A stretch of DNA of 57,055 bases from a virus (lineage: Duplodnaviria; Caudoviricetes): IMG/VR virus record IMGVR_UViG_3300046048_000470, positions 1 through 57,055 of that record, one strand, 5' to 3'. The notes beneath the pieces were generated by a model. That model saw nothing but the letters and a program-made list of their open reading frames with translations, was not told where the DNA came from and ran no database searches. This document shows, in pieces, positions 1 through 57,055 of this stretch. How positions within the stretch are numbered: position 1 is the stretch's first letter; every line of letters begins with the position of its first letter. A program made the translations under genes and the position numbers.

Positions 1-127
1 GCGGCGACGACCAGAACCTACTGGCAACCGGGGTTAACGGCCAACCGACGTTATTTTCTCGGGCCAGGCCTTGAACCTCAACGCCGCCGAACCACGGTGA
101 GGCGCATCCCACCGGTAAACCGTGATC
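1..127. repeat. Terminal direct repeat, copy 1 (identical to 56929..57055); indicates circular assembly
   Basis: Exact 127-bp identity between the two contig ends; 127 is a common assembler k-mer. Confidence 0.95.
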
Positions 128-336
128 TCGATCTCGGTGGCGCCATCCCAGCCCTCGGCCACCTGAATGGCATGATTCCAACTCACGTTGTCAGCGTTCC
201 GCCAGCGCTTGCATTCCCGATCGATCGCTGCGACCAGTGCGTCCCGAGCCTTGCCCTGGTACTCGCTTGGCATTTCCCACGCTGCCCGCTCGACGTCGTC
301 GATCGAGACCCTGAAATTCATGTGTCGTGTAGCCAT
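34..336 (-). CDS. Hypothetical protein (early region)
   Basis: 100-aa ORF, RBS AAAGGAG upstream, starts ATGGCTAC. Confidence 0.8.
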   Translation of the reverse strand: MATRHMNFRVSIDDVERAAWEMPSEYQGKARDALVAAIDRECKRWRNADNVSWNHAIQVAEGWDGATEIEITVYRWDAPHRGSAALRFKAWPEKITSVGR

Positions 337-366
337 CTCGCTTTGCTCCTTTGGTTAGGTGATTCG

Positions 367-423
367 TCGAGGGCCGGGAATCGAACCCGGGCACGCGTGT
401 ACCGCGTGTGGCCTACCCCCCGA
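367..423 (-). ncRNA. tRNA-like structure lacking a D-arm (not a canonical tRNA)
   Basis: 7-bp acceptor-like stem TCGGGGG/CCCTCGA contiguous with T-arm CCGGG-TTCGATT-CCCGG; central stem CACGCG-GTACA-CGCGTG; intergenic. Confidence 0.55.
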
Positions 424-430
424 GGGGTGA
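413..430. promoter_or_regulatory. Palindromic operator-like motif CTACCCCCCGAGGGGTGA
   Basis: Identical 18-mer at 7747..7764; variants at 16027, 28143, 52887. Confidence 0.6.
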
Positions 431-694
431 TCAGCCAACGGCATCGACCTCGACGACGATCGCCTGGACACCGCCGGCCAGGACAACCGAGCCGGGATCG
501 ACCTCGAACGACTCGGCGCTGTAGGCCGACAGCCAGAAACCTTCCGGGTCAGAGCGGATCAGGAGCCGGGCGCCGGCCTCGACCATGACACCGTGACGGC
601 CGATCGTGTCGACGTCGTGGCCTGCCGCGTCGAGTAGGAGGATCTCGTTGCCGATGATCCGTGCGGTGGTCGGGTGTCCAACGCCGTTGTTCAT
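431..694 (-). CDS. Hypothetical protein, first gene of leftward early transcript
   Basis: ATG at 694 with RBS GAGGAG; part of track ORF 431..778. Confidence 0.75.
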   Translation of the reverse strand: MNNGVGHPTTARIIGNEILLLDAAGHDVDTIGRHGVMVEAGARLLIRSDPEGFWLSAYSAESFEVDPGSVVLAGGVQAIVVEVDAVG

Positions 695-725
695 GTCGTG
701 CTCCTCGGTTGCTGGCTTGAACCAA

Positions 726-755
726 AACGTAGCACCCCAACACCCGAATCGTAAA
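726..755 (-). promoter_or_regulatory. Leftward sigma70/SigA-type promoter
   Basis: TTTACG-N18-TACGTT with extended TG. Confidence 0.55.
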
Positions 756-761
756 CCATGG

Positions 762-790
762 TTGCCGATTATTCTCACACGGTGTAAGGT
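762..790 (+). promoter_or_regulatory. Rightward sigma70/SigA-type promoter
   Basis: TTGCCG-N17-TAAGGT; same motif as promoters at 41546..41575 and 56562..56591. Confidence 0.7.
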
Positions 791-823
791 CGAGGCAAGC
801 CAGCAACCAAGGAGCCAGCAACC

Positions 824-2107
824 ATGAGCAACACACCGGACACCAGCAAACTCACCGAAGCCAGCATCGACCTACTCCGCAAAATCGTCATCAACTCCAA
901 GAACAACGGCGGCGACTTCGGATTCTTCGACGAACTCGACTTCGACACCGACCAGGCTGCAGCGGCAGCCAAGGGCAACCTGGCCGACCTCATCAAAAAG
1001 GGATTCGTCCAGTCATGGGAGGGACATCTTGAGCCAGTCGAATTCCACTTCTCGGATTGGTACGACTGGGCCGAGGGCACCGAAGCCAGCATCGACCTAC
1101 TCCGCGACGTCTACGCCGACCGTAAGCCCGGCTGGGTCGATGCTGAGAAGCACATGATCGCCCACATCGAATTCACCGAGCGCCGCCTAGGCGGCGCCCT
1201 CGCACGCAACGAGTCAGGGCATCCAGAGGCAGCCGACCTTGCCGCTGCACGCGGGACCCTGGCCGATCACCAGGCCGGCATCGTTCCACCTATGGGATGG
1301 TCGGTCGAGTCGACCGAAACGAACGCCCTGGTGGTCACCATCGACGGTTTCGGTGTCTACGCGGTTCGGACCGTCGAGCGGGTCGACGCTCTCTCTAACC
1401 GCCCCAGGTTCAGCATCTTCGCCGATGTCCTCGAAGCGGTCGCGGCCGACGCCTGCGAGCAGCCGTATCCGCAGCTCCCGACCGTCGCCCTGGTCGCCAT
1501 GGCAGGCGATTTCCTCGACGGAGCCGACGACCTCGAACGGTCGGCCGCCAGCAAGGGTCCTGCAGGGAGGGGGCCGGCGATGACGTCAACGGTGCAAACA
1601 ATCGGACAGCGAATCAAGGAAGAGAGGCTGAAGGCTGGGCTAACCCAGCGGGCGCTGGCTGTCAAGGTCGAAGTTGGAGTGCCACACATCTCAAAAATTG
1701 AGGCAGGTCGAGAGAGTCCGAGTGACGAACTACTGGAGCGCATGGCGGAGGCCTTCGGCGTCGACGCTGGCGAGCTAATGCTTGTAGCTCGCCGTATTCC
1801 GGATGCGGTACTGGACAAGCTTGCTGCCGACCCGGTCGACGCTCTTGAGTTCCTGCAAGAGAGTTGTCAAAGACCACGAGAGGAATACGGGCAATCCCGT
1901 CGAGTTCCCAGTGGTGCCGAGCCAGCCGAGGAGATCCCCACCAGCGCAGCGGCCGACGCACGGATCGAGCTGGCCGCCCTCCGTCAGACCCTCATCCATC
2001 TCAAAGCACAGCAGGAGCTGATCACCGAGGCGACCAACGGTGCTCTGGCCAAGGTCGAAACCTTGACCCTGCTGCTCTCCGGTCCCCAACTCAGCTTGTT
2101 CGACTGA
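824..2107 (+). CDS. Multi-module protein with XRE-family HTH (from about 1580) and C-terminal QLSLF motif; the HTH part may also be translated from its own ATG at 1580
   Basis: IGQRIKEERLKAGLTQRALAVKVEVGVPHISKIEAGRESPS is a typical XRE HTH; RBS AAGGAG before 824 and GGGAGG before 1580. Confidence 0.75.
   Translation: MSNTPDTSKLTEASIDLLRKIVINSKNNGGDFGFFDELDFDTDQAAAAAKGNLADLIKKGFVQSWEGHLEPVEFHFSDWYDWAEGTEASIDLLRDVYADRKPGWVDAEKHMIAHIEFTERRLGGALARNESGHPEAADLAAARGTLADHQAGIVPPMGWSVESTETNALVVTIDGFGVYAVRTVERVDALSNRPRFSIFADVLEAVAADACEQPYPQLPTVALVAMAGDFLDGADDLERSAASKGPAGRGPAMTSTVQTIGQRIKEERLKAGLTQRALAVKVEVGVPHISKIEAGRESPSDELLERMAEAFGVDAGELMLVARRIPDAVLDKLAADPVDALEFLQESCQRPREEYGQSRRVPSGAEPAEEIPTSAAADARIELAALRQTLIHLKAQQELITEATNGALAKVETLTLLLSGPQLSLFD
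853..1105 (+). repeat. 28-bp direct repeat (853..880 and 1078..1105) encoding TEASIDLLR twice
   Basis: caccgaagccagcatcgacctactccgc seen twice, in frame, 225 bp apart. Confidence 0.9.
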
Positions 2108-2120
2108 GCCCGAGCAGATC

Positions 2121-2156
2121 GAGGGCGCCCCGACCAGCGACAGTCGGGGCGCCCTC
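2121..2156. terminator. Hairpin terminator between convergent genes
   Basis: 14-bp perfect stem gagggcgccccgac/gtcggggcgccctc between the stops at 2107 (+) and 2204 (-). Confidence 0.7.
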
Positions 2157-2203
2157 TGCGCGTCCGAGAACGGACGCCACACACGACCGAACCGGAGCGT
2201 CCT

Positions 2204-2536
2204 TTAGTAGCCGAACGACAAGGTGGATACGTCCTCGACCGGGCGGGCCGCGCCAGACGTCCACCGGACCCACAGCACGTACTCGCCTTCGGCCGCCAGC
2301 TCGATGTCGGAACCAGCCGCGCCGACCGTCGGAGATAACGCCTCGACCTTCCCCGTCGACGACGACCACGAACCCAGCCACGAACCAGCGACCCATGAGC
2401 CGTCAGGGTCAGGGTCGGTGTTCCCCGACGTCGTCAGGAACTCGACAGATGCCGCGGTCGGGTCGGCCTGGCTGATCAGAGTCGCCCGAACCGTCTGCCG
2501 TGATCCTGGATTGATCCCGTGCACCGGTCGAGTCAT
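2204..2536 (-). CDS. Small virion-associated protein of fibre module (beta-rich)
   Basis: DPT..VEF...W..G.W...G.Y.LWVR pattern recalled from actinophage small structural proteins; follows repeat protein. Confidence 0.55.
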   Translation of the reverse strand: MTRPVHGINPGSRQTVRATLISQADPTAASVEFLTTSGNTDPDPDGSWVAGSWLGSWSSSTGKVEALSPTVGAAGSDIELAAEGEYVLWVRWTSGAARPVEDVSTLSFGY

Positions 2537-2546
2537 GGCCCGCATC

Positions 2547-4025
2547 CTAGCTGTCGGTGCCAGAGCGAACGTTGTGGACCCTGTTGGCCAGCTCTGACCG
2601 TCCGGCCCTGTTCGCCAGCTCCGAGCGTGCAACCCGGTTCCGGACCGCTATGAGGACACCAACGAACGGGATCGTGACCGTTGCAGCATCGACCGCGCCG
2701 ATGGTGTCGGCCAGGGCAACGAACAGGGCCATCGCGACGGCCGCCTGGTCGGTCATGCCCATGGACTCAGCGGCTATGACCTGGAGCCCGAGCGACACGC
2801 CGGCAGCATCGGCGCAGTCGAGCAGGTCGGCTATGACCGCCTGGTGCCCGACCGAGACCGTCACAGCATCTGTGACACCGAGCAGGTCGGCCTCGTCGAC
2901 CGTCGGCGCCGCTGACGTTTGAGCATCGGCCACATCCGACATGCCAACGTTGTCGGCCAGAGCCACAGCTAGGCCCATGGTGATTGTCACTGCGTCAGTC
3001 AGGCCAACCGATTCCGCGACGACGGCCGCCTGGTCGAGGGCCACCGCGACGGCGTCAGTGACACCGAGCAACTCGGCTGCAGAGACCACCCCGCCCATCG
3101 CTGCCGTCACTGAGCCGGTCAGGCCGAACGATTCCGCCTCGACCGCTCCCAAGCCCATGGCCACAGCCACGGCATCTGTGACACCGACCGGATCGGATTC
3201 GTCGACAATCCCACCGATAACGACCGCCGCCGAGTCAGACAACCCGACCGATTCGGCCTCGCCGCCGACCAGGTCCATCACAGCGGTCACGGCATCTGTG
3301 ACACCGAGCGACTCGGTTTCGTCCTGAGTGAGATCAGCTCCGCCGCCCTCGGTCCACTCGATCCCGATGATCTGCCCGGAGTATTTCGTCCCGCCACCGC
3401 TGAAACCGATGGTCACACCGGTCGCCGTGTTCGTGGTCGATTCGAGGACCTTCATCGGTGACCCGACCGAGTCGTTGTCGTGGACATCGGCGAAACCGCT
3501 CGGGTTCGCATCCCACGACGACAGACCCGCGTCGCAAACCCACGCGCCGATGATCATCTGGTGAGCCGACGGCGCCCCCGAGAACGTGACCGTGATCGGC
3601 TCGCCACCACTGGTATTCGTGGCCGACTGGACCACGGTCCCGTCGAACCCGGTCCCCGTCCACGCCGTCAAAGACAGCGCGTAGTAGAACTGATTCGTGC
3701 CGTTGTTCCGGCCGTCGATCGTGACCTGGATCGTCTCGTTGTCGGTCAGAACAGACGAGACCCACACAGCCAGTTGAGAAGCGAACGAAGCACCGGCCGC
3801 CGTGTTGATCGACGTCGCGACGACCTTCGTCCACGTGATCGTGTTCGTCGACGCGTTGTCGTCGATGTCGAACAGGGCACCGAGCCCCTGGCTGTGGGAA
3901 TCGTCTCGGGTCGCCAGACCAACAGCGACGATCCGGTCACCGGCCAGGAACGCCGACGACTGGCTGTAGGTCTGGCTCGCGGACAGCCCTGAGTTGCCGA
4001 TGGCTTCAGCTACAACGGTCGCCAC
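2547..4025 (-). CDS. Fibre-like structural protein with about 11 tandem 20-aa repeats
   Basis: G/S/T-rich N-domain followed by repeats of type EAESVGLTDAVxVxxGxxxV. Confidence 0.65.
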   Translation of the reverse strand: MATVVAEAIGNSGLSASQTYSQSSAFLAGDRIVAVGLATRDDSHSQGLGALFDIDDNASTNTITWTKVVATSINTAAGASFASQLAVWVSSVLTDNETIQVTIDGRNNGTNQFYYALSLTAWTGTGFDGTVVQSATNTSGGEPITVTFSGAPSAHQMIIGAWVCDAGLSSWDANPSGFADVHDNDSVGSPMKVLESTTNTATGVTIGFSGGGTKYSGQIIGIEWTEGGGADLTQDETESLGVTDAVTAVMDLVGGEAESVGLSDSAAVVIGGIVDESDPVGVTDAVAVAMGLGAVEAESFGLTGSVTAAMGGVVSAAELLGVTDAVAVALDQAAVVAESVGLTDAVTITMGLAVALADNVGMSDVADAQTSAAPTVDEADLLGVTDAVTVSVGHQAVIADLLDCADAAGVSLGLQVIAAESMGMTDQAAVAMALFVALADTIGAVDAATVTIPFVGVLIAVRNRVARSELANRAGRSELANRVHNVRSGTDS

Positions 4026-4068
4026 AATTCGGTCTTTCGGTAGAGCCGGTCAAACCAACGCGGGACAG

Positions 4069-4596
4069 CTACGCGCCTAGCAAATCATGGGTCCAAGTGA
4101 CCGTCAGGGTGTCGTCAGCTTGCTTGTCTTTCGCCGTGAACACAGCACGAGCGACCGTGTCAGCAGCAGAACCGGCAGCGTCAGTGATCGCAATGTTCGT
4201 CAACGCCACCTCAGTGATCGCACCGTTGGTAGCGGTCCCCGCAGCCCAGGTGACAACGTAAGTGATCCGCCTCGATGAACCGTTGAGCGCAGACCCTGGT
4301 TCAGCGTCGAGCGCCTGAGCCGACCCGGAAATGTAGGTTCCGATCGCCGCTCCAGCACCAGTCTTCGCTGCCGCGGTGACACCGGAACCCAACCGCATCC
4401 CGGTCGGAGCCCCAGGCGCTGCGGCGATACCGGCGCCAAGTTCCCCGTACACCTGGTCACCGACTTGTGTGATGAGGTTCCGGACGATCTCACAGTCGAG
4501 CAGCTCGCCGTCGCGATGCAGCTCGACACGGACGAGACCTTTCAACCGAGCGGTGTCAAGGAAAGGATCAACGGGAGGTAGCAGCAGTTCGGCCAT
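4069..4596 (-). CDS. Virion structural protein (fibre-attachment-like)
   Basis: NLIT..G...LGSG.TAA...ITEVAL...AR.VF..KDK..DTL.VTW motif common in phage fibre modules; leaderless TAGCGT-N7-ATG. Confidence 0.65.
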   Translation of the reverse strand: MAELLLPPVDPFLDTARLKGLVRVELHRDGELLDCEIVRNLITQVGDQVYGELGAGIAAAPGAPTGMRLGSGVTAAAKTGAGAAIGTYISGSAQALDAEPGSALNGSSRRITYVVTWAAGTATNGAITEVALTNIAITDAAGSAADTVARAVFTAKDKQADDTLTVTWTHDLLGA

Positions 4597-4662
4597 GCCA
4601 GAGACGCTAGCCCGACCGTGAGCCCTGGCGCGGTGTGCGCGGTACCCGGCTACCGTCTCAGG

Positions 4663-4830
4663 ATGGCCACAAGGGACCCAGTGCCGAGCAGATGGCCGAC
4701 CGTTGCCGTCGACGTCGCCCGCCGAATAGCACCGTGGCCAGACCTCGAAACGGTCGAGCCTGGCGCCGCGGTCAGAGAAGCACTAGCCGGGACCGCCCGG
4801 CCTGTAGCTCTCCGACGCCCCGCCAGCTAG
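4663..4830 (+). CDS. Small hypothetical protein (55 aa)
   Basis: Leaderless TACCGT-N6-ATG, divergent from the 4596 promoter; fills an intergenic gap. Confidence 0.45.
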   Translation: MATRDPVPSRWPTVAVDVARRIAPWPDLETVEPGAAVREALAGTARPVALRRPAS

Positions 4831-5321
4831 CTTTCGCAGCCGACACCAGACTTGCCGCCTTCGTCGAGCTTGAACGGGTCAACTGCAGCATCAACGAGGT
4901 AAACGGGACCCTTGACGCCAGTCGAGCCATCCCAACAGTTCATGGCGTCACCTGCAACGTTCGGTAGGCATGGCGACTTGTAGGCAGGATGGCAGTTCGA
5001 GACCGTCGTAGCGGTGACCGCCGTCGTCATACTCGTTGATGCCATCGGGATCCGCTCCTCGATCGAGGTACAGCCCGGATCGCCCAGCCCGAGGAACGGC
5101 AACGTCATCGCTCCGCCGACCGCCGGGCCGCAATCCGCTGCCGCTACCCCCGGGCCCGCGGGCGCCTGAGTCGACACTGTCTCAGCGCCGGTCAGACGAA
5201 TCGACGACTCGGCCGGCTCGATCGACCGGATGAGCATCACCACTCCCACGAGGACCACAACAGCGACCAGGAGGACCAGCCACCGCCGAGCCGGGCCAGA
5301 GATTGCAGAGTCAGTCGTCAT
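4827..5321 (-). CDS. Membrane-anchored protein with C-terminal Excalibur-like Cys/Asp domain
   Basis: N-terminal TM helix; C-terminus CHPAY..PCLP...NC...GPV...DPFKLD...GVGCE; leaderless TAACAT-N7-ATG. Confidence 0.65.
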   Translation of the reverse strand: MTTDSAISGPARRWLVLLVAVVVLVGVVMLIRSIEPAESSIRLTGAETVSTQAPAGPGVAAADCGPAVGGAMTLPFLGLGDPGCTSIEERIPMASTSMTTAVTATTVSNCHPAYKSPCLPNVAGDAMNCWDGSTGVKGPVYLVDAAVDPFKLDEGGKSGVGCES

Positions 5322-5493
5322 GCGCGCCATGTTAGTCAGCGGCGAACGATCCGCTGGCTAACCCGACCGAGGAGCGATCTCGACCGGACTGGCGCCCGTC
5401 GGCGTTGAGGGCGTGCCTGGCAGACCGACGATTCTGCCCAGCGCCGCCCAGACGGGCGAGTCAAGCGACGCCAACGAGGATCGTAGCCGACCG

Positions 5494-5655
5494 TCAGCTG
5501 TCGTTCTTGGCCGCCGTGTGATCAGCGATCCCCTGAGCCCGAGCCCGAGCCTCGACCCCGGTCCTGGCGTCACCGTCCCGAGACTGAGCCGCCCGGTCAG
5601 CGACGGCCTGCTGCTGGCTATTCGGGTACGTCGTGCCCTTCGAGAAAATTCCCAT
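5494..5655 (-). CDS. Small hypothetical protein (53 aa, MGIFSKGTTYPNSQQ...)
   Basis: Below ORF-track cutoff; leaderless TAGCAT-N6-ATG. Confidence 0.6.
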   Translation of the reverse strand: MGIFSKGTTYPNSQQQAVADRAAQSRDGDARTGVEARARAQGIADHTAAKNDS

Positions 5656-5727
5656 CGGCCCATGCTATGCCACCTGCCGGCGCCGTCGCCCCACCTGGTT
5701 GCACGAACCCGCCGGCAGGCCGAACGG

Positions 5728-7737
5728 CTACGGGCCAGGGTCGAGGTATCCAGCGGTCTGAGCCGTCAACCGGATCCGTTCATGAAGCTCGAACGGATTC
5801 AACTGCCCAGTCGGGTCGATGTCGGGAGGGACCAACTCACGGAGCCGGTCCATCGCCCCACGGAAACCAGGGCCAGGCGTCGCGCCCTCGAACTCGACCG
5901 CACGAGCAGCGTCCTCGATCCGTTCCAGCTCGTCCACGAAATCCAGTGGATCCATCTCCCACGCCCCAGGCCGACCGGACTTCGGGCGCGGCAGGATCCT
6001 GGCCGCGTAGTCATGCGCAGCATCGGCCTGGACCCTGGCCACATGCCCCGCGGCATCGTCGACATCGACACCGAACAGGCGCGTCAAGTCGTAGCCCTCC
6101 AGCTGATACTCCGCCGGCAGCAGATTCGCCGGATCCGCGTACCGCGGTACCCGACCCGACGCGAGCGACCTAAGCCCGTCCTCCTGGAGCCAACGATCGG
6201 TCAGCCAATCCATCGCTTCGGAATCGGTCAGGTCAAGGTTCGTCTTCCGGCGGACCTGATCAGCCACCGTGTCCGGCCGGTAATTCAAGTCGTCGACGAA
6301 CCGTTTCCGAACTCTGGCGTCGCCGGCGTCGTCGAGTTGTTCCAAAAAGTCGTAGCCCGAATCGGTCCGGACCTGCCGCACCCGACCCGACGCGTCAACC
6401 TTCCGTTCCAACCGCGCCGGCCTCGTCATCACATCAAGATCGTTCTCGGCCAACCAGCCGCCCAAGTCGTCGGCCTCGCGACGGGCCGCCGCCCGAATGT
6501 CAGCCTTGACCTGCTTGGCCAGCACCCGCCCATGACGCAACTGGTCCTCGGAGACACGCCACCGCTGCAGAACATCGGCAGGGACCCTGCCGCCCTTGCT
6601 GGTGGCGCCCTGGCGCTCGACCTCGAACGCCTGGGCGACCTTCTCCCTAGCTTCGAGCCTGGCTCTCTCGATCGCTCGACGACGACGTGCGTTGTCAGCC
6701 GTCACCTGCTGGCGACCCGAGAGACCACCAGAGCGCCTCTCTCCCGCTGTTGGCCGTGCCCTCCGCTCCCTTCGGGGCCGACGGCCGCCAGGCGAGCCCC
6801 CAGGGCCTCCACGTGAGCCCCCGCGGCGTGCTGCCAGCTCACGCTCGAACGCTGCCTGATCGGAACGCTGCGGTGCTGTAGTGACCGAACGTTCCGACGG
6901 TGCATCAGACAGATCCATGGCCGACAGATCCGGCCGAGGAGAAAACGCTCGACGACACGCTGGGTGCGAAAGGGGCCAATCGTTAGCGGTGCGACTGTCG
7001 ACAATCATGCCGTTGGCCAACTGCGAATCATGATGAGCTGTGAGCCCGCACAGCGCGCCGTCGAGGATCTCGAAGATCTCGATCCCCGCGGCTCTCGACG
7101 TATTCAGCGTGCCAGCGTTGTAGGCCTGCGCCGTTTTCGTGCGCATCGCCATTTCTGCGTACTCGCCGAAGCTGTGCCGCGACCCGTCGCGGTAGGTGAT
7201 CGCACCGATCCCGCGCCCTCGGAACTCACGCTCAAGGGACCGCTTCAGGTCCCTGGCTGATTGAGCTGCCGAGTCGCCAGCGGTCAGTTTCGTTGCGGCG
7301 ATCTGCCGGGAGACCCGACGGACGAACGCTTTCGCGTCTTCGTCGACGTGAGCGGTCGCGGTGAGCATGTCGCTGTAGGTGTCCCGAGCGAGCGCCTGGA
7401 CGGCCGCCCGATGCGGGGCGGTGAATGAGAACTCTTGCACCGCGAGCCTGGAACCGGCCGCGTACAGCTCAGCGAACCGTTCGCCCTGGACGTACCGGCC
7501 GGTCTGCTGCAGCGCGTCGTCGAGGACGAACGCTGCCTGATCCCGCAGCTCCCCGAGGCGGGCCGCTTGCGCTTCTAGCCGTGTCGTGACGTACGGCTTC
7601 GACGGATTGGAGAGCACTCCGAGCATCTGCTGCTGGACGTGGGCCAACCGGCGGTCGATCTCAGCTGACCCGTTCCGCCAGATCGCTATGACTTCGTCGA
7701 GGTATGGATCGTCGTCGAGCCCAGGACGGAACGGCAT
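5728..7737 (-). CDS. MuF-like / phage minor capsid protein with long C-terminal extension
   Basis: YAEMAMRTKTAQAYNAG...C...HPACRR motif of MuF/minor-capsid-2 proteins in the N-terminal 270 aa; leaderless TAGGTT-N6-ATG. Confidence 0.8.
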   Translation of the reverse strand: MPFRPGLDDDPYLDEVIAIWRNGSAEIDRRLAHVQQQMLGVLSNPSKPYVTTRLEAQAARLGELRDQAAFVLDDALQQTGRYVQGERFAELYAAGSRLAVQEFSFTAPHRAAVQALARDTYSDMLTATAHVDEDAKAFVRRVSRQIAATKLTAGDSAAQSARDLKRSLEREFRGRGIGAITYRDGSRHSFGEYAEMAMRTKTAQAYNAGTLNTSRAAGIEIFEILDGALCGLTAHHDSQLANGMIVDSRTANDWPLSHPACRRAFSPRPDLSAMDLSDAPSERSVTTAPQRSDQAAFERELAARRGGSRGGPGGSPGGRRPRRERRARPTAGERRSGGLSGRQQVTADNARRRRAIERARLEAREKVAQAFEVERQGATSKGGRVPADVLQRWRVSEDQLRHGRVLAKQVKADIRAAARREADDLGGWLAENDLDVMTRPARLERKVDASGRVRQVRTDSGYDFLEQLDDAGDARVRKRFVDDLNYRPDTVADQVRRKTNLDLTDSEAMDWLTDRWLQEDGLRSLASGRVPRYADPANLLPAEYQLEGYDLTRLFGVDVDDAAGHVARVQADAAHDYAARILPRPKSGRPGAWEMDPLDFVDELERIEDAARAVEFEGATPGPGFRGAMDRLRELVPPDIDPTGQLNPFELHERIRLTAQTAGYLDPGP

Positions 7738-7746
7738 CCGCCCAAC

Positions 7747-7764
7747 CTACCCCCCGAGGGGTGA
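7747..7764. promoter_or_regulatory. Operator-like palindrome overlapping the -10 of the MuF promoter
   Basis: Identical to 413..430; -10 TAGGTT at 7744..7749 (minus). Confidence 0.6.
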
Positions 7765-7822
7765 CCGCCCCGTTTCGTGGCGACGTCGGACGTTCCGCCC
7801 GATCTGGTACTGGATCATGGCC

Positions 7823-8047
7823 TCATGGCCCGGAGTCGACGCTGCCGACGGGCAGCTGGTCGGCGACGTCGCCGACGGGCAGCCGGTCGGCCCGTAGGCG
7901 CTCCATCAGATCTATCTGCTGATTGAGCCGGGCCCGCGCCTGACGCCAATCAGCCAGATAGAGCTCGATCGACTCGACCCCCGCGTTTCTCGCGTAGCCC
8001 TTCCCGATCTGGGTCCGATGGCGGACCACGCTGGCGATCTCATCCAT
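7823..8047 (-). CDS. Hypothetical protein
   Basis: ATG at 8047 in track ORF 7823..8164; helical, fills gap. Confidence 0.55.
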   Translation of the reverse strand: MDEIASVVRHRTQIGKGYARNAGVESIELYLADWRQARARLNQQIDLMERLRADRLPVGDVADQLPVGSVDSGP

Positions 8048-8063
8048 GGCCAGCGACCCGCTA

Positions 8064-8435
8064 TCAGCCGGCAGCACGGCGGTTCGTCGTCGACGTCGAG
8101 AAAAACACCGTCGCAGCTGACGAATTGCCGGCCGCCTCGTCAAACAACGCCTGCGTCGCACCATTCAACGAGATCCCCTGAGCGGTCACGTAGCCCACGA
8201 GCTTCGCTATCTGCGCCTCGGTCGCCTCAATGTTTTTCGAGTGATCCGACGCACGGCCACCGGCCCGGGTCGACACGGCCTCACCGGCCAGAGTCGCCAA
8301 CCGTTGAGACAGGAACTCGATGGCGACACCGTAAGCAGAACCGAGCCGCTCGATCGCCTCATCAAACGCCGGTTCGTCGTAGGCGGTCCCGAACCAACGA
8401 GACACCAGCGCCCGATCTGCAGGAGTCCCCGACAT
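8064..8435 (-). CDS. Head-tail adaptor-like protein
   Basis: Size, helical character and position two genes after the capsid. Confidence 0.55.
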   Translation of the reverse strand: MSGTPADRALVSRWFGTAYDEPAFDEAIERLGSAYGVAIEFLSQRLATLAGEAVSTRAGGRASDHSKNIEATEAQIAKLVGYVTAQGISLNGATQALFDEAAGNSSAATVFFSTSTTNRRAAG

Positions 8436-8438
8436 CGG

Positions 8439-8876
8439 TCAGTCTCCGGACTGGCTTGCGGCCGCTTCGATATCGCCGAGCGCAGCCAATGTCTTCTCGA
8501 CGTGGTCGAGGACACCGGTCCGGCGTTTCCCTTCGTTCTCCATCGCCGCAGCGAAATGCGCTGCGTCGGCCCGCTCGACCAGCGAATGCCCATCGATCCA
8601 AGCGATCACCGCGGGCACGGTCTGCTGAGCGTCGTACTCCGCCATCCGCTCCCTACGTATCTCCTCGGGAGTCGGGCCGGTCACCTCGTCCGGGTCGTCG
8701 GAGTAGCCGACCAGGTGCTCCACCGAAATGAACGGTAGCCATGCCTCAGGGACGATCTCGCCCTTCTCGAAGGTCAGGGTCCGCTGGTGCTGGAACGACG
8801 TCGTCCCGTCAGCGTTATCGGTCCGCTTCCCCGCGTGGGCAGTGATCCGTGTCCTGGCTTTCATCTTCTGAGTCAT
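8439..8876 (-). CDS. Hypothetical head-associated protein
   Basis: Directly after capsid; C-terminal ENEGKRRTGVL motif typical of post-capsid genes. Confidence 0.6.
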   Translation of the reverse strand: MTQKMKARTRITAHAGKRTDNADGTTSFQHQRTLTFEKGEIVPEAWLPFISVEHLVGYSDDPDEVTGPTPEEIRRERMAEYDAQQTVPAVIAWIDGHSLVERADAAHFAAAMENEGKRRTGVLDHVEKTLAALGDIEAAASQSGD

Positions 8877-8897
8877 GGCTACCGATTCGCTTTCGGG

Positions 8898-9941
8898 TCA
8901 GACGGTCAAGCAGGCCGTCACATCGGGGTTCGTCAGCAACGGTACACCGATGGCGTCAACCACAAGTTCTACCTTGGCCGGGTTGACCTTGGTGGTCACG
9001 TAGGCGACCGGGCCGGGCCGATCGTCTGCTGCCAGCTCGATGCCGAGATCGACGACGGCGGGGGTGCCGTACACGGTGGTACCCACAACGTCGTTCTTCG
9101 GGACAAAGACCCACTTGCCGTCAGTGATCACCTTCCGTGTCGCAGCGCCCCAGGGCTTCACCTGAGCGTCGATGATGACGACCTCGGGGAAGTCGTTGTC
9201 GGCCCGGACCTCGTTGGCAGCGGCCACGCTGAGCGTGTCGAGCACACGGACCGTCGGAGAAGCGTTCCGTACCTGATCGGTCGCCTTGTATTCCCTCCAG
9301 GTATCCCGGTTCGTCAGGACAACCAGGTCCTGCGGGCCAAGGCCTTCCTCGTCCTGGAGCGTGTCGAGCATCGCCTCCTCGTCAGTCATCGGCACAGCGT
9401 TGGCCGTGTCTGACCAGACAGTGCCAACCGTGGTTTCACGGCCAGCTACCCGCTGTGAATCGAGGACCAGGTTCATCTGCTGATCAGTGATCGTCGAGGT
9501 GCCGTTCATGAGCAGATCGCCCATGACGACCCACATCCGATTGAAGATCGCCCGGATACCCCTGCGGATGTCCTGCTGAGCGGTCAGGCCGACGTCCTCC
9601 GGTGAAAACTCCGCGCCGGCCGCGGCCAACTGCCGGGCCATGAGGATGTCAAACTCGCGTTGGATGTACTCGATCGAGATCGGAGGCATTTCGCCTCGGG
9701 CGATCGTCCGACCGGGCCGGGTACCCAACCGGGCAGGTACGTCCCAAGTACGGAACGGAGCCGACTCGGTGTAGGTCTGAGTCGTGCCGCGATCCCACTT
9801 GAAGTCAGTGGAATCGACGGTCTGCGCGGGGAACCAGTTGTTCAACCGCGGCATGTTCTGTGGTCGGTCCTCGTCAGCGAGAATCAACCGTGCGAGCCCG
9901 GTCAGTAGCACCGGGTCGAAGGCGTCGAAAAGTCCAGCCAT
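8898..9941 (-). CDS. Major capsid protein (HK97 fold, capsid-E-like)
   Basis: 347 aa after scaffold and decoration genes; WFP, GEMPPIS, WSD..A.PM.D, GTTVYG and P.L.NPD motifs. Confidence 0.85.
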   Translation of the reverse strand: MAGLFDAFDPVLLTGLARLILADEDRPQNMPRLNNWFPAQTVDSTDFKWDRGTTQTYTESAPFRTWDVPARLGTRPGRTIARGEMPPISIEYIQREFDILMARQLAAAGAEFSPEDVGLTAQQDIRRGIRAIFNRMWVVMGDLLMNGTSTITDQQMNLVLDSQRVAGRETTVGTVWSDTANAVPMTDEEAMLDTLQDEEGLGPQDLVVLTNRDTWREYKATDQVRNASPTVRVLDTLSVAAANEVRADNDFPEVVIIDAQVKPWGAATRKVITDGKWVFVPKNDVVGTTVYGTPAVVDLGIELAADDRPGPVAYVTTKVNPAKVELVVDAIGVPLLTNPDVTACLTV

Positions 9942-9956
9942 GTGTAGTCAGCCTCC

Positions 9957-10427
9957 TCAGGCGTAATCGTCCATCGCGAGGAAGCCCGTAGGCAGGTCCG
10001 CGACTTCGACGGGGTTGGCAGTGGTTCCGTCTTCGAGGAGAAGACCAGGCATGTTGGCGACGATGACCTGCAGAGCCAAGCCGGCGGGGATGACCGCGCA
10101 CACGGTGTCGGTCGCGATGGCCAGACCGGTGAACTCGTCACGGCGGACACGGCCACCGGACAGGATCACACCGTCGGCAGTGCCGAGACCTTCACCGACC
10201 GTGTCGTCTTCGACGTACGCTCCCCACTTGCCGTCATTGGCACCGGAGTCGTATTTCGCGACGAGCAGGCCAGGCTTCAAGTACCCGTCGGGGTAGTGGG
10301 TTCCGAGGATGAAACCAGCGATCAAGCACTGAGCCGAAACGGCCTGCGCGAGAGCTTCCTGGTCGGGACGGAACAGCCAGATGAGATCATCCTGGCTGAA
10401 CGTCGTGAGGGTTTGGACTAGGTCCAT
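9957..10427 (-). CDS. Head decoration protein
   Basis: HYPDGYLKPG..AK....GKWGAY....G..TADG.I motif; lies between scaffold and capsid. Confidence 0.75.
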   Translation of the reverse strand: MDLVQTLTTFSQDDLIWLFRPDQEALAQAVSAQCLIAGFILGTHYPDGYLKPGLLVAKYDSGANDGKWGAYVEDDTVGEGLGTADGVILSGGRVRRDEFTGLAIATDTVCAVIPAGLALQVIVANMPGLLLEDGTTANPVEVADLPTGFLAMDDYA

Positions 10428-10480
10428 TGAACGCTCCCAAAGTTTGGGGTGGCTAGATGACTAGCCGGCGCGTCCGATGG

Positions 10481-11230
10481 TCAGCTCGACTCGGGAGCCT
10501 TCCAGACCGGGCCTCCACCCGCTGGGCGGGCGACCTTGGTCTTCTGTGCGTCCAGCATCTTCTGCGCCCGCTCCATTGGAGTCAGGGGCTTCTGCTGCTG
10601 GTTCCGTTGCCCCACCGGGATACCACCCGAAGGCGCTCCAGGGGGAGGAGTCTGCTGGCCTGCGCCGTTCGCACCGACCGAACCCGTGAACAGCTGCGGC
10701 AGCGATGCACGCAGCTGGCCGATAGCCCACGACACCGGATCGGCTTCGCCGTCGGGCGCCTGCAGGGCATGGGTAACCGCGAGATCAAGAATCGGACCCA
10801 CCGCCGACGGGTCGCAGCCCGCCGCCGAGACGTTGCCCTCAGCGTCGACGACCGGAGCAACCAGAGCAGTCTGCAGGCGGTTCCGGAGACGTTCCGTCTC
10901 CAGCTCGGCTTTCAGCTGCGTTTGGGTTGCTTCTGCAGCGGCCAGCGCGTCGGCCTGCCGTTGCAGTTCGGTCTTCTCCGCTTCGGTGCGGTCGTTGTGT
11001 GCCTTGATGATCTTCGCTGCCTCATCGAGCGAAACGCCCAACTCCTCAGCGAGTTGTTTCTTCGCGGCTGCAGCGCCGGCCTTCTTGCCGGCGATGTCTC
11101 GGGCATTGAGATCGTCCTGAGTGAACTTCGGGCCGTCGCCCTTACCGCCAGCACCAGGCCCCGCGGGGGGTGGTGGGATGACTGGTGGTGTTCCCTCTGG
11201 GATCTCTCCGCCTTCGGCTTCTGCGCCCAT
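10481..11230 (-). CDS. Capsid scaffolding protein
   Basis: KFTQDDLN, coiled coil EAEKTELQR, LPQLF, Pro/Gly-rich tail. Confidence 0.8.
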   Translation of the reverse strand: MGAEAEGGEIPEGTPPVIPPPPAGPGAGGKGDGPKFTQDDLNARDIAGKKAGAAAAKKQLAEELGVSLDEAAKIIKAHNDRTEAEKTELQRQADALAAAEATQTQLKAELETERLRNRLQTALVAPVVDAEGNVSAAGCDPSAVGPILDLAVTHALQAPDGEADPVSWAIGQLRASLPQLFTGSVGANGAGQQTPPPGAPSGGIPVGQRNQQQKPLTPMERAQKMLDAQKTKVARPAGGGPVWKAPESS

Positions 11231-11365
11231 TCGTCCTCATCGGTTCAATCGATGTTCCCCACAGTTCAAGCGCCGTGGTCGCGTCCCCTGGATTGCGCCC
11301 CAGGTGGCGTCAGAACGGAGCATACCGCGCGCAGAAGGACGCGAGTAGTGACGCGCACGCGACGG

Positions 11366-11584
11366 TCAGTAGCTGCAGATCTCGCAGCCGGCCGCCGGCC
11401 GCCACGAAATCGTAAGCCACTCGTCTACTTCCGCGCCGTCGACGAGCAGCCCCTGGCCGAGCCAGGCTACGACTTCATCATCTGACCAGCCCGACGGCGC
11501 CGGCGTCACATGAACGCAGATCTGGCTATCGCCGATCTCTTCGGTACGCTCGACCGCCCCGGTCTCGTCGTGAATGATCAGCAC
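11366..11584 (-). CDS. Hypothetical protein
   Basis: GTG start in track ORF 11366..11611, between portal and scaffold. Confidence 0.55.
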   Translation of the reverse strand: MLIIHDETGAVERTEEIGDSQICVHVTPAPSGWSDDEVVAWLGQGLLVDGAEVDEWLTISWRPAAGCEICSY

Positions 11585-11631
11585 GTTCAAGCCCCCTTGG
11601 CTCGGCCACAAGCACGAACCGTCACGACTCG

Positions 11632-13590
11632 CTAACCAAGCAGACCAGCGCCGATATCAGCACCAACGGTCGGTGCCGGCGCCCCGCCGTCTTCGCCCTC
11701 CGGCGCACCAGCGTCACCTCGGTCAGCAAGCTCGGCATCGGAGTACCCGAGGAACCTGCCCGCCAACGCCGGTTGCTCCGTCGCTGCGTTGATCAGGTCA
11801 GCCTCAGCCGCCATCGTCGCCCGGATCCTCATCAGTTCCGTCTTCGCGTCCTCGACCGGGACACCGAGAGCGACAAGCATCGCTATCGCTGTTTCCTGGC
11901 TGATCGCCTTCGACCTCAACAGCTCTGTGATGATCTGAGTCCACGTCTGCAGATCCTGGGGCATGAACGTGCCCAACTCGATCGACGCGTCGAACACCTC
12001 GGTGCTGCCACCAAGGGTCTCGTCCTGCTCCTGAATAGCGATCCTCTGAACCTGCTTGAGCAGCAACGCGTGTTTCCGGTCCCGAGACAACCGGGCCAAC
12101 AGCACCGCCTGTTGGAACGGAGTGAACGACAACAACAGCGAGATCCCAGACGGGACCTCCGAAGCGTCGACACGGCCGATCAGGCCATCAGGGACCGACA
12201 GGGCAACCGTCGCCTGAGACCGTTTCCGGTCCGCGTATTCGCCAAGCGCAACCAGAGCAGCACCCATATCGACCTTCGTCACCGCGCCTTTCTCCGACAG
12301 GCGCACACCGTCGCCAGGAGCGACGTCGACCTTCCCATCAGCCCCACCGGGGGTGCCCTGCATGCCCGACAGGCCGAGCAGCGGCCGAGCCGCCCACACG
12401 GCCGCCAGCGCTTCCTCACCGTCCGCCGCGGCGATCTCGTCCAGAACCTGCATGACTCTGACCAGAGGCGGCCGGCCGAAGTGGTTCGTCGAGCTGGGGG
12501 TATGAGGGACATGAACCAGCGGGATGAAATCGAGCCCGATCGGGAGCCGATTCCAGGTGATCACCTCACCGTCAGGCTGGAGCGGGTCAACCAAGTCAGT
12601 CCGGTACACCGCGTTTTCGTTGGGTCCGTCGACCAGCTCGAAACTGTCAGCCGGGAACGTCTCCTCTGTGACGACACACACGCTCGTATGAACGTCGCCC
12701 TCACCGTGGTACAAGGGCGCAGAGATCGAGATACCAGCCCCAGCCGCGGCCGCGAGACCTTGAGCTTCCTCGATCGGGACCAGCTCGTAGGTGATCCGCT
12801 TGACGAACTCCTCCTCTTTCGCTTCCGGGTCGTCGAGCTTGTCGAGCGGACGAGAGAGGACATTCCAAACCAGGTCGACCCTGGTCGGGAAATCCCCTGG
12901 TTGCGTGTCGTCAAGGCGGGGCATGTAAACGTCCGGCTCGAAGATGTCGACCCGGGGCCGCCGCGCCCGCCGGTCCCAGCCGAGCCGGTAGACACCGGAA
13001 CCGAGCGGGACGATGTTCTCCCGTTCGTTCTCCGTCATCAGATCGACCAGCATCGCCTTATCAGCCCAATCACGAAGCCAGTCCTGCCGAGCCTTCGCCA
13101 ACGGGACACGAAGCCGTTTCAGTTCCCACGCTTCGAGCTGCTCGCGGGCCCGCAGCTCCCACGCCGCGACCGACGCCTCGTACGTTTCCTTCCGGAACGC
13201 CTGGACCGTCGGGTGATCGTTCCCGCCCTCCGATGGTGGGGCCGGCTCCGGGTCGATCTCGGGCTCCGACGGGACCGCTTCGCCTGCCTGGTCGACAACG
13301 ATCGTCTGCTCTTCGCCGAGCACGCCGGCAGCGATCCGTTCGACGAACACAGCCGGGTCGCCGAACTCCCGCCACTCGTCGGCCTTGTCCGGATTCCGTT
13401 CGTCTTCGGCCAGATGCCACCGGGCCGTGTTGTCCATCAGCGCCCGCAACACGTGGTAGGCGTTGACCCGTCGTGCGTTCTGACCGGTCAGGTACTTCGG
13501 GGCGGCTAGAGCTTCGTTGCCGTCGCCCTGCATGATCGGCCGAGTCGCAAGCGGCGCCCACATGTCCTGAATAAATTCGGTCTCCGGCAT
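11632..13590 (-). CDS. Portal protein
   Basis: 652 aa heading the head cluster; IPLVHVP...HFG...D.I..., PSG.SL.L motifs; leaderless TAGTCT-N7-ATG. Confidence 0.8.
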   Translation of the reverse strand: MPETEFIQDMWAPLATRPIMQGDGNEALAAPKYLTGQNARRVNAYHVLRALMDNTARWHLAEDERNPDKADEWREFGDPAVFVERIAAGVLGEEQTIVVDQAGEAVPSEPEIDPEPAPPSEGGNDHPTVQAFRKETYEASVAAWELRAREQLEAWELKRLRVPLAKARQDWLRDWADKAMLVDLMTENERENIVPLGSGVYRLGWDRRARRPRVDIFEPDVYMPRLDDTQPGDFPTRVDLVWNVLSRPLDKLDDPEAKEEEFVKRITYELVPIEEAQGLAAAAGAGISISAPLYHGEGDVHTSVCVVTEETFPADSFELVDGPNENAVYRTDLVDPLQPDGEVITWNRLPIGLDFIPLVHVPHTPSSTNHFGRPPLVRVMQVLDEIAAADGEEALAAVWAARPLLGLSGMQGTPGGADGKVDVAPGDGVRLSEKGAVTKVDMGAALVALGEYADRKRSQATVALSVPDGLIGRVDASEVPSGISLLLSFTPFQQAVLLARLSRDRKHALLLKQVQRIAIQEQDETLGGSTEVFDASIELGTFMPQDLQTWTQIITELLRSKAISQETAIAMLVALGVPVEDAKTELMRIRATMAAEADLINAATEQPALAGRFLGYSDAELADRGDAGAPEGEDGGAPAPTVGADIGAGLLG

Positions 13591-13727
13591 GAACCCGAGA
13601 CTACAACGGGCCAGGAGACGGGACGCCTGCCAGGGCGGTTATAGCTGGCAGACGTCCCGTAGCCCCCGAAGGTGGACGCCCCTACAAGGTGGGGGTAGGG
13701 ACGCCCACACCGCAGACCCTACCGCTG

Positions 13728-14144
13728 TTACGGGCGCCGGTTGATCGAGCGAGTGGGAGGACCGGGAGGAAGGTCCGAACGGGACGCGCCGAGCCGGGCC
13801 AGTTCTTCGTCGATCGTCCCGAGCGACGACGGCGGCCGGAACGTGGCCGCCTCGTTGGCACGGTGCTGCCGTTCCGGCTCGGTCGAGGGCGCCACCAGGA
13901 TCGCTGCCAGGTCCGTAGCCCGTTGTGTCACGGCCTTGTCGATCTCGGCGATGTCGCCGCCGACGAACACCGCGTGAGCGAGAAGGATCCACAAGCCGAG
14001 CGCAGCGTTCAGCGCCGCCAACGTCGTGTCGTCGATGTCGACCGTGCCGCTGGCAACCAGGCCGTTACCGGTCGCGAGCACCGTCGCGTACAGCAGCGAC
14101 CGCGCCCGGACCAGACGAGACAGGTACACGGTCGCTGATGTCAT
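13728..14144 (-). CDS. Membrane protein, holin candidate
   Basis: Two hydrophobic segments and a charged C-tail. Confidence 0.5.
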   Translation of the reverse strand: MTSATVYLSRLVRARSLLYATVLATGNGLVASGTVDIDDTTLAALNAALGLWILLAHAVFVGGDIAEIDKAVTQRATDLAAILVAPSTEPERQHRANEAATFRPPSSLGTIDEELARLGASRSDLPPGPPTRSINRRP

Positions 14145-14704
14145 TCCCCGACGCTACTAGACGTAGGCAGATCCCAAAGGAACTCCCTGGCCTCGGCCGT
14201 AGTAGCTCGCACATCGGCTTCAAGATCCCGCGGGGCGGCTTGCTTGTGGCCTTCGGTGCCGTCCTGGTCGACGTCGGATTTGGGTGACCATCCCAGATCG
14301 GCCCGGAGCCGCTCCGCACGCTTGGCCATCTCATCAGCATCGGCGTAGAGCCGTTTCGATTCACGACGGGCATCTGCAGCCTCGGCCGCCAACGTCTCGT
14401 GTTCATCGTATTTCGCCTGCCGGAGCGAATCGATCCGCCGTTGCTCTTCCGCTTCGATCTCAGTAAAGACCAGGGCCAGGCGAGCAAGGTCAGACGCCGA
14501 CGGGAACCATTTGATCGTGACCGCAGCCATGCTGCCCGGATCGAATTGGAGACTGACCGATTTCGCCTTTGCCGGGTCGATGCCGAGAAGCTCGCAGATC
14601 GGCGCCCCGACGTCACGGCCGAGTACCGGCCTGGATTGCTCCCACCGTTGTAGCGGTCGATCCTCCGCCGGTTCGGACGCGGTGGTTTCTGTGTCGCTGT
14701 TCAT
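14141..14704 (-). CDS. Hypothetical coiled-coil protein
   Basis: 187-aa ORF, ATGA overlap with next gene. Confidence 0.65.
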   Translation of the reverse strand: MNSDTETTASEPAEDRPLQRWEQSRPVLGRDVGAPICELLGIDPAKAKSVSLQFDPGSMAAVTIKWFPSASDLARLALVFTEIEAEEQRRIDSLRQAKYDEHETLAAEAADARRESKRLYADADEMAKRAERLRADLGWSPKSDVDQDGTEGHKQAAPRDLEADVRATTAEAREFLWDLPTSSSVGE

Positions 14705-14722
14705 CCGGCCAGCGTAGAGCCG

Positions 14723-14917
14723 TCAGGTGTTCCGAACAGCCTCGACGAAATCAGCGAACCGGAGCGACGGGTCAACGACCTCCGAGACCGCCACCAGCCA
14801 AGCAGCGTGAGTCAACGCCTCGACCGGAGTCATAACCAGGTTCGGGAACAACACCACGACAGCTTCGCCCTGACTGCCGACCATCTGCCTGTTACTCGGA
14901 TCGATCTCTGCAGCCAT
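14723..14917 (-). CDS. Hypothetical protein
   Basis: 64 aa, EAL.HAAWLVA motif. Confidence 0.6.
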   Translation of the reverse strand: MAAEIDPSNRQMVGSQGEAVVVLFPNLVMTPVEALTHAAWLVAVSEVVDPSLRFADFVEAVRNT

Positions 14918-14927
14918 AGACGTGAGG

Positions 14928-15452
14928 CTACCGGCCAGGCCGGAACGGAGCCGACTCGATATCGACCATGAACCGCTGCCCGTCGACCTCGACCGTGACC
15001 GTCGAGAACATCACACACCGGCGGTCGTCGAGCGGGTACGTCCTCCCCTGGCCAGCGCCGAACGTCCACGGGTTCACCTGCTCGGCTCCTAACGGTTCAA
15101 CGTCAAGCCCTTCCGACTCGAACGACTGGGAAGCCCTGAGCAACCAGTCTTTCGGGACAGTACCCCCCTCGGGGTCGAGGGGTTCGCAGCGGAGCCGGTC
15201 GTTCCATCGCACCGAATCCGGTGCCCGCCAGTAAGTCACCGTCGACGCCATCAGCAGGACCTGGTCCTCGACGTCAGTCTTCTCGAACTCGATCGAGCTG
15301 TACTGGAACACGTCAGCTGTCGTCAACGCTGGAGTCGTCGCCGCTATCCACGCGTCCCACACCTTCGTCGCCCCGTAGGCCAGGAGGAGGAACACGACAA
15401 CGATCGGCCAATTCTCCTTCGCTATCAACCACACGTGCCTGTTCCGGTCCAT
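14928..15452 (-). CDS. Membrane-anchored protein
   Basis: N-terminal TM helix, beta-rich ectodomain with a Cys pair. Confidence 0.65.
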   Translation of the reverse strand: MDRNRHVWLIAKENWPIVVVFLLLAYGATKVWDAWIAATTPALTTADVFQYSSIEFEKTDVEDQVLLMASTVTYWRAPDSVRWNDRLRCEPLDPEGGTVPKDWLLRASQSFESEGLDVEPLGAEQVNPWTFGAGQGRTYPLDDRRCVMFSTVTVEVDGQRFMVDIESAPFRPGR

Positions 15453-15455
15453 CCC

Positions 15456-15701
15456 TCAGCCCTTCCTTGGGAGGATGCCGCGGAGCTTCGGGTCGATACC
15501 GAAACCGAGAGCAACGATCCCTATGATCACTTCCCGGTCAACAGGGACACCGAGGATCTGGCCTGATACGACCACGACCACGAGAGCGACCAACGCCACA
15601 AGCTGCGCAGTCTGGACCAGATTCTGACCGGCAGTGTCGGACGGGATCGGGACCTCTGCCGGCGGTCGGGCCGGGTCGTCGTTCTCCCCGGTCATCCGCA
15701 T
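15456..15701 (-). CDS. Two-TM membrane protein, holin candidate
   Basis: LVALVALVVVVV and IIGIVALGFG hydrophobic segments; basic C-terminus. Confidence 0.6.
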   Translation of the reverse strand: MRMTGENDDPARPPAEVPIPSDTAGQNLVQTAQLVALVALVVVVVSGQILGVPVDREVIIGIVALGFGIDPKLRGILPRKG

Positions 15702-15711
15702 CCCTTCCTGT

Positions 15712-15822
15712 TTAGTGCCGGGCCGGTCTGTGTGAGCCGAGCCAGTACAGCAAATCCCGCAGCGTCCATCCTGCAGCCAGGCCGACGATGCCGATCATGA
15801 ACTCTCTCGTCAGTTCGTTCAT
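15712..15822 (-). CDS. Small membrane peptide
   Basis: 36 aa, single TM; start uncertain. Confidence 0.45.
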   Translation of the reverse strand: MNELTREFMIGIVGLAAGWTLRDLLYWLGSHRPARH

Positions 15823-16023
15823 CGCGGTTCTGTCCTGTCGTCCATGAGTGAGAACGTAGCCCTTCTGCCAGCGGGAATGCATCCATGCGGGCAGGCTACG
15901 CGTTCGGCCGGTCTCCGGCCGAACCCCCGGTAGAGCCAAATCACTACCCAACAGGCCGAGCCTCTGACCAGGAGTTATTTAACATCCCCCACGCGCGGGT
16001 AACCGACTCCCGTCGACCTCGAC

Positions 16024-16047
16024 CGTCTACCCCGCGAGGGGTAGACG
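16024..16047. other. Perfect hairpin with GCGA loop containing the ACCCC-N4-GGGGT motif
   Basis: cgtctacccc-GCGA-ggggtagacg in a non-coding region. Confidence 0.7.
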
Positions 16048-16164
16048 CGGAGAAGGCCAGCGAGGCGCCGCCGCACCCTCACTGGCCTTCAGCCTTGTTT
16101 CCCAACAAACCAGATGCCCCGTATCCGCAGCTAACGAGAAGGGGGCCGACCGGCAACAGGGATA

Positions 16165-16776
16165 CTACTCGCTCCGGTCGACCTCGATCCAAGCGGCGAC
16201 CGTGGCAGCTTCCCAAACCGTTGTCGTGTGGACCTTCCCGACCGGTACCGGAGCACGGTGCGGGGCCTGCGACAAGCGGCGACGTAGTTCGTTTTTCGTG
16301 ATCGCCATCAATTCGGCGACTTCGCCGGAATCGAGCGGGTCGACGATCACCTCGACTCCCAACTGTTCAGCGAGATAGTGAACGGCTTCGCGGGCCCCGG
16401 TACCGGTCGGGGCGAACGCTGCAGCCACAGCGAAATCTGAGCCGGCGCACATGCGTGCGAGTGCTGTCGACACCTCGGCGTCTGTCTCGGCCAGGTACCG
16501 CTCATACAGGTCGGTTGATCTGGCGATGCAGGTGGTTCGTGCCAGTTCGGCGGTCCATTTCGAGAAGCGGATCAGGTCAGGGGCCGAGATCTCGGTGGCG
16601 TACCGTTCGAGCGCGGCGAACCATTCGCTGTATGAGCCGACCTGGTAGACAGCGTTGCCGCAGTGCGGGCAGACGCACTGGCCGATCTCCTGGGCTGTTT
16701 GGGTTGCTGGTCCGGACCAAGAGCAGCGGGTCCCGTAGGTCCAGCGTTCGGCTGGGTCTGGTTTGCGTGTGATCAC
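16165..16776 (-). CDS. Zn-finger plus C-terminal AlpA/excisionase-like HTH protein
   Basis: CPHCG; LDSGEVAELM...P.PV...VW....V.AW; GTGA overlap. Confidence 0.6.
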   Translation of the reverse strand: MITRKPDPAERWTYGTRCSWSGPATQTAQEIGQCVCPHCGNAVYQVGSYSEWFAALERYATEISAPDLIRFSKWTAELARTTCIARSTDLYERYLAETDAEVSTALARMCAGSDFAVAAAFAPTGTGAREAVHYLAEQLGVEVIVDPLDSGEVAELMAITKNELRRRLSQAPHRAPVPVGKVHTTTVWEAATVAAWIEVDRSE

Positions 16777-17156
16777 TGGAGTTTCCTCGGGTTTTTGTTG
16801 TCGGGAAATCGCGCGCGGGTCGCCGCGCGGCAGTCCGCGCATGGGGTTGCGGCGACCGCTGGGTTGTCTTCTGTCGTGTAGGGGGAGCCGTAGGGGATAG
16901 TTGGGATGGCCGCGGTGCATTGGGGGCAGATGGCGTAGTCGTCGAATTGGTCGGTGTCGTGTGGGTCGAGGCGCATTCGTTCGCCTTCGATCGGGTAGGG
17001 GGTTGCGGTGTCGATGGCGTGGATGTTGAGGCGGTGGAGTTTGGATGCGAGTGTGATCGCGGCGCCTGCGAGGTCGAGTAGGGCGCTGGCTAGGGCTGTC
17101 GCTGGTTTTCGTGTGGGGGTGTTGGGGTCGAGGACGAACGCGATGCTGTCGGTCAT
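16773..17156 (-). CDS. Hypothetical Zn-binding protein
   Basis: CPQC...CADC; ATGA overlap. Confidence 0.6.
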   Translation of the reverse strand: MTDSIAFVLDPNTPTRKPATALASALLDLAGAAITLASKLHRLNIHAIDTATPYPIEGERMRLDPHDTDQFDDYAICPQCTAAIPTIPYGSPYTTEDNPAVAATPCADCRAATRARFPDNKNPRKLQ

Positions 17157-17389
17157 GTGCTGGCTTTCTGTTTCATTCGGATCGGGCGACGTTCTTTTTC
17201 TGTGCTGCCTCCCCAGATCCCGAAGCGTTCCCCGGTCGCGAGTGCTTCGTTGAAGCATTCGGTTCGGACGGTGCAACCGGCGCAGATAGCTTTCGGGTAG
17301 GAGATGTTGCCGCCCTGGTCGGGGAAGAACACGGAGCGGTCTGCTCCCCTGCAGTTGGCCTGCCGGCGCCAGTCGTCGCTGGTGGTCAT
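17153..17389 (-). CDS. whiB: WhiB-family transcriptional regulator
   Basis: WRRQANC...FFP...AICAGCTVRTEC...GIWGG. Confidence 0.93.
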   Translation of the reverse strand: MTTSDDWRRQANCRGADRSVFFPDQGGNISYPKAICAGCTVRTECFNEALATGERFGIWGGSTEKERRPIRMKQKAST

Positions 17390-17766
17390 GGCAGCTTGGC
17401 CGTGTCGAAGACCGATACCGGTTCGGGCCAGTTGTGGCTGCCGTCGTGTCCTGCCGGCAGGTTGCAGTTGATCCCGGCCGACTCCCAGCCGCAACCGGCG
17501 CGGCCGTAGGGGAAGATCGAGGATGCCGTAGTTGGGCCGAGCACGGACACAAGGGGAGTGCCGGCCGTAGCCGATGCCCATGCCGCGAACTCGGCTGCTG
17601 TGTCAGCCAGGGCCGCGGCTACGGCCTCGTCGAGGACCAGGCCGGTCTCGTCGGCCAGATCCGCGAGGACTTCGGCCCTGTCGTCTTCCTCCCACCGGCA
17701 GAGGAACCAGCTCAGCAGGATGGTGTCAACTCGGCTGAAACCGATCGTGTGGCCTCGCGTAGTCAT
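17386..17766 (-). CDS. Hypothetical protein
   Basis: ATGA overlaps at both ends; C.L..GHDG.H motif. Confidence 0.6.
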   Translation of the reverse strand: MTTRGHTIGFSRVDTILLSWFLCRWEEDDRAEVLADLADETGLVLDEAVAAALADTAAEFAAWASATAGTPLVSVLGPTTASSIFPYGRAGCGWESAGINCNLPAGHDGSHNWPEPVSVFDTAKLP

Positions 17767-18482
17767 CTGCTGGTGCCTGGTTGTAGGGCCTGTTCGGCTT
17801 CTTCTTTGAGCCGCGTCTGTTCTTTGATCCATGGCTCGAAGAGTCGATCTCGCCAGTAGCCGGCAGCTTCCCGCCAGTCGTCCGCCTCCAGGTCCCAGTT
17901 CCCACCTCCAGCGTTCGCTATGAGCGCCCATGCTGTCTCAATCACGTTGGAGGCGTCGCCCCAGGTGTAGTCATCGCCGGGGAGCGGGGCGCCGTCGGCA
18001 TCATCGATCACGGAATCGGCGACCATCAGGGTGTAGCCGGTCGAACTTGCGGAGTCTTTGTGCCAGGACAGTGGACTGTCCGGGTAGGTCGGTTCGCCAG
18101 GAACCTGGCCGGTCGACGGGTGATCGCCTCGTAGTTCTTCGACGTCGTCGACGTTCCATGAGCCTTCGACGGCCGGACCGTTGTTGTTGAACACCTTCGG
18201 GTTCCGTCGGTTCTGCCAGCATTTGACTCCGGTGGCTTCGCTACGGTCGATCCACTCGTCTGGGTCGTCGGTGAGCGGGGTCAGGTTCTCGTAGTTCAGG
18301 AGCCGGTTCAGGGCCTCGATCGTCAACGACATCGACCCGCCGCTGTGCTGGTAGCCGGCGGTGATCGCCTCGATCGCCTGGACGATCGAGTTGTGTATCG
18401 CCTCGTCGGCCTCGTCGTGGTCTGGGTTGCGTCGAGCTAGAAGGTCTAGCTCTCGGGCAGCGTGAGCTGCTCGGTTGGTCAT
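17763..18482 (-). CDS. Hypothetical phage protein (probably two fused modules)
   Basis: HSGGS...LTPLT..PDEW...WQN.R module plus AWALIANA..GNW module. Confidence 0.7.
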   Translation of the reverse strand: MTNRAAHAARELDLLARRNPDHDEADEAIHNSIVQAIEAITAGYQHSGGSMSLTIEALNRLLNYENLTPLTDDPDEWIDRSEATGVKCWQNRRNPKVFNNNGPAVEGSWNVDDVEELRGDHPSTGQVPGEPTYPDSPLSWHKDSASSTGYTLMVADSVIDDADGAPLPGDDYTWGDASNVIETAWALIANAGGGNWDLEADDWREAAGYWRDRLFEPWIKEQTRLKEEAEQALQPGTSR

Positions 18483-18766
18483 CGTGTGATCTCCAGTCGT
18501 ATGGAAGGGAACTTGCGGAGCGCTGCGATCATCTGGACCAGATCGGTGATCTCACCGGACAAGTCGGGACGGTCCTCGGCCAGACTCCCTAGGATCCATA
18601 AGCGGTCTTCCAGGCATCTCACTGAGTTTTGGTGCAGCACCTCGGGCATGCCGTCGTTCGGGTCTTCGCCGTCCGACAACCATCGAGCTGTGTCCAGGCT
18701 GAACCCGCCGGTCGGCAGATCCGGGGCAGGTTCGGGTACTGCGGTCCACTCGAATGATCGGCTCAT
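18479..18766 (-). CDS. Hypothetical protein
   Basis: ATGA-coupled ORF. Confidence 0.65.
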   Translation of the reverse strand: MSRSFEWTAVPEPAPDLPTGGFSLDTARWLSDGEDPNDGMPEVLHQNSVRCLEDRLWILGSLAEDRPDLSGEITDLVQMIAALRKFPSIRLEITR

Positions 18767-19152
18767 CGGTCACTGCATTCGGTGCAACGGAATGGCCCGT
18801 CAGTGTCGTCGCATTCATGGCATGAGATCGGGTTGCCGATCGATGACGCCACAGCCGAAATTATGGCTTCGGCTGCAACCGCTCTTTCTCGCCATTTGGA
18901 TTCTGAGTCGCTGGCCGCCGCCGTCAGGGTCTTTAGTTTGTCGTTCTCAACGAGCAGCTTCTCTAGTTGCGCTGCAACGATCTGGCCTGCCATCGAGACT
19001 CGCAAATCGTAAATCTGTTTGAGTACGGCATAGGGCAGGCCACAGTTCGGGCATGGTCCGCCGTTCCTAAATGATCTGGCCAGTCTGACTGTTTCCAGTC
19101 CGCATGCAGGGCATTCCAGTTTGCTGTCCGAGGGATTTGGTACTCGGCTCAT
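18763..19152 (-). CDS. Zn-ribbon/coiled-coil hypothetical protein
   Basis: CPAC, CPNC, CHEC, CTEC. Confidence 0.65.
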   Translation of the reverse strand: MSRVPNPSDSKLECPACGLETVRLARSFRNGGPCPNCGLPYAVLKQIYDLRVSMAGQIVAAQLEKLLVENDKLKTLTAAASDSESKWRERAVAAEAIISAVASSIGNPISCHECDDTDGPFRCTECSDR

Positions 19153-19784
19153 CGTTCGTCCTTCCTGGCCGATGGCGGCCGAGGGTTGATGTTCTGTGCC
19201 AGCCGGCGAGCGCCCACCGAGCGGAGTAGCCGGCCGACCGCACGACGGAACCGCTGCCGGGTCGGGCGGGGCCGGCCCATGAAGTCATGGATCTCGTCGT
19301 AGAGCATCCGATCGTCGTAGAGCGCTCGATCGGCGTTGAAGCCTCCGATCTGTGTGATGCGCCTCGACCGTGTCGGCTCGAAGCCGAGCGATATCACTGT
19401 TGCTTCGCGGTGCTCCTCTTCTGCGTCAGCTGGTGTCCGGTGGCAGTAGGCACAGCCGAGCGACACCGGGGTATGCCCGTCGCCTGGGTAGTGCGAGTCA
19501 ATGGAATCGCCGCAAAAGCAGACGAAGTCGTGACCCCCCGGGGGGCAGAGAGGCGGTTCGTTGGTCATGGTTGCTGCGCTCCCAGCTCGGTCAGAGCGGC
19601 TCTTACCCATGCCGCGGACAGGATCGGGGCCGTGGCCCACGATCTCAGGTTGAGCGGTCTCGGCCGTTGATTTGATCAGCCTCTCTGCTGCCTGTTCTGT
19701 CAGGTGGTCGGTTACCTCGTTCGGCATCGACACGAAGTAGACGGGTTTACCTTCGGTATTCGCATTTGCTTGGCATTTGGACAT
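19149..19784 (-). CDS. Hypothetical protein
   Basis: RBS AAGGA; Cys/His cluster. Confidence 0.6.
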   Translation of the reverse strand: MSKCQANANTEGKPVYFVSMPNEVTDHLTEQAAERLIKSTAETAQPEIVGHGPDPVRGMGKSRSDRAGSAATMTNEPPLCPPGGHDFVCFCGDSIDSHYPGDGHTPVSLGCAYCHRTPADAEEEHREATVISLGFEPTRSRRITQIGGFNADRALYDDRMLYDEIHDFMGRPRPTRQRFRRAVGRLLRSVGARRLAQNINPRPPSARKDER

Positions 19785-19818
19785 CGTCGCTGATTCCTTT
19801 GTCGCTGACTTGTGGTCG

Positions 19819-20190
19819 TTACGGGGTCCATATGGGTGGATCGGCTGGTTTGCGTAGGTGTTCTTTGTTGCGGATCCGTCTTTCCATCGACCCTAGAACA
19901 CCTTGGACTTTGCCCATATCGGTAGCTGCAGCAGCTATAGCGTCAGCTAGAACTGTCGTGTATTCGTCGACGTATTCGGATGTCTGATAGGTGTCTCCCC
20001 GCAAGAAATGCGGGGCGGGCATCGTCAACCAATGTTCGAGCCCGAGCCGGTACAAATCGAATCCGCCGACTTGTGGATGCTGTTGGTTCGTCTGGACCGA
20101 CCACGACGACTGGACCCCTTGAGCATGCAGCTGTTCAGCCACCCACCGGAGAGGCATTACCGAAGGTGGGGAGCTGCCGGCGCCGGTCAC
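19819..20190 (-). CDS. Hypothetical protein
   Basis: GTGA overlap with upstream gene. Confidence 0.55.
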   Translation of the reverse strand: MTGAGSSPPSVMPLRWVAEQLHAQGVQSSWSVQTNQQHPQVGGFDLYRLGLEHWLTMPAPHFLRGDTYQTSEYVDEYTTVLADAIAAAATDMGKVQGVLGSMERRIRNKEHLRKPADPPIWTP

Positions 20191-21299
20191 GCGACTGGCC
20201 TGACTGTGAGATCCCTGATCGTCACTGTCGAGTGAGGCGGAACCTTGCCTCTCGGTTCAATGTCGATGCCAGCGAAATTCCAGCCGTGGCCCGGCAGGTC
20301 GCCTGCCGTCTCGTCGCGGCTGTCTTCCATAGCGATGCCGTCCACGTCGACGGCTACCTCGTTGTTGAGGAACAAGCGAGCCCAACCGGACGGGCCCGCG
20401 ACGTCGGGGTGTGACGCCTCCAGGCGGACGTTCCACGCTGTCCGCGGCTCGACGCGCCACGAAGGGTCAACCATCCATTCCGTCGAGCCAGGATCGAAGT
20501 ATGAGCGGCTGTGGACCTCCGTCGAGTGAGGCGACCTCGCGACCCAAAGCTCACGGTGCAGATGGTCCATCGCCTCGATGTCGCCGCCGTCAGCGTCAGG
20601 GTGGAGGACCCGCAGCCCGAACCTGGCGCCGCCTTCTGCCGTGTGATCGTTCCACATGACGACAGCTATCCCAGATTTAGATTCAGAACGGCCGTTCCAC
20701 GAGACCACGGTCGCGAGCCGCACGTACTCGGGCAGTTCGCCGACATCTCCGGCGGAATCGAAACGGACACCGAAGCTGACCGACACGACCTGAGCCGGAT
20801 TGGGTAACTGGCCGACGATCTTGGTTGCTGCCGGGCGGGCGCCATCGCCCGGGTCGAGGTTGACAATCAAATCCGGTGCGTCGCCGATTGGATCACGGCC
20901 AGCGCCGACGGCCAGCCACGCCGGCGATCCTGAGCTGACAATCCGCTGGAGTGAGCCCGGCGCTCTCAGGAACCCGTACATGCCGTTCCCGATCGCTGTT
21001 CCGACGTCGCCGAAATCGACCTGACCGACTGGCCAACCAGGCCGGGGCATCATCAGCACCGGGGCCGGCAGGACAGGAGGATCCGAGGTTTCATCAGCGA
21101 CACCGGCCTGGCGTCGCAGCTCGACGACCTCGGCTGCCAGTTCCGCCACTTCCTCCGCCAGTCGAGCGGATTCCCGCTCAGCCCGAGATGCACGATCCTC
21201 AGCGTCTTCGGCCTCTTGTCGGTAGCCGTCGCGTTCCGCCGTGATCGCTTCGATCCCGATCGTGAGCGCCTCGATAGCGTCGCTGATCTGTTCTCTCAT
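20187..21299 (-). CDS. Coiled-coil plus jelly-roll (polysaccharide lyase/lectin-like) protein
   Basis: N-terminal heptads; VSFGVRFD...SGWARLFLNN...GIAM pattern; ATGA-coupled to endolysin. Confidence 0.55.
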   Translation of the reverse strand: MREQISDAIEALTIGIEAITAERDGYRQEAEDAEDRASRAERESARLAEEVAELAAEVVELRRQAGVADETSDPPVLPAPVLMMPRPGWPVGQVDFGDVGTAIGNGMYGFLRAPGSLQRIVSSGSPAWLAVGAGRDPIGDAPDLIVNLDPGDGARPAATKIVGQLPNPAQVVSVSFGVRFDSAGDVGELPEYVRLATVVSWNGRSESKSGIAVVMWNDHTAEGGARFGLRVLHPDADGGDIEAMDHLHRELWVARSPHSTEVHSRSYFDPGSTEWMVDPSWRVEPRTAWNVRLEASHPDVAGPSGWARLFLNNEVAVDVDGIAMEDSRDETAGDLPGHGWNFAGIDIEPRGKVPPHSTVTIRDLTVRPVA

Positions 21300-22210
21300 G
21301 CAGCACCGGTTTTCTGTGCATGGATGACCAGCTGCCACCGGATGTAATCCATGGTCGGGCCTGGAGAGTTCCACGGGTCGGCAGCAGCGCCCTCGGGAGG
21401 AGCCCCGTATTTCTTGTTGATCAGATCCCGCATCCACGAAGCGACAGAGTCTGAATAGTCGCCAGGGCCTAGCAGCGACTCGTACATCGCGAACAGATCA
21501 GCTCGCATCTGCGCTTCGCCTGGCCAAGAAGAAATGTTTGTTCCGATTGTCATATCAGGGGCCTCCAACAAGTAGTTGATCATCTCGAAATATTCCGCCC
21601 ACGGGAACCCATCCCCCGGGTCGTACCGGCGGCCAGGGTCTAGCTCGCCGTGGCCGACGAACCCAGGGATCCTGTCGTGGTATTCGTCTGCCGTGATCCG
21701 ACGTCGCGGCGTGTCGATCCCGACCGTGGACCGGAGCCAAAGGATCGCGTCGGCCGCTGCCAGCGCGTGTTTCGCGATCAGGAGCGACGCCAACCGTTTG
21801 TGTGACCCGATCAGGCGCGGCCAATCTCCGGCCTTCACAGCGCAAGCCAGACCAATCGAGTGACGGTTGCCGCCCGTGCCCTCATGGTGCATCTGCCAAC
21901 CGTACGAACCGGCCCTGATGACCCTGGCAGCGTCTGAGACCGTGTGATAGCTGCCAGGGTCCGGGCGGGTCAGCATCCACGAGACGACGCCTTCAGCGCC
22001 CGAGTACGGGGCCGTGAAATCGGTGTTGTTCTCCGCGGTGTGCTCAACGAAACAACCGGAGACCGTGGCCTTCCGGCTGACGTAGAACTGCGGGTAGTTC
22101 GGCTTCTTCGGTCCTGACGTCGCCATGGCCAAGGGCATGCTCAACGGCAGATGGTGAGCCAGGCCGTCGAGGGTCTGCAGCTCGAAGGGGTCGAGGATCA
22201 CCGTTGTCAT
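21296..22210 (-). CDS. Endolysin, N-acetylmuramoyl-L-alanine amidase (Amidase_2)
   Basis: EHTAE, SYH, N..SIG, GH.ELDP.RR.DPG..FPW Zn-amidase motifs. Confidence 0.88.
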   Translation of the reverse strand: MTTVILDPFELQTLDGLAHHLPLSMPLAMATSGPKKPNYPQFYVSRKATVSGCFVEHTAENNTDFTAPYSGAEGVVSWMLTRPDPGSYHTVSDAARVIRAGSYGWQMHHEGTGGNRHSIGLACAVKAGDWPRLIGSHKRLASLLIAKHALAAADAILWLRSTVGIDTPRRRITADEYHDRIPGFVGHGELDPGRRYDPGDGFPWAEYFEMINYLLEAPDMTIGTNISSWPGEAQMRADLFAMYESLLGPGDYSDSVASWMRDLINKKYGAPPEGAAADPWNSPGPTMDYIRWQLVIHAQKTGAA

Positions 22211-22929
22211 GCTTCGACCAGCTCCAGGAACGACTCGGCCTCGATACCGACACCGGAACCGAGCGCCGGCAGCTCCGGGCCGCGAAGCTGATACCGGCCG
22301 TCGGGGCCTCTGACGACCTGATCGGTGAGCCACTGCAACCGGTTCAGGCGGTCAGTCAGATCGACGTGGCTGATACCGAGAACCGACTGGAGACGGTCGG
22401 CTGAGCTGGGCCGCTCCCACAACTCACGAAGGATCGGGTCGACCTCGCCGCGGATCGTGCATTCTCGTTTCAGGTCACCCTGGAGCTGGGCGACTTGCTG
22501 CCGAAGCATCGCTGCATCTTGTGTCGACCGTCGCAGCGTCGACGTCTCGAACTCCAACCGTCGCCGCAACGCCTCGTAACGGTGGGCGGGGACCGAGTCC
22601 GTTGAGATCACCGCGTGTGCCGTGGTGATCGACTCGGGAGCCGTCGGCCTGCCGGCGTTACGGACCATCGGCATCGTCGATGTAGGCGCCTTGATCGAGG
22701 GCGGCCGGATGATCCGATGCTGCCCAGTGACCGGAGCCATGACAGCGCTCCTCGGAACCGACGTCGCTGTTGTCCTCTTCTGCGCGGCTCTCCTCTCCGC
22801 CCGGGCCTTAGCTGTCCGTCGTGAATCGAAATCAGACGCTGCGTTCAGGCCTGCCACCGCTACAAATCCTGCTACCGCGACCGCGCCTATCAGTGCGATA
22901 TCGGACGACACTGCTACTAGTTCGAGCAT
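22207..22929 (-). CDS. Membrane-anchored coiled-coil protein
   Basis: N-terminal TM, central coiled coil; coupled to endolysin. Confidence 0.6.
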   Translation of the reverse strand: MLELVAVSSDIALIGAVAVAGFVAVAGLNAASDFDSRRTAKARAERRAAQKRTTATSVPRSAVMAPVTGQHRIIRPPSIKAPTSTMPMVRNAGRPTAPESITTAHAVISTDSVPAHRYEALRRRLEFETSTLRRSTQDAAMLRQQVAQLQGDLKRECTIRGEVDPILRELWERPSSADRLQSVLGISHVDLTDRLNRLQWLTDQVVRGPDGRYQLRGPELPALGSGVGIEAESFLELVEA

Positions 22930-23789
22930 TGCGTTACCTCACTTGTTGGGGTTGATGAATGGACAACTCTCGGGCCAGACGCCGAATGTTCCCAGGTGCC
23001 CGACAGGTCGACCCACCGAGGCGGGGACACTTCCAGGTCGAAGACCATGATCAACTCATGTGGGATCATCGGGGCCGCCCCTGGCCGAAGATGGTTCATC
23101 TTCAGTCTCGGGGTGACGACCGGCAGTGCGTAGTCGAGCCTGAACCCTGCAGCCTCAGCAGCTTCGATCCACCAGCTCGGCGCGTAGACACGTTTCCGGT
23201 CGACGTTGAAATCAGAGACGTTCAGGATGAGCCGGCGCGGGCCCGGGTCGAGAACGAACGCGGCGAGGCGGAGCCAACGCTGGTGGAACAACCAGAATTT
23301 CGGTCCCCACTTCATCGCAGCTGACGATCCCCGCGACGGCGGACGGCCGAGCGACACCGCGTAGCTCGACCTCCCCGTCGGGTCGGCTCCGACCCCATAG
23401 CAGAGCTTGCAGCCCTCAGCCGGGACGTCTCGGCCTGCCTTACAGCTTGGGCACGGTGGACCGAGATAGCAGTCACCGAACCGGTTCCCGTACGTCGTCG
23501 AGGTGACAATCGCTCCGATCCGGGGCGGGTAGGCGGTCGGGTCGAGCGCGTCGCCCTTGCGGACGTTGGGATTCATGCTCGCCCATTCGCCCTCCAGCTC
23601 GATACCGGCCCATTCAGAGCGCCGGAGAATCAGATCGAGTTTCTCTCCAGTGCCGGCGAACGGGTCGACGATGACCCGCTCGACCGGTTGCGGGTCGTCA
23701 TGCAGGATCCGGTCCAGCTCGGCCAGGATCGAATCGGAGAACTTGCAAGGATGGTGCTGTTCCCCTGCAGCGGTCAGACGCCCAGCCAT
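22917..23789 (-). CDS. DNA amino-methyltransferase-like protein (N4-C/N6-A) with Zn-finger insertion
   Basis: HP.KF, VDPFAGTG, GIELE, GDA, TSTTY (variant of SPPY). Confidence 0.75.
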   Translation of the reverse strand: MAGRLTAAGEQHHPCKFSDSILAELDRILHDDPQPVERVIVDPFAGTGEKLDLILRRSEWAGIELEGEWASMNPNVRKGDALDPTAYPPRIGAIVTSTTYGNRFGDCYLGPPCPSCKAGRDVPAEGCKLCYGVGADPTGRSSYAVSLGRPPSRGSSAAMKWGPKFWLFHQRWLRLAAFVLDPGPRRLILNVSDFNVDRKRVYAPSWWIEAAEAAGFRLDYALPVVTPRLKMNHLRPGAAPMIPHELIMVFDLEVSPPRWVDLSGTWEHSASGPRVVHSSTPTSEVTQCSN

Positions 23790-23956
23790 CAGCCGATCTC
23801 CCACGGGTCGAAGGTGTCACGGATGAACCGGCGGATCTCGGGCCAGGCCGTCCACCCGATGACGGCAGCGACGATCAGGCGAGCCGGGCCAGAAGCCCGA
23901 AGCGACTCGTTGGCCCGCTCGGCCGCGTAGAGCAATACCAGGTAGATCTCGGTCAT
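23789..23956 (-). CDS. Small membrane protein (55 aa)
   Basis: RBS GAGGA; TGATG overlap with MTase. Confidence 0.55.
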   Translation of the reverse strand: MTEIYLVLLYAAERANESLRASGPARLIVAAVIGWTAWPEIRRFIRDTFDPWEIG

Positions 23957-24063
23957 TCTTCCTCGTCACAGTTTCGGCAGACCCAATGGTCAAACCGTTC
24001 GAGCGGGCGCGAACAGATCCAGCAGGCCCCGTAGCGGAGCCTGCTGGCTAGATCAGAAGGCAT
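23953..24063 (-). CDS. Micro Zn-finger protein (36 aa)
   Basis: CWIC...CRNC; overlaps neighbours at both ends. Confidence 0.5.
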   Translation of the reverse strand: MPSDLASRLRYGACWICSRPLERFDHWVCRNCDEEE

Positions 24064-24376
24064 CGTCGGGGCGGATGTCCAGACGGGCTTCTAGCTCATT
24101 CATGAGCCGCTCACTGATCGAGTCGGCCAGGGTCACCAGGTGCTCCGGGTAGCCACGGCCTCGGGACAGCTCCAACGCCTGGAACGCACGGAGCAACGGG
24201 AGCGAGCCGAACTCGGCCAGGGCGTAGTCAGGATGATTGGGATTCTCTGGGGCGTCGTGCCGGAAACTGCGTGTCTCCCACATGAGCACGGCCTGCGCCG
24301 TCTCCGCGAGCACTCGCTCCGCTTCGGTGTCGCATGCCTCGACCAAGGGGATGAGGATCATTGGTGCTGTAGCCAT
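24053..24376 (-). CDS. Hypothetical protein
   Basis: Leaderless; starts ATGGCTAC. Confidence 0.7.
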   Translation of the reverse strand: MATAPMILIPLVEACDTEAERVLAETAQAVLMWETRSFRHDAPENPNHPDYALAEFGSLPLLRAFQALELSRGRGYPEHLVTLADSISERLMNELEARLDIRPDDAF

Positions 24377-24383
24377 GAACGGG

Positions 24384-24413
24384 ACCCTAACACCGTGTGA
24401 TGTTGGGAGGCAA
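24384..24413 (-). promoter_or_regulatory. Leaderless promoter of the conserved phage type
   Basis: TTGCCT-N18-TAGGGT-N7-ATG with TCACACGGTGT in the spacer. Confidence 0.65.
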
Positions 24414-24427
24414 CGTCTGGTTTGTGG

Positions 24428-26029
24428 TCAGGGTCGAGCGCCGACCATTTCACCGACCGAGAATATGGATTGCATGCCCCATTCCTGCGGCTTCAGCCAC
24501 GCGACACCGTAAACGAACGCGTCGAGCCGGTCAGGGGAATCGCCGTCGCCCTCGTAGGTCGTCATCTGCTTACGCAGCTTCGGTGCACCGGTCGGGTCAG
24601 CGATGCGGATCATCCCGCGATTCGGGTCGTCGGGCATCTCCCTGTCGGACAGGACAGCTACCGGCTCGATCCGTGCACGCTTCTTCGTTGAAGCCCAAAC
24701 AGGGAAGATGTCGACGTTGACGCCGGCAGCGGACAGAGTCTCAGTCACCAGCGTGTGACCGTTGTTGTACTCGGCCACGACACAGATCCCAGGCCGGTCG
24801 TCTGGTTTCGATCGGACACCGACGATGTCAGGGGTCGAGTACGCGGTCCCCGCCCATTTCGTCACAGCGTCAGAGACGACTTTCGACCACTTCGACGGAT
24901 GTGCTCGAAGTGACAGGTCTTCGAGCATGTAGACGCGGCCGTCTCGGGCCAAGCCCATGACCATGATCCCGCACTCATCGCCGTCGCCAGCGCCGACAGA
25001 CGGGTCGACCGCTACAACGACCTGATCGAGCCCTCCAGCCCGCACACGCCATTCGAGAGGACCGTCGGCGCATACCATCGCCTCGGCCGCTTCGAGCGTC
25101 CAGAACGCCCCCAGGGACGCCCCTAGCAGCTTCCCGAGGACCTCCTGGTCCCAGATCCTGGTTCCCTTGAGCGGCATGACCGTGTTCGCAATGAACGACT
25201 CGGCCAGGTGCTCGACGTTGGCGAACGTGCTCATGTTCGACACGACCGTCGATGGCTGATCGTGGATCCCAGGGCCAGGGTTCGACAGGTCGAGCGGGTC
25301 ATCGTTCTGGAGGAGCCGGACCGCCTTCGGCGTAGTCGTCGCGACGATCCTCGGTGTCCACGTACCACCGTCGTCCTCGCGGAGCGCCATCATCATGTTC
25401 GTCCACGTCGTATCCGGCGCCGCTGGTGAACGGTCAGCGTCAGTGAACGTGGCCAGCTCGTCACACCAAGCGATGTGGCCGTTGAAACCTCGGAGCCTGC
25501 GAGGCGAATCGGAGCCGTAGCCCTTCAGGTAGGCGCCGTTGCTCAGATAGAGCTCCACCGTCGACCGGTTCCACTTGAGCACGCTCCCAGGTGGCAGGAT
25601 CGGGAGCAGGGTCTGCTCGACCATCGTCGTCCGCACATCGTCGAGGGTCTGCCCGACCAGCGCCACAAACGGTGTCTCCGTCCACACCCGACCGAGAACC
25701 ATCTCCTTGACCGCTTCAGCCCCGGTTCTCGTCTTCCCCGAGCCTCGGCCGCCCATGAGAAGCCATACCGTCCAGTCGACCCGATCGGAGAAGCTCCCAG
25801 GGGTGCCCGGGATCAGCTGTTCTGGCCGGGCCGCGCCTTCTCGCCACTCGGCCGATGAGACCTCGATCGACAGGCCCCGCAACGCCTCTTCGACGTCGGC
25901 GCACAAATCCGGGTGCATGACCCTGAACGCCTCGAACGCCTCGGGGTCATGCACCTGGGTTTCAGCGAGGAACGCCAACCGGTCGCGGAGTTCGTCGTCT
26001 TCGGCCAGTTCAGCCAGCGTGACGATCAT
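24428..26029 (-). CDS. terL: Terminase large subunit
   Basis: GGRGSGKTRTGAE Walker A, WCDELA Walker B, TTTP, AVDPS and SPDRLDA nuclease motifs. Confidence 0.95.
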   Translation of the reverse strand: MIVTLAELAEDDELRDRLAFLAETQVHDPEAFEAFRVMHPDLCADVEEALRGLSIEVSSAEWREGAARPEQLIPGTPGSFSDRVDWTVWLLMGGRGSGKTRTGAEAVKEMVLGRVWTETPFVALVGQTLDDVRTTMVEQTLLPILPPGSVLKWNRSTVELYLSNGAYLKGYGSDSPRRLRGFNGHIAWCDELATFTDADRSPAAPDTTWTNMMMALREDDGGTWTPRIVATTTPKAVRLLQNDDPLDLSNPGPGIHDQPSTVVSNMSTFANVEHLAESFIANTVMPLKGTRIWDQEVLGKLLGASLGAFWTLEAAEAMVCADGPLEWRVRAGGLDQVVVAVDPSVGAGDGDECGIMVMGLARDGRVYMLEDLSLRAHPSKWSKVVSDAVTKWAGTAYSTPDIVGVRSKPDDRPGICVVAEYNNGHTLVTETLSAAGVNVDIFPVWASTKKRARIEPVAVLSDREMPDDPNRGMIRIADPTGAPKLRKQMTTYEGDGDSPDRLDAFVYGVAWLKPQEWGMQSIFSVGEMVGARP

Positions 26030-26709
26030 TGCCCGTTCGATTCTTGGACCTCGATCGGTGGACGCCGCAACGCCTGGATCCCGAGGAGGGCTTTCTTTGC
26101 CGTCGCTATCTTCGTCGCGGTGTCATCAGACCTGCCGTGCTTGCCCTCCAACGCCGCGACCACGCCCTTCGAGGGCGGAGCGCCGCCCTCACCGAAATTC
26201 AGGTTGTTCTGAGTGAGCCGAACCACCTTGTCGGGATGCGGGATACCGACCAACCGGTCAGCGACCTGCACCGACCGCTCGACGACTTGGGAGAGAGCGA
26301 GCAGATCAGAGGCATCGACCTGGACACGCCCGGCCTTCACATCGGCCCGGTACCGGTCGAGCATTTCGTCGAGGACCTCGGCTGCTTTGCCGGCTAGCAC
26401 ACCCGAAGCGTTGGCCTGCTGCAGTCTGGCCTCACGCCATTCGCGGCGCTCGATGTTGCCCTGCCGGCGCTGGTTGGCCCGCTCGTTAGATTTCGCTTCG
26501 GCCTTGAACAGCTGCGGGCCGTAGACCTTCCGCCATGCCTTGAGCCACCGTGACACCGTCCCCGTTGAGACGTTCGCCAGCTCCGCGGCATCGTCGTATG
26601 TCCCCCCAGCAAGAAACGAGCAGAACGCGATCCACCGCTCTGGTTTCCAGCCGTCTGGCATCGGCCCGTCCGGCGCCGGAGGATCGGGCCATTCCTGTCG
26701 GTCAGTCAA
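26026..26709 (-). CDS. terS: Terminase small subunit (HTH)
   Basis: N-terminal HTH (TYDDAAELANVSTGTVSRW); ATGA-coupled to TerL. Confidence 0.7.
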   Translation of the reverse strand: MTDRQEWPDPPAPDGPMPDGWKPERWIAFCSFLAGGTYDDAAELANVSTGTVSRWLKAWRKVYGPQLFKAEAKSNERANQRRQGNIERREWREARLQQANASGVLAGKAAEVLDEMLDRYRADVKAGRVQVDASDLLALSQVVERSVQVADRLVGIPHPDKVVRLTQNNLNFGEGGAPPSKGVVAALEGKHGRSDDTATKIATAKKALLGIQALRRPPIEVQESNGQ

Positions 26710-26772
26710 TTGGTCACCGCGCGCATCGTCAGCCCAGTGTGGCCGATACGCGCGGTGACCGACGATTAGCGT

Positions 26773-26877
26773 CTACCGGGCGGCGATCCTGGCCCCGACC
26801 AGCAGCACAACACCGATACCGACACCGGCGACGGTCGCAGCCACAATCAGGATCGGGTAGGAACCGCAGCGCCTCAT
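26773..26877 (-). CDS. Small membrane peptide (34 aa)
   Basis: ATGA overlap; single TM. Confidence 0.5.
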   Translation of the reverse strand: MRRCGSYPILIVAATVAGVGIGVVLLVGARIAAR

Positions 26878-27215
26878 CCTTCGTCGGGAGACACCGCTCG
26901 GGCCGGGATAGCTGGCCCTCTGTCATTCTCCGGCGTCAGCGCTGCTATCAGCGCATCGGTGTTGGTCAGCGCCGCCGCTGCCAGAGCGACACCCATCGGG
27001 CCGTAGGCGTCGCCCAGGCCTTCCAGCGAGCCGGTCAGATGAGCGCTTGTCACTGCGTCCATCTTGGACCGTGCGGCCAGGTCATCGTCGAGGACCTGGC
27101 CGATAGCTTCGACGACGGCAGTGACCTGGCCGCCCATCTCAGACAGAGCGGACCGCAAATGGAGAAGATCGGCCAGGGCGGCCGTGATCTGAGTGTGAAC
27201 CGATGCGGAGATCAT
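26874..27215 (-). CDS. Hypothetical protein
   Basis: ATGA-coupled helical ORF. Confidence 0.6.
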   Translation of the reverse strand: MISASVHTQITAALADLLHLRSALSEMGGQVTAVVEAIGQVLDDDLAARSKMDAVTSAHLTGSLEGLGDAYGPMGVALAAAALTNTDALIAALTPENDRGPAIPARAVSPDEG

Positions 27216-28657
27216 GACGACGTCGCAGCGCCAGACTTCGTCGGTGTGATCTTCGTGGCCTCGATCCCAGCCGAACCCAGATGCTTGACCAGGGCCTTCT
27301 GCAAGGCCTCATGGATCGTGTTGCCCCAGTCGAGATGCTCCCGACCGAGAGTGAACGTCAACGACCACGACCCAGTCGTTGCCAAGTCGCGTGCGACGGC
27401 TTCTTCGGTGGCATCGTCGAGGGTCTGCCCTTTCTTCATCGCCCTGCAGATGTCCTGCGTCTGGTTGGTGGTCAAACCTTCCGCTTCGGCCCGATCGAGG
27501 ACAGCCAAACGGTCGCCGGTCTCAGGCAAATCCGCGGCGTATCGGTAGTGCGACCATGACAACGTCGGCCGGACACCATCAGCCCGCTCCGCGAGCGGGA
27601 TCCGAGCGCAGACACCCATGTAGTTCGACAGGGTCTTTGGATCCTGCACCAGGGCCTGATCGACGAACTGCCAGAACCGGTCGCCGTAGTGCTTCTCCGC
27701 CCAGTTGCCCCAGTCGCCAAGCCAGAACCGATCCGACGAATTGACCCGCTGCGCGTAGACGCCGATCCGGGCGACGGTCTCCGCGTCCGGCTTCAAGCCT
27801 TCGAGGTTGAGCCGGCGATGCTCGAAGATCTCGCCGGACGGGTCGACCGGTTCCGTGCTCTCCCATGCCCGATGAACGGCCGCCAGCTCCTCGTCGGTCA
27901 GGGTCTCCGCTGACTCTTCGCCCTCATCGGCTGATTCCGCCGGGCCGTCGCCGCCGCAGTACTCACAAGTGGGGCCATCGGCGGTCTCCGTCTGCCAGGC
28001 GTCACCGCAGCCAGGGCAATCGGCTGAGTCGGCCAGGTCACCGTCGATGTCGTCGTTCCCGTCGTCGCTGACCGGAGCTATCTCTGTCACTGTTCCCATA
28101 TCGAAGAGCCTTTCGTGTGTGGTCGTAAGCTCATCGCCCACGCTACCCCCCGGGGGGTCGGACTTGGATCTTCCACGCCGACCGTGGTCCTGTTTCTCGG
28201 CCTTGCAAGCCAAGCAACGACAACCCCGGTTGTAGGTCGACACCTTCCCGCATGTCGCGTCCGGTCCGTTCCAATCGACAGGGTGTCGGCCTTGAGGAAC
28301 CGTCGAACCGCAACGCCAGCAATCCCGCTGCGGTTCGATCGGGGCCGGCCGAGGGTCGACACCGGTCCACCGCCGGACCTCGGCCAGTTCACGCTCAACG
28401 ATCCGATCCCACACCGCCGCGGGGACAGCCGCACGAACAGCAGACAGCCACTGCCGTCGAGCGCCGCCAGAACCGCCAAATATGCCATCCGGTATTCGGG
28501 CCTCGACCGCTTCGTCCAAACAGACCGCAGCGACCTCGCACCTCGCACAAACCGTTTTCGCTGCCTTGCCCTGATTGTCTGGGGCGCCGGCCTCCGGGAA
28601 CCACAGATCCGTGTCCTCACCGCGACACAGCGCGTCTATGTCCCAGCGGTCGGCCAT
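27212..28657 (-). CDS. WhiB - Zn ribbons - LmbU-like regulator fusion ORF (possible internal start at 28099)
   Basis: N-term ALC...WFP...VCARCEV..CL...GIFGG; C-term FWLGDW..AE.HYG...TL.NY..V...LSWSHY...LDRAEAEG. Confidence 0.75.
   Translation of the reverse strand: MADRWDIDALCRGEDTDLWFPEAGAPDNQGKAAKTVCARCEVAAVCLDEAVEARIPDGIFGGSGGARRQWLSAVRAAVPAAVWDRIVERELAEVRRWTGVDPRPAPIEPQRDCWRCGSTVPQGRHPVDWNGPDATCGKVSTYNRGCRCLACKAEKQDHGRRGRSKSDPPGGSVGDELTTTHERLFDMGTVTEIAPVSDDGNDDIDGDLADSADCPGCGDAWQTETADGPTCEYCGGDGPAESADEGEESAETLTDEELAAVHRAWESTEPVDPSGEIFEHRRLNLEGLKPDAETVARIGVYAQRVNSSDRFWLGDWGNWAEKHYGDRFWQFVDQALVQDPKTLSNYMGVCARIPLAERADGVRPTLSWSHYRYAADLPETGDRLAVLDRAEAEGLTTNQTQDICRAMKKGQTLDDATEEAVARDLATTGSWSLTFTLGREHLDWGNTIHEALQKALVKHLGSAGIEATKITPTKSGAATSS
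27940..28034. repeat. 95-bp identical repeat, copy 1 (Zn-ribbon module)
   Basis: Identical to 30642..30736; encodes ADSADCPGCGDAWQTETADGPTCEYCGGDGP. Confidence 0.9.
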
Positions 28658-28693
28658 CCTGCGCCCCAGTGTGGGGCACAGAACAGCCGACAA

Positions 28694-28900
28694 TCAGACT
28701 TGGCCGATGCCTTCAGCGCAGCCGGGACACAGATCCTTGCCCTTCTGGTGCACCCAACCAGACGATCTGGCCTTCGCCCGAGCCCCGGGCCGGTCAACCG
28801 ACAGACCGCTGACGCCTTCGATCCAACCGAAGCACCTGTCTGTGTCAGCGCCGACCGAAGCGCCGTCACAGTGGACATCGCTCTGCACCGAAACGCTCAC
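28694..28900 (-). CDS. Small Zn-binding hypothetical protein
   Basis: CDG...C...AR..GW....DLCPGC. Confidence 0.65.
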   Translation of the reverse strand: MSVSVQSDVHCDGASVGADTDRCFGWIEGVSGLSVDRPGARAKARSSGWVHQKGKDLCPGCAEGIGQV

Positions 28901-29214
28901 AGCCGTCTCACCTGGTACCCCTGCAGCTCCCTAGGTTTGTGACCGAAAAAGCCCTCGTCTTCGTCCGGACCGATGCGCCAGAAGGTGCCCGTTTTCCCGA
29001 TCGGGCGCAGCGGGTGATCTGGGTTCTGCCTTGCCACCGGACCTTCGACGTAGGCGACCAGATCCGCCTTCGACGAGAACACCGCTGTCGGGTAGGCCGG
29101 ATTCTCATCGGGATGATCCAGGTTGAGCACCTGGACCACGAGGACCCACACCGTTTCCGGACAGTCGACCGCGTGGGATCCGAGCATGTCGCACGACTCG
29201 CACGGCCGCCTCAT
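28897..29214 (-). CDS. Hypothetical protein
   Basis: Coupled ORF. Confidence 0.6.
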   Translation of the reverse strand: MRRPCESCDMLGSHAVDCPETVWVLVVQVLNLDHPDENPAYPTAVFSSKADLVAYVEGPVARQNPDHPLRPIGKTGTFWRIGPDEDEGFFGHKPRELQGYQVRRL

Positions 29215-29414
29215 AGCCGCGCCGTCCTGGTCATCGCCCAGCAGCGCCGCTCGATCTCTTCGATGTGGAACCGTTTACGTCGAGCAGCAGCATCGATGAA
29301 CATCTGATGGACCTCGCCAGCATCGAACGATGCGAAGCCCGCCGCCATCTCCATTTCTGCGTTCATCGCCGCTTGCAGAGCCGCAGCGAGACCTTTCGAG
29401 CCGTGATCATCCAT
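29211..29414 (-). CDS. Hypothetical protein
   Basis: Coupled ORF. Confidence 0.55.
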   Translation of the reverse strand: MDDHGSKGLAAALQAAMNAEMEMAAGFASFDAGEVHQMFIDAAARRKRFHIEEIERRCWAMTRTARL

Positions 29415-29739
29415 CGGTGCAACCAATCTCGATCATCCGACGGTCGGCCGCTTCCATGTATGCCGTCGCCCACTCCATGGCCTCGATGTTGCCGCTATCG
29501 GCATGGCGCTGGTGGTGGCCCCACGATCGGTCAAATGACGCCTGCAGCTCTGAACAATCCGATTCCATCTGGATCGAAGCATGTACTGCCCCGCTCCCGA
29601 CTGGCACCGACGTTACCGAGGTATCAACTGCCGGCGCTGGATCTACCACGTTTTCCCCTCGGTCTTCTTGGCACCCGAGAACAGCGACAACCATCGCCGC
29701 GGCAGCCACAGCTTTCCGACCTTCTGATTTGATCGACAT
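29407..29739 (-). CDS. Lipoprotein
   Basis: Basic N-terminus, hydrophobic stretch, lipobox VLGC. Confidence 0.7.
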   Translation of the reverse strand: MSIKSEGRKAVAAAAMVVAVLGCQEDRGENVVDPAPAVDTSVTSVPVGSGAVHASIQMESDCSELQASFDRSWGHHQRHADSGNIEAMEWATAYMEAADRRMIEIGCTDG

Positions 29740-30422
29740 CAGAGACCCCTTCCGGCCTTGTAGCTCTTCGAGTGAGGGCAGTCGACGAAGTGTGACAGCC
29801 AGATCGGTTGATCCGGCGCCGGCGCTTCACCATCGGCCAGGACACGAACCACGAGCCGCCCCTGGCCGTCGACATCGCCAGCACCAGCCTCGAACAAGGC
29901 AAGCTCGGTAGACGCCAGCTGGATCCTCCCGGCCTTCCCGTTGTCGTCGAACTCGGTCGGCGCCCCGGCCTCGCGGTCGCCCTGGAGCGGGATCGACTTC
30001 CCGGCTTCTGTGGTCGCCCACACCATCGGCCGGCCGCAAGCGCTGCAGGATCGGATCTTGCTGTCCATCAGTGGAATCTCTCCATGTCGGTACCCGGACA
30101 AACCCAGCTCTCGGGCCTCCGGGGTGTGGTCAGTGACGTACAGATGGCACGGGGAGCACAACCACCGCCAGGTAGCGACGTTGAGCATGAACCCGACGCC
30201 TCGGCCTTGCGCGTGGTGGCATTCCGCAGCCAAGCCAGCGCAGCCGGCCGGCAGCATCCCTTCCGCCTGGCAGCGCTCTACTGCCGCCATCGGGCGCAGC
30301 GCGGCGTAGTACCGGTCTCGGTCGCTGGTCTTCTTCGACCTCGGAGCGATCCGCTTCTTCGATCGACCCGGGCCCGCGCCCCGGGCCATCGGCTTCTTCC
30401 GCACGATCGGTGATCGTTTCAT
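29739..30422 (-). CDS. HNH-like endonuclease fused to Zn-ribbon domain
   Basis: C...C....ECHH...N...LCSPCH; C-terminal CSACGRPMVW...SHFVDC. Confidence 0.7.
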   Translation of the reverse strand: MKRSPIVRKKPMARGAGPGRSKKRIAPRSKKTSDRDRYYAALRPMAAVERCQAEGMLPAGCAGLAAECHHAQGRGVGFMLNVATWRWLCSPCHLYVTDHTPEARELGLSGYRHGEIPLMDSKIRSCSACGRPMVWATTEAGKSIPLQGDREAGAPTEFDDNGKAGRIQLASTELALFEAGAGDVDGQGRLVVRVLADGEAPAPDQPIWLSHFVDCPHSKSYKAGRGL

Positions 30423-30526
30423 CAGCGCCCGACCCCGAAAAATATAATAAGCAGGGCAGTGACGGCCACGACCACGGTCATGAAGACGACAAGAAAGACG
30501 ATCGGCTCGGCAACTTTGGGTTTCAT
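30422..30526 (-). CDS. Small membrane peptide (34 aa)
   Basis: ATGA and TGATG overlaps; single TM. Confidence 0.55.
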   Translation of the reverse strand: MKPKVAEPIVFLVVFMTVVVAVTALLIIFFGVGR

Positions 30527-31293
30527 TCGGCACCGCCGAACCCCAACCGGGCCCAATACGCCCGATGAGCGGCCGCCAGCTCCTCATCAGTCAAGGTCTC
30601 CGCTGACTGACCCTGACTCGCATCGGCGAAGCCGGTTATGACCGGGCCGTCGCCGCCGCAGTACTCACAAGTGGGGCCATCGGCGGTCTCCGTCTGCCAG
30701 GCGTCACCGCAGCCAGGGCAATCGGCTGAGTCGGCCGGGCATTGCTCCTCGACCGGCTCCGGAACGTTCGGAACGTTCCCCTGCTGCTCGTAGACCAGCG
30801 CCGCCAGATCAGCGCACGCCGCGACTAGACCGTTCATGTCGAGATCGAGGACCTGTCTCGACCGGGCCAGATCAGCAAGCCGATCGTTCACGTTCACCAT
30901 CGCCCGCTCGACCGCTGACACGAACTCGGGAGCCGACGGCGCCTCGGCCGGTTCGATCGACCAAAGGGTCTGGAGATCAACGTTTCTGATCAGCTCCCCC
31001 TGTTCGGCCAGATCTAGGAGCCCAGCCTTCTGCGATTCGGCCGCCGCTAGCCGCCTGTGTTCCTTCCAAACCGGGCGCCATTCCACCTCACCTGGGCTAA
31101 CCATCTCCCACGTGAGCATGTACAGCCCGTCTGGGACGGCCTCGACCATCGCAGCGCCACACGGACAGAGCCCGTCACCAGGCCGAGGGTGCTTGTAGGC
31201 GCCAGTCCAACGCGATGAGTGGCCGAGCCCTTCGCCTGTCGGGCAGACGTACTTCGTGTACGGCTCCAGAGCCGTCGGTTCATTCGTAGCCAT
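30523..31293 (-). CDS. Hypothetical multi-module protein with Zn ribbons
   Basis: RBS GAAGGGG, starts ATGGCTAC; carries the duplicated module. Confidence 0.7.
   Translation of the reverse strand: MATNEPTALEPYTKYVCPTGEGLGHSSRWTGAYKHPRPGDGLCPCGAAMVEAVPDGLYMLTWEMVSPGEVEWRPVWKEHRRLAAAESQKAGLLDLAEQGELIRNVDLQTLWSIEPAEAPSAPEFVSAVERAMVNVNDRLADLARSRQVLDLDMNGLVAACADLAALVYEQQGNVPNVPEPVEEQCPADSADCPGCGDAWQTETADGPTCEYCGGDGPVITGFADASQGQSAETLTDEELAAAHRAYWARLGFGGAE
30642..30736. repeat. 95-bp identical repeat, copy 2
   Basis: Identical to 27940..28034. Confidence 0.9.
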
Positions 31294-31313
31294 CGTTTCC
31301 CCTTCCAAGGGAT

Positions 31314-31460
31314 TCACTTGCGGAGCCGGCCCCACAACGGGTACCGGCCTTCCATGTCCGCCAGATACGCAACCCGGTCAGGGTGACCCCGATACCGGAA
31401 CTGCCACTGCCGGACCTCGCCAATCGCCCACGCCACAACACCGATCCATAGAAGTGTCAT
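31314..31460 (-). CDS. Small hypothetical protein (48 aa)
   Basis: ATGA overlap; hydrophobic N-terminus. Confidence 0.5.
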   Translation of the reverse strand: MTLLWIGVVAWAIGEVRQWQFRYRGHPDRVAYLADMEGRYPLWGRLRK

Positions 31461-32227
31461 GACGCCTCCGGACCGGCAGGGCCGGCCTTCCAGGCGTTGA
31501 ACTCATCACAGCGGCACAGAGGGCACGGGTAGACGCCTGAGCCGTCGCGGGCCGAGACCCAACCAGATTGGCAACGACCAGACTTGCAAGCCTTCAAGCC
31601 ACCAGGGCCAGGTTCCGGCAGACCTTCGAGTGCCTTACGGATCGCCGCCTCTCGGATCTGCCGCGCCCGCCAATTCGTGCAGCCCTCACCGCAACCCCGA
31701 GCGCCCTCGAAAGCACGCTGACGATGATCGTGTTTCGGGCGACCCAACGGCCTACCCGTATCCGGGTCGAGCACCGGGTCGACAGCTGCCAGCGACGTCG
31801 ACCGGTCATGCCGATTGATCGCCAGGCCACCTTCGAGCATCGCCCTCGCCCCAGGCGACACCTTGCCCAACTCCACCAGCACCGTGCTGTAGGCCTCCAG
31901 GAACTCACGCCGGGGCCGAGCAAACGACGTCGGCCGAACGCCACGCGGTTCCTCCGGCGCCGGCGACGGGCCGGAGCCGACAGCACGAACGTGGTCGTTC
32001 AGCGCCGCCGCGGTCGGAAACGCCCGAGGATTCTTGACCGACTTCGCCCACGACTCGAAGACGTCATCGACAATCTCGATCGGCATCCAATCGAGCGACA
32101 TCGTGCGGTTGATCAACCGGGCCGTTGTCTCGATGTCGTCATCGGTAGCGAACAGCCCAATCGATGGCTTGATATCCCGCAGCCAGTCACGAATCACCAG
32201 CCGCCGCGCTTCGAGCTTGTCACTCAT
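31457..32227 (-). CDS. Replication-associated hypothetical protein (loader-like position)
   Basis: Coupled to initiator; FPT.A.L motif; C-terminal Cys cluster. Confidence 0.6.
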   Translation of the reverse strand: MSDKLEARRLVIRDWLRDIKPSIGLFATDDDIETTARLINRTMSLDWMPIEIVDDVFESWAKSVKNPRAFPTAAALNDHVRAVGSGPSPAPEEPRGVRPTSFARPRREFLEAYSTVLVELGKVSPGARAMLEGGLAINRHDRSTSLAAVDPVLDPDTGRPLGRPKHDHRQRAFEGARGCGEGCTNWRARQIREAAIRKALEGLPEPGPGGLKACKSGRCQSGWVSARDGSGVYPCPLCRCDEFNAWKAGPAGPEAS

Positions 32228-33312
32228 CCCGCCTGCCCTTCCACCATCGCCTCGGCCGCCTCACGCGAGTGGCCTTCCTCCATCAGAAACAGAATCGCGT
32301 GCTCATGCCCCGCGACCCGCCGGCGCTCGGCCTCTTCCGCCTCCGCCCGATGCTTCGCCTCACGCCGAGCCCGGATCTCCGCAACCGCGGGATCTACCGG
32401 GGCCGCCGCACGGGCCTTCTTCGGGCCAGGCCACCAACCAGCGACCATGCTCGGACTGATCGGCCCCGCGTACTCGTCATGCTTCGAGTTGATGAACGTC
32501 GACGCGTGAGGCAACGGAGCTTCCTCGATCGGGAGCGAGTGATGCGTCGACCACCGGCGGCGAAGCTCGGCCATGCGGTCACGCCGCTCGGTGAGGATGG
32601 CGACGGTCAGGTGCTCCCGCTGCAGAGCTTTCTTCCACGCTCGCAGCGCGGTCTTCCGCGGTCCCTTGCGGACATCGTTCGGGTAGTGCTCCCACCAGTC
32701 AGCGAACAAGGCCTCAGCGCCGCGGTCTTCGGCGTCGGTTTGGTGACGTCGTTCGGCAGCTGACTCGATCCCGCCGTCTGGTGAGTCGACGACGAACAGC
32801 GTCGGATCGGCGCCCCCCGCTTGCGGGGGGTTGGGGGGTTCATTTCCTTCTTCTCTAGTTCTTCTACTTCTTAAGGGCTGAGTTTCGCCTGGTGACAGGG
32901 CCTGAGCCGTCGCGATATCGCGGCGACCCGTCGCGATATCCCCGACCTGCGTTGGCGATTTCGCGACGGCTCCGGACCCTGCTCGGCGATTTCGCGACGG
33001 CCGTTCTGGAGGGTCCGGGAGCTTGTCATGGTTGATCTCCAGGGTGACGATGCCGCCCGGCTCGCGGTCGACTATCTCCACCACGCCAGCCTCTACCAGG
33101 CGCTTGACCGCTCGGTAGACGCCGTCTTTGCTCAGCCCGGTCTTATCTGCCAGCTTCTGGTAGGTCAGCCGGCATTCGCCGAACTCGCCGCCGAAGTAAT
33201 CGATGCCGCCAACGAAGTGGATCTGCTGCAGCACGATCGCCCCAACAGGGTTGAAGTGCCGAACCAGTGTCGGCCCCACAGCTATGAACTCTTCCGGGAT
33301 CAGCGCGCTCAT
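32224..33312 (-). CDS. Replication initiator (lambda O-like organisation, N-terminal wHTH)
   Basis: TYQKLADKTGLSKDGVYRAVKRLVEAG wHTH; PPNPP linker; F..WW..YP...K..A.RAWKKA...PHASTFIN C-domain. Confidence 0.75.
   Translation of the reverse strand: MSALIPEEFIAVGPTLVRHFNPVGAIVLQQIHFVGGIDYFGGEFGECRLTYQKLADKTGLSKDGVYRAVKRLVEAGVVEIVDREPGGIVTLEINHDKLPDPPERPSRNRRAGSGAVAKSPTQVGDIATGRRDIATAQALSPGETQPLRSRRTREEGNEPPNPPQAGGADPTLFVVDSPDGGIESAAERRHQTDAEDRGAEALFADWWEHYPNDVRKGPRKTALRAWKKALQREHLTVAILTERRDRMAELRRRWSTHHSLPIEEAPLPHASTFINSKHDEYAGPISPSMVAGWWPGPKKARAAAPVDPAVAEIRARREAKHRAEAEEAERRRVAGHEHAILFLMEEGHSREAAEAMVEGQAG
32839..33000. promoter_or_regulatory. Candidate replication origin: four iterons plus AT-rich tract
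   Basis: CCGTCGCGAWATC at 32907, 32928 (+) and 32957, 32988 (inverted); pyrimidine/T-rich tract at 32839..32874. Confidence 0.65.
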
Positions 33313-33548
33313 CGCGTCAGCCAGGCGTCGACCTCGGCCTGCCACCTGCGGATAGTGGCAGGCTTGACGCCGAACCATTCCGCTGCCTCTTCCGCCGTGT
33401 GCGGAGCGTCGACGTACTGGCCGTCGACCACCTTCTGCCCGGCCGAGCCGCAGGCAATCAGCAGTGCTTTGGCTTGTGGCGAAACGCCCGGGTCGAACAG
33501 AATCAACGTCGGGTCGACCGTCGCCCCCCGGGGGGTTGATCGTTGCAT
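33309..33548 (-). CDS. Small HTH protein upstream of initiator
   Basis: TAEEAAEWFGVKPATIRRW; RBS GAAAGG. Confidence 0.7.
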   Translation of the reverse strand: MQRSTPRGATVDPTLILFDPGVSPQAKALLIACGSAGQKVVDGQYVDAPHTAEEAAEWFGVKPATIRRWQAEVDAWLTR

Positions 33549-33666
33549 TTGGTGCCTTTCTTTGTCAGTAGGCACCAGAAACGATCGGTTCGAGCGTTTC
33601 CGCCCGTTAGAATCTCTGGTGCCTGAGTTATGTTTCGTGGAGGCCTGGAAGCCTCCACAAGTTCGC

Positions 33667-33713
33667 AGTGTAGGCCCGGTCTGGTTTCTCCAGACCGGGC
33701 CTCACTCGTTTTT
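33667..33713 (+). terminator. Intrinsic terminator-like hairpin (T-run on plus strand)
   Basis: 13-bp stem aggcccggtctgg/ccagaccgggcct, extendable, followed by TTTTT. Confidence 0.65.
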
Positions 33714-34003
33714 CAGGTGGTGTCGGCCCGCAGCACCGACATCTCTAGGTCAGCGCCGAACGGGGTACGCCCGGTCACCCGGAACCGCATCGACGCCATG
33801 ATCTCGTCAACGTCTTCGCCTCGGGCAGGCATGAAATGCTCGGCCGCGTACTCTTCGAGCCAACGCCGAACCGACCGGTACCCGCCGGCCACAGTGTCCA
33901 TGTGGGGAGATTCGGCGGGCATCCCGATCCACACCTCCCGGTTGATCCGCGAAGTGAACATCGAAGCGCAGTGCTCCCACTCCCTCACCCACTGGACGGT
34001 CAC
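33713..34003 (-). CDS. Hypothetical protein
   Basis: GTGA-coupled ORF. Confidence 0.6.
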   Translation of the reverse strand: MTVQWVREWEHCASMFTSRINREVWIGMPAESPHMDTVAGGYRSVRRWLEEYAAEHFMPARGEDVDEIMASMRFRVTGRTPFGADLEMSVLRADTT

Positions 34004-34218
34004 TGCCCGGCCACTTCGCTGGCCAGTTTCGACAGCAGGTCACCAGGTGCATGGCAGCACCCGAGGCACAGACCTACAACGCCGATCGTTCGCGCTGAAC
34101 CAACAGCGACATGGCCACGAGCGGCGACACAAGGGCTGTCAGCGGCAGCGAGATCTTCCACCGTGTACCCGCCCCCGCGTTCTGGCGTGTACCCGCAGCC
34201 TGGCATCAGACCGGTCAC
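34000..34218 (-). CDS. Hypothetical protein
   Basis: GTGA-coupled ORF. Confidence 0.5.
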   Translation of the reverse strand: MTGLMPGCGYTPERGGGYTVEDLAAADSPCVAARGHVAVGSARTIGVVGLCLGCCHAPGDLLSKLASEVAGQ

Positions 34219-34814
34219 TGCTCGAACATCCCGAACTCCACCGTGAGCACGTCGCCTTCGGTGTCGGGTCGTGCCCGCTCGGCCGAGGGTGGTGGCATGA
34301 CCAAGCTCAACCGCCAGTCGTCGGAGATCATGACATTCTCAGGATTGTGTCGGTACTCCGCCAGCCCCGCGTCTCGCAGCATCGAACCGACCAACCACGC
34401 TTGAGACCACAAGCAACCAGCACGGTCGAGCAGCCGGGCCAAGGTGACGTGCTTGCCTTGAGCGTCGAGGACCGACGCCGCGACGATCACCTTCGCAGCA
34501 GAATCGAACGCGCCCCCGAACTCCACCGCAGCGACCGCTTTCTCAGCCTGTTCGACCCACCGCCGGTACCAATCCGACGAACGGGTCGACCGGTAGAAAC
34601 CGCCATCGCCGAAGTAGACGATCCCAGCCTCGACCAGCGGCCGCGACGCCATGTACACCTCGGAGCCTCCCATCCCGCTGAGCGCTTCGACATCGAGCGA
34701 TTTGATCGGCCCGTCTGACGCGACGACGACCGACGCGACGATGCCCGACGCGGGCCCGTACTCGGCGACCATTGCCGGGTCGACCTCGATCACCTGGTTA
34801 GTGTTGTGAGTCAT
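34215..34814 (-). CDS. Putative tandem winged-helix protein
   Basis: RBS GAAAGGAAA; two similar L..AG.V/A.Y segments. Confidence 0.6.
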   Translation of the reverse strand: MTHNTNQVIEVDPAMVAEYGPASGIVASVVVASDGPIKSLDVEALSGMGGSEVYMASRPLVEAGIVYFGDGGFYRSTRSSDWYRRWVEQAEKAVAAVEFGGAFDSAAKVIVAASVLDAQGKHVTLARLLDRAGCLWSQAWLVGSMLRDAGLAEYRHNPENVMISDDWRLSLVMPPPSAERARPDTEGDVLTVEFGMFEQ

Positions 34815-34888
34815 TGCTCTGTTTCCTTTCCATGGGTGGTTTGGGAGACGAGCACGGCAGCGCCCCGACTTGGGGCGCTGCTCGCGTC

Positions 34889-35305
34889 TCAACTGATTTT
34901 CACCGCGGGATGTTCTGCGGTCGGTTCGGAATCCGCTGACACCGGCACCGCCGGCCAGTCGACCAGCCAATCGGTAGCGCCAGCGTCTGCTTTCTGACGC
35001 CACTGCCGAGCCGTGACCCTGGCGTCAAGCGCCGACGACCGGAGATCGTCGAGATACCAATGCCCGGGGTTGAGCCCGTGAACGATCAGGTCATCGGCCA
35101 ATTCGTCGCGGAACACCGCGTCACGAATGCTGTTGTCGGCCTGGGCCGAGTAGAACGCCTGCTCTGCCTTGTCGGCAGGAACAGACGCCCTGAGCTGCTC
35201 GACCCTTCTGCGTGGAAGGATCGAGCGTGCCAGATCCACAATGGATCCGGCGGAGACAGCTGCCATGGTTGAGACAGCCAGGATGATCAGACCGAGATCG
35301 GTCAC
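34889..35305 (-). CDS. Membrane-anchored hypothetical protein
   Basis: Hydrophobic N-terminus; coupled to RuvC. Confidence 0.6.
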   Translation of the reverse strand: MTDLGLIILAVSTMAAVSAGSIVDLARSILPRRRVEQLRASVPADKAEQAFYSAQADNSIRDAVFRDELADDLIVHGLNPGHWYLDDLRSSALDARVTARQWRQKADAGATDWLVDWPAVPVSADSEPTAEHPAVKIS

Positions 35306-35874
35306 TTCGTTTGCCTTTCAGGTTGATTCGGTCGCACCGGCAGAGCGAAGTCTTTCAGCGCGGCCATGTGTGTTTTTGGTAGCCGGCCGAGCGGGTGTGG
35401 ACGACCGAGCGCTTCCATCACAAAGCAATACCCGGCCAACGCGTCGGCCTCGTCATCAGTCTGGAATGTCAGACCAGTACGGACCGCTATCGACGACACG
35501 ACCAGCGGCTTCGCCGCCGATCCGTTCCCCGTCGCGAACTTCTTGACTTTCCCGATCGGGACATGGCCACACGCCAAGCCGAGACGTCGAGCTTCCCGGA
35601 ATATGACACCGTGGACCGCGCCCAGCTGATGGGCGCGGTTCGCTTGTGCGTAGGCGGGCGATTCGACGAACACGACGGGCGGGCCGAGCCCGAGCGACCA
35701 GAGAATGTCGACAACTTCGACGAACCCCTGCTCGATCTCTTCGAGCTTCTGCCCGAAATCGTCGACCGTCTTCGCTACCCGGACCTCCCACAGCTTCCAC
35801 GGTCTCGTCTGGCCGACGATGTGGAGCTTCCGCTCCCCCGGATCGATGAACATCGCCGGCCCGAGATCGGTCAT
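35302..35874 (-). CDS. ruvC: RuvC-like Holliday junction resolvase
   Basis: IDPG, VFVE, G..HGV, VKKFATGNG.A.K, DDEADALA. Confidence 0.88.
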   Translation of the reverse strand: MTDLGPAMFIDPGERKLHIVGQTRPWKLWEVRVAKTVDDFGQKLEEIEQGFVEVVDILWSLGLGPPVVFVESPAYAQANRAHQLGAVHGVIFREARRLGLACGHVPIGKVKKFATGNGSAAKPLVVSSIAVRTGLTFQTDDEADALAGYCFVMEALGRPHPLGRLPKTHMAALKDFALPVRPNQPERQTK

Positions 35875-37049
35875 CCCGGAGCGACCTCCCCGGCCCAGAC
35901 CTTCAAGTCTCCGAAGTCCTGGACCATGGCCCGCTCGGGATTGTCTGGCACGTAACTGGCGTCACCCACCGGACCGCCAGCGAACGTATGCCACGGGAGC
36001 CACAACGAGAACCCCTCACCGAGCCCGTCGTTCATCGGCTGATCAACCCACCGGAACCCTTCGAGCATCTGGATCTGGTCCCATTCGGGATCTCCGACAA
36101 CGCGGGCCCAGACCTTGACCCAACCGTCAGCGACGCCAGGGGTGCCGTAGTCGAGCGCCACCCTGAACTCGATCGGGACAGCCGGCGCTAAAGCCCACCG
36201 GTCGAAGTAAGCGGTCGCTGTGTACCCGTCGGTGTACTCCGGGCTGTCGACCCGGGCCGGGACCACAACGCCGGCATCGTTCAACTGCCAGCCGGTCACC
36301 TCGTCAGCGTGAGGCGAACCGGTCCGCCATACCAAGGTCATCCGGTCATCGCCCGGGACATCTGGGTCGGTCCAGTTCCACAACCCAGCCCGGATCAGGC
36401 AGAACCGATTCGAGATCTGACCGCCGGCAGGGAACTCCCCGGCGTTGCCCCACACGTAATGACCGAGGGCCGGCCCTTTCGCCGTCCGCCAGCCGTCTGC
36501 TGCTGGCGTGTGGAGCTGCCGGACAAATCCGAACGTGACGGTCTTCATCCGAGGCATGAAAACGTACGGGCGGGCCTCGGCCGTTGACCCGCTCTCCGCG
36601 TGAGCTTCGTCGCTGACGACCCGGATGGCAGGCCTCCCGTCTGGCATCAGAACCGACGTCAGACGGGCCGTGCCCCTCGACCTCATTTGGCTTGGGCCAT
36701 TCCCTTCGGTCAGGGGTTGACCGGTCGGGCCGACGATCAGGTTCGCGGTCGATGGCCCGAAGTAGTCGCCTGCAGGGCAGATGTCGACGCCCGGTGCTGG
36801 CAGGTTGACCGGCCCTGAATACATCGGTGCCGGCTCCGGGCCAGCACCGCCCTCGGGGTCGAGGGCCGCGAGCAACGCCATCAGTTTGCCCTCTGCTGCT
36901 CCGCCGGAATCAGCGAGCGAAGTCAGGTGGCCTGCCATGGCGACCAGGCCGGCCGTCAGGGTGTCGTAAACCGCTCCGGCCGCCGTCAAATTCGATCGGA
37001 CCTCTTCCAGGTCCGCGAGGACCTCGTTGATTTGTTCAGCTGTCGTCAT
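35871..37049 (-). CDS. Coiled-coil plus polysaccharide-lyase (PL14)-like jelly-roll protein
   Basis: TPGVADGWVKVW, K.P.L, AGG, HTFAGG resemble PL14 motifs. Confidence 0.55.
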   Translation of the reverse strand: MTTAEQINEVLADLEEVRSNLTAAGAVYDTLTAGLVAMAGHLTSLADSGGAAEGKLMALLAALDPEGGAGPEPAPMYSGPVNLPAPGVDICPAGDYFGPSTANLIVGPTGQPLTEGNGPSQMRSRGTARLTSVLMPDGRPAIRVVSDEAHAESGSTAEARPYVFMPRMKTVTFGFVRQLHTPAADGWRTAKGPALGHYVWGNAGEFPAGGQISNRFCLIRAGLWNWTDPDVPGDDRMTLVWRTGSPHADEVTGWQLNDAGVVVPARVDSPEYTDGYTATAYFDRWALAPAVPIEFRVALDYGTPGVADGWVKVWARVVGDPEWDQIQMLEGFRWVDQPMNDGLGEGFSLWLPWHTFAGGPVGDASYVPDNPERAMVQDFGDLKVWAGEVAPG

Positions 37050-38362
37050 TTCGCTTGCTCCTCTTCACCCGTTATTTCGAGAATGTCGGCCATCAGATCC
37101 GCGGCTTCCTCAGCCCGCTCGTCCGAGATCGAGTCGATCGGCCAAAGGTCGGCCTTCGTCATCCGAACGGTCACCTTCGCGGCGTCATCCGGGCCGAGCC
37201 CGAGGAACACACGGTGCATGTCCTGCCTTGCACCTACCGGTGTCGGGTCACCAGCCAGGCCAGTTGCCTCTGTGGCGCTCTCCGACGGTTCCGGCGGGAC
37301 ATCCGGGCCAGGAGACGGCTCAGGTGCCGGGGCGGGGCCAGTGTGACGCCGTCCTCGGGTCGGGCCGGCAGCGTTGTTGGCCTTCATGTCAGCGATGACC
37401 GCCAGCTCCTTACGGGCCGCGGCCAACGCCGACGCCGACACCATCGCCGAGAGCCGACCCTTCGAGCTGTCATCAGGGTCGACCAGCCACAACGCCGACG
37501 CGCCGTCACTGTCGTCGACGGTGATCGAGGCGAGCGCGTTCTTGGCCACAACACGGAGGTTCTCCGGGAGCGCTTTGATAGCGCCGATAAGCGCGTCACG
37601 CTCCGACTTGTGTTCGGCCTCGTCTCGGAATCCGTAGCGGATATGCCACGGCTCATCCGGTTCCGCCGCCGGCCCAGCCGAAGCGGTCGATTCCCGCTGC
37701 CCGGCATCGTTGGATTCGAGATCCATCCGAGAGTCGTCAAACGGGATACACAGCAGCATCGTCAGCGCGTACTTCAGCGCGTAGCTGTAGGACGCTCCGA
37801 TGGTGTAGGCGCTCATCCCCGAGGCGTGAGAGAACACTCGGATACGGACGCTCGACGCGTCCACGGCCGACATGAGAATGACGGCCAGTTCAAGCTCCGA
37901 CACCTCTTCGCTCTTCCCGAACGCCTTCAACACGACCGGTGTCCGCTTCATCGGCGACGGGATCAGAGCAATCCGAGCGTGGACCAGAGCGGGCTGTACC
38001 GCCGAGATCACAGCGTCAGCAGACCGGTAGTTCCACTTCCCCGCCTTCGGGACGTTGTGGAGCCCGTCTTTCCCGACCGCGCCGACCGCGGCCATGGCCT
38101 CGACCATCGCCCCGACGATCGCTACCCCACCGTTCACGCCAGGCGTCAACTCCGGCTCATGGCTCCACACCTCCGGCGCCGGAGCCGCCGGCAGGTTGGC
38201 TTCCAACGCGGCCCTACTCGCGATCGCCTCGGCCAGAAGCGCGTCGGCCTGGATTGCTTTGGCCTCCAAGTCGCCGATGACACCGAGAAGCCGCAGCTCC
38301 TCATCGCTGCCCGTCACTGTTTCTTCGTCCGGTTCCCCGAACGGATGTGGTCCGTCACTCAT
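37046..38362 (-). CDS. erf: ERF-family ssDNA-annealing recombinase
   Basis: AVGKDG...NYRSADAVI.AVQPAL...SYALKYAL..LLCIP...D.E. Confidence 0.85.
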   Translation of the reverse strand: MSDGPHPFGEPDEETVTGSDEELRLLGVIGDLEAKAIQADALLAEAIASRAALEANLPAAPAPEVWSHEPELTPGVNGGVAIVGAMVEAMAAVGAVGKDGLHNVPKAGKWNYRSADAVISAVQPALVHARIALIPSPMKRTPVVLKAFGKSEEVSELELAVILMSAVDASSVRIRVFSHASGMSAYTIGASYSYALKYALTMLLCIPFDDSRMDLESNDAGQRESTASAGPAAEPDEPWHIRYGFRDEAEHKSERDALIGAIKALPENLRVVAKNALASITVDDSDGASALWLVDPDDSSKGRLSAMVSASALAAARKELAVIADMKANNAAGPTRGRRHTGPAPAPEPSPGPDVPPEPSESATEATGLAGDPTPVGARQDMHRVFLGLGPDDAAKVTVRMTKADLWPIDSISDERAEEAADLMADILEITGEEEQAK

Positions 38363-38691
38363 GATCTCATCTCGTTTCCGTCAGCGTCGTAGTACTCGAC
38401 CAAGCACTCGGGCTCGATCGCTTCGAGAGCAAACTCCCATGCTTCGTCAGCGAGTTGACGCGCTGTCTGGCCAGGCGCCAGCGGGATCCGATCCGACTCG
38501 TGTTCGACGGGATTCGCTGCGTCGCCGGCTTGTGCCCGGAGCACGTAGAAGACAGCGCCAGGCGGTGGCATTGCCTCCGGCAGGTCGTCACTCACTGGCG
38601 GATAGCCCGGCCCCGATGTTCGACAGCCCGAGTGAGCATCGGATCCGCATCGAGCGCACGAAGCGACATCGGTCTTCTCTGGCTCACTCAT
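38359..38691 (-). CDS. Hypothetical protein
   Basis: Coupled ORF. Confidence 0.6.
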   Translation of the reverse strand: MSEPEKTDVASCARCGSDAHSGCRTSGPGYPPVSDDLPEAMPPPGAVFYVLRAQAGDAANPVEHESDRIPLAPGQTARQLADEAWEFALEAIEPECLVEYYDADGNEMRS

Positions 38692-39052
38692 CTGTGCCCC
38701 CGTTCCCGTCGAGTCCCGACCGGATCTGTTCAGCTGCCGCATCAGAGACCGCCGCGGCGCCGGCCCCTATCAGCCCCTCGGCAACCGGCAACGCTGAATC
38801 GGCCGGCAGGATCAACTTGATCTCTGCCTCTTCGTCAGTTCGGTTCCATCGGCCCTTGACCGTGACAATCACGACCGGTCTCCATGTCTGCTTGTCGGCA
38901 GAGTCGAGCGCCGCTGACGACTCTGAGACAACCTGGCTGACAAGCAACGGCAGATCCCACGGTTCGACCGCTAACTCCGGTGTCAGGCCCGGCTTGTCGG
39001 CCTTGACCTCCCACGATTCCGTTGTGCGCCTGGTCCGCTTCCGACGGGTCAT
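38684..39052 (-). CDS. Hypothetical protein
   Basis: ATGA-coupled; C-terminal part of track ORF. Confidence 0.6.
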   Translation of the reverse strand: MTRRKRTRRTTESWEVKADKPGLTPELAVEPWDLPLLVSQVVSESSAALDSADKQTWRPVVIVTVKGRWNRTDEEAEIKLILPADSALPVAEGLIGAGAAAVSDAAAEQIRSGLDGNGGTDE

Positions 39053-39702
39053 CGCTGTACCCAATGCGACCCCGGCTTGACCTTGCCCGACAGCAGCTCG
39101 ACGTCGACCGGCTCGCCCGTATCTTTCCAGACCAACCGCACCGGCGAGCCAGGCTCCGGACGGGCATCGTCTCCATCGACGTTCGCGACCATCTGTGCGA
39201 GCGCCCCGGCAGCGAACGCGTCCGGTTGGGGGACAAACACCTTCTCCACCAAGCCCTCGTCGACCTCGGCCAGGACGTCGCGCAGCTGCTCTTCCCAACC
39301 GTCGCCGTCGGCCACGGCCAGCGCCCAGCCCCCGTATCGGGTCCGGTACGACCCCGACGGCAGCGACACCGAAGCGGTCCCGCGGTGGAAGGCCTTATGC
39401 CACCCTCGGAGCGCTGCCAGGTGCCACTCGTACGCCCGTTGGTGTTTCGCCGCTGCCTCTTTACGCCGATCGTTGAGTGCCTTCAGCGCACGCTTGTAGC
39501 GGACGTCTTCGGCCTCGGCCGCGGCCTTGACCGCTAGGCCTCGGCGAACGTGCCAGTCGGCCCGGTCATCGGCCGACGCCTGATCGCCGGCGACCTCGGC
39601 GAAGCGGCCATCGCTCTCTGACTCGTAGTACCCGGCATCGAGATCCATCGGCTCATCGCCGTAGACCTCCAGCAGTTCTTCCGCTGAAATCCTGTCTGTC
39701 AT
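39049..39702 (-). CDS. Mu Gam-like host-nuclease inhibitor / DNA end-binding protein
   Basis: ADWHVRR, coiled coil, SVSLPSGSYRTR; lies in recombination cluster. Confidence 0.6.
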   Translation of the reverse strand: MTDRISAEELLEVYGDEPMDLDAGYYESESDGRFAEVAGDQASADDRADWHVRRGLAVKAAAEAEDVRYKRALKALNDRRKEAAAKHQRAYEWHLAALRGWHKAFHRGTASVSLPSGSYRTRYGGWALAVADGDGWEEQLRDVLAEVDEGLVEKVFVPQPDAFAAGALAQMVANVDGDDARPEPGSPVRLVWKDTGEPVDVELLSGKVKPGSHWVQR

Positions 39703-39953
39703 CCTTCTACCTCCCAATCTGTTAGTGATCCGTTGTCGAAAGCGAGATCGTCGAACTGGACGATCTCGGCCAGGTCAGCCTCGTAGCCGTCGGCGAAACC
39801 TTCCGGAACCTCGAACTCCGCCGTGAACCGGCCCGTGAACCGGACCGTGACCCTCTTCGTCGGTTCGTCTTCGCTCGGCTCCCAGGCGTTCTGGTAGCCG
39901 AACTCGACGCCGTCGCCGTCTACCCATACACCGTCGCTGTTTCGTGTAGCCAT
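39699..39953 (-). CDS. Acidic hypothetical protein
   Basis: RBS AGGAGG; starts ATGGCTAC. Confidence 0.7.
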   Translation of the reverse strand: MATRNSDGVWVDGDGVEFGYQNAWEPSEDEPTKRVTVRFTGRFTAEFEVPEGFADGYEADLAEIVQFDDLAFDNGSLTDWEVEG

Positions 39954-39987
39954 TGATGTGGTCCCTCCTGATTTGGTGTCACACCGT

Positions 39988-40020
39988 GAGCCCCGCCGGC
40001 TCGCTGTACCGGCGGGGCTC
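39988..40020. terminator. Hairpin downstream of helicase
   Basis: 12-bp stem gagccccgccgg/ccggcggggctc, no U-tract. Confidence 0.5.
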
Positions 40021-40050
40021 CCGCTGCCTCCAAAGGGGAGAAGGGGAGGG

Positions 40051-41538
40051 CTACCCCTTGGAGACGGGACCGGCCGCAGCCGGGACCTTGCCAGCCAGAT
40101 CGACAAGCGTGTCATCAAGGCATGTCTTCGCTCGGCTCGCCGCGACATACATCAACCGCAACTCAGCCGTTTCGACGTCGGCGCCGCGAGGGAAATCGTC
40201 GAGCAGCCGGACCGATGGCCACTCGCCACCCTTCGACTTGTGAGCGGTCGAGCAGACGACGTCAGCCTGATGGATGTTCCGTGGCTGGATCGTGTCGGCC
40301 AGCATCGCTTTCAGCTTCCGGCCGCCGTACTGGTCGACCAGGTTGACCATGACCTTGAGATCTCTGCCGCCCGGGTCGTGCTCGACGTAATCGAGGACCT
40401 GGCCCCAGTCGTCGAAGCATGCAAGCTCGGGATGGTCCGACCGGCGCCCATCGACCAGTTTCTGCGCCTCGCCAGCAAACCACTCGATCTGCCCGGTACC
40501 GCCCTGGATAGCGACCCGCTTACCGTCGTCCATCTGCCCGAGGGCCGAAGCGACAACAGCGCCATTGGTCCGCCCCAGAATGCAATCAGGGTTCGCCACG
40601 CGCTCGCCGACTGTGCCCGGCTTACCCGCACCGGTCACCTTGACGCCGGCCCCGAGCCGGTCGAGGACCAGGTTCGCCCGTTCAGCGATCTCCGGCCCGA
40701 AACGGAACGACTGGGTCAGCTGGCACCGCTGGTCAACCTTGGCTTGCGCCAAAGCGTCAACCGCGCCAGCCCACTCGTAGATGGCCTGCTGCCGGTCGCC
40801 GACGTAGATCAACTGAGCATGGCCTTGGCCCTCGACCACGGACCGCATGACATCGCTAGCGTCCTGGGCCTCGTCAAACATGATGACGTCAGCATCGATG
40901 TACGGATCTCGTTGAGACCACATCTTCAGGTAGTGGCCGTGCTCGAACCGGAACAGGCCGTCTCGCGGATCCTGCAGATCACGCCAGATCGTCTCGGCCA
41001 GGGTCAGAATCCGGGGTGCGAGCTTGTCGTGGTTCTCCCACTCGCCTGGAGCGTCTATTCCGGGCATCCGGTAGACGTGCCGGTACCCGAGCGACGGGTC
41101 AGCGGTCTGGCAGAACCGGCCAACGGTCGCGACCGCTGCGGTCGCCAACGCCGTCGGCCAGATCTCCTTCGTTTCCTCACCAAGGTCGACGATCACTGGG
41201 GTGTCGAGATCGAGCTTGAGGGCTTGAGCGAGCTGACGGGCCGACAACCGGCGGCTGTCGTTCAACCGTTGCTTGTATTCCTTGCCGACGGCCTGAAACG
41301 CCAGGCCGTGAGCGGTCGAGCAGCGAACGTTACGGGGGAAACTGCCCTTCGAGTCGTCAACGATTTTCCGGTTGAAAGCGACGTACTGGAGAGTCTTCTG
41401 CCGCATCGCTTCAGCGATGAGTCGGAGCGTGCTCGTCTTCCCCGCTCCCGCTAGCGCCTCGATAGCCATGCTGCGACCGGTCGATGCCAGGTCGACCGCA
41501 TGGGCCTGTTCGTCGGTGGGATCAAAGTCTGTAGCCAT
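40051..41538 (-). CDS. UvrD/Rep-like SF1 helicase
   Basis: PTDEQ, ALAGAGKT, DEAQD, VGD.QQAIY, LTQSFRFG, STAHKSKGGEW, YVA.SRAK. Confidence 0.92.
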   Translation of the reverse strand: MATDFDPTDEQAHAVDLASTGRSMAIEALAGAGKTSTLRLIAEAMRQKTLQYVAFNRKIVDDSKGSFPRNVRCSTAHGLAFQAVGKEYKQRLNDSRRLSARQLAQALKLDLDTPVIVDLGEETKEIWPTALATAAVATVGRFCQTADPSLGYRHVYRMPGIDAPGEWENHDKLAPRILTLAETIWRDLQDPRDGLFRFEHGHYLKMWSQRDPYIDADVIMFDEAQDASDVMRSVVEGQGHAQLIYVGDRQQAIYEWAGAVDALAQAKVDQRCQLTQSFRFGPEIAERANLVLDRLGAGVKVTGAGKPGTVGERVANPDCILGRTNGAVVASALGQMDDGKRVAIQGGTGQIEWFAGEAQKLVDGRRSDHPELACFDDWGQVLDYVEHDPGGRDLKVMVNLVDQYGGRKLKAMLADTIQPRNIHQADVVCSTAHKSKGGEWPSVRLLDDFPRGADVETAELRLMYVAASRAKTCLDDTLVDLAGKVPAAAGPVSKG

Positions 41539-41594
41539 AACCACGACCTTACACCGCGTGAACCCCAACCGGCAACCGGGGTTAACGATTTCAG
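41525..41594 (-). repeat. 70-bp stop-promoter-start element, copy 1
   Basis: Identical to 56541..56610; contains upstream TGA, TTGCCG-N18-TAAGGT and ATGGCTACAGACTT. Confidence 0.95.
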
Positions 41595-41854
41595 GTTGTG
41601 GCTGAGTGAGGGCCAGACGAGTCGGGTACCGGGGCCAGGAGATCCGCCACTATCCCCCTAGTCGTCACGCTCGGCAGCTTCGGGCGCTTGATCCCCGCAG
41701 CCCGAGACGACGCGGTCGCCGCCGCCAACCACTGGTCGTCAGTCCACGCCGACACCTGACCTGCCGACACCCCAATCGACCGGGCATACCGGGCGATGTG
41801 ACCGGCCTTGTTCGCCCGGCCTTCTGCCTCGAAATCACGTTCGTTCGTAGCCAT
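41591..41854 (-). CDS. Hypothetical protein
   Basis: Leaderless TAACGT-N6-ATG; starts ATGGCTAC. Confidence 0.7.
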   Translation of the reverse strand: MATNERDFEAEGRANKAGHIARYARSIGVSAGQVSAWTDDQWLAAATASSRAAGIKRPKLPSVTTRGIVADLLAPVPDSSGPHSATT

Positions 41855-41874
41855 CACACCACGTTAGCGACCGG

Positions 41875-42120
41875 TCAGTCAGACACAAGCGGGCCGAAAG
41901 CTACCGGTTGGTCGCCGGACCAGTACAGAACCCTGGTCCCGCGCACCACAGCCGCGGCGGGTACAGAGTCCAGCATCGGCATCGGCCGACCCGAAACGAC
42001 GTAGATCCGGGTCGAGCCAGTCGTCACCTCAATGTTCTGGACGGTCCCAATCAGGAATTGGCCCGATGGTGTCTCGGTCTGGACTCTGCCCTGAATGGCT
42101 TTAGCCAACGACGTCCTCAT
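41875..42120 (-). CDS. Small tail-tip protein
   Basis: GTV....MPMLDS....GTRVL...FG pattern after minor tail genes. Confidence 0.6.
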   Translation of the reverse strand: MRTSLAKAIQGRVQTETPSGQFLIGTVQNIEVTTGSTRIYVVSGRPMPMLDSVPAAAVVRGTRVLYWSGDQPVAFGPLVSD

Positions 42121-42124
42121 GCCG

Positions 42125-43873
42125 TCACAGTAGCTCGACCGACCATGACGAGATCGACGGAGCCGACGACCCCTGAACACCGCCGATCGAATGCATCCCA
42201 GCGAACGCACCGACACGGCGCGTGTCGGTCACGCCAAGCACCTCGGTGCCTTCCCACTCGACCGAGATCGTCGAGCCTTCGCATGCCAGCACAAGAGACC
42301 GATTCGACGGATCCTGACCGGTCGAATACGCAGCCAGTTCAGTGACCTTCGCGCCGGCCTGCCACATCTCCAACCGGATCCGACCCGACGCGTCGACCAC
42401 CGCTGCGTAGCAGTCGAACTGCCCCGACGACCGACCCGCCGGCCCGATCCACTTGCCAGCAGGGACAGCACCGATCTGCGAGTAGACAACGAAATCGGTT
42501 GAACACAAAGGCGTGTTCCAGACCGCCAGCGAAGGTGTCCCGTTGTGCCTGTTGATCGCGGCGCTGTCGTAGATCGCCCACGAGTAAGCAAGCTCGGTCC
42601 ACCTCGGCGAACCAGGCGCATCTTCCAAGTCTTCGAGGTTCTGGTTCGCACGATCGAACGGATCCGACGCGGCAGAGACGCACACCAAACCAGGGTCAGC
42701 CGGGTCGCCGTAACCGATCTGGGGATCCCACACCCCGCGCAGCGTGACCTGCTGCAGCGAACCAGCGTCGATCGGGAGCGCCCCGATCGAGCGGACCCGG
42801 TACAGGCCGTCGGCCCCGAGACCGTCGAGCCACAACGCCACCATGTCCCCGACCCGCATAGCCGGATTCGGTGCGATCTCGATATCGACGAGGGCCGGGC
42901 CGACACCGATCCGGCGCAACCGTGCGTATCCGGCGGTCACCATCTGCGACGGTGAACCAACATGATCCCAGGTCACCGACTCGATTGAGACCTCACCAGG
43001 GCCACCGTAGAAACCGTCCGAACCTGGGTCGGTGTCCCACACCGGGACCGTGAAACTCGATCCGGGCACGAGCAGACCGCCACCCGAGACAAGCACCCCC
43101 TGGGGGGTACGGGTCGACCAGCGCCGAGACCCACTATCGACCGGTAGGCCCCCGCCTTCGACACCGTAGATCCACTGCTCTCCCGCTGATTCAGTTGTCG
43201 GGGGAACCTGCTGCGACAGGATCCGGCCGTCCTCATCAGCGGTCAACTCATGACCCACAGAGCCGAGCAGGATCTGGACTAGCTCACTGATCGGCCGCCC
43301 AGCCGGGAAACTCCCAGCCGCCGGCATCGTCCATCCCGTCTCCGTCAAATCGAAGTCGTCGAGAACGATCGACAGGAGCCTGCCCACAACAGTTTCCACA
43401 AGTTCGCCGTCATCCCAAGGGAACTGGTCGACCAGGTTCGCCCGGATCGGTCGGCCAGGGTCGACAAGGCGCAACTCGATCGGTTCCACGACACCCCGAC
43501 GGTACGTCGCGACCGCTTCGTCGACCAGCAGCGTCGCCTGAGTCCACAGATTCCCGAGGAGCCCCGCACGGATACGGACGAAGTTGCCCGATTCTGGATG
43601 CAACAGCGACCCCGCTCCGTCTGGCACCAACGACACGTCACCGGCCGCGACCCGCAGCGTCATCGTCCGCGACAAAGTCCGGACCGGGTCGAGATCCAAC
43701 GGTGTCCCCCCCGCTGCCCAACGGACAACGCCATTGACGGCATCCGCGTCGCTGGTGGTGGCCAGCAGAGCGCCGGTCGAGTCGACCAGCTCAACAGTCC
43801 GCTCTGTCTCCAAGCTCTGACCGGAACCAATCAGCCCAGTCGCCGCGGTCGTGTAGTCAGTGAACCGGCTCAT
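42125..43873 (-). CDS. Minor tail protein (tail-tip hub-like) with C-terminal beta-sandwich
   Basis: Position; RT.TL...LLHP..., PNPA...GD.V motifs. Confidence 0.7.
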   Translation of the reverse strand: MSRFTDYTTAATGLIGSGQSLETERTVELVDSTGALLATTSDADAVNGVVRWAAGGTPLDLDPVRTLSRTMTLRVAAGDVSLVPDGAGSLLHPESGNFVRIRAGLLGNLWTQATLLVDEAVATYRRGVVEPIELRLVDPGRPIRANLVDQFPWDDGELVETVVGRLLSIVLDDFDLTETGWTMPAAGSFPAGRPISELVQILLGSVGHELTADEDGRILSQQVPPTTESAGEQWIYGVEGGGLPVDSGSRRWSTRTPQGVLVSGGGLLVPGSSFTVPVWDTDPGSDGFYGGPGEVSIESVTWDHVGSPSQMVTAGYARLRRIGVGPALVDIEIAPNPAMRVGDMVALWLDGLGADGLYRVRSIGALPIDAGSLQQVTLRGVWDPQIGYGDPADPGLVCVSAASDPFDRANQNLEDLEDAPGSPRWTELAYSWAIYDSAAINRHNGTPSLAVWNTPLCSTDFVVYSQIGAVPAGKWIGPAGRSSGQFDCYAAVVDASGRIRLEMWQAGAKVTELAAYSTGQDPSNRSLVLACEGSTISVEWEGTEVLGVTDTRRVGAFAGMHSIGGVQGSSAPSISSWSVELL

Positions 43874-46800
43874 TCGGCGACCTCTACCAACGTGAACGAA
43901 TGCTCGAACGCGTCACGGAGACCGGTCGACTCTGCAGCGGTCGGCCGCCACCTCTGCAGCTGCCGCTGCCGATCCGAGGAGAGCCGCATCAGCCACGCTT
44001 CCCCGAGGATCCCGACGACACGGATCGTCAACCCCGAGAAGATGACGGCCTCGACCGCCAGACGCTCCGCTTTCGATCTGGTCCGCAACGTCATCGTCAT
44101 CACCTTGCCGAGCCGTTCCCCGGATGTGACCAGCCCCCCGCCCGGCTCGAAAGCAGCCACAGACGGAACCGGGTCGATCTCGCTGATAGCGGACACCTCG
44201 ACCTGAGTCGACAACGCCGGATCGGATGGGACCACGAACAACCAAGCCACCGGAGTCGTGTCGACACCTGCCGTGCCGATCTGGTCCGGGGCCGATGTCT
44301 CCGTCATCGCTCCATCGTCGAACGCAACGGCATAGGACACCGTTTCAGCGGCCGGAGCGTAGACATCGTCGAGATCATTCGACGACGACGGAGTGACAAC
44401 GAACGGAGATCCCTCGGTCAGCTCCCACGTCGCGCCGCCATCCGTCGACCGTTCGAGCCATGCCCTCGACACCGCCGCCGGGGCCACCGCAGCGACGGTC
44501 ACAGCACCGGTCGCCGGCCCGTAGACCGGTTCTGTTCCCGACTGGTCAGGTGTTGTCGCTGGCGCCCCGGAAACGTCGAAGTTGTCGACCGACCAGGCCG
44601 ACGCGACCAGCAGACTCGACGTGATCGACGACCACGCACGCACCGCTACCGTGCACGCACCTCGGCCGAGAGGCGCCGCGGTGAGCGACAACGACCGGAC
44701 CAGCGACCCTGGCACCCGACCCGACCCGAAAACGATCTCCCCGGTAGCCGGGCCGAGCGGATCAGCCGGCGCCGTCGCCGCATCAGGATCCTGGCTCGAT
44801 CCCTGCACAACCAGAACCTCGTAGTAGGTCTGAGCGAAACCGCCGGCAGACGAGTAATCCCAGGTGATCGGGTCGCCAGGATCATCAGGGCCGACCACGT
44901 TCGAGACGACCGGGCCGCCTTCCTCGTAGCGGACCGTCACGCGTGCCCAGTAGATCCGATGGTTCGACAACGCGGGATGCCGTGAGCTGGAGATCAGAGC
45001 GATCCCGAAACGGTCGTAGTCGTTCAACGATGTTCCGTCGGCCAGGGTCGTCCAGAAGTTCGAGACGACCGTCGTCACGCCGCCCCCAGACTGTGGCGTG
45101 TACCCGACCTGCTGCTCTGCGGCCAGGTGGACCCCGCCGCCAGAGTCGATGCCGACCAGGGCCGCCCGAAGCTGGTTCGGGACCGACGACGAATGAGCGA
45201 GCTCGATCCGTGCGCCAGTGATCACCGCATCAGCTGGGATGCCGTCCAGGTCTACCTCGACGATCTCGAACATGGAGCCAGCGGCCGAAGCGATATCGAT
45301 CCAGTCGGTTGTACCTTCGTCGTCGATGACCGACCACAACGCCGACCCGGCAGAGGAACCAACGAGCGGCTTCAACGCGACAAGGATCGTCGACCACGCC
45401 TGATCGCCCCCGGTCCACGAAGATGACCCGGCAGATGCCGCTGCCGCAGCGACCGGCGGCGACGAAAACACGCCCATCGTCATAGCGTCGCCCAGAGCCT
45501 CGGCCGCCACGGTGTACCCCGCCGGCGCGGTCCCGGCCGATGGAACACCGATGATCTGAGCCCCTGCTTTGGCCTTCGCCAGAACGGCCAGGACCTTCGC
45601 CCCAGACGTCACCGGTGTGACAGACCCGTAGGTGGCGTTCGAGCCCGACCCGTCTGACACCTCGGAGCCGAGCGCCTCGATCAGGTCGGCCGTGTCAGAC
45701 TTGGACGGATCGAGGACAACGAGCACCGCCGCCCATGAATGGTTCCCGTCATGGTCCGACACTCTGACATCGATGGCCGATCCCGCCGTGTAGCCGCTGA
45801 TCAGATGACGGAACACATGCCACTGCGGTTCGTAGGTGTTGTCCCGAGGGATGTTGAACGACGATTCGAGCGTGAAATCTTCGCCGGCAGACCCGACGAC
45901 GACAGTGTCAACAACCATCCCAGCGCCAGCGACACCAGCGGCCACCTCAGTGATCCCGATCGCTCCGTCGGCCGATGTCATCAGCGACTGGTCGGCGCCG
46001 GCCAGGGCGCCAACGAACTCGACAAGGAGCGACGATCCCGGGAGCGGGCCGCCGGTCACAACTACGTTGTTGAGCCCGACCGTCGACAGCGCCTCAAGCG
46101 CAGTCTCAAGCTGAGCTGCAGTCAGGTTGTACGGCAAATCCGCGGCGGTCTGGCCACCGAAGACCAGCGGAAACGTCCCCGACGTCTTAGTCGACTGGAC
46201 AGACTGGACCTCGTTGACTGGGTCAGTGTTGCTTCCCGACACGGTGATTTCTGCCACGTCGGTCAGAGCGTAAGTCGCGTCGAACTCGACCCGGATTGGC
46301 GCTGTTTGGAGCGGGCCGCCGGTCACAACTACGTCGCCCGGGGCGATGTTCGACAGCGCCTCAAGCGCAGTTTGGATCGTGGCCGCCGACGCGGTATCAG
46401 CTATCGACCCGGTCGTTTGCCCGGAGAAGGTCAGAGTCCGAGATCCTGAACCGCTGAAAGCTGTCAGTAGTTGGACCTCGTTGAGCGCCGCCAAGGCCAC
46501 ATCGCCAGTGGCCAGCGCTGCCGTTGCTGTCTCGTCTGACACAGCAACGAAGACAACCACCGGGACTTCAGACGTCGCGGCCGGTCGGAGCACATCGATC
46601 GCTGCGTACTCGTTGGAGAAGTTGAGCCCAGTCATCGCCGGAGGGTTGAAGCTCCCCGCAGCCTGGTCCTGGAGCATCGCCGAAACCTGCGGATTCCGGT
46701 ATCCGCTGTTCAGCTTCGCGCTGTTCAACACTTCCGGCCAGCCCGACGGAGCGACAGGGATCGTGTACCCCGCTGACACCGCGTCGCCGCCAGCTGTCAT

Positions 46801-47502
46801 GTAGACCGTCGCGCCTTCCACGCTGTTGGTGACAGCTGGCGCGTCCGGGTAGCTGTACCCGAGGACAATCTGGCCCGATGTCCAAGTCGTTATGGCGTAA
46901 GGAGCAGCCGGATCGACCCCGCGCCAGATCTTCATTCGCCCTGACCGGCGCCAGCTCGATCCCCACGTGACCGTCATCGTCCCCGACTCAGAACCAGCCG
47001 CTTGAGCCCAGAACTTCGAGACCTGCGGCCGGTAGTCCGTCACGATCGGATTATGGAAACGTTCGTTCCATGTGAGCGAAAGGCCGGCACAGCCAGGGAC
47101 CGACGGGGCCGATGCCGCGGTCGTGAGTGTGAACACTTCGATTTCGATCAGATCGTCGGCAGCGAGCGCGAACGCTGCCCCATTCCGGTCGACGGTCGGG
47201 ACGTCGAAAGTGATCGTCGTCCCAGCTGGCGTCAACGACCCGCTGAACAGCGCTTCGCCGGACCAGACTTGCGAAACCATCAGCTCGATATCGCCGGCAG
47301 CGGCTACTCCCTCGATCTCAGGGAGGACCAGAACCGACGAATTCATTCCATCAGCGTTCGAGTCGCCACCCTGGTAGGCCGCCGTGTCGATCCCCAAAAT
47401 CGACGGCTCGGTGTAGCCCGACCCGTCGACCGAGAGCGGTTGTGACAGCTCCCCAGGGTGAGCCAGATCAGCGTCTGGGTAGACGGTCGTCGTCGTCGTC
47501 AT
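43870..47502 (-). CDS. Large minor tail protein (Dit-like position) with inserted carbohydrate-binding-like and repeated domains
   Basis: Directly after tape measure; 1210 aa, G/S/T/A-rich; two NEVQ...TALEAL...VVVTGGPL repeats. Confidence 0.75.
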   Translation of the reverse strand: MTTTTTVYPDADLAHPGELSQPLSVDGSGYTEPSILGIDTAAYQGGDSNADGMNSSVLVLPEIEGVAAAGDIELMVSQVWSGEALFSGSLTPAGTTITFDVPTVDRNGAAFALAADDLIEIEVFTLTTAASAPSVPGCAGLSLTWNERFHNPIVTDYRPQVSKFWAQAAGSESGTMTVTWGSSWRRSGRMKIWRGVDPAAPYAITTWTSGQIVLGYSYPDAPAVTNSVEGATVYMTAGGDAVSAGYTIPVAPSGWPEVLNSAKLNSGYRNPQVSAMLQDQAAGSFNPPAMTGLNFSNEYAAIDVLRPAATSEVPVVVFVAVSDETATAALATGDVALAALNEVQLLTAFSGSGSRTLTFSGQTTGSIADTASAATIQTALEALSNIAPGDVVVTGGPLQTAPIRVEFDATYALTDVAEITVSGSNTDPVNEVQSVQSTKTSGTFPLVFGGQTAADLPYNLTAAQLETALEALSTVGLNNVVVTGGPLPGSSLLVEFVGALAGADQSLMTSADGAIGITEVAAGVAGAGMVVDTVVVGSAGEDFTLESSFNIPRDNTYEPQWHVFRHLISGYTAGSAIDVRVSDHDGNHSWAAVLVVLDPSKSDTADLIEALGSEVSDGSGSNATYGSVTPVTSGAKVLAVLAKAKAGAQIIGVPSAGTAPAGYTVAAEALGDAMTMGVFSSPPVAAAAASAGSSSWTGGDQAWSTILVALKPLVGSSAGSALWSVIDDEGTTDWIDIASAAGSMFEIVEVDLDGIPADAVITGARIELAHSSSVPNQLRAALVGIDSGGGVHLAAEQQVGYTPQSGGGVTTVVSNFWTTLADGTSLNDYDRFGIALISSSRHPALSNHRIYWARVTVRYEEGGPVVSNVVGPDDPGDPITWDYSSAGGFAQTYYEVLVVQGSSQDPDAATAPADPLGPATGEIVFGSGRVPGSLVRSLSLTAAPLGRGACTVAVRAWSSITSSLLVASAWSVDNFDVSGAPATTPDQSGTEPVYGPATGAVTVAAVAPAAVSRAWLERSTDGGATWELTEGSPFVVTPSSSNDLDDVYAPAAETVSYAVAFDDGAMTETSAPDQIGTAGVDTTPVAWLFVVPSDPALSTQVEVSAISEIDPVPSVAAFEPGGGLVTSGERLGKVMTMTLRTRSKAERLAVEAVIFSGLTIRVVGILGEAWLMRLSSDRQRQLQRWRPTAAESTGLRDAFEHSFTLVEVAE

Positions 47503-47505
47503 GAG

Positions 47506-50500
47506 TCAGCTTCCTACTAGTTGGTTGCCAAGATCTCTGGCGACACGGTCAAGGGCATCGTCGACCTTCCGGCCGACTTCCTCGGCCAGTCTGCTCTCGT
47601 CCATCCCAGGGGCCGCGTTGATCTCGATCGGTATCGCCACATCAAGCCGGACATTCGCACGAGCTGTCAGCACATCAGCCGACCGGCCGACGGTCCCAGT
47701 CACCCCACCGTTGGCGAACACCCCGAGGATCTGACCGACCTGAGAGAACACATCGAGGGCGGGCCCGCGTTTCCCGAGCCCGAGCGGGATGTATGCCTCG
47801 CCCCCGGTTTCCGGTTCAGCAAAGAACCTCCCGACCGGTGCCGCTGAATAGATTTTCGCCTGGCCTGGCCGCTCGATAGTCGTTCCCGCCGGCAGATTGA
47901 ACCCGCCGTCAGCGAACGATCCCCACGGCCTGCCTTGCCCATCCCAGACACCGCCGTCAGCGTTCCGAGTCACAGACCTAGAGACCGTGGTCAACGTCAC
48001 CGTTTTCGAGCGGAACGACCCGAGCCGGTTGATCACGGAATTGATGACACCCGACGCCCTATCGATCGCTCGCAGCTCCGCCGTGTAAGTCCGAGCGTAG
48101 ATCGTCGCGAGCGCACGAGCAGCGTTAGTAGCCGCGATCGCCCGAGCCGGGTCAGCTGTGATCTGAGCGGTGTAGTCAGCAAATTTGTAGGCCGTCAGGA
48201 GCGCTATCAGGCCGATCCGTTCCGCCTTCGCGTTCGACGCGTCAGCGGTCAACTGAGCGGTGTAGTCATCCCCTGCGTAGGCGTCAGCCGCAGCGCCGGC
48301 CTGACCGACCTTCGCCAGAGCGCTGGTGATATCAGCGCCGACGGTCGGTATCGCCTCGATCTGGTCGATCTGGGTCAGCTCCGACCGGATCTCTGACGCG
48401 TCGGCATCGAACGGTGCCGCGTCGATCGAGGCGAGAGCATCGACTTGAGTAGAGTCGACCTCGTCAAGCAAGGCGAGCATCCGTGCCAGCTCAGCGTCAG
48501 CTGACGACGTATCGACCTCGGTGGTCGCCCTCGCTACCCGAGCGTCCCAACCGGTCATGAACGCGTCGAGGTTCTCTCGTGTCGGTCCGCTGTTGTCGTC
48601 CAGCTCGGTCAACGCCCTCGCTACCCGGCCATCCCAACCGCTTATGAACGCGTCGAGCGCTGCCCGCTCATCCGCGGTTTTGTCGACAAGGAGAGCATCG
48701 ACGATGATCTCCCGCTCGATCTTCTTCTGCTCCGACAAATACGCTTCGACGTCTGCTTTCGCCTCGGCAGCGTTGGTGATGATGTTCGCCAGAGTTGTTT
48801 CCGAGACGAGACCCTGCGCCGCTACCAAGTCGAGGATTTCCTGCCGGCTCAAACCAGCAGACGCGCCCAGGTCGAGGAGGGTCAGAACGTTGTTCGCCTG
48901 GATCGCCTGCAACTCATCCGCCGAAGCGCCAGCCGCGGCCTGAGCAACCGTCAGGTCGTACATCGACTGGGTCAGAGCAACGAAGTTCTCTCGGTTCCGT
49001 TCGGAGTCGAACGCCTCCGCCGCAGCGTTGTACGACACCTGAGCTTCAGTCAGCTGCTCCTGGATGAACGCCGCTGCAGCCCGAACGTCGTTCGCGGCCT
49101 CGATCGCTGACTGCAGTTCCGACGTCGCCCCGATCAGATCGTAGGTCGTTCGGATCTGTTCGAGCATCGTGTCGATCTGGCCTTGCGAAGCCGACTCGAC
49201 GTCGTACCAAGCTTCAGCCATCGGCGCTATCACAGAGAGCAGCTCGGCCGAGATCGCCGACAGAGCTTCGCCCCTGGCCTCCAAGTCTTCGCTGAACAGC
49301 GAAGTCAGATCAACCCCTTCCGTGATCGCAGCAAGGTTCTCGATCGACGCTGCCGACACACCGAGCAGATCTGCGTAGTCCGCGATCGTCGGGTTGCCTT
49401 CGAGAAGGTTGTCGATCGTTTCTTTCTGCACATCGTTCGACAGCTTCAGATTCTCGATGTATTCCGCTAGCACGGCCTGGACGTCGAGCAGTTCGGTCGT
49501 CGTGCCCTGCAGCAGAGCGTTGTAGTTGCCGGTCGCGTCCACGGCGCCTTCGACCGCCAACTTCGACACACCCAACTGATCGGCCAAGTACTCGATCCGT
49601 CCGGCGAACCTCGCGGCGTTGTCCTTGTCCAGCTCTTCGTTCAGCTGCTCGACCCGCTCCTGGGCGACCTTCAGATCCCTGTTCTCACCGCCGATCGAGG
49701 TAGCGCCAGCGACAACAGAGTTGAACCAACGCTCAACAAACCCGGAGCCTTCAGCGTCCCGGATCTCCGCGTTGAGTGACGCTATTTCGGCCTCGATCGA
49801 GCTGACCGCCTGAACCGTCGCCGCTGCCTTCTGTTCCGAGACGCCCTCGCTGAGCATCTTCACCAGCGACTCATTTGCTGCGCTCGCGTCTTTCTCGATC
49901 GAGCGTGCCGCCTGAGCTGCCAGCAGGAACGCCGCTCCGAGCGCGACCATCGCCGCCGTCACCGGATTGATGCCAGCGCCGAGCGTGGCCAACGAACCGC
50001 CGAGCCCCGTCGTCGAGCCACGAAGCACCCCGAGAGCGTTCCCGGACAGAGCAGCATTGACAGCCAGCTGACCGAGGCTGGTCGCCGTCGTCAACAGCGA
50101 CCCCCGGGCCAGCAACGCCAGAGCAGCCGCTGCAGCGATCACCGCGGGAGGTAGCAGGTTGATCGCACCGAACACGGTCTCGGTCACCGCCGACAATGCA
50201 GAAAGCACGATCACCAGCGCGTCGACTGCCCCACCAGCGCCAGCGAACGCACCAACGATCTGGAGGGCGCCAACAGCGAGGTTCCCGAGGAACGTCCCTA
50301 GCTGTTTCGCCGCGGGCCCGAGGATCGTCACCAACTGAGTGATCGCGTCTCGGGCCAGGTCGATACCCGAGGCGAACAGGCCGAGCGCTGGCGAACCGAT
50401 AGTGATCGCCAGCGCCGTGAATTGGTTCTTGAGAGTCGAGAGTTTCGCTGCGACGGTCTCCAACCGCTTGTTGTACTCCTCGGCCGCCTGACCGCCGACG

Positions 50501-51519
50501 GTGTAAGCGTTGCTGGCCAGAGCCAACTGTTCCCGCACAAACCCTGAGTTGAGAGCGAGGAGCCGGAGAACTTCCGATGTGCGGAGCCCATCGATCTTTA
50601 GCTCTTTCAGCACGCCAGTGATCGACTTGCCCTGACGGATCGCCTCGCCCAAGCCTTCACCGAACAGGATCAACGCCTCAACCGGATTCGTTCGAGCGAT
50701 CTCAGCAAATTCAGCTGGGAGCAGACCAGCGGTGTCTGCCAGGGTCTGCAGCTCTTTCCCGCCGTTGATCGCAGCATCAGAGATCACTGTGATGATCTTC
50801 GACAGAGCAGAACCGCCGGCCTCGGAACGGATACCCAAGCTGGAGAACGACGACGCCAACGCCAGGATCTCGTCTTCCGCGGCGCCGGCCACGGTGAACG
50901 CCGACGCCAACCGCAGCGAGAAATCGACGATCTGGCTTTCCGTCGTCGCCGAATTGTTGCCCAGCTCGACAATGACGTCGGCGACCTTGCCGATGTTTTT
51001 CGCCCCGCCTCCCGTCACGTTCAGGAACCTGGCGAGCGACTGTGACGCCTCCTCAAACGACAGATCTGTTGTTTCTCCAAGCTGAGCGATTGTCTTCGTG
51101 AACTTGATGATGTCCGGCGCCTTGACACCCAACTGTCCGGCGTTCGCCGCGATGTCAGCGAGGTCGTTCGCCGACGTCGGCATGATCGTCGACAACCCGA
51201 GCAGCTCCGACCGGATCCTCCCCAACTGCGCTGGAGTACCGTCGACCGTCTTCTTCACACCAGCGAACGCGGACTCGAACTGGATCGCCGGACGGAGGAC
51301 CGCTCCGAGCCCGGTCGCCAACAGGCCGACACCGATACCGACACCGGCCAGAACTTTCTGCCCCGTGGTCAGCGACCCGAACGCAGTGTTCATCCGCTGC
51401 AACGACTGAGTGACCCGCTTCTCGGCCGATGTGACCGACCCAGTGAACGCACCTAAGCCGCGTTGTGCCCCCGCCGCGTCGGTTTCGAGCAGGATGCGGA
51501 GCTTCAGCTGGTCGGCCAC
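47506..51519 (-). CDS. Tape measure protein
   Basis: About 1340 aa, Ala-rich; FESAFAGVKKTVDG...AGQLG...LGNN.ATTE domain; hydrophobic centre. Confidence 0.92.
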   Translation of the reverse strand: MADQLKLRILLETDAAGAQRGLGAFTGSVTSAEKRVTQSLQRMNTAFGSLTTGQKVLAGVGIGVGLLATGLGAVLRPAIQFESAFAGVKKTVDGTPAQLGRIRSELLGLSTIMPTSANDLADIAANAGQLGVKAPDIIKFTKTIAQLGETTDLSFEEASQSLARFLNVTGGGAKNIGKVADVIVELGNNSATTESQIVDFSLRLASAFTVAGAAEDEILALASSFSSLGIRSEAGGSALSKIITVISDAAINGGKELQTLADTAGLLPAEFAEIARTNPVEALILFGEGLGEAIRQGKSITGVLKELKIDGLRTSEVLRLLALNSGFVREQLALASNAYTVGGQAAEEYNKRLETVAAKLSTLKNQFTALAITIGSPALGLFASGIDLARDAITQLVTILGPAAKQLGTFLGNLAVGALQIVGAFAGAGGAVDALVIVLSALSAVTETVFGAINLLPPAVIAAAAALALLARGSLLTTATSLGQLAVNAALSGNALGVLRGSTTGLGGSLATLGAGINPVTAAMVALGAAFLLAAQAARSIEKDASAANESLVKMLSEGVSEQKAAATVQAVSSIEAEIASLNAEIRDAEGSGFVERWFNSVVAGATSIGGENRDLKVAQERVEQLNEELDKDNAARFAGRIEYLADQLGVSKLAVEGAVDATGNYNALLQGTTTELLDVQAVLAEYIENLKLSNDVQKETIDNLLEGNPTIADYADLLGVSAASIENLAAITEGVDLTSLFSEDLEARGEALSAISAELLSVIAPMAEAWYDVESASQGQIDTMLEQIRTTYDLIGATSELQSAIEAANDVRAAAAFIQEQLTEAQVSYNAAAEAFDSERNRENFVALTQSMYDLTVAQAAAGASADELQAIQANNVLTLLDLGASAGLSRQEILDLVAAQGLVSETTLANIITNAAEAKADVEAYLSEQKKIEREIIVDALLVDKTADERAALDAFISGWDGRVARALTELDDNSGPTRENLDAFMTGWDARVARATTEVDTSSADAELARMLALLDEVDSTQVDALASIDAAPFDADASEIRSELTQIDQIEAIPTVGADITSALAKVGQAGAAADAYAGDDYTAQLTADASNAKAERIGLIALLTAYKFADYTAQITADPARAIAATNAARALATIYARTYTAELRAIDRASGVINSVINRLGSFRSKTVTLTTVSRSVTRNADGGVWDGQGRPWGSFADGGFNLPAGTTIERPGQAKIYSAAPVGRFFAEPETGGEAYIPLGLGKRGPALDVFSQVGQILGVFANGGVTGTVGRSADVLTARANVRLDVAIPIEINAAPGMDESRLAEEVGRKVDDALDRVARDLGNQLVGS

Positions 51520-51570
51520 GCCCCATAGTGCCCCCACGGCGCCCCCCCAGGGCCGTGGTGCGCACCCTAG

Positions 51571-52110
51571 TTACTGGTCGCCGTCGTCCTTCAACGGATC
51601 CCCCGGAGCGCGGTGAGCGACCCGGTACGACGCCCCAGCCTTCTGTTCCTCTTCCGACAGGTCCCGCTCCGCCCGACGACCCACGTCGCAGAACCAGCAG
51701 GTGTGGAGAACCCACTTCCACATGCCCCGTTCCAACTCCCGGTAGTTCTCGTCGAGCACTTCCTTCGGGTGGACATGGCAGTTCGGACACCGGTCGGCCT
51801 GGTCCTCAACAGCGAGGATGTCCTGCGCCAGCTCGGCCGCCAAGTCTTCTGTCGACCAACGATCCCTCACCTCGGAGAAAGGCAGGTTCGACCGTCGAGC
51901 GATCCGCATGATCAACCGGTGAGAGCCCTCCGATTCCAACGCCTGCTTGAACGCCGCGACCTCCGGCTCGATCCCCGCCCACCGGGCCAGCGTGTGAGCA
52001 GTAGCAAGCTCGAAGACCGCCATGGCCCGATCGGGCGGCCCGTAATGGTCGGAGCCGTGCATCGCCGCGTGTTCGGCAGCAGTCGGCGGCCGCGTGCCGC
52101 CTGGCTTCAT
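51571..52110 (-). CDS. Tail assembly chaperone, downstream part / pre-TMP protein
   Basis: Position; WSTED...CPNC...CWFC. Confidence 0.6.
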   Translation of the reverse strand: MKPGGTRPPTAAEHAAMHGSDHYGPPDRAMAVFELATAHTLARWAGIEPEVAAFKQALESEGSHRLIMRIARRSNLPFSEVRDRWSTEDLAAELAQDILAVEDQADRCPNCHVHPKEVLDENYRELERGMWKWVLHTCWFCDVGRRAERDLSEEEQKAGASYRVAHRAPGDPLKDDGDQ

Positions 52111-52832
52111 CGGATAGCGCGGCAAGCAGCGAGCGCAGAATCAAACAGCGCACCGCATTCACCCTCGGACCATGGCGGCTCGGCCTCCTGGACCACATCG
52201 CCGTCGTCGTCGAGGACCTCGGGCCGGCCGTCCCAGATCCAGCCGGCCTCTTCAGCCGTCAAGGCCGGCGCCTTCGCGCACGCCGCGACCAACGCCGGCG
52301 GGAACCGATCCGGGTCGTAAGGCAGCACCTCGAAGGGGCGGCCGTGCTTTTTCAGCATCACAGCGTGTGCCTCGATCTGTTCGGGAGAGGCAGGGAACGA
52401 CCGGATCAACCGCGAGTAAGCGACCCGACCGATGTCCTCGAAGACGAACAGGGCCGTGACCGGCGCCGCAGCTGCCTCAGCTAGATGAGCATGCCGTTGG
52501 GCCGCTTCGAGCTTCTTAGCCATCCCCTCATCAGCACCCCGCCCGAACGCCACCGAGAGATTGATCAACTGATTGATCTGCTCGACCGCTGCCCTGGCCT
52601 CGTCCCGAGCGTCCGCCAGTTCCGAATCGAGACAGATCGGCTGCGTGAACCGGGTCGGCTTCTTCAGGCCAAACACCTCAGCCGCGGTCATCTCCCGACC
52701 GTGGATCCCTTCGACCTCGGTCTTCGGGCCTTGCGCCGCCGGCAGTTCGAGCTTCGCGACCCTCTTCGGTGGAGTGACCCGCCCCGCCTTCTTCGCTGCG
52801 GGCTTCTTCGCGGGCTTCTTCGATGCAGCCAT
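52107..52832 (-). CDS. Tail assembly chaperone
   Basis: Between tail tube and TMP; F.F..IGR..Y..L...P, FPPALVAAC, WSEGE...LF. Confidence 0.7.
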   Translation of the reverse strand: MAASKKPAKKPAAKKAGRVTPPKRVAKLELPAAQGPKTEVEGIHGREMTAAEVFGLKKPTRFTQPICLDSELADARDEARAAVEQINQLINLSVAFGRGADEGMAKKLEAAQRHAHLAEAAAAPVTALFVFEDIGRVAYSRLIRSFPASPEQIEAHAVMLKKHGRPFEVLPYDPDRFPPALVAACAKAPALTAEEAGWIWDGRPEVLDDDGDVVQEAEPPWSEGECGALFDSALAACRAIR

Positions 52833-52883
52833 CTGGTTTCCCTTGCTGTCGCTGGGCCGCCCCCGACTCAGGGCGACCCAGCC

Positions 52884-52904
52884 ACGCTACCCCCCAAGGG
52901 GTGA
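52884..52904 (-). promoter_or_regulatory. Operator-like palindrome overlapping -10 TAGCGT upstream of tail chaperone
   Basis: CTACCCCCCAAGGGGTGA. Confidence 0.55.
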
Positions 52905-52913
52905 CTCCTCGAC

Positions 52914-53384
52914 CTACGCGGCCTGGACGCACTCGTAGGGCACACCGGTATTCATCGTCACGTCGAAGATGTTCGGCGCGTTGCGTGCCTTCCGCCGGTT
53001 CCGGTCAGCGACCAGAACCGGGAATAGCTGGCCCTCCTCACCGGAGCCAAGCCCGTCCTGAGCGATGAAGATGAAAGCGTCGAGATCGACGACCATCAAC
53101 GAGTAGATCGTCGAGCTGGCCGAGTCCTTGTACCACGACAAAACACCGTCGGGGTAGGTCAGCTCGCCGGACACCTGACCGGTGAGCGGACCCGCGTAGC
53201 CGGGAGTCGGGAGCGACGTCGGAGCCGCCTCGAAACCCTGGATATCGACAAGCTCCTCAGCCTGCTTGGTGCCAACCAGATTGGTGCCGGCAGCGATCTC
53301 CGCCTGAGTCGGCGCCGTCGGGGTCGACGGGAGCGTGGTCAACAGGTAGACAGCGATACGGCCGTCGAGCGTAAAGCGTGACAT
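52914..53384 (-). CDS. Major tail (tube) protein
   Basis: APTQAEIAAGTNL...GF...PTP motif of actinophage tail tube proteins. Confidence 0.8.
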   Translation of the reverse strand: MSRFTLDGRIAVYLLTTLPSTPTAPTQAEIAAGTNLVGTKQAEELVDIQGFEAAPTSLPTPGYAGPLTGQVSGELTYPDGVLSWYKDSASSTIYSLMVVDLDAFIFIAQDGLGSGEEGQLFPVLVADRNRRKARNAPNIFDVTMNTGVPYECVQAA

Positions 53385-53587
53385 CAGGCCTTACCCCCCA
53401 GCACCGGGGCCGGCTTCGGGGCGCCAGCCTTGACCGGCGTGCCCTTCGCGTCGGCGACCTCGGTCCAGCCGTTCCCGACGTACCGGTCGAGAACAACGGA
53501 GTGAACCTCCATAACCTTCTCGCCGTCGTCCCGTTTCACGAAATGCGAGCGGTGTGGCAGCTCGCGAGGATCACTGGTTTCAGTCAT
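53384..53587 (-). CDS. Small hypothetical protein
   Basis: TGATG overlap with tail tube gene; GWTEV motif. Confidence 0.55.
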   Translation of the reverse strand: MTETSDPRELPHRSHFVKRDDGEKVMEVHSVVLDRYVGNGWTEVADAKGTPVKAGAPKPAPVLGGKA

Positions 53588-53637
53588 GGCAGCATCGTCG
53601 CCCAGGCGTTCGAGGTCGAGCGCGGTGCGGACCGGTA

Positions 53638-54123
53638 TCAGCTGTCCCGGTGCACCCACACATCGACCAGCACACCAGCGTTCGAGTAGCCGCCCTCACC
53701 GAAATTCGGGACCTTCCCGGCCCGTTCCCGCTTCATGACCGAATGGCCAGGGACCGTCAACGCGTGCGTGTAATCCCGAGGATCTGAGTCGGCCCTGTCG
53801 ACAAGGATCCCGTTCGCGACAGCGGCCAGGGCCTGCGCTGCGTCGCGTTGCGGGCCGACCGTCGTCACCTGAAACCGGAGGACCATCGTCCCGTCACGCT
53901 GCCCCGCGTAGCCCTCAGCCGGGAACGCGTCAGGCGAGATCGCGTAGACGATCGCGTACGGAAACGCCTCCCCCGAGTCAGGGTCGACCTGGGACAACGG
54001 ATCAACCGATCCGGCCACGAACGGAGAACCACCGTCACCGACCAGGACACCATCGGGCAGTTCCGCACGGAGCAACGCAACCACGGCATCGGTCACCAAG
54101 GAATCGTCGACACCGCTTGTCAT
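53638..54123 (-). CDS. Tail terminator protein
   Basis: VGDG..P, PYAIVY, FQVTTVG...AQAL. Confidence 0.7.
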   Translation of the reverse strand: MTSGVDDSLVTDAVVALLRAELPDGVLVGDGGSPFVAGSVDPLSQVDPDSGEAFPYAIVYAISPDAFPAEGYAGQRDGTMVLRFQVTTVGPQRDAAQALAAVANGILVDRADSDPRDYTHALTVPGHSVMKRERAGKVPNFGEGGYSNAGVLVDVWVHRDS

Positions 54124-54536
54124 GCTGCCCCCAACACCTTCGACACCTCAGCCAGGACCTGGTCTCCGCCCAACTGCAAGATAGCCGGCGCTGACGGGCC
54201 CGCGTAGGGGAACGGAGGCTGATCGAAGACCCGCCCGAGAATGTCCGGCCCAGAAAACCCGTATTCGAGCCTCGCCGCTTGCGGAGCGTTCGACCCGATC
54301 TGGATCGACCAAACCCCACCAGACACGCCGATGACTTGACCGACGATCGACCGCCGGAAATCACCGGTGATCACCCGAGGACCAGGCCTACCGGACGCCT
54401 TGCCCTTCATGATCCCCTCACCCCCAGCAGCGGTCCGCGCCATCGCCCGACCCACCGCCTGCCCGATCCCGCCGTCGAGCCGCTCCAACGCAGATATCAG
54501 CTGCGCAGCCCCAACAACCGACCCGAAAACGACCAT
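54120..54536 (-). CDS. HK97 gp10-like neck protein
   Basis: GP.V.TG..RRSI...IGSN.PQA.RLEYG...P.PY..P. Confidence 0.8.
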   Translation of the reverse strand: MVVFGSVVGAAQLISALERLDGGIGQAVGRAMARTAAGGEGIMKGKASGRPGPRVITGDFRRSIVGQVIGVSGGVWSIQIGSNAPQAARLEYGFSGPDILGRVFDQPPFPYAGPSAPAILQLGGDQVLAEVSKVLGAA

Positions 54537-54943
54537 CAGGCGCCAGCCGGCCCGGGCACAGTCGAATCGATTTCGAGCTCAAACCGCTGCAGCAGCTCGG
54601 TGCTGCCGGCCAGGACACGAACCACCCGGTACGCGCGGTCCTCAAGCGACCGGTCTCGGACCGACCTCGGGCGGACCACGCACCCGACCGTCACCCCTTC
54701 GGTACCGATCGGCAGGTCGAGATCGAACCGCTCGGTCACCAGCGTCTGCCCACCGTCAGACGCCTGCCGGTCTGCTGCCCTCGGCTCAAGGGCACACCGC
54801 CCGGCGTAGACCGTCTCGCCTGACGGGTACTCGACCGCCATCGTCGCCCGATTCAGGGTCCCCGGGGCGCTGGCCGTCGACTCGTAGATCTGGCAGGTAT
54901 CTAGCAGGTATTGGCGTGCGAGTGATTCCGAGGCGAAAGACAC
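54536..54943 (-). CDS. Head-closure (head-tail joining) protein
   Basis: DTC.I...T.YAGRC...LDLP...VG.VV; start may be the track start at 54979. Confidence 0.7.
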   Translation of the reverse strand: MSFASESLARQYLLDTCQIYESTASAPGTLNRATMAVEYPSGETVYAGRCALEPRAADRQASDGGQTLVTERFDLDLPIGTEGVTVGCVVRPRSVRDRSLEDRAYRVVRVLAGSTELLQRFELEIDSTVPGPAGA

Positions 54944-54950
54944 ACCGTCA

Positions 54951-55301
54951 TCATCGGGCAGCCGCCCGCCGCTGTTCAAGGTGCGCGGCGAGCGCTTCCC
55001 CCGCTGTCTCGCTCATCCCCTTCGACGCGAGCACCCCATCGATCTCTTCGGCGGTCAGCTCGACACCACCAGGGACAGCAACAATCGTTTCAGACGCCAC
55101 GAAATCCACGGCATCGATGTCTGCACGCAACACCAGCTCGAGGAGAGTGCCGGTACCGGTGATCTGGAAGTTCAGGGTCTCGACCGCTGCCGTGATATCC
55201 ACGCTCTCCCCGTTCATCGCCAACCGGATGAACGGCGCCGGATCGTCACCGATCGAGAGACGGACAGGAGCTGCGACGACCGGACCGGGAATTTGCTGCA
55301 T
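54951..55301 (-). CDS. Hypothetical protein heading the neck/tail operon
   Basis: Leaderless TATCGT-N6-ATG. Confidence 0.65.
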   Translation of the reverse strand: MQQIPGPVVAAPVRLSIGDDPAPFIRLAMNGESVDITAAVETLNFQITGTGTLLELVLRADIDAVDFVASETIVAVPGGVELTAEEIDGVLASKGMSETAGEALAAHLEQRRAAAR

Positions 55302-55426
55302 GACGCGACGATACCCACCACCCTGAGCAAGCCAGCAGGCTTCAGGGTCGGTGGGTATCAGTCTTTGAGTGACAGGCCAGCGCCGTTCGATGGCTACAAA
55401 GGTCGGCCGCCGGCCTGCCAGTAACC

Positions 55427-55579
55427 CTAGCTCTTCCGGCCGGTCTCCCCGTACTTCTGCTGCCGGCCGATCGACTTCGACGCGTCCACGGGCGGCCGAT
55501 CGGTAGGAGCGTCCTGCCGTCCGGTGCCGTTGATGTGTGTTTGCGACGGATCGCCGCCGTTGAAAGGTGACTTAGTCAT
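55427..55579 (-). CDS. Small hydrophilic protein (50 aa)
   Basis: RBS AAGGAG, ATGA overlap. Confidence 0.55.
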   Translation of the reverse strand: MTKSPFNGGDPSQTHINGTGRQDAPTDRPPVDASKSIGRQQKYGETGRKS

Positions 55580-55878
55580 CTCACTGTTCTCCTTGGTTGA
55601 GGTCTGTTTTTCGCGGCCGATGCGAACCCGGCCAGATCGTCGCCCGCCTGGTGCATGAACGCCCGGGCCGGCCCATGGCAGCGGACAGGCTCGGGCCGGC
55701 CCGAGCCCGCGTCGCGTCGACATTCGATAGCGGTCCACCCGTCTGGGCCGAGGGCGACGACGCCGAGCAGTTCAAGTTCGCCGTTGTGGTCGAGGCGAGC
55801 CAAGCATTCCCGAGTCCCGGCCTCGTCCATCGGCCTGTAGATCCGCATCATCGGAGCAGCTCCAACGATGATGGCCAC
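55576..55878 (-). CDS. Hypothetical protein
   Basis: C-terminal part of track ORF 55576..56001; start uncertain. Confidence 0.5.
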   Translation of the reverse strand: MAIIVGAAPMMRIYRPMDEAGTRECLARLDHNGELELLGVVALGPDGWTAIECRRDAGSGRPEPVRCHGPARAFMHQAGDDLAGFASAAKNRPQPRRTVR

Positions 55879-55900
55879 GTCACCCGGACCTCTGGGCTCT

Positions 55901-56071
55901 TCATGACGATGTTCTCCCCGAGCGGATGTTGTCGCCGGAGTCTCGGCAGGGTCCGCAGCAGTAGACCTGCCCGCGTGTCCCAAAGACGATGTCTGCGGCA
56001 TTGGCTAGCACCTGCTCACCGCAGTGCTTGCACCGGTACTCAGTGACTTCGATTCCGTTGATCTCGACCAT
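55901..56071 (-). CDS. Small Zn-finger protein (56 aa)
   Basis: RBS GAGGAG; CKHC...YCCGPC. Confidence 0.65.
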   Translation of the reverse strand: MVEINGIEVTEYRCKHCGEQVLANAADIVFGTRGQVYCCGPCRDSGDNIRSGRTSS

Positions 56072-56106
56072 GACGCTGTACTCCTCGATTGTTGGGAAAG
56101 TTGAAC

Positions 56107-56132
56107 CCCCTACCGGCCCGAACCGGTAGGGG
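56107..56132 (-). terminator. Hairpin after gene 56147..56554
   Basis: 10-bp stem cccctaccgg/ccggtagggg. Confidence 0.5.
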
Positions 56133-56146
56133 AGTGTTGCTGCTTG

Positions 56147-56554
56147 CTACTGCTGGCCTTCGCCGAGACCCGCGAACGGATCCGCTGGCTTCAGCACCGC
56201 GTCGAGCACCTTCTCGGCCTCGATCGTTTTCTCGATCAGCTCGAAGATCCGAGCCCGAGACGACCGGAACAGGCCCGGGTACTCCCCCGCCGGCAGCGTC
56301 GGCTTGCCGGCCTGCAGGTCGCGCATCAGGCCGATACCGGCCCAAATCGCCGGTTGGTTCTCGACGACAAGCATCCGCCGGAGATCCCGCAGAGCGTCGA
56401 GCTTGCTCATCGACTCGTCACGCTCGCTCATCTCCGAAGCGAAACGGTCGAGCGCCCGGCAGAAACTCTGCGCTTTGCGCTCGACCGCTAGAGCCGCGTG
56501 AGGGTTGACGTTGATGTGTGGGTTGCTGTTCGTCCGGTTGAAGTCTGTAGCCAT
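56147..56554 (-). CDS. Hypothetical protein
   Basis: Leaderless start inside the 70-bp element (MATDF). Confidence 0.75.
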   Translation of the reverse strand: MATDFNRTNSNPHINVNPHAALAVERKAQSFCRALDRFASEMSERDESMSKLDALRDLRRMLVVENQPAIWAGIGLMRDLQAGKPTLPAGEYPGLFRSSRARIFELIEKTIEAEKVLDAVLKPADPFAGLGEGQQ

Positions 56555-56610
56555 AACCACGACCTTACACCGCGTGAACCCCAACCGGCAACCGGGGTTA
56601 ACGATTTCAG
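56541..56610 (-). repeat. 70-bp stop-promoter-start element, copy 2
   Basis: Identical to 41525..41594. Confidence 0.95.
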
Positions 56611-56879
56611 TGTTTGGAGAGAAACGAGTCTCCCAACCTGGCCAGAAGCACCGTCTGATATCGCTTACCGAACCCGGCCCGAGAGATCCCCCCGAGCGCC
56701 TCCCGGACTTCGCTCTTGGTCGCGCCGGCCTCGAACGCACGAACGATCAGCTCGATCTGCCCGGCCTTCTCCGCCGCTGCAGCCTCGACCGCAGACGCCA
56801 GGCGGTCCTGCCGTGCCTGCTCTGTCACTCGGAGCGCCGCCAACGTCTCCAGGCGGATTGCTTCCGACACCTCACCCAT
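56607..56879 (-). CDS. Small HTH-like protein
   Basis: RBS GAAGGAAG; IVRAFEAGATKSEVREALGGISRAG. Confidence 0.7.
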   Translation of the reverse strand: MGEVSEAIRLETLAALRVTEQARQDRLASAVEAAAAEKAGQIELIVRAFEAGATKSEVREALGGISRAGFGKRYQTVLLARLGDSFLSKH

Positions 56880-56928
56880 GGTCTTCCTTCTTTCGTCGCT
56901 GAATGTTGAAGGTCGCCGCCGCTATCGA

Positions 56929-57055
56929 GCGGCGACGACCAGAACCTACTGGCAACCGGGGTTAACGGCCAACCGACGTTATTTTCTCGGGCCAGGCCTT
57001 GAACCTCAACGCCGCCGAACCACGGTGAGGCGCATCCCACCGGTAAACCGTGATC
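56929..57055. repeat. Terminal direct repeat, copy 2
   Basis: Identical to 1..127. Confidence 0.95.

What the first reader, a model, noticed from the sequence alone, without database searches (positions are those of the whole stretch)
367..423. 57-nt tRNA mimic without a D-arm embedded in the early transcript
Seen on the minus strand: 7-bp acceptor-type stem (TCGGGGG/CCCTCGA) stacked directly on a canonical T-arm (CCGGG-TTCGATT-CCCGG). An 8-nt GTAGGCCA linker replaces the D-arm but keeps a GG. There is a 6-bp stem with a non-canonical loop and no encoded CCA. It lies between two genes, about 30 nt upstream of the start at 336, and overlaps the operator-like palindrome. Established: acceptor plus T-arm geometry is what RNase P, RNase Z and the CCA-adding enzyme recognise (cf. 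tmRNA TLD, mascRNA). Inference: an mRNA-processing signal or a released small RNA decoy, for example for tRNA-targeting defence nucleases.
Basis: partly seen in the sequence, partly recalled or inferred. Interest (0 to 1): 0.75.

Follow-up and report, generated by a model that had tools for sequence, protein, structure and literature searches.

The report
Non-decoding tRNA-like element in phage
Between two small genes of an uncultured actinobacterial phage lies a short stretch that keeps the acceptor stem and T-arm of a glutamine/asparagine-type tRNA but lacks the parts needed for decoding, so it is either a worn-down tRNA gene or a tRNA-shaped processing signal in the messenger RNA.

Summary
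The sequence features are real. On the minus strand (423->367) a 7-bp stem with one G-U abuts a textbook T-arm. An 8-nt linker and a 6-bp hairpin stand in place of the D and anticodon arms. An 'acceptor + T-arm' descriptor hits once in this genome and in 1 of 300 simulated genomes. ARAGORN and Rfam call no tRNA.

The acceptor and T-arm resemble U1-A72 tRNA-Gln/Asn genes, many from Acidimicrobiia/Actinomycetota, so the element is tRNA-derived. It is not an exact host tRNA 3' end in 185,579 species genomes. The phage has no integrase.

In transcript context the 57-nt fold is predicted not to form (P <= 0.02). A 93-nt four-helix fold (456->364) dominates instead (P 0.84-0.99). It is closed by a perfect 9-bp stem that uses the end of the upstream ORF.

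The phage is a singleton with no homologues and no RNA data, so covariation and end mapping are impossible.

Best reading (0.4): a non-decoding, tRNA-derived structure acting as a t-element-like processing or stability signal. An inert, eroded tRNA gene is nearly as likely. Interest is modest.

The parts
367..423 (-). 57-nt 'mini' tRNA-like fold: 7-bp acceptor-type stem stacked directly on a 5-bp T-stem (12 bp in all)
   Evidence: Sequence. It is the MFE when folded alone. Only hit of the acceptor+T-arm descriptor in the genome, found in 1 of 300 simulations. Predicted probability is about 0 in native context.
417..423 (-). Proximal 5' strand TCGGGGG (U1-type start)
   Evidence: The same 7-mer starts most of the 95 tRNA-Gln/Asn genes retrieved by the 3'-strand pattern. 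This is partly forced by complementarity to the pattern.
409..416 (-). 8-nt linker GTAGGCCA in place of the D-arm; 3' half of hairpin A in the large fold
392..408 (-). Hairpin B: perfect 6-bp stem with 5-nt loop GUACA. No U33 and no 7-nt anticodon loop.
   Evidence: P 0.98-0.99 in all contexts. Single copy in the genome.
374..390 (-). Canonical T-arm: 5 Watson-Crick pairs, loop TTCGATT
   Evidence: P 0.70-0.94 in all contexts. Best local match to real tRNAs, 15 nt at E 0.003.
364..373 (-). 3' strand. 373-367 pairs with the proximal strand; 372-364 pairs with the distal strand. U370 pairs as G-U in one stem and A-U in the other.
448..456 (-). Distal 5' strand UCGUCGAGG, inside the last codons of ORF 431-694. 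It forms a perfect 9-bp stem with 372-364.
   Evidence: (P 0.84-0.99). A 9-bp Watson-Crick partner 60-110 nt upstream occurs for 23 of 37,952 sampled 9-mers in this genome.
409..437 (-). Hairpin A: interrupted 11-bp stem with tetraloop. It contains the stop codon UGA (433-431) and sequesters the G-run of the proximal strand.
364..456 (-). 93-nt four-helix junction (closing stem, hairpin A, hairpin B, T-arm): the predicted structure in the transcript
   Evidence: MFE -49.1 kcal/mol, z -2.55, 5 of 200 shuffles as good. The same fold appears in 101-, 131-, 161- and 221-nt contexts. Rfam tRNA-Sec model aligns 454-366 at 23.3 bits, under the gathering score of 47.
431..694 (-). Upstream ORF (87 aa from ATG 694), unknown function, no relatives found
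   Evidence: GC by codon position 0.73/0.44/0.82. No Pfam or PHROG family. No relatives in viral contigs. No usable hit by features in the protein atlas, which holds no model of it.
34..336 (-). Downstream ORF (100 aa), GGAG at 349-346, unknown function, ORFan
   Evidence: GC by codon position 0.59/0.50/0.72. No family. Only itself among 5.8 billion proteins. Protein atlas gave no hit by features and only low structural matches with no family named.
824..2107 (+). Divergently transcribed HTH_3 regulator (427 aa), repressor-like. Its N-terminal 250 aa have no relatives.
   Evidence: Pfam HTH_3 1.3e-14. PHROG repressor/regulator families. Only itself found.

Best explanation
The element is a tRNA-derived, non-decoding RNA structure. 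It keeps the acceptor-stem sequence type (U1-A72, TCGGGGG/CCC[U]CGA) and an intact T-arm of a tRNA-Gln/Asn-like gene. It has no D-arm and no anticodon loop, so it cannot act in translation.

It is transcribed as part of the leftward two-gene unit. It most likely works in cis as a tRNA-shaped processing or stability signal, like a plant-mitochondrial 't-element'. The host's tRNA 5'- and 3'-end enzymes (RNase P; RNase Z or exonucleases) would cut at its borders. That would separate the upstream ORF from the downstream ORF, whose ribosome-binding site starts about 15 nt after the structure.

In the primary transcript the predicted form is a 93-nt four-helix junction closed by a 9-bp stem that reaches into the last codons of the upstream ORF. 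The 57-nt canonical 7+5 bp form is an alternative. It can form only if the leader is removed or held open, for example by a terminating ribosome.

Shown: the sequence anatomy, its non-randomness, its likeness to tRNA-Gln/Asn ends, and the predicted folds. Inferred: transcription, cleavage by tRNA enzymes, and any effect on expression.
For: 1. Non-random tRNA geometry. The descriptor hits once in the genome and in 1 of 300 simulated genomes.
2. All 18 pairs of the mini fold are intact with a single G-U. The T-loop matches the consensus GGTTCRANTCC.
3. The 3'-strand/T-loop pattern retrieves real tRNAs. Almost all of the 95 begin with, or within one base of, TCGGGGG; 3 printed rows read TCGGGGA (1) or TCGAGGG (2). 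The nearest in 802 sampled Actinomycetota genomes are two tRNA-Gln(TTG) genes, each with 3 mismatches in 24.
4. A second, perfect 9-bp closing stem exists in the same register. By chance it is expected for 0.06% of 9-mers here. It makes a four-helix junction with z -2.55 and P 0.84-0.99 in every context tried. U370 is compatible with both 5' strands.
5. The element fills a 94-nt intercistronic gap on the coding strand. It leaves the GGAG at 349-346 unpaired in the 101- and 131-nt folds.
6. Precedent (papers read as passages). tRNA-like structures with non-canonical cloverleaves, found through this same T-loop motif, mark RNase P/Z cuts at mRNA ends in Arabidopsis mitochondria, including cuts inside reading frames (PMC1920247). 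Bacterial RNase P cuts polycistronic mRNAs and phage regulatory RNA precursors (PMC4919922).
Against: - No homologue exists in any collection searched, so there is no covariation evidence at all.
- Folding energies are only mildly unusual: 57 nt z -1.43; 161 nt z -1.32.
- The canonical 12-bp acceptor/T stack is predicted not to form in context.
- The dominant fold has 9+5 bp with a bulged C373, which is not the standard measuring geometry for RNase P.
- Rfam scores are far below threshold.
- T-arm fragments with no evident role occur in other actinophage genomes. Partial tRNA genes are common by-products of mobile-element integration (PMC9897764, abstract and passages).
- No tRNA-related enzyme is encoded by the phage.
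Confidence: 0.4

Rival explanations
1. Inert relic. It is a phage-borne (or captured host) tRNA-Gln/Asn gene that lost its D-arm and anticodon loop through internal deletions. It is simply decaying, and the RNA structure has no role.
For: - It cannot decode: no D-arm, no U33, a 5-nt loop.
- Actinophages carry tRNA-Trp/Gln/Asn clusters, and unannotated T-arm fragments lie beside or apart from them (GMA2, SkiPole, Konstantine).
- The best global alignment to tRNA-Gln(TTG) reads as a tRNA with deleted blocks.
- Partial tRNA genes are widespread (PMC9897764, abstract and passages).
- It is a singleton with no sign of conservation.
Against: - A decaying gene that suffered multi-nucleotide deletions would be expected to show broken pairs. 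Here all three helices are perfect except one G-U.
- There is an additional perfect 9-bp closure that is rare by chance (0.06%).
- The internal similarity to tRNA-Gln is not significant: 20 of 200 shuffles of the middle score as well.
- No other tRNA piece is present in the genome.
Confidence: 0.3
2. Att-type core. It is the attachment site, or a scar of one, of an integration module that targets a tRNA-Gln/Asn gene, left beside the repressor-like gene after loss of the integrase.
For: - The only other sequences with this closed 'mini' architecture found in 241 million metagenome records include three att-type loci. L122 and L123 lie just upstream of tyrosine integrases (PF00589 1.4e-16 and 3e-18). 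L125 shares L122's left flank.
- The element lies about 400 nt from an HTH_3 repressor-like gene.
Against: - No tyrosine integrase, large serine recombinase or resolvase is present in the circularly assembled genome.
- Unlike L122/L123/L125, whose T-arm and 3' end match those of many retrieved tRNA-Gln(CTG) genes, this element's 21-mer is absent from 185,579 species genomes.
- No match with <= 2 mismatches in 24 was found in 802 sampled genomes.
Confidence: 0.15
3. Released small RNA. The 57-nt form is cut out by RNase P and RNase Z, receives CCA, and acts in trans, for example as a decoy for tRNA-targeting defence nucleases or acceptor-end-modifying toxins.
For: - Exact 7+5 bp geometry, U1-A72 acceptor and intact T-loop.
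- End-to-end alignment to the mascRNA-menRNA model.
- mascRNA is made this way in mammals (PMC4919922, passages).
Against: - The mini fold is predicted not to form in the precursor (P <= 0.02).
- The Rfam score is 23.7 against a gathering score of 42.5.
- There is no anticodon loop to bait anticodon nucleases.
- No phage tRNA-repair or CCA enzymes are encoded.
- Literature searches found no phage precedent for a D-armless tRNA decoy.
Confidence: 0.07
4. Ordinary GC-rich hairpin cluster (terminator or 3'-end stabiliser) whose tRNA likeness is coincidental.
For: - High-GC sequence folds strongly anyway: z -1.3 to -1.4 for the 57- and 161-nt windows.
- The T-loop motif alone is expected 0.41 times per genome.
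Against: - The full descriptor is found in 1 of 300 simulated genomes.
- No terminator-like hairpin with a T-run on the minus strand in 1-2600.
- The acceptor sequence type coincides with real tRNA-Gln/Asn genes.
Confidence: 0.05

Closest known systems
tRNA-Gln / tRNA-Asn genes with a U1-A72 acceptor (many from Acidimicrobiia and other Actinomycetota among those retrieved)
   Same: - Acceptor strands TCGGGGG / CCC(C/T)CGA.
- A 5-bp T-stem with a GGTTCGANTCC loop.
- The 7+5 bp stack.
- Nearest examples are L129 and L130, tRNA-Gln(TTG), with 3 mismatches in the 24-nt T-arm+acceptor.
   Different: - No D-arm.
- 1-nt variable region.
- A 6-bp/5-nt hairpin without U33 instead of an anticodon arm.
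- Position 73 is C, not G.
- Not called by ARAGORN or Rfam.
Plant mitochondrial t-elements (Forner et al. 2007, PMC1920247; passages read)
   Same: - Non-canonical cloverleaves carrying the GGTTCRANYCC motif inside mRNA precursors.
- They lie next to, or even inside, reading frames, and their ends coincide with RNase P/Z-type cuts.
- This is what the element would work like.
   Different: - They belong to an organellar system with protein-only RNase P.
- Processing there was mapped experimentally; here nothing is mapped.
- There is no sequence relationship.
mascRNA / menRNA (Rfam RF01684)
   Same: - Size of about 57 nt.
- Acceptor stem, short central hairpin and T-arm, with no real D-arm.
- The model aligns end to end, positions 1-56.
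   Different: - These are vertebrate nuclear lncRNA 3' ends.
- The score is 23.7 bits against a gathering score of 42.5.
- E = 0.052 for 1.5 kb searched, and nothing at gathering threshold for the whole genome.
- It is not a member.
Att cores of tRNA-Gln-targeting integrative elements (metagenome loci L122, L123, L125)
   Same: - The same closed architecture: TCGGGGG, a 19-29-nt spacer, a T-arm, then the 3' acceptor strand.
- Length of 50-60 nt.
   Different: - Their T-arm and 3' end match those of many retrieved tRNA-Gln(CTG) genes, and L122 and L123 abut tyrosine integrases.
- This element matches no genome searched and has no integrase.
RNase P-processed phage immunity RNAs (C4 RNA precursor of P1/P7; listed among non-tRNA substrates in PMC4919922, passages read)
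   Same: A structured RNA within a phage regulatory-region transcript that would be cut by a host tRNA-processing enzyme.
   Different: - Those are antisense regulators with defined targets.
- No target complementarity or processing is known here.
- There is no sequence or structural homology.
D-armless mitochondrial tRNAs (e.g. nematode mt-tRNA-Ser; PMC7609411, passages read)
   Same: The acceptor is joined to the next helix by a short connector in place of the D-arm.
   Different: - Those keep a 7-nt anticodon loop and decode.
- ARAGORN's mitochondrial mode made 18 calls in the genome, none at this element.

Membership tests
Canonical bacterial/phage tRNA | Cloverleaf with D-arm, detected by tRNA finders above threshold | tested here: not met
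   ARAGORN finds 0 genes in standard and pseudogene modes. Rfam has no hit at gathering score in the whole genome. The best clan hit is tRNA-Sec at 23.3 bits against 47.
Canonical bacterial/phage tRNA | 7-nt anticodon loop with U33 on a 5-bp stem | tested here: not met
   The loop is GUACA on a 6-bp stem. Opened to 7 nt it reads GGUACAC, with G at position 33.
Canonical bacterial/phage tRNA | 5-bp T-stem with a T-loop matching GGTTCRANTCC | tested here: met
   CCGGG-TTCGATT-CCCGG at 390-374. P 0.70-0.94 in all contexts.
Canonical bacterial/phage tRNA | 7-bp acceptor stem stacked directly on the T-stem | tested here: inconclusive
   Present in the isolated 57-mer (P 0.86 when the 5' end is exactly 423). 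P is 0.00-0.02 with native flanks, where a 9-bp stem with the distal strand replaces it.
mascRNA-menRNA (RF01684) | Score at or above Rfam's gathering threshold | tested here: not met
   23.7 bits against 42.5; E 0.052.
mascRNA-menRNA (RF01684) | Excision by RNase P and RNase Z, followed by CCA addition | not testable with these tools
   No RNA run holds the sequence.
attP/att core of a tRNA-targeting integrative element | Block of exact identity to the 3' part of a host tRNA gene | tested here: not met
   The 21-mer is absent from 185,579 species genomes. In the 24-mer search, 0 of 802 sampled Actinomycetota genomes match with <= 2 mismatches; 15 match with 3, of which 2 are tRNAs. The host may be unsampled.
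attP/att core of a tRNA-targeting integrative element | Cognate integrase/recombinase encoded nearby | tested here: not met
   PF00589, PF07508 and PF00239 each give 0 matches in the whole circular record.
t-element-like mRNA processing signal | T-loop consensus inside a non-canonical cloverleaf within an mRNA precursor | tested here: met
   Motif. Predicted four-helix junction 456-364 on the coding strand between two ORFs. This is prediction only.
t-element-like mRNA processing signal | Transcript termini that coincide with the element's ends | not testable with these tools
   No RNA data. Laying the one DNA run gave nothing on the element.
tmRNA tRNA-like domain | Detected as tmRNA, with a tag reading frame | tested here: not met
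   ARAGORN finds no tmRNA. Rfam tmRNA_permuted scores 12.9 bits against 47.
Intrinsic terminator | GC-rich hairpin followed by a T-run | tested here: not met
   No terminator-like site on the minus strand in 1-2600. The 3' flank has no T-run.

The most novel reading that the evidence does not exclude
A translation-gated, bistable tRNA mimic. The same T-arm and 3' strand can close with either of two 5' strands in the same register, and U370 pairs with A450 or G420. In the untranslated precursor the distal strand (inside the upstream ORF) and hairpin A (which holds the UGA stop) lock the RNA in the 93-nt form. A ribosome reaching the stop melts both and frees the G-run. That allows the canonical 12-bp, U1-A72 tRNA-Gln/Asn-like minihelix to form. 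RNase P and RNase Z can then excise this minihelix as a 57-nt mini-tRNA. The cut uncouples the downstream gene from the upstream one, or the excised RNA acts in trans. Cutting the 93-nt form at the distal strand would instead leave the upstream message without a stop codon.
Probability: 0.08. Interest if true: 0.75.

Novelty: new member of a known kind. Interest (0 to 1): 0.35.

Why it matters
If the element is processed by tRNA-maturation enzymes, it would show that a double-stranded-DNA phage of Actinomycetota uses tRNA punctuation to cut an operon transcript. That strategy is known from organelles and from a few RNase P substrates in coliphage immunity regions. It would also show how an eroded tRNA gene can be recycled as a regulatory RNA.

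If it is only a relic, it is a useful annotation caveat. A perfect acceptor/T-arm module can survive without being a tRNA or an att site, and folding a candidate in isolation can suggest a structure that the native flanks do not allow. It also hints, weakly, at the host: an actinobacterium, possibly of the class Acidimicrobiia.

Tried and rejected
**Homologues for covariation: none found.**
- megablast and blastn of 1-3000 and 1-1500 against 50,697 phage records gave no match.
- The exact 22-mer is not in viral contigs.
- Protein-guided locus searches with ORF 34-336, ORF 431-694, the DUF6093 protein and the major capsid protein found no relatives in viral contigs.
- Word-indexed protein searches with ORF 34-336, the N-terminal domain of the HTH protein and DUF6093 found only the window's own proteins.

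**Expression.** One run is listed, a DNA run that is probably the source, and no RNA holder is listed. Laying that run at 80% likeness placed 4 contig pieces of 35-44 nt, all under 90% alike and none on the element. This is uninformative.

**Other checks that gave nothing.**
- Protein atlas for the two flanking ORFs: no usable hit by features for either. ORF 34-336 gave only low structural matches with no family named, and the atlas holds no model of ORF 431-694.
- Internal homology to tRNA-Gln (GGCCACACGCG against GGCAACACGCG) looked attractive but is not significant: 20 of 200 shuffles score as well.
- Reading it as a tRNA-Sec or other class II tRNA over 454-366: 23.3 bits only, no UCA anticodon loop, non-pairing D region. 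Rejected.
- The CRISPR-DR12 hit on the plus strand (22.2 bits against 37) is the complement of hairpin A and is single-copy. Rejected.
- Operator role for the hairpin-B palindrome: single copy within 3 mismatches. Better operator candidates lie in the 695-823 intergenic region.
- Other tRNA pieces in the genome: none beyond 9-12-nt chance matches.
- Metagenome loci L121 and L124 match the mini pattern but have a poor T-stem. In L121 the match lies inside long ORFs. They were set aside as chance.

**Literature.** Searches for D-armless or decoy tRNA-like RNAs in phages gave no direct precedent. 'Not in print' rests only on those searches of the held library.

Supplementary files of papers were not consulted.
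Full report
**What the window is.**
- The window is a complete IMG/VR virus record of 57,055 nt. Its first and last 127 nt are identical, so it is a circular assembly.
- GC content is about 64%.
- Nearly all genes lie on the minus strand:
  - terminase, 26029-24428;
  - endolysin-like, 22333-21296;
  - major head protein, 9941-8898;
  - minor head protein, 7737-5728;
  - and, across the circular junction, a DUF6093 head-tail protein, a tail tube protein, the tape measure, a UvrD-type helicase, ERF, RuvC, a replication initiator and a WhiB-domain protein.
- WhiB proteins are, from recalled knowledge, typical of Actinomycetota and their phages. Weak tail-protein matches are to Nocardia, Skermania, Mycobacterium and Streptomyces phages.
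- The finding lies in a small module between the head and tail gene blocks. An HTH_3 repressor-like gene on the plus strand (824-2107) diverges from two small minus-strand ORFs (694-431 and 336-34).
- Both small ORFs have coding-type GC3 and Shine-Dalgarno-like sequences. Neither has any relative or family.
- Whether this unit is 'early' is not known.

**Checking the observation.**
- Folded alone, the 57 nt give exactly the proposed structure. The energy is not exceptional for this composition: z -1.43, and 20 of 200 shuffles fold as well.
- The tRNA likeness itself is not chance.
  - The T-loop consensus occurs once, against 0.41 expected.
  - A descriptor demanding a T-arm immediately followed by a strand that pairs (at most 1 G-U) with a strand 10-45 nt upstream of the T-arm is met once in the genome, at 367-423. 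It is met in 1 of 300 simulated genomes; a T-arm alone appears in 49 of 300.
- ARAGORN finds no tRNA or tmRNA in standard or pseudogene mode. Its mitochondrial (D-armless) mode makes 18 calls, none here.
- Rfam finds nothing at gathering score in the whole genome. At relaxed threshold it gives mascRNA-menRNA at 23.7 bits (gathering 42.5) over 423-367, and tRNA-Sec at 23.3 bits (gathering 47) over 454-366.

**Where it comes from.**
- The exact 21-mer of T-loop, T-stem and 3' strand is absent from one genome each of 185,579 prokaryotic species. The 22-mer is absent from IMG/VR.
  - 95 matches overlap ARAGORN tRNAs, all tRNA-Gln (CTG 65, TTG 20) or tRNA-Asn (GTT 10). 25 overlap no called tRNA.
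  - By my own count, 36 of the 80 record titles shown are Acidimicrobiia-type MAGs or isolates, and about 15 more are other Actinomycetota.
  - These tRNAs almost all start TCGGGGG, like the element. That is partly forced, because the pattern fixed the complementary strand.
- In 401 genomes of the class of Acidithrix and 401 of the class of Streptomyces, the 24-nt T-arm+acceptor has no match with <= 2 mismatches. It has 15 matches with 3 mismatches, and two of those are tRNA-Gln(TTG) genes.
- A global alignment to those tRNAs reads as a tRNA-Gln with blocks deleted. The similarity of the middle part is not significant: 20 of 200 shuffles score as well.
- No other tRNA fragment is present in the genome.
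- I conclude with fair confidence that the element derives from, or imitates, a U1-A72 tRNA-Gln/Asn-type tRNA. It is not a copy of any tRNA 3' end in the genomes searched.

**Att site?**
- The genome encodes no tyrosine integrase, large serine recombinase or resolvase.
- A gapped pattern for 'mini' versions of such tRNAs found nothing in IMG/VR. It found five metagenome loci.
- Two of the five (L121, L124; the same sequence) have a poor T-stem. In L121 the match lies inside long ORFs.
- The other three are instructive.
  - L122, L123 and L125 carry a closed 50-60-nt element. Its T-arm and 3' end match those of many retrieved tRNA-Gln(CTG) genes.
  - In L122 and L123 a tyrosine integrase gene starts within about 100 nt.
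- That is what a real att core looks like, and this window lacks both hallmarks. An att scar of an unsampled host remains possible (0.15).

**Structure in context.**
With native flanks of any length tried (94 to 221 nt), the 7-bp stem has probability 0.00-0.02.
- The G-run 422-417 pairs with CCCC 427-424 in a hairpin (437-409) that contains the upstream ORF's UGA stop.
- The 3' strand pairs with UCGUCGAGG (456-448), the codons for the ORF's last residues. This gives a perfect 9-bp stem with P 0.84-0.99.
- The result is a 93-nt four-helix junction: closing stem, hairpin A, hairpin B and T-arm. Its energy is -49.1 kcal/mol, z -2.55, and 5 of 200 shuffles fold as well.
- Empirically in this genome:
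  - a perfect 9-bp partner 60-110 nt upstream exists for 23 of 37,952 sampled 9-mers (0.06%);
  - a 7-bp partner (at most 1 G-U) 38-63 nt upstream exists for 491 of 37,986 sampled 7-mers (1.3%).
- The two 5' strands use the same register, with U at 453 or 423 opposite A367. U370 pairs with A450 in one stem and G420 in the other.
- The mini fold reaches P 0.86 only when the RNA starts exactly at 423.
- All of this is thermodynamic prediction on a single sequence.

**How it most likely works.**
- It cannot decode: it has no D-arm, a 5-nt loop and no U33.
- It is not followed by a T-run, and its hairpin is not a repeated operator.
- The remaining options are a cis-acting tRNA-shaped RNA signal or an inert relic.
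- I favour the first, narrowly (0.4 against 0.3), for three reasons:
  - all helices are intact despite the loss of whole arms;
  - a second, improbable closing stem exists;
  - the structure fills the intercistronic gap and leaves the downstream ribosome-binding site free.
- The mechanism would be that of plant-mitochondrial t-elements. These are non-canonical cloverleaves, found through the same T-loop motif. Their ends coincide with RNase P/Z-type cuts, some of them inside reading frames (PMC1920247, passages).
- Bacterial RNase P is known to cut polycistronic mRNAs and phage regulatory RNA precursors (PMC4919922, passages).

**Against this reading.**
- There is no conservation, no expression data and only modest z-scores.
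- The dominant fold has a non-standard 9+5 bp stack with a bulged C.
- Unannotated T-arm fragments in SkiPole, GMA2 and Konstantine, and the literature on partial tRNA genes (PMC9897764, abstract and passages), show that tRNA debris is common.
- The decoy idea has nothing specific in its favour. The phage has no CCA-adding enzyme or RtcB.

**Verdict.**
- The element is tRNA-derived. It is not a tRNA, not a member of any Rfam family, and not a demonstrable att core.
- Function is inferred only. Because the phage is a singleton, the question cannot be settled computationally with the data reachable here.
- Interest is modest (0.35). The boldest reading not excluded is a translation-gated switch between two tRNA-like closures (probability about 0.08).

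Noticed in passing
L122:210-269, L123:1402-1451 (minus strand), L125:1235-1294: Metagenome contigs carry closed 50-60-nt 'mini tRNA-Gln' elements: TCGGGGG, a variable 19-29-nt spacer, then a T-arm and 3' end matching those of many retrieved tRNA-Gln(CTG) genes. In L122 and L123 the element sits directly upstream of a tyrosine integrase. L122 and L125 share the left flank and differ on the right, like attP versus an att junction. L122 also has an anticodon-arm-like hairpin upstream. It is not explained why att sites should keep a 5' acceptor strand.
   Followed up: partly
window 443-450, 497-504, 866-873, 1091-1098: The 8-mer ATCGACCT occurs 9 times in the genome against 2.5 expected; 0 of 100 shuffles reach 9. 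Four of the nine copies fall within 656 nt around the divergent promoter region, all in plus orientation. Three are extended to GCATCGACCT. The two left copies overlap the distal strand region of the element. They may be a regulator-binding motif or a coding-repeat effect (EVD / IDLL).
   Followed up: partly
window 853-880 and 1078-1105: A perfect 28-nt direct repeat lies inside the HTH_3 gene. It encodes a duplicated peptide motif in the gene's ORFan N-terminal domain.
   Followed up: no
window 700-719 / 796-815 and 747-770: A 20-nt inverted repeat (95% complementary) embraces both divergent ribosome-binding sites. A 24-nt palindrome centred on CCATGG lies between them. Both are better operator candidates than the hairpin inside the element. 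No sigma-70-type promoter was found by the simple scan.
   Followed up: no
window 2121-2156: A perfect 14-nt inverted repeat with an 8-nt loop lies just after the stop of the HTH gene, between convergent genes. It is probably a terminator-type hairpin without a T-run.
   Followed up: no
L142:601-626 (SkiPole), L143:601-629 (GMA2), L141:601-634 (Konstantine): Unannotated T-arm-like fragments lie in intergenic DNA of cultured actinophages. In GMA2 the fragment is just upstream of a tRNA-Trp/Gln/Asn cluster. None has a closing 5' strand, and ARAGORN calls none of them, even in its relaxed mode.
   Followed up: partly
window 1-2600 and whole genome: A repressor-like HTH module sits between the head and tail gene blocks of a phage with no detectable integrase, resolvase or large serine recombinase. 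The lifestyle (lytic, or non-integrating lysogen) is open. All three window proteins searched (ORF 34-336, HTH N-terminal domain, DUF6093) had no relative in the word-indexed search of 5.8 billion proteins.
   Followed up: partly
window 2547-4025 (minus strand): A 492-aa protein has many tandem copies of a short G-(V/L/M)-(T/S)-D-(A/S)-x-x-V-type peptide repeat and no family match. It is possibly a head decoration or fibre protein.
   Followed up: no

Follow-up and report, generated by a model that had tools for sequence, protein, structure and literature searches.

The window analysed here, that is, the whole stretch of 57,055 nucleotides, is a complete 57,055-bp virus genome from IMG/VR with direct terminal repeats and a G+C content of 64%, and the minus strand of this 57-kb genome carries nearly all of its genes. 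The major capsid protein matched 129 phage records, and the matched phages are those of Streptomyces, Gordonia, Arthrobacter, and Mycobacterium. Because all 129 records show <60% identity to the capsid protein, with a maximum of 30.2%, the phage is classified from its sequence as an uncultured singleton of actinobacterial type. The minus strand carries a tape measure gene (47506-51537) followed by minor tail genes, a DNA helicase gene (40051-41568), a gene for an Erf-like annealing protein (37046-38362), and a gene for a RuvC-like resolvase (35302-35874). In minus-strand order, the RuvC-like gene is followed by three unknown genes ending at 33713, a 164-nt spacer, a gene for a helix-turn-helix (HTH) protein, and a replication-initiator-like gene; past the latter come unknown genes and the genes for an HNH protein, a WhiB-like protein, and the large terminase. 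Judging from this gene order, the spacer lies inside a DNA-metabolism block and not at a late/early boundary.

The last gene upstream of the spacer (33713-34003, minus strand; stop codon TGA at 33715-33713; GC3 of 0.83) encodes a protein of 96 aa assigned to no family, and searches of Pfam and PHROG with it returned no match. The gene downstream of the spacer (33309-33548, minus strand) encodes the HTH protein of 79 aa, which shows weak similarity to HTH_28 (E = 0.001) and phrog_2474 (E = 3.4e-4). A word-index search with this protein found itself alone and no relative was found in the PDB, so that it is an orphan in the databases searched. The following gene (32224-33312, minus strand) encodes a protein of 362 aa that matches phrog_270 (E = 1.4e-16), the O-like phrog_678 (E = 1.7e-8), and the winged HTH_24 domain (E = 2.8e-7), in addition to phrog_391 and phrog_345, and its start is supported by alignment.

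The initiator-like gene also contains a cluster of iteron-like repeats at 32908-32999, found on both strands, in which the 12-mer CGTCGCGAWATC occurs in four exact copies and one copy with one mismatch. Seven matches to CGTCGCGAWATC were counted in the genome, a number reached by none of 100 shuffles. The cluster is located in the linker that follows the winged-helix domain, where it encodes a short repeated peptide. The PHROG matches and the internal iterons together identify the gene, at the level of sequence, as a replication initiator, and the cluster at 32908-32999 is probably a lambda O-like origin of replication. The ATG of the initiator gene overlaps the stop codon of the HTH gene in the tetranucleotide ATGA (33312-33309), and no Shine-Dalgarno sequence precedes it. 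Because of this overlap and the missing Shine-Dalgarno sequence, translation of the initiator should follow that of the HTH gene. The original prediction had described the HTH gene as translationally coupled to the initiator; the gene order and the ATGA overlap are as described, and we infer the coupling itself from them.

The spacer measures exactly 164 nt from the stop codon of the gene at 33713-34003 to the ATG at 33548, and its G+C content is 55%. When both strands of the spacer were read, every coordinate in the list of elements given by the original prediction proved right. The complete spacer folds with an energy of -87.2 kcal/mol (z = -9.9), and none of 200 shuffled sequences folded as well. 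What sequence and calculation establish is the set of elements, their non-random character, their calculated energies, and the identities of the genes predicted around them.

On the plus strand, a -10-like hexamer TAGAAT (33608-33613) points against the genes. TAGAAT occurs a single time on both strands of the 57-kb genome, and this occurrence lies in non-coding DNA. Hexamers of the form TANNNT are rare genome-wide (plus strand, 49; minus strand, 66). The spacer contains three of them: two on the plus strand, TAGAAT and TATGTT, and one, TACACT, on the other strand. A two-hexamer sigma-70 promoter scan reported nothing in the region of TAGAAT, and the -35 region is poor. The hexamer that had been called a strong -10 is present and unique in the genome, and it is a candidate promoter element. 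Elsewhere in the genome, the related hexamer TAGGGT was found five times on the minus strand (24389, 13721, 19895, 51569, and 55429) and zero times on the plus strand. The TAGGGT at 24389 (minus strand) is preceded by TGT and, at a distance of 18 nt, by a TTGCCT box, and an ATG follows it after 7 nt; it resembles a host-type promoter from which the gene at 24053-24376 would be transcribed as a leaderless mRNA, and the phage seems to use host-type promoters, as far as such motifs can indicate. The only TATAAT of the genome (30443, plus strand) was considered as a second backward promoter and rejected, since it lies within the codons of a small hydrophobic frame and owes its letters to the Leu-Ile-Ile-Phe codons on the opposite strand. 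This frame (30422-30526, minus strand) occupies the interval separating two genes and would encode ~34 aa when read from its ATG at 30526.

Downstream of TAGAAT on the plus strand are two hairpins, both present where they had been located before. Hairpin 1 (33637-33658) can form on both strands, with 8 bp on the plus strand (-15.9 kcal/mol) and, counting G-U, 11 pairs on the minus strand (-18.7 kcal/mol). Hairpin 2 together with its T5 run occupies 33665-33713 on the plus strand; it has a perfect core of 13 bp (33672-33702) and 19 pairs when extended (33665-33708), its folding energy is -35.8 kcal/mol, and the T5 run (33709-33713) directly abuts the extended stem. On the minus strand, hairpin 2 is preceded by A5 and followed by no U-tract, and hairpin 1 likewise has no U-run. 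At the sequence level, hairpin 2 with its T5 run is therefore of the canonical form predicted for an intrinsic terminator of the plus strand. Among 38 terminator-like sites counted genome-wide (the shuffle means sum to ~30), the hairpin at 33672-33702 is the strongest, with 13 pairs of which 10 are G-C, followed by a runner-up with 9 pairs and 7 G-C. Among perfect stems it is second only to the hairpin at 2121-2156. Moreover, the plus strand of the 57-kb genome contains nine T5 and six A5 runs, and because such runs are rare, the T5 next to hairpin 2 is unlikely to be accidental.

Because TAGAAT lies ~100 nt before hairpin 2, the two elements would delimit a candidate antisense RNA of ~94 nt, running from ~33620 to 33713 on the plus strand with a predicted start at ~33619-33621. 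This 94-nt RNA is predicted to fold into two hairpins with an energy of -51.8 kcal/mol (z = -6.8), preceded by an unstructured 5' tail of 17 nt (33620-33636). We infer, from the arrangement of these signals, that both this RNA and the opposing leader would be made. A search of the whole window against Rfam returned no family at threshold and no match to CopA, and a tRNA search found none. The best Rfam match in the region was the countertranscript family RF00236 (ctRNA_pGA1) at 33657-33718 on the plus strand, which scored 20.7 bits against a gathering score of 45; membership was rejected, as the score is below threshold and just the generic terminator hairpin and U-run align. A separate stretch of 18 nt near the 3' end of the upstream gene (33759-33776) is 78% complementary to one arm of hairpin 2 (33693-33710); this partial complement is far weaker than hairpin 2 and may be due to chance.

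The same hairpins may instead serve the sense strand. They begin 4 nt past the stop codon of the same-strand gene at 33713-34003, hairpin 1 is more stable on the minus than on the plus strand, and strong hairpins without T-runs are also found near other gene ends (2121-2156 and 56107-56132). In addition, a distant homologue of the initiator, on contig L003, is also preceded by a long hairpin before its ribosome site, with a U-run on the sense strand. Accordingly, the hairpins could terminate transcripts of the same-strand genes upstream (those for the helicase, the Erf-like and RuvC-like proteins, and others) or stabilise their 3' ends; the leader would then be a passive or constitutive damper of HTH translation, TAGAAT and T5 would be incidental, and an antisense RNA would play no part. 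However, a U-tract follows neither hairpin on the minus strand, whereas on the plus strand the rare T5 run lies directly against the stem. The uniqueness of TAGAAT in the genome also argues against this explanation, which we consider somewhat unlikely but a serious rival.

The minus-strand leader of the HTH gene contains three segments that can pair in two ways. Segment C (33624-33613) can pair with segment B (33581-33570; 33586-33570 when extended) in a helix of 12 bp, comprising 11 Watson-Crick pairs and one G-U, and this helix encloses a 6-bp hairpin with a GAAA loop (33606-33591) that is present in both folds; in the C:B fold the ribosome site is open. Alternatively, segment B can pair with segment A (33557-33550), which lies in the translation start region of the HTH gene, through 8 bp. 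Both helices agree with those proposed earlier, and the B:A helix is longer than had been noted, since 7 more pairs form between 33586-33580 and 33544-33538, giving 8+7 bp around the AUG. The start region as a whole (33538-33561) thus comprises the Shine-Dalgarno sequence AGAAAGG (33561-33555), the ATG (33548-33546), and the second partner of B within the first codons (33544-33538). The closed form is an 8+7-bp hairpin (-21.4 kcal/mol) with a 2x5 internal loop, which holds the AUG, and an apical loop, which takes in the A-rich half of the Shine-Dalgarno sequence; the presence of both in loops speaks against the switch considered below. When the leader is open, the TAGAAT positions sit in an internal loop.

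The relative stability of the two folds was calculated for the leader at 33636-33530. The open (C:B) fold has an energy of -32.5 kcal/mol and the closed (B:A) fold one of -32.8 kcal/mol, and the probabilities of the core helices are 0.485 for C:B and 0.515 for B:A. The two folds are mutually exclusive and, in the folding model, nearly isoenergetic. When the chain was grown from its 5' end, C:B formed as soon as B was made and was the minimum-energy fold until codons 2-4 were transcribed. With segment C present, the GG of the Shine-Dalgarno sequence and the spacer to the start codon have a mean unpaired probability of 0.65-0.69 versus 0.12-0.13 with C removed or masked, the low value being that of a leader whose 5' end lies at or below 33618 or in which C is masked. 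The sole TANNNT hexamer on the minus strand of the spacer, the TACACT at 33672-33667, is the only evident sign of a sense promoter and lies within hairpin 2; the sense leader would include segment C.

Structured ribosome sites are common in this genome. Among 63 gene starts, the HTH gene ranks 32 for ribosome-site accessibility and 12 for local minimum free energy, and occlusion of the ribosome site is thus ordinary for a genome so rich in G+C. This finding is consistent with a leader that acts as the passive damper of the sense-terminator explanation. That explanation, however, accounts neither for the near-equal energies of the two folds nor for the third copy of a motif that the leader contains.

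Segments A, B, and C each carry or complement this motif, AGGCACCA. Four copies of AGGCACCA are present in the window, and three of them, two direct and one inverted, fall within a 75-nt part of the spacer. Among 20,000 dinucleotide shuffles of 33530-33636, three copies of an 8-mer arose 25 times, and two direct copies plus an inverted one arose twice; the observed pattern is beyond chance. Genome-wide, the 10-mer with at most one mismatch was found at five sites, three of which are in the spacer, and with at most two mismatches at 57 sites versus 50 expected, which is the chance level. The motif is not a palindrome, and its copies, which differ in orientation, are spaced by 20 and 45 bp. A dispersed stoperator-like site was rejected because the motif is local. 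The motif was also rejected as a set of iterons for the initiator, whose gene holds a different repeated 12-mer, and a small transposable insert between the direct copies was rejected because no terminal inverted repeats were seen on reading the sequence.

Chance was nevertheless considered for the spacer as a whole: in a GC-rich stretch, the repeat and the AT-rich hexamer would both be accidents, and there would be no dedicated function. The case is one of a single sequence, and 57 kb was screened for anything notable, so that the nominal p-values are inflated; moreover, TANNNT hexamers are enriched on both strands of this 55% GC spacer (three in 164 nt). The frequency of the motif triple among the shuffles (2/20,000) and the z value of the fold (-9.9) stand against such an accident, as does the occurrence of a unique TAGAAT and a rare T5 on one strand in the right order and spacing. 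We therefore regard an absence of dedicated function as highly doubtful.

Alternatively, a protein may bind the DNA of the AGGCACCA copies, in which case the RNA folds would be a by-product. The most likely candidate is the HTH protein, which would then be an autoregulator similar to CopG or CopB. It would repress the operon or, as the predicted antisense start falls within copy C, the backward promoter. The HTH gene indeed heads the operon, the motif is local and not dispersed, and in R1 and pMV158 rep is as a rule cotranscribed with a small repressor gene, according to the sections of the source available (PMC5717011). On the other hand, a motif that is no palindrome, with copies of both orientations spaced by 20 and 45 bp, speaks against such an operator, the HTH protein has no characterised relative, and the probable sites of the initiator are a different 12-mer within its own gene. 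Furthermore, the complementarity runs 7 bp past the motif with unequal gaps of 2 and 5 nt, an arrangement suited to an internal loop of RNA and not to a symmetric operator. Given the extension of B:A outside the motif and the asymmetric spacing, an RNA helix fits better than a protein site, and operator function of the motif appears distinctly unlikely.

If the leader is an RNA switch, the candidate antisense RNA could act on it through its 5' tail. The 17 nt of the tail correspond to the unpaired linker of the sense leader, most of the tail positions are predicted to be unpaired in both RNAs, and the duplex between tail and target has an energy of -26.9 kcal/mol. The tail covers at 33620-33624 the first 5 nt of segment C. 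The original prediction had outlined a counter-transcript of ~90 nt overlapping C; a unit of ~94 nt is indeed outlined by the predicted signals, but its overlap with C amounts to just 4-6 nt, depending on the start. When the leader and the antisense RNA were co-folded computationally, the remaining leader adopted the closed form. Refolding is the least secure part of the proposal.

Taken together, these data suggest that the 164-nt spacer may be a composite control region of the HTH-initiator operon. During transcription, segment C would pair first with B and leave the ribosome site open; once the first codons have been made, B could switch to the ribosome-site spacer and codons 2-4 at about equal energy. 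A convergent plus-strand unit, with TAGAAT as its -10, a start near 33620, two hairpins, and a U-tract ending at 33713, would yield the antisense RNA of ~94 nt, whose free 5' tail would pair with the unpaired linker and invade the 5' end of C. Invasion of C would tip the leader to the closed fold and lower translation of the HTH gene, and with it translation of the initiator through the ATGA overlap. Convergent transcription or cleavage of the duplex, as with lambda pO/oop, may supplement or replace refolding. This reading, a bistable leader with a backward antisense unit that damps HTH-initiator expression, is predicted from one sequence; it is the most likely of the readings considered, and we put it forward tentatively, as possible rather than probable. 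The interpretation given in the original prediction is partly supported, being coherent in silico.

Relatives of the locus were sought in several collections. A blastn search of 32200-34300 against GenBank phages gave no match, a tblastn search of the initiator against phages gave none, and a word-index search with the initiator found itself alone. Peptide-pattern scans for relatives of the initiator found none in viral contigs or genome contigs. By contrast with these searches, a HMMER search with the initiator returned 65 proteins at E <= 1e-3, the closest being P0002 (43% identity, on a 51.9-kb contig) and P0003 (35% identity, on a 13.8-kb contig), and peptide scans from these two best homologues found no relative. 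The RuvC-like protein and the large terminase used as queries also found none, and the inverted repeat formed by C and B had 0 matches in viral contigs. The sequence was located in one DNA run, possibly that of the source sample, and in no RNA run; the contigs of the DNA run at 80% likeness were six short unrelated pieces, none of them over the spacer. None of the searches of phage, viral-contig, genome, and metagenome collections yielded a relative whose leader is comparable to the spacer.

A metagenome scan for the initiator returned just two contigs, L003 and L004, which share one and the same sequence upstream of the gene and show 36% identity to the initiator over 77 residues; because this match is too distant, their leaders could not be aligned with the spacer. 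At 2780-3000 of L003, a distant phage contig of lower G+C (the same in L004), an extended -10-like box and a long hairpin precede the initiator homologue. The hairpin directly precedes the ribosome site and is flanked by an A-run and a U-run, with a folding energy of -64.6 kcal/mol (z = -4.2). Structured, terminator-like leaders may therefore be common before this kind of initiator gene.

The original prediction had also placed the control region in an integrase-less phage with plasmid-style control. Six-frame searches of the genome found no tyrosine or serine integrase (PF00589, PF00239, and PF07508), so that the phage is integrase-less as far as the models can see; the same kind of search found no ParB or ParA (PF02195 and PF13614), and the plasmid state assumed for the phage is thus not borne out. 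The only convincing plus-strand gene (824-2107, 427 aa) encodes a repressor-type HTH at residues ~253-323, and this gene may be an immunity-type repressor despite the fact that integrase and partition genes were not found. The longest perfect hairpin of the genome (14 bp, 2121-2156, without T-run) lies 3' of this repressor-like gene. A plasmid lifestyle of the phage is unsupported, and because nothing indicates plasmid maintenance, the label of copy-number control is unwarranted; to account for the design, it suffices to assume that initiator synthesis is held back during infection. It seems unlikely that the full version holds, in which the countertranscript flips the leader, closes the ribosome site of the HTH gene, and by coupling shuts off the initiator as a plasmid-type brake, in a phage that has neither integrase nor partition genes and possibly has a plasmid-like carrier state.

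Among phage systems, the closest analogue of the proposed antisense unit appears to be lambda pO/oop, which resembles it at least as closely as the countertranscripts of plasmids do. In lambda, pO directs a short terminated transcript against pR, just upstream of the O gene that contains ori; the oop RNA overlaps cII at its 3' end and affects it by way of RNase III, and the action of pO on replication, in the part of the source available, is by convergent transcription with no leader refolding (PMC3985674). As in lambda, a backward terminated unit is predicted here upstream of an O-like initiator gene with internal origin-like iterons. Unlike in lambda, the HTH gene intervenes between the spacer unit and the initiator, and there is no overlap with a coding 3' end: the T-run goes no further than 33713, where the upstream stop codon has its last base, and the candidate RNA would overlap the untranslated spacer alone. 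The candidate unit would also face a bistable ribosome-site leader, shows no sequence similarity to the lambda unit, and belongs to a phage whose host phylum differs.

Plasmids offer a second comparison. In the copB-tap-repA region of R1, a small regulator gene is cotranscribed with rep, translation of rep is coupled to an upstream frame, and the leader-encoded antisense RNA CopA blocks translation of that frame, as outlined in the available part of the source (PMC5717011). In pMV158, the copG-repB repressor-rep operon is accompanied by the antisense RNAII, whose complementary target is the copG-repB junction and which directly masks the start of repB, and the single-stranded 5' tail of RNAII is important for target binding, as given in the portions available of two sources (PMC5717011, PMC4485353). 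The present locus resembles R1 and pMV158 in the small regulator gene that would be cotranscribed with rep, in the translational coupling predicted, and in the candidate antisense RNA in the leader; at the sequence level it also has the intrinsic terminator that ends an antisense RNA of 50-150 nt in systems of this type, and its free 17-nt 5' tail recalls that of RNAII. It differs from R1 in that the coupled upstream frame is the 79-aa HTH gene and not a short leader peptide, in that the candidate RNA lies upstream of the ribosome site, would act via an alternative helix, and has no match to the Rfam CopA family, and in that the element is a phage without sign of a plasmid state. It differs from pMV158, a rolling-circle plasmid of Firmicutes, in that the candidate RNA lies upstream of the first gene. 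The ctRNA_pGA1 family, of which the spacer unit is not a member, is the countertranscript of a Corynebacterium plasmid.

The mycobacteriophages with extrachromosomal prophages offer a further comparison. These phages have RepA-based or RNA-based origins with parABS in place of an integration cassette, and the non-coding RNA described in the accessible part of the source is proposed as an initiator RNA and not as an antisense brake on a rep leader (PMC7157519). The present phage is likewise an integrase-less phage of actinobacterial type in need of replication and copy control; unlike them, it has no ParA or ParB among the genes found. In a limited literature search, partly swamped by unrelated papers, no actinobacteriophage was found in which a countertranscript controls a rep leader. 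If the proposal is correct, antisense-RNA brakes on initiators would also operate in uncultured phages of high-GC bacteria, and the spacer would provide a compact and portable RNA switch of ~165 nt for tuning expression in actinobacteria; the understanding of replication control would be unchanged even then. Antisense control of initiators is of a familiar kind, classic in plasmids and in lambda, and the spacer described here is a plausible further case.

Follow-up and report, generated by a model that had tools for sequence, protein, structure and literature searches.

What purpose is served by an identical 70-nt sequence at both ends of the tail genes of a phage? The window examined here, the whole 57,055-nt stretch of DNA, derives from an uncultured, siphovirus-like phage and has a terminal overlap of 127 nt. 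A sequence-only reading had described identical 70-bp elements bracketing the tail module, interpreting them as boundary sequences that make the tail a swappable cassette. The exact identity and the spacing were reproduced: positions 41525–41594 and 56541–56610 (copies A and B) agree at 70 of 70 nt in direct orientation, with a start-to-start distance of 15,016 nt, and the bordering bases differ (a at 41524 versus g at 56540; g at 41595 versus t at 56611). The repeat is the second longest exact repeat in the 56,928-nt unique circle, after one of 95 nt at 27940/30642; all of the others are of 28 nt or less, and the longest repeat in shuffled genomes was 15–17 nt (n = 5 shuffles). The 70-nt repeat is thus real and far beyond chance.

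The internal layout of the two copies, read on the coding (−) strand, is the TGA of the upstream gene, an 18-nt dyad, a −35-like element, a −10-like element, 7 nt and ATG GCT ACA GAC TT. The dyad (CGTTAACC-CC-GGTTGCCG) overlaps the −35-like TTGCCG, which is followed by N18 and TAAGGT; at the level of motifs, TGA, TTGCCG-N18-TAAGGT and ATG are packed into 58 nt in each copy. The proteins encoded upstream of the copies, whose ORFs end within them (Table 1), are unrelated. The common coding start continues with T or C and opens a helicase ORF behind copy A and a 135-aa ORF behind copy B; the two products have MATDF and two of the next eight residues in common and are otherwise unrelated, and the 135-aa ORF has no homologue besides itself. 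The stop codons, the motif and the common first codons had been read correctly from the sequence. The accompanying term 'full promoter' holds as a motif-level reading, since the motif is there in both copies, but a scan of 40000–57055 with the Escherichia coli consensus found no promoter. The hexamers match that consensus at only seven of 12 positions, which counts against the regulatory interpretation developed below.

In Actinobacteria, TANNNT about 12 nt before the start codon is described as marking leaderless genes, on average about 19% of the gene complement (PMC3160421). In both copy A and copy B, TAAGGT begins 13 nt ahead of the ATG, and no purine run resembling a Shine–Dalgarno (SD) sequence was found between TAAGGT and the ATG besides the hexamer itself. 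Two findings support Actinobacteria as the predicted host phylum: a WhiB-like domain encoded by the genome, and the capsid matches, in which 128 of 129 records are actinophages.

Table 1. Positions of the features discussed, in window coordinates.
Feature	Position	Strand	Remarks
Fourth dyad copy (copy D), CGTTAACCCCGGTTGCCA	22..39	−	promoter-less; same bases as 56950–56967
ORF, 100 aa	34..336	−	starts MAT...; stop in promoter-less dyad
Divergent gene, 87 aa	431..694	−	SD GAGGAG
Copy C, diverged	747..795	+	78% over 50 nt; promoter motif of HTH_3 regulator gene
Copy C candidate operator, CGTAAACCATGGTTGCCG	750–767	+	TTGCCG 762–767, N17, TAAGGT 785–790
TTGCCG-N17/18-TAAGGT	762–790 (+), 41546–41575 (−), 56562–56591 (−)		
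Regulator gene, 427 aa	824..2107	+	HTH_3 (Cro/C1-type) domain at residues 264–318
Bidirectional terminator-like hairpin	2121..2156		between ends of regulator gene (+) and head-side operon (−)
RuvC-like resolvase	35302–35874	−	
Erf-like annealing protein	37046–38362	−	
Helicase gene behind copy A	40051..41538	−	F5-x-P-T-x-E-Q residues conserved in homologues
Copy A, 70-nt cassette	41525..41594	−	stop TGA 41593–41591; helicase ATG 41538–41536
Copy A dyad (candidate operator)	41587–41570	−	−35-like TTGCCG 41575–41570; −10-like TAAGGT 41551–41546
88-aa ORFan, last gene of arc	41591..41857	−	TGA in copy A
Tail-side arc between copies	41595..56540	−	
Small ORFan	41875–42216	−	
Large tail proteins	43870–47502, 42125–43873	−	tail/connector PHROG labels
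Tape measure	47506–51537	−	PHROG label
Two ORFs in chaperone position	51571–52832	−	
Major tail	52914–53384	−	weak PHROG label
Neck1/tail completion	54120–54536	−	PHROG label
135-aa ORFan, first gene behind copy B	56147..56554	−	N-terminus MATDF as in helicase
Copy B, 70-nt cassette	56541..56610	−	stop TGA 56609–56607; 135-aa ORFan ATG 56554–56552
Copy B dyad (candidate operator)	56603–56586	−	−35-like 56591–56586; −10-like 56567–56562
ORF, 90 aa	56607..56879	−	TGA in copy B; SD and strong hairpin upstream
Terminator-like hairpin, 13-bp, G+C	56898..56927	−	between promoter-less dyad and 90-aa ORF

What the sequence-only reading overlooked is that the element is part of a four-site operator/promoter family grouped around an HTH regulator gene. 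The operator-like site is the dyad CG-NN-AACC-NN-GGTT-NN-CG, of which there are four intergenic copies. Its consensus CGTWAACCNNGGTTGCCR, built from the same sites, retrieves four sites genome-wide and none at 1–3 mismatches, while matches at four mismatches are near the shuffle level (7–22). The 17-mer GGCAACCGGGGTTAACG is found at 23–39 (duplicated as 56951–56967 by the terminal overlap), 41571–41587 and 56587–56603, with a further match at 750–766(−) carrying three mismatches, giving five matches against 0.19 expected. TTGCCG-N17/18-TAAGGT together with the common stretch CAC-N-CGGTGTAAGGTCG occurs exactly three times, always intergenic and pointing into genes. The third occurrence, copy C, includes the perfect palindrome AACCATGGTT within its site, 57 nt before the ATG of the HTH gene; an SD (AAGGAG, 809–814) precedes this ATG at 824. 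The fourth site, at 22–39, keeps 17 of the 18 bases yet has no −10 element, which suggests that the dyad does something besides serving a promoter; as had been noted earlier, the stop (TAA) of ORF 34–336(−) lies within its 17-bp part. The four-site family therefore offers an ordinary regulatory reason for the presence of the element.

The HTH_3 match of the regulator (E = 1.3e-14) is accompanied by matches to PHROG repressor families, and the 427-aa protein is a candidate repressor reading the dyad. The protein is long and has no relatives outside the HTH domain, which is counted against a regulatory role for the element. On the opposite strand, mirror-image hexamers (TTTACG, 755–750; TACGTT, 731–726) face the divergent 87-aa gene, which gave no family match and no HTH match in Pfam. 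The palindrome overlaps both TTGCCG (+) and TTTACG (−), the −10 hexamers are mirrored, and an inverted repeat (700–719 versus 796–815, 19/20) takes in both SDs. In the lambda immunity region cI and cro are laid out divergently with shared operators. The present locus resembles it in having an HTH gene and a small divergent gene about a short control region with a palindrome overlapping both −35 elements; it differs in that the palindrome is single, whereas lambda has three tandem operators, the small gene lacks an HTH, no integrase was recognized and the control region lies between head and tail genes. The scans (60 ORFs against PHROGs and 20 against Pfam, including every listed ORF of at least 250 aa) recognized no integrase, partition (ParAB) or other lysogeny gene, which leaves a 'repressor' role without the backing of a demonstrated temperate life style.

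We consider it reasonably likely that the repeat is a duplicated leaderless promoter with its operator, answering to one phage regulator and starting both the tail-side and the helicase/replication operons. The promoter would be of sigma-A type, with the 18-nt dyad as an operator over its −35 region, and transcription of the genes behind copies A and B would begin at or beside the ATG to give leaderless mRNA. We infer that a dimer of the 427-aa regulator binds at each of the four sites; one signal would then control the promoters of the regulator gene and of the divergent gene as well as, through copy B, the tail-side operon and, through copy A, the helicase/recombination/replication operon. 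Sharing a promoter between tail and replication genes would leave no early/late separation, which is unusual and is counted against the proposal. If it is true, almost the whole lytic programme would depend on three promoters, the two identical leaderless ones and the divergent one, all controlled by a single set of four operator sites, which would make a compact, readily tested circuit.

The arrangement of the structural genes offers a reason for a second copy. In Streptomyces phage ZL12 the homologues of TerL, portal, capsid, MuF-domain, Neck1-like and tape-measure proteins form one contiguous block, whereas here they are separated; the split had been pointed out from the sequence, and the contiguity in ZL12 suggests that it is derived. 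Two strong hairpins flank the intervening region: that at 56898–56927 has a folding energy of −26.9 kcal/mol (z = −5.2; 0/200 shuffles), and that at 2121–2156 has −34.1 and −35.6 kcal/mol (z = −4.3 and −4.1). They probably close off the upstream units, such that the tail genes would need a promoter. Copy B would have been made when the regulator region and terminators came to separate the structural genes, a split that would have left the tail genes without upstream transcription.

The coding end of the repeat indicates which copy came first. The repeat ends at codon 5 (F) of the helicase gene, and F-x-P-T/S is present at the N-terminus of five of seven distinct helicase homologues (11 loci were read; three further loci that matched the C-terminus only were dropped). 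This end appears native to the helicase, and therefore the tail-side copy B is probably derived, a copy of copy A acquired by promoter capture. Just past the repeat, copy B reads ACCGGACGAACAG, compared with ACC-GACGAACAG (codons T-D-E-Q) in the helicase, out of frame; a residual match this good arose in 33 of 2000 shuffles (p of about 0.02), and none is seen between the upstream flanks, whose score was reached by 214 of 2000 shuffles. The polarity thus rests on a single conserved residue and this residual match, a point counted against the regulatory interpretation. With one copy apparently descended from the other, a link between the repeat and the rearrangement of the structural genes is probable. 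The 100% identity of copies A and B would reflect recent copying or gene conversion and not constraint, because copy C, on the same interpretation, works at 78%. The 95-nt exact repeat is a second recent patch in this genome.

Comparable duplications are described in a survey of promoter reuse and putative mobile promoters in cellular genomes (Nijveen, Matus-Garcia and van Passel, 2012; PMC3575422), in which near-identical upstream regions precede non-homologous genes within one genome and are read as promoter capture that rewires regulation. The survey is silent on operators and phage modules, and the copy here differs in taking along the upstream stop codon and the first 14 coding nt of the donor gene. 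The locus would provide a clean example of promoter capture, in which the polarity can be read and which goes together with a rearrangement of head and tail genes. The sites of phiC31 are inverted repeats in conserved intergenic copies. Dispersed repressor-binding sites in actinophages, as described for the L5/Bxb1 stoperators and Streptomyces phage phiC31 (PMC4557955, PMC6550527, PMC9283540), are like those found here in being near-identical, intergenic and served by one repressor-type protein (a candidate in the present case), with one site at the regulator's own promoter and others at putative lytic promoters; the promoter-less site at 22–39, which adjoins a stop codon, is a further likeness. 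Stoperators are described as asymmetric 13-bp sites that follow the direction of transcription and bind the repressor as a monomer, with 18–30 of them in a genome, whereas here there are four copies of an 18-nt dyad.

The interpretation of the element as a tail-swapping device draws on the promoter-early stem-loop (PeSL) cassettes of T4-like phages, between which recombination makes mini-circles and indels (PMC2839356; PMC4122927). In this account the copies are PeSL-like boundary sequences selected for excision of the 15-kb arc as a promoter-bearing circle and for its exchange between co-infecting phages via Erf and RuvC, the arrangement having arisen by Campbell-type insertion of such a circle into the early promoter; we judge this unlikely. 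The likeness to the described PeSLs is a compact cassette running from a stop codon to the next start codon (PMC2839356) with a sigma-70-type promoter and a dyad in or around the −35/−10 elements, in direct repeats, so that recombination may delete, insert or circularize the intervening DNA. The geometry is as the sequence-only reading had it: a crossover would split the genome into a 41.9-kb circle, in which the 90-aa gene and promoter lead into the helicase, and a 15-kb circle with one promoter copy. With the arc removed, the usual order of regulator region, promoter and helicase is obtained, in keeping with the derived split indicated by ZL12. An identity of 70 nt is long enough for recombination by phage annealing proteins, and the Erf-like and RuvC-like genes that had been reported were found, their products being predicted to supply the phage's own homologous-recombination functions.

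Against this, there are only two full copies and they border an essential block, so that both recombination products would be dead ends alone, and the operator family already accounts for the cassette. In the accounts cited, a T4-like genome has about 50 PeSLs, clustered in hyperplastic regions next to ORFans, each with an SD and a stable stem-loop for which transcription termination has been shown. Here there are two full copies, which border a 15-kb essential block, plus one diverged and one partial copy, in a siphovirus-like phage of an actinobacterial host; the genes behind copies A and B look leaderless, shuffled sequence folds into hairpins just as good, and the dyad goes with an HTH regulator gene. 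The tail arc is compositionally like the rest of the genome (64.3 versus 64.1% G+C; tetranucleotide correlation 0.984, compared with 0.977–0.991 for other 15-kb arcs). Nor is its border functionally clean, as it opens with five small ORFs without tail labels. The claim that the interval holds all of the tail genes stands in part: five of its 16 scanned ORFs carry tail/connector PHROG labels (nine have no match whatsoever), but a repeat-rich 492-aa ORF outside it (2547–4025) may count as well. No relative with the 70-nt element was found in the collections searched, and no integrase or recombinase partner for att-like site-specific recombination was recognized among the scanned ORFs. Excision and swapping are geometrically possible and have a precedent in the PeSLs but are unsupported as a function, and the data can be explained without a selected 'swappable cassette'. 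The copies may recombine homologously as a by-product; we do not think that this is their function.

A broader version, which we regard as quite unlikely, extends PeSL-like mobile cassettes beyond T4-like phages: a leaderless promoter-operator would serve as portable homology, with Erf and RuvC excising and re-inserting the whole 15-kb tail block and not just ORFans, which would explain the division of the structural genes by the immunity region. Were recombination the true explanation, cassette-mediated shuffling would extend from the ORFan regions of T4-like phages to the core structural module of a temperate-type actinophage. In appearance the elements are ordinary gene switches, one copied from the other, and not a device made for swapping tails; as it stands, the locus is a tidy and fairly ordinary regulatory duplication in an orphan actinophage genome without known relatives.

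It is similarly improbable that the second copy is an inactive leftover of an illegitimate rearrangement, with the tail genes read through from upstream. The identity does extend into both adjoining coding regions, as in a junction duplication, and the genome has another unexplained recent patch duplication (the 95-nt repeat). Read-through would have to pass the strong hairpin (z = −5.2) about 290 nt upstream of copy B, which is itself the only recognizable promoter motif before the tail genes, and the same motif recurs, diverged, at the regulator gene.

The element might also be a composite in which an AACCCC/GGGGTT RNA hairpin stops or attenuates upstream transcripts and the promoter restarts transcription with no repressor involved, the same architecture as that described for PeSLs (PMC2839356). 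A hairpin (AACCCCGG-N7-UUGGGGUU) could form right after the stop codon, but it is weak (−12.9 kcal/mol, z = −0.39) and does not exceed chance, an equally good fold being reached by 53 of 200 shuffles, the 86-nt contexts of the copies give z values of −1.5 and −1.4, and no U-tract follows it. The likely terminators of this genome are far stronger (z = −4.1 to −5.2), and copies C and D retain the 18-nt DNA dyad without this hairpin, making the composite very unlikely.

Finally, the record is a metagenome assembly, and two molecules with a common 70-nt sequence could in principle have been joined into one circle, which is extremely unlikely given that the 127-nt end overlap presumably reflects a final assembly word (k) of 127, longer than the repeat, so that each copy would have been crossed together with its flanks, that the composition is uniform and that the two arcs are complementary, the single tape measure found and five tail/connector-labelled ORFs lying in one and the terminase, portal, capsid, lysis and replication genes found all lying in the other.

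Two stretches of the window, 41525-41594(-) in front of the helicase gene (copy A) and 56541-56610(-) in front of a 135-aa ORFan (copy B), are identical at 70 of 70 positions, differ in their neighbouring bases and lie 15,016 nt apart, as had been noticed from the sequence alone. The first 127 nt of the 57,055-nt record also equal its last 127 nt (1-127 = 56929-57055), and the ends are classed by IMG/VR as direct terminal repeats, with a completeness of 74 in the database table. This identity appears to be an overlap left by assembling a circular unit genome of 56,928 nt, and the window was therefore treated as a circle of that length. Among the exact repeats of the circle the 70-nt repeat ranks second, behind one of 95 nt at 27940/30642; the remainder are at most 28 nt long, and the longest found in five shuffles measured 15-17 nt. 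The 70-nt repeat is real and not a product of chance.

Read on the minus strand, each full copy begins with C-TGA, which supplies the stop codon of the upstream gene, and continues with AAT and an 18-nt imperfect dyad, CGTTAACC-CC-GGTTGCCG, the final six bases of which form the -35-like TTGCCG. An 18-nt spacer, TAAGGT, 7 nt and ATG GCT ACA GAC TT follow in both copies. A search of the whole record with the 70-mer retrieved a diverged copy C at 747-795(+) (78% identity over 50 nt), whose dyad, CGTAAACCATGGTTGCCG, contains a perfect 10-nt palindrome and is followed by N17, TAAGGT, the SD AAGGAG and the ATG of an HTH gene at 824. A fourth site, copy D at 22-39(-), retains only the dyad, with 17 of its 18 bases and no -10 element, and contains the TAA of ORF 34-336. 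The consensus of the four sites found no extra site in the window at one to three mismatches, and its matches at four mismatches were near the shuffle level; an exact 17-mer gave five matches against 0.19 expected. The same nine bases, ATGGCTACA (M-A-T), open three genes (334-336, 41536-41538 and 56552-56554, all on the minus strand), and one of these, ORF 34-336, has an SD and no cassette.

The full motif, including the stretch CAC-N-CGGTGTAAGGTCG, occurs three times, in each case between genes and directed into one. TAAGGT begins 13 nt upstream of the ATG (counted from its first T) in both full copies, which fits the geometry of leaderless genes; these are common in Actinobacteria and have TANNNT about 12 nt before the start codon (PMC3160421). 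With this geometry a cassette would have to include the start codon. The promoter assignment is a motif-level argument. The TTGCCG-N18-TAAGGT promoter with leaderless genes put forward in the sequence-only reading holds in so far as the motif is present in both copies, but a scan of 40000-57055 with the E. coli consensus called no promoter; the hexamers agree with that consensus at only 7 of 12 positions. The AAGG within TAAGGT, 8 nt before the ATG, could conceivably act as a weak ribosome-binding site for read-through transcripts.

An RNA hairpin or terminator was rejected as the main function of the element. The AACCCC/GGGGTT dyad folds with -12.9 kcal/mol (z of -0.39), a value equalled by 53 of 200 shuffles, and this weak fold, together with the absence of a U-tract after the hairpin, does not support a terminator role. 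The 86-nt contexts of the copies gave z values of -1.5 and -1.4, and the hairpins at 2121-2156 and 56898-56927 reached -4.1 to -5.2, with none of 200 shuffles as good.

Nearly all genes of the window lie on the minus strand.

Features of the circular genome in the order read along the minus strand
Feature	Position	Strand	Remark
Helicase	40051-41538	-	directly behind copy A
Erf-like	37046-38362	-	
RuvC-like	35302-35874	-	
Replication initiator	32224-33378	-	
WhiB-like	27212-28693	-	493-aa ORF
Small terminase	26026-26709	-	
Large terminase	24428-26029	-	
Endolysin	21296-22333	-	
Portal candidate	11632-13590	-	
Scaffold	10481-11230	-	
Capsid	8898-9941	-	
MuF-like minor head protein	5728-7737	-	
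Additional ORFs after MuF-like gene	to ~2204	-	
Strong bidirectional hairpin	2121-2156		between the ORFs reaching down to ~2204 and the end of the HTH gene
HTH gene	824-2107	+	arrives from opposite side
Divergent 87-aa gene	431-694	-	
tRNA-like piece	366-423	-	between ORFs 431-694 and 34-336
100-aa gene	34-336	-	
Hairpin	56898-56927		between 100-aa and 90-aa genes
90-aa gene	56607-56879	-	followed by copy B
Tail-side arc	56554 down to 41591	-	copy B to copy A
Neck1, in arc			PHROG E 2.8e-9
Major tail, in arc			weak PHROG match, E 0.0024
Tape measure, in arc			PHROG E 1e-76
1210-aa and 582-aa proteins, in arc			tail/connector-labelled

The host is probably an actinobacterium, given the WhiB-like domain and the capsid matches to actinophages (128 of 129 to phages of Gordonia, Arthrobacter, Mycobacterium, Streptomyces and Tsukamurella, all at <31% identity). 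The interval between copies A and B had been described as the neck/tail module; connector or tail labels were obtained for five of its 16 scanned ORFs, but the first five small ORFs are unlabelled and nine of the 16 have no PHROG match. The proposed split of the structural region is borne out by comparison with Streptomyces phage ZL12, the only cultured match of the portal candidate (29% over 93% of its length). ZL12 encodes terminase, portal, capsid, MuF-domain (E 3e-9), Neck1-like (42% identity, E 1e-21) and tape-measure proteins in one contiguous block, together with a protein that has a 66-aa domain in common with the 1210-aa tail protein of the window. In the window, by contrast, the homologues through to the MuF-domain gene occupy 5.7-13.6 kb, whereas those of Neck1 and the tape measure fall within the arc at 41.6-56.5 kb. 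This gene order shows the head/tail split to be real and derived. The head-side and tail-side genes are kept apart by the regulator region with its two hairpins, so that the tail-side genes would require a promoter in front of them. The large terminase and portal candidate are themselves separated by ~11 kb (window 11632-26029) with the endolysin gene inside, an unusual order; the terminase and portal homologues of ZL12 (locus L020) are adjacent, unlike those of the window.

Judged by its sequence, the element behaves like a promoter that carries an operator and has been repeated. That the dyad is retained for its own sake is shown by copy D, which lacks a promoter. The control region around 750-767 is mirror-symmetric, with TTGCCG/TAAGGT directed rightward and TTTACG/TACGTT, with an 18-nt spacer, directed leftward; the inverted repeat 700-719 versus 796-815 (19 of 20; CAAGCCAGCAACC-R-AGGAGC), which includes the ribosome-binding sites of both divergent genes, makes it a quasi-palindrome of ~116 nt. 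The product of the rightward gene has 427 aa and an HTH_3 domain (E 1.3e-14), and its top PHROG families are transcriptional repressors. This protein would bind all four dyads; a single regulator would then act on its own promoter, on the divergent one and on the operons of the tail-side genes and the helicase. Conserved inverted repeats, with which the dyads of the window may be compared, are also found in phiC31. Counting against the operator reading, the scanned ORFs (60 against PHROGs, 20 against Pfam) yielded no recognisable integrase or partition gene, matches to the HTH protein do not extend past its HTH domain, and the divergent 87-aa gene has no HTH match. The N-terminal part of the HTH gene contains a 28-nt exact direct repeat (853-880/1078-1105(+), 225 nt apart).

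The sequence-only reading had taken the two elements as linkers that let the whole 15-kb tail arc be swapped by homologous recombination, an interpretation that is partly supported. A crossover would give circles of 41.9 and 15 kb with one cassette each, and Erf-like and RuvC-like genes are encoded. A precedent lies in the PeSL cassettes of T4-like phages, which run from a stop codon through a promoter and stem-loop to a start codon and recombine with one another to yield indels and mini-circles (PMC2839356, PMC4122927); the present element differs from these in stable stem-loop, copy number and distribution. None of the results points to such an exchange taking place or being under selection: five unlabelled small ORFs open the arc, either recombination product would be defective alone, and the arc is ordinary in G+C (64.3 versus 64.1% elsewhere) and tetranucleotides (r of 0.984 versus 0.977-0.991 for other 15-kb arcs), so that a foreign origin of the arc finds no support in composition. 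Relatives keeping the element beside other tail modules had been suggested as a check, and none carrying the element was found in the collections searched. Among 50,697 phage records, megablast returned nothing for 41000-57055; an exact 23-mer had no match in IMG/VR and a degenerate operator-to-(-10) pattern none in IMG/VR or in metagenome contigs. Searches with the helicase retrieved 14 loci, two of them from IMG/VR, with at most 30% identity, and the other 12 from metagenome contigs, where the top match (46%) sits on a contig of 5.5 kb. When 65 proteins of the window were compared with these loci by tblastn, only the helicase matched, apart from a single terminase match in L012, and no gene context was shared. 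None of the 600 pattern matches of TerL in genome contigs is a relative, and the 135-aa ORFan and HTH protein returned only self or HTH-domain matches.

In run X1, a sediment metagenome that is possibly the source of the window DNA, a k=31 contig of 70 letters equals the repeat at a depth of 28.7 and is the sole full match (13 records, ~21% of the run); across a 70-nt repeat, k=31 contigs make recombinant and parental junctions indistinguishable in principle. An assembly chimera is unlikely, since the 127-nt overlap suggests a final assembly word (presumably ~127, from assembler practice) longer than the repeat, the gene sets of the two arcs complement each other and the genome is uniform in composition.

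We consider it moderately probable that the element is a duplicated leaderless promoter-operator cassette, the tail-side copy of which was captured from the helicase promoter. If copy C works at 78% identity by the same reading, the complete identity of copies A and B speaks for recent copying or gene conversion. The genome has another recent intragenomic patch of this sort (27867-28037/30560-30739; 95 nt exact, or 98 nt at 99%, plus 49 nt at 92%), whose product is a CxxC...CxxC segment, identical at 48 of 60 residues, that the WhiB-like 493-aa ORF and an otherwise unrelated 270-aa ORF have in common. The 70-nt repeat terminates in codon 5 (F). Helicase N-termini were read at 11 of the 14 loci, the three with a C-terminal match only being dropped, and among the seven distinct sequences five have F-x-P-T/S at the very start (MTKFTPS, MAQFRPT, KKFTPT, LFPPT and LTFTPT), which indicates that the coding end of the repeat is native to the helicase. 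Just past the repeat, copy B has ACCGGACGAACAG in the place of the helicase's ACC-GACGAACAG (codons T-D-E-Q), but not in the same frame; this residual match, equalled by 33 of 2000 shuffles, is suggestive only, and no residual homology was found in the flanks upstream of the repeat. The native helicase end, the ORFan partner and the residual match together indicate that copy B probably derived from copy A.

Among known systems, this putative cassette fits promoter reuse as PMC3575422 presents it, corresponds only partly to a lambda-like divergent control region, and differs in asymmetry and number from stoperators as described in PMC4557955 and PMC6550527. What had been observed in the sequence is confirmed, and its interpretation only in part.

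The tRNA-like piece comprises a 7-bp acceptor stem, a GGTTCGATTCC T-arm and one other hairpin, with no D-arm; its Rfam scores are under threshold (mascRNA-menRNA 23.7 bits, tRNA-Sec 23.3 bits) and ARAGORN calls no tRNA in it. It could be a relic tRNA or the core of an attachment site, but no integrase gene was recognised. A perfect 27-nt inverted repeat (6613-6639/53597-53623), far longer than the 15-17 nt of shuffles, is shared by the MuF-like head gene and a small gene of the arc. The 492-aa ORF at 2547-4025(-) has no family match, and its C-terminal half consists of ESVGLTDAVTVAMGL-like tandem repeats of ~20/40 residues (DNA period 60/120); this gene, which lies outside the tail-side arc, may code for a fibre or surface protein.
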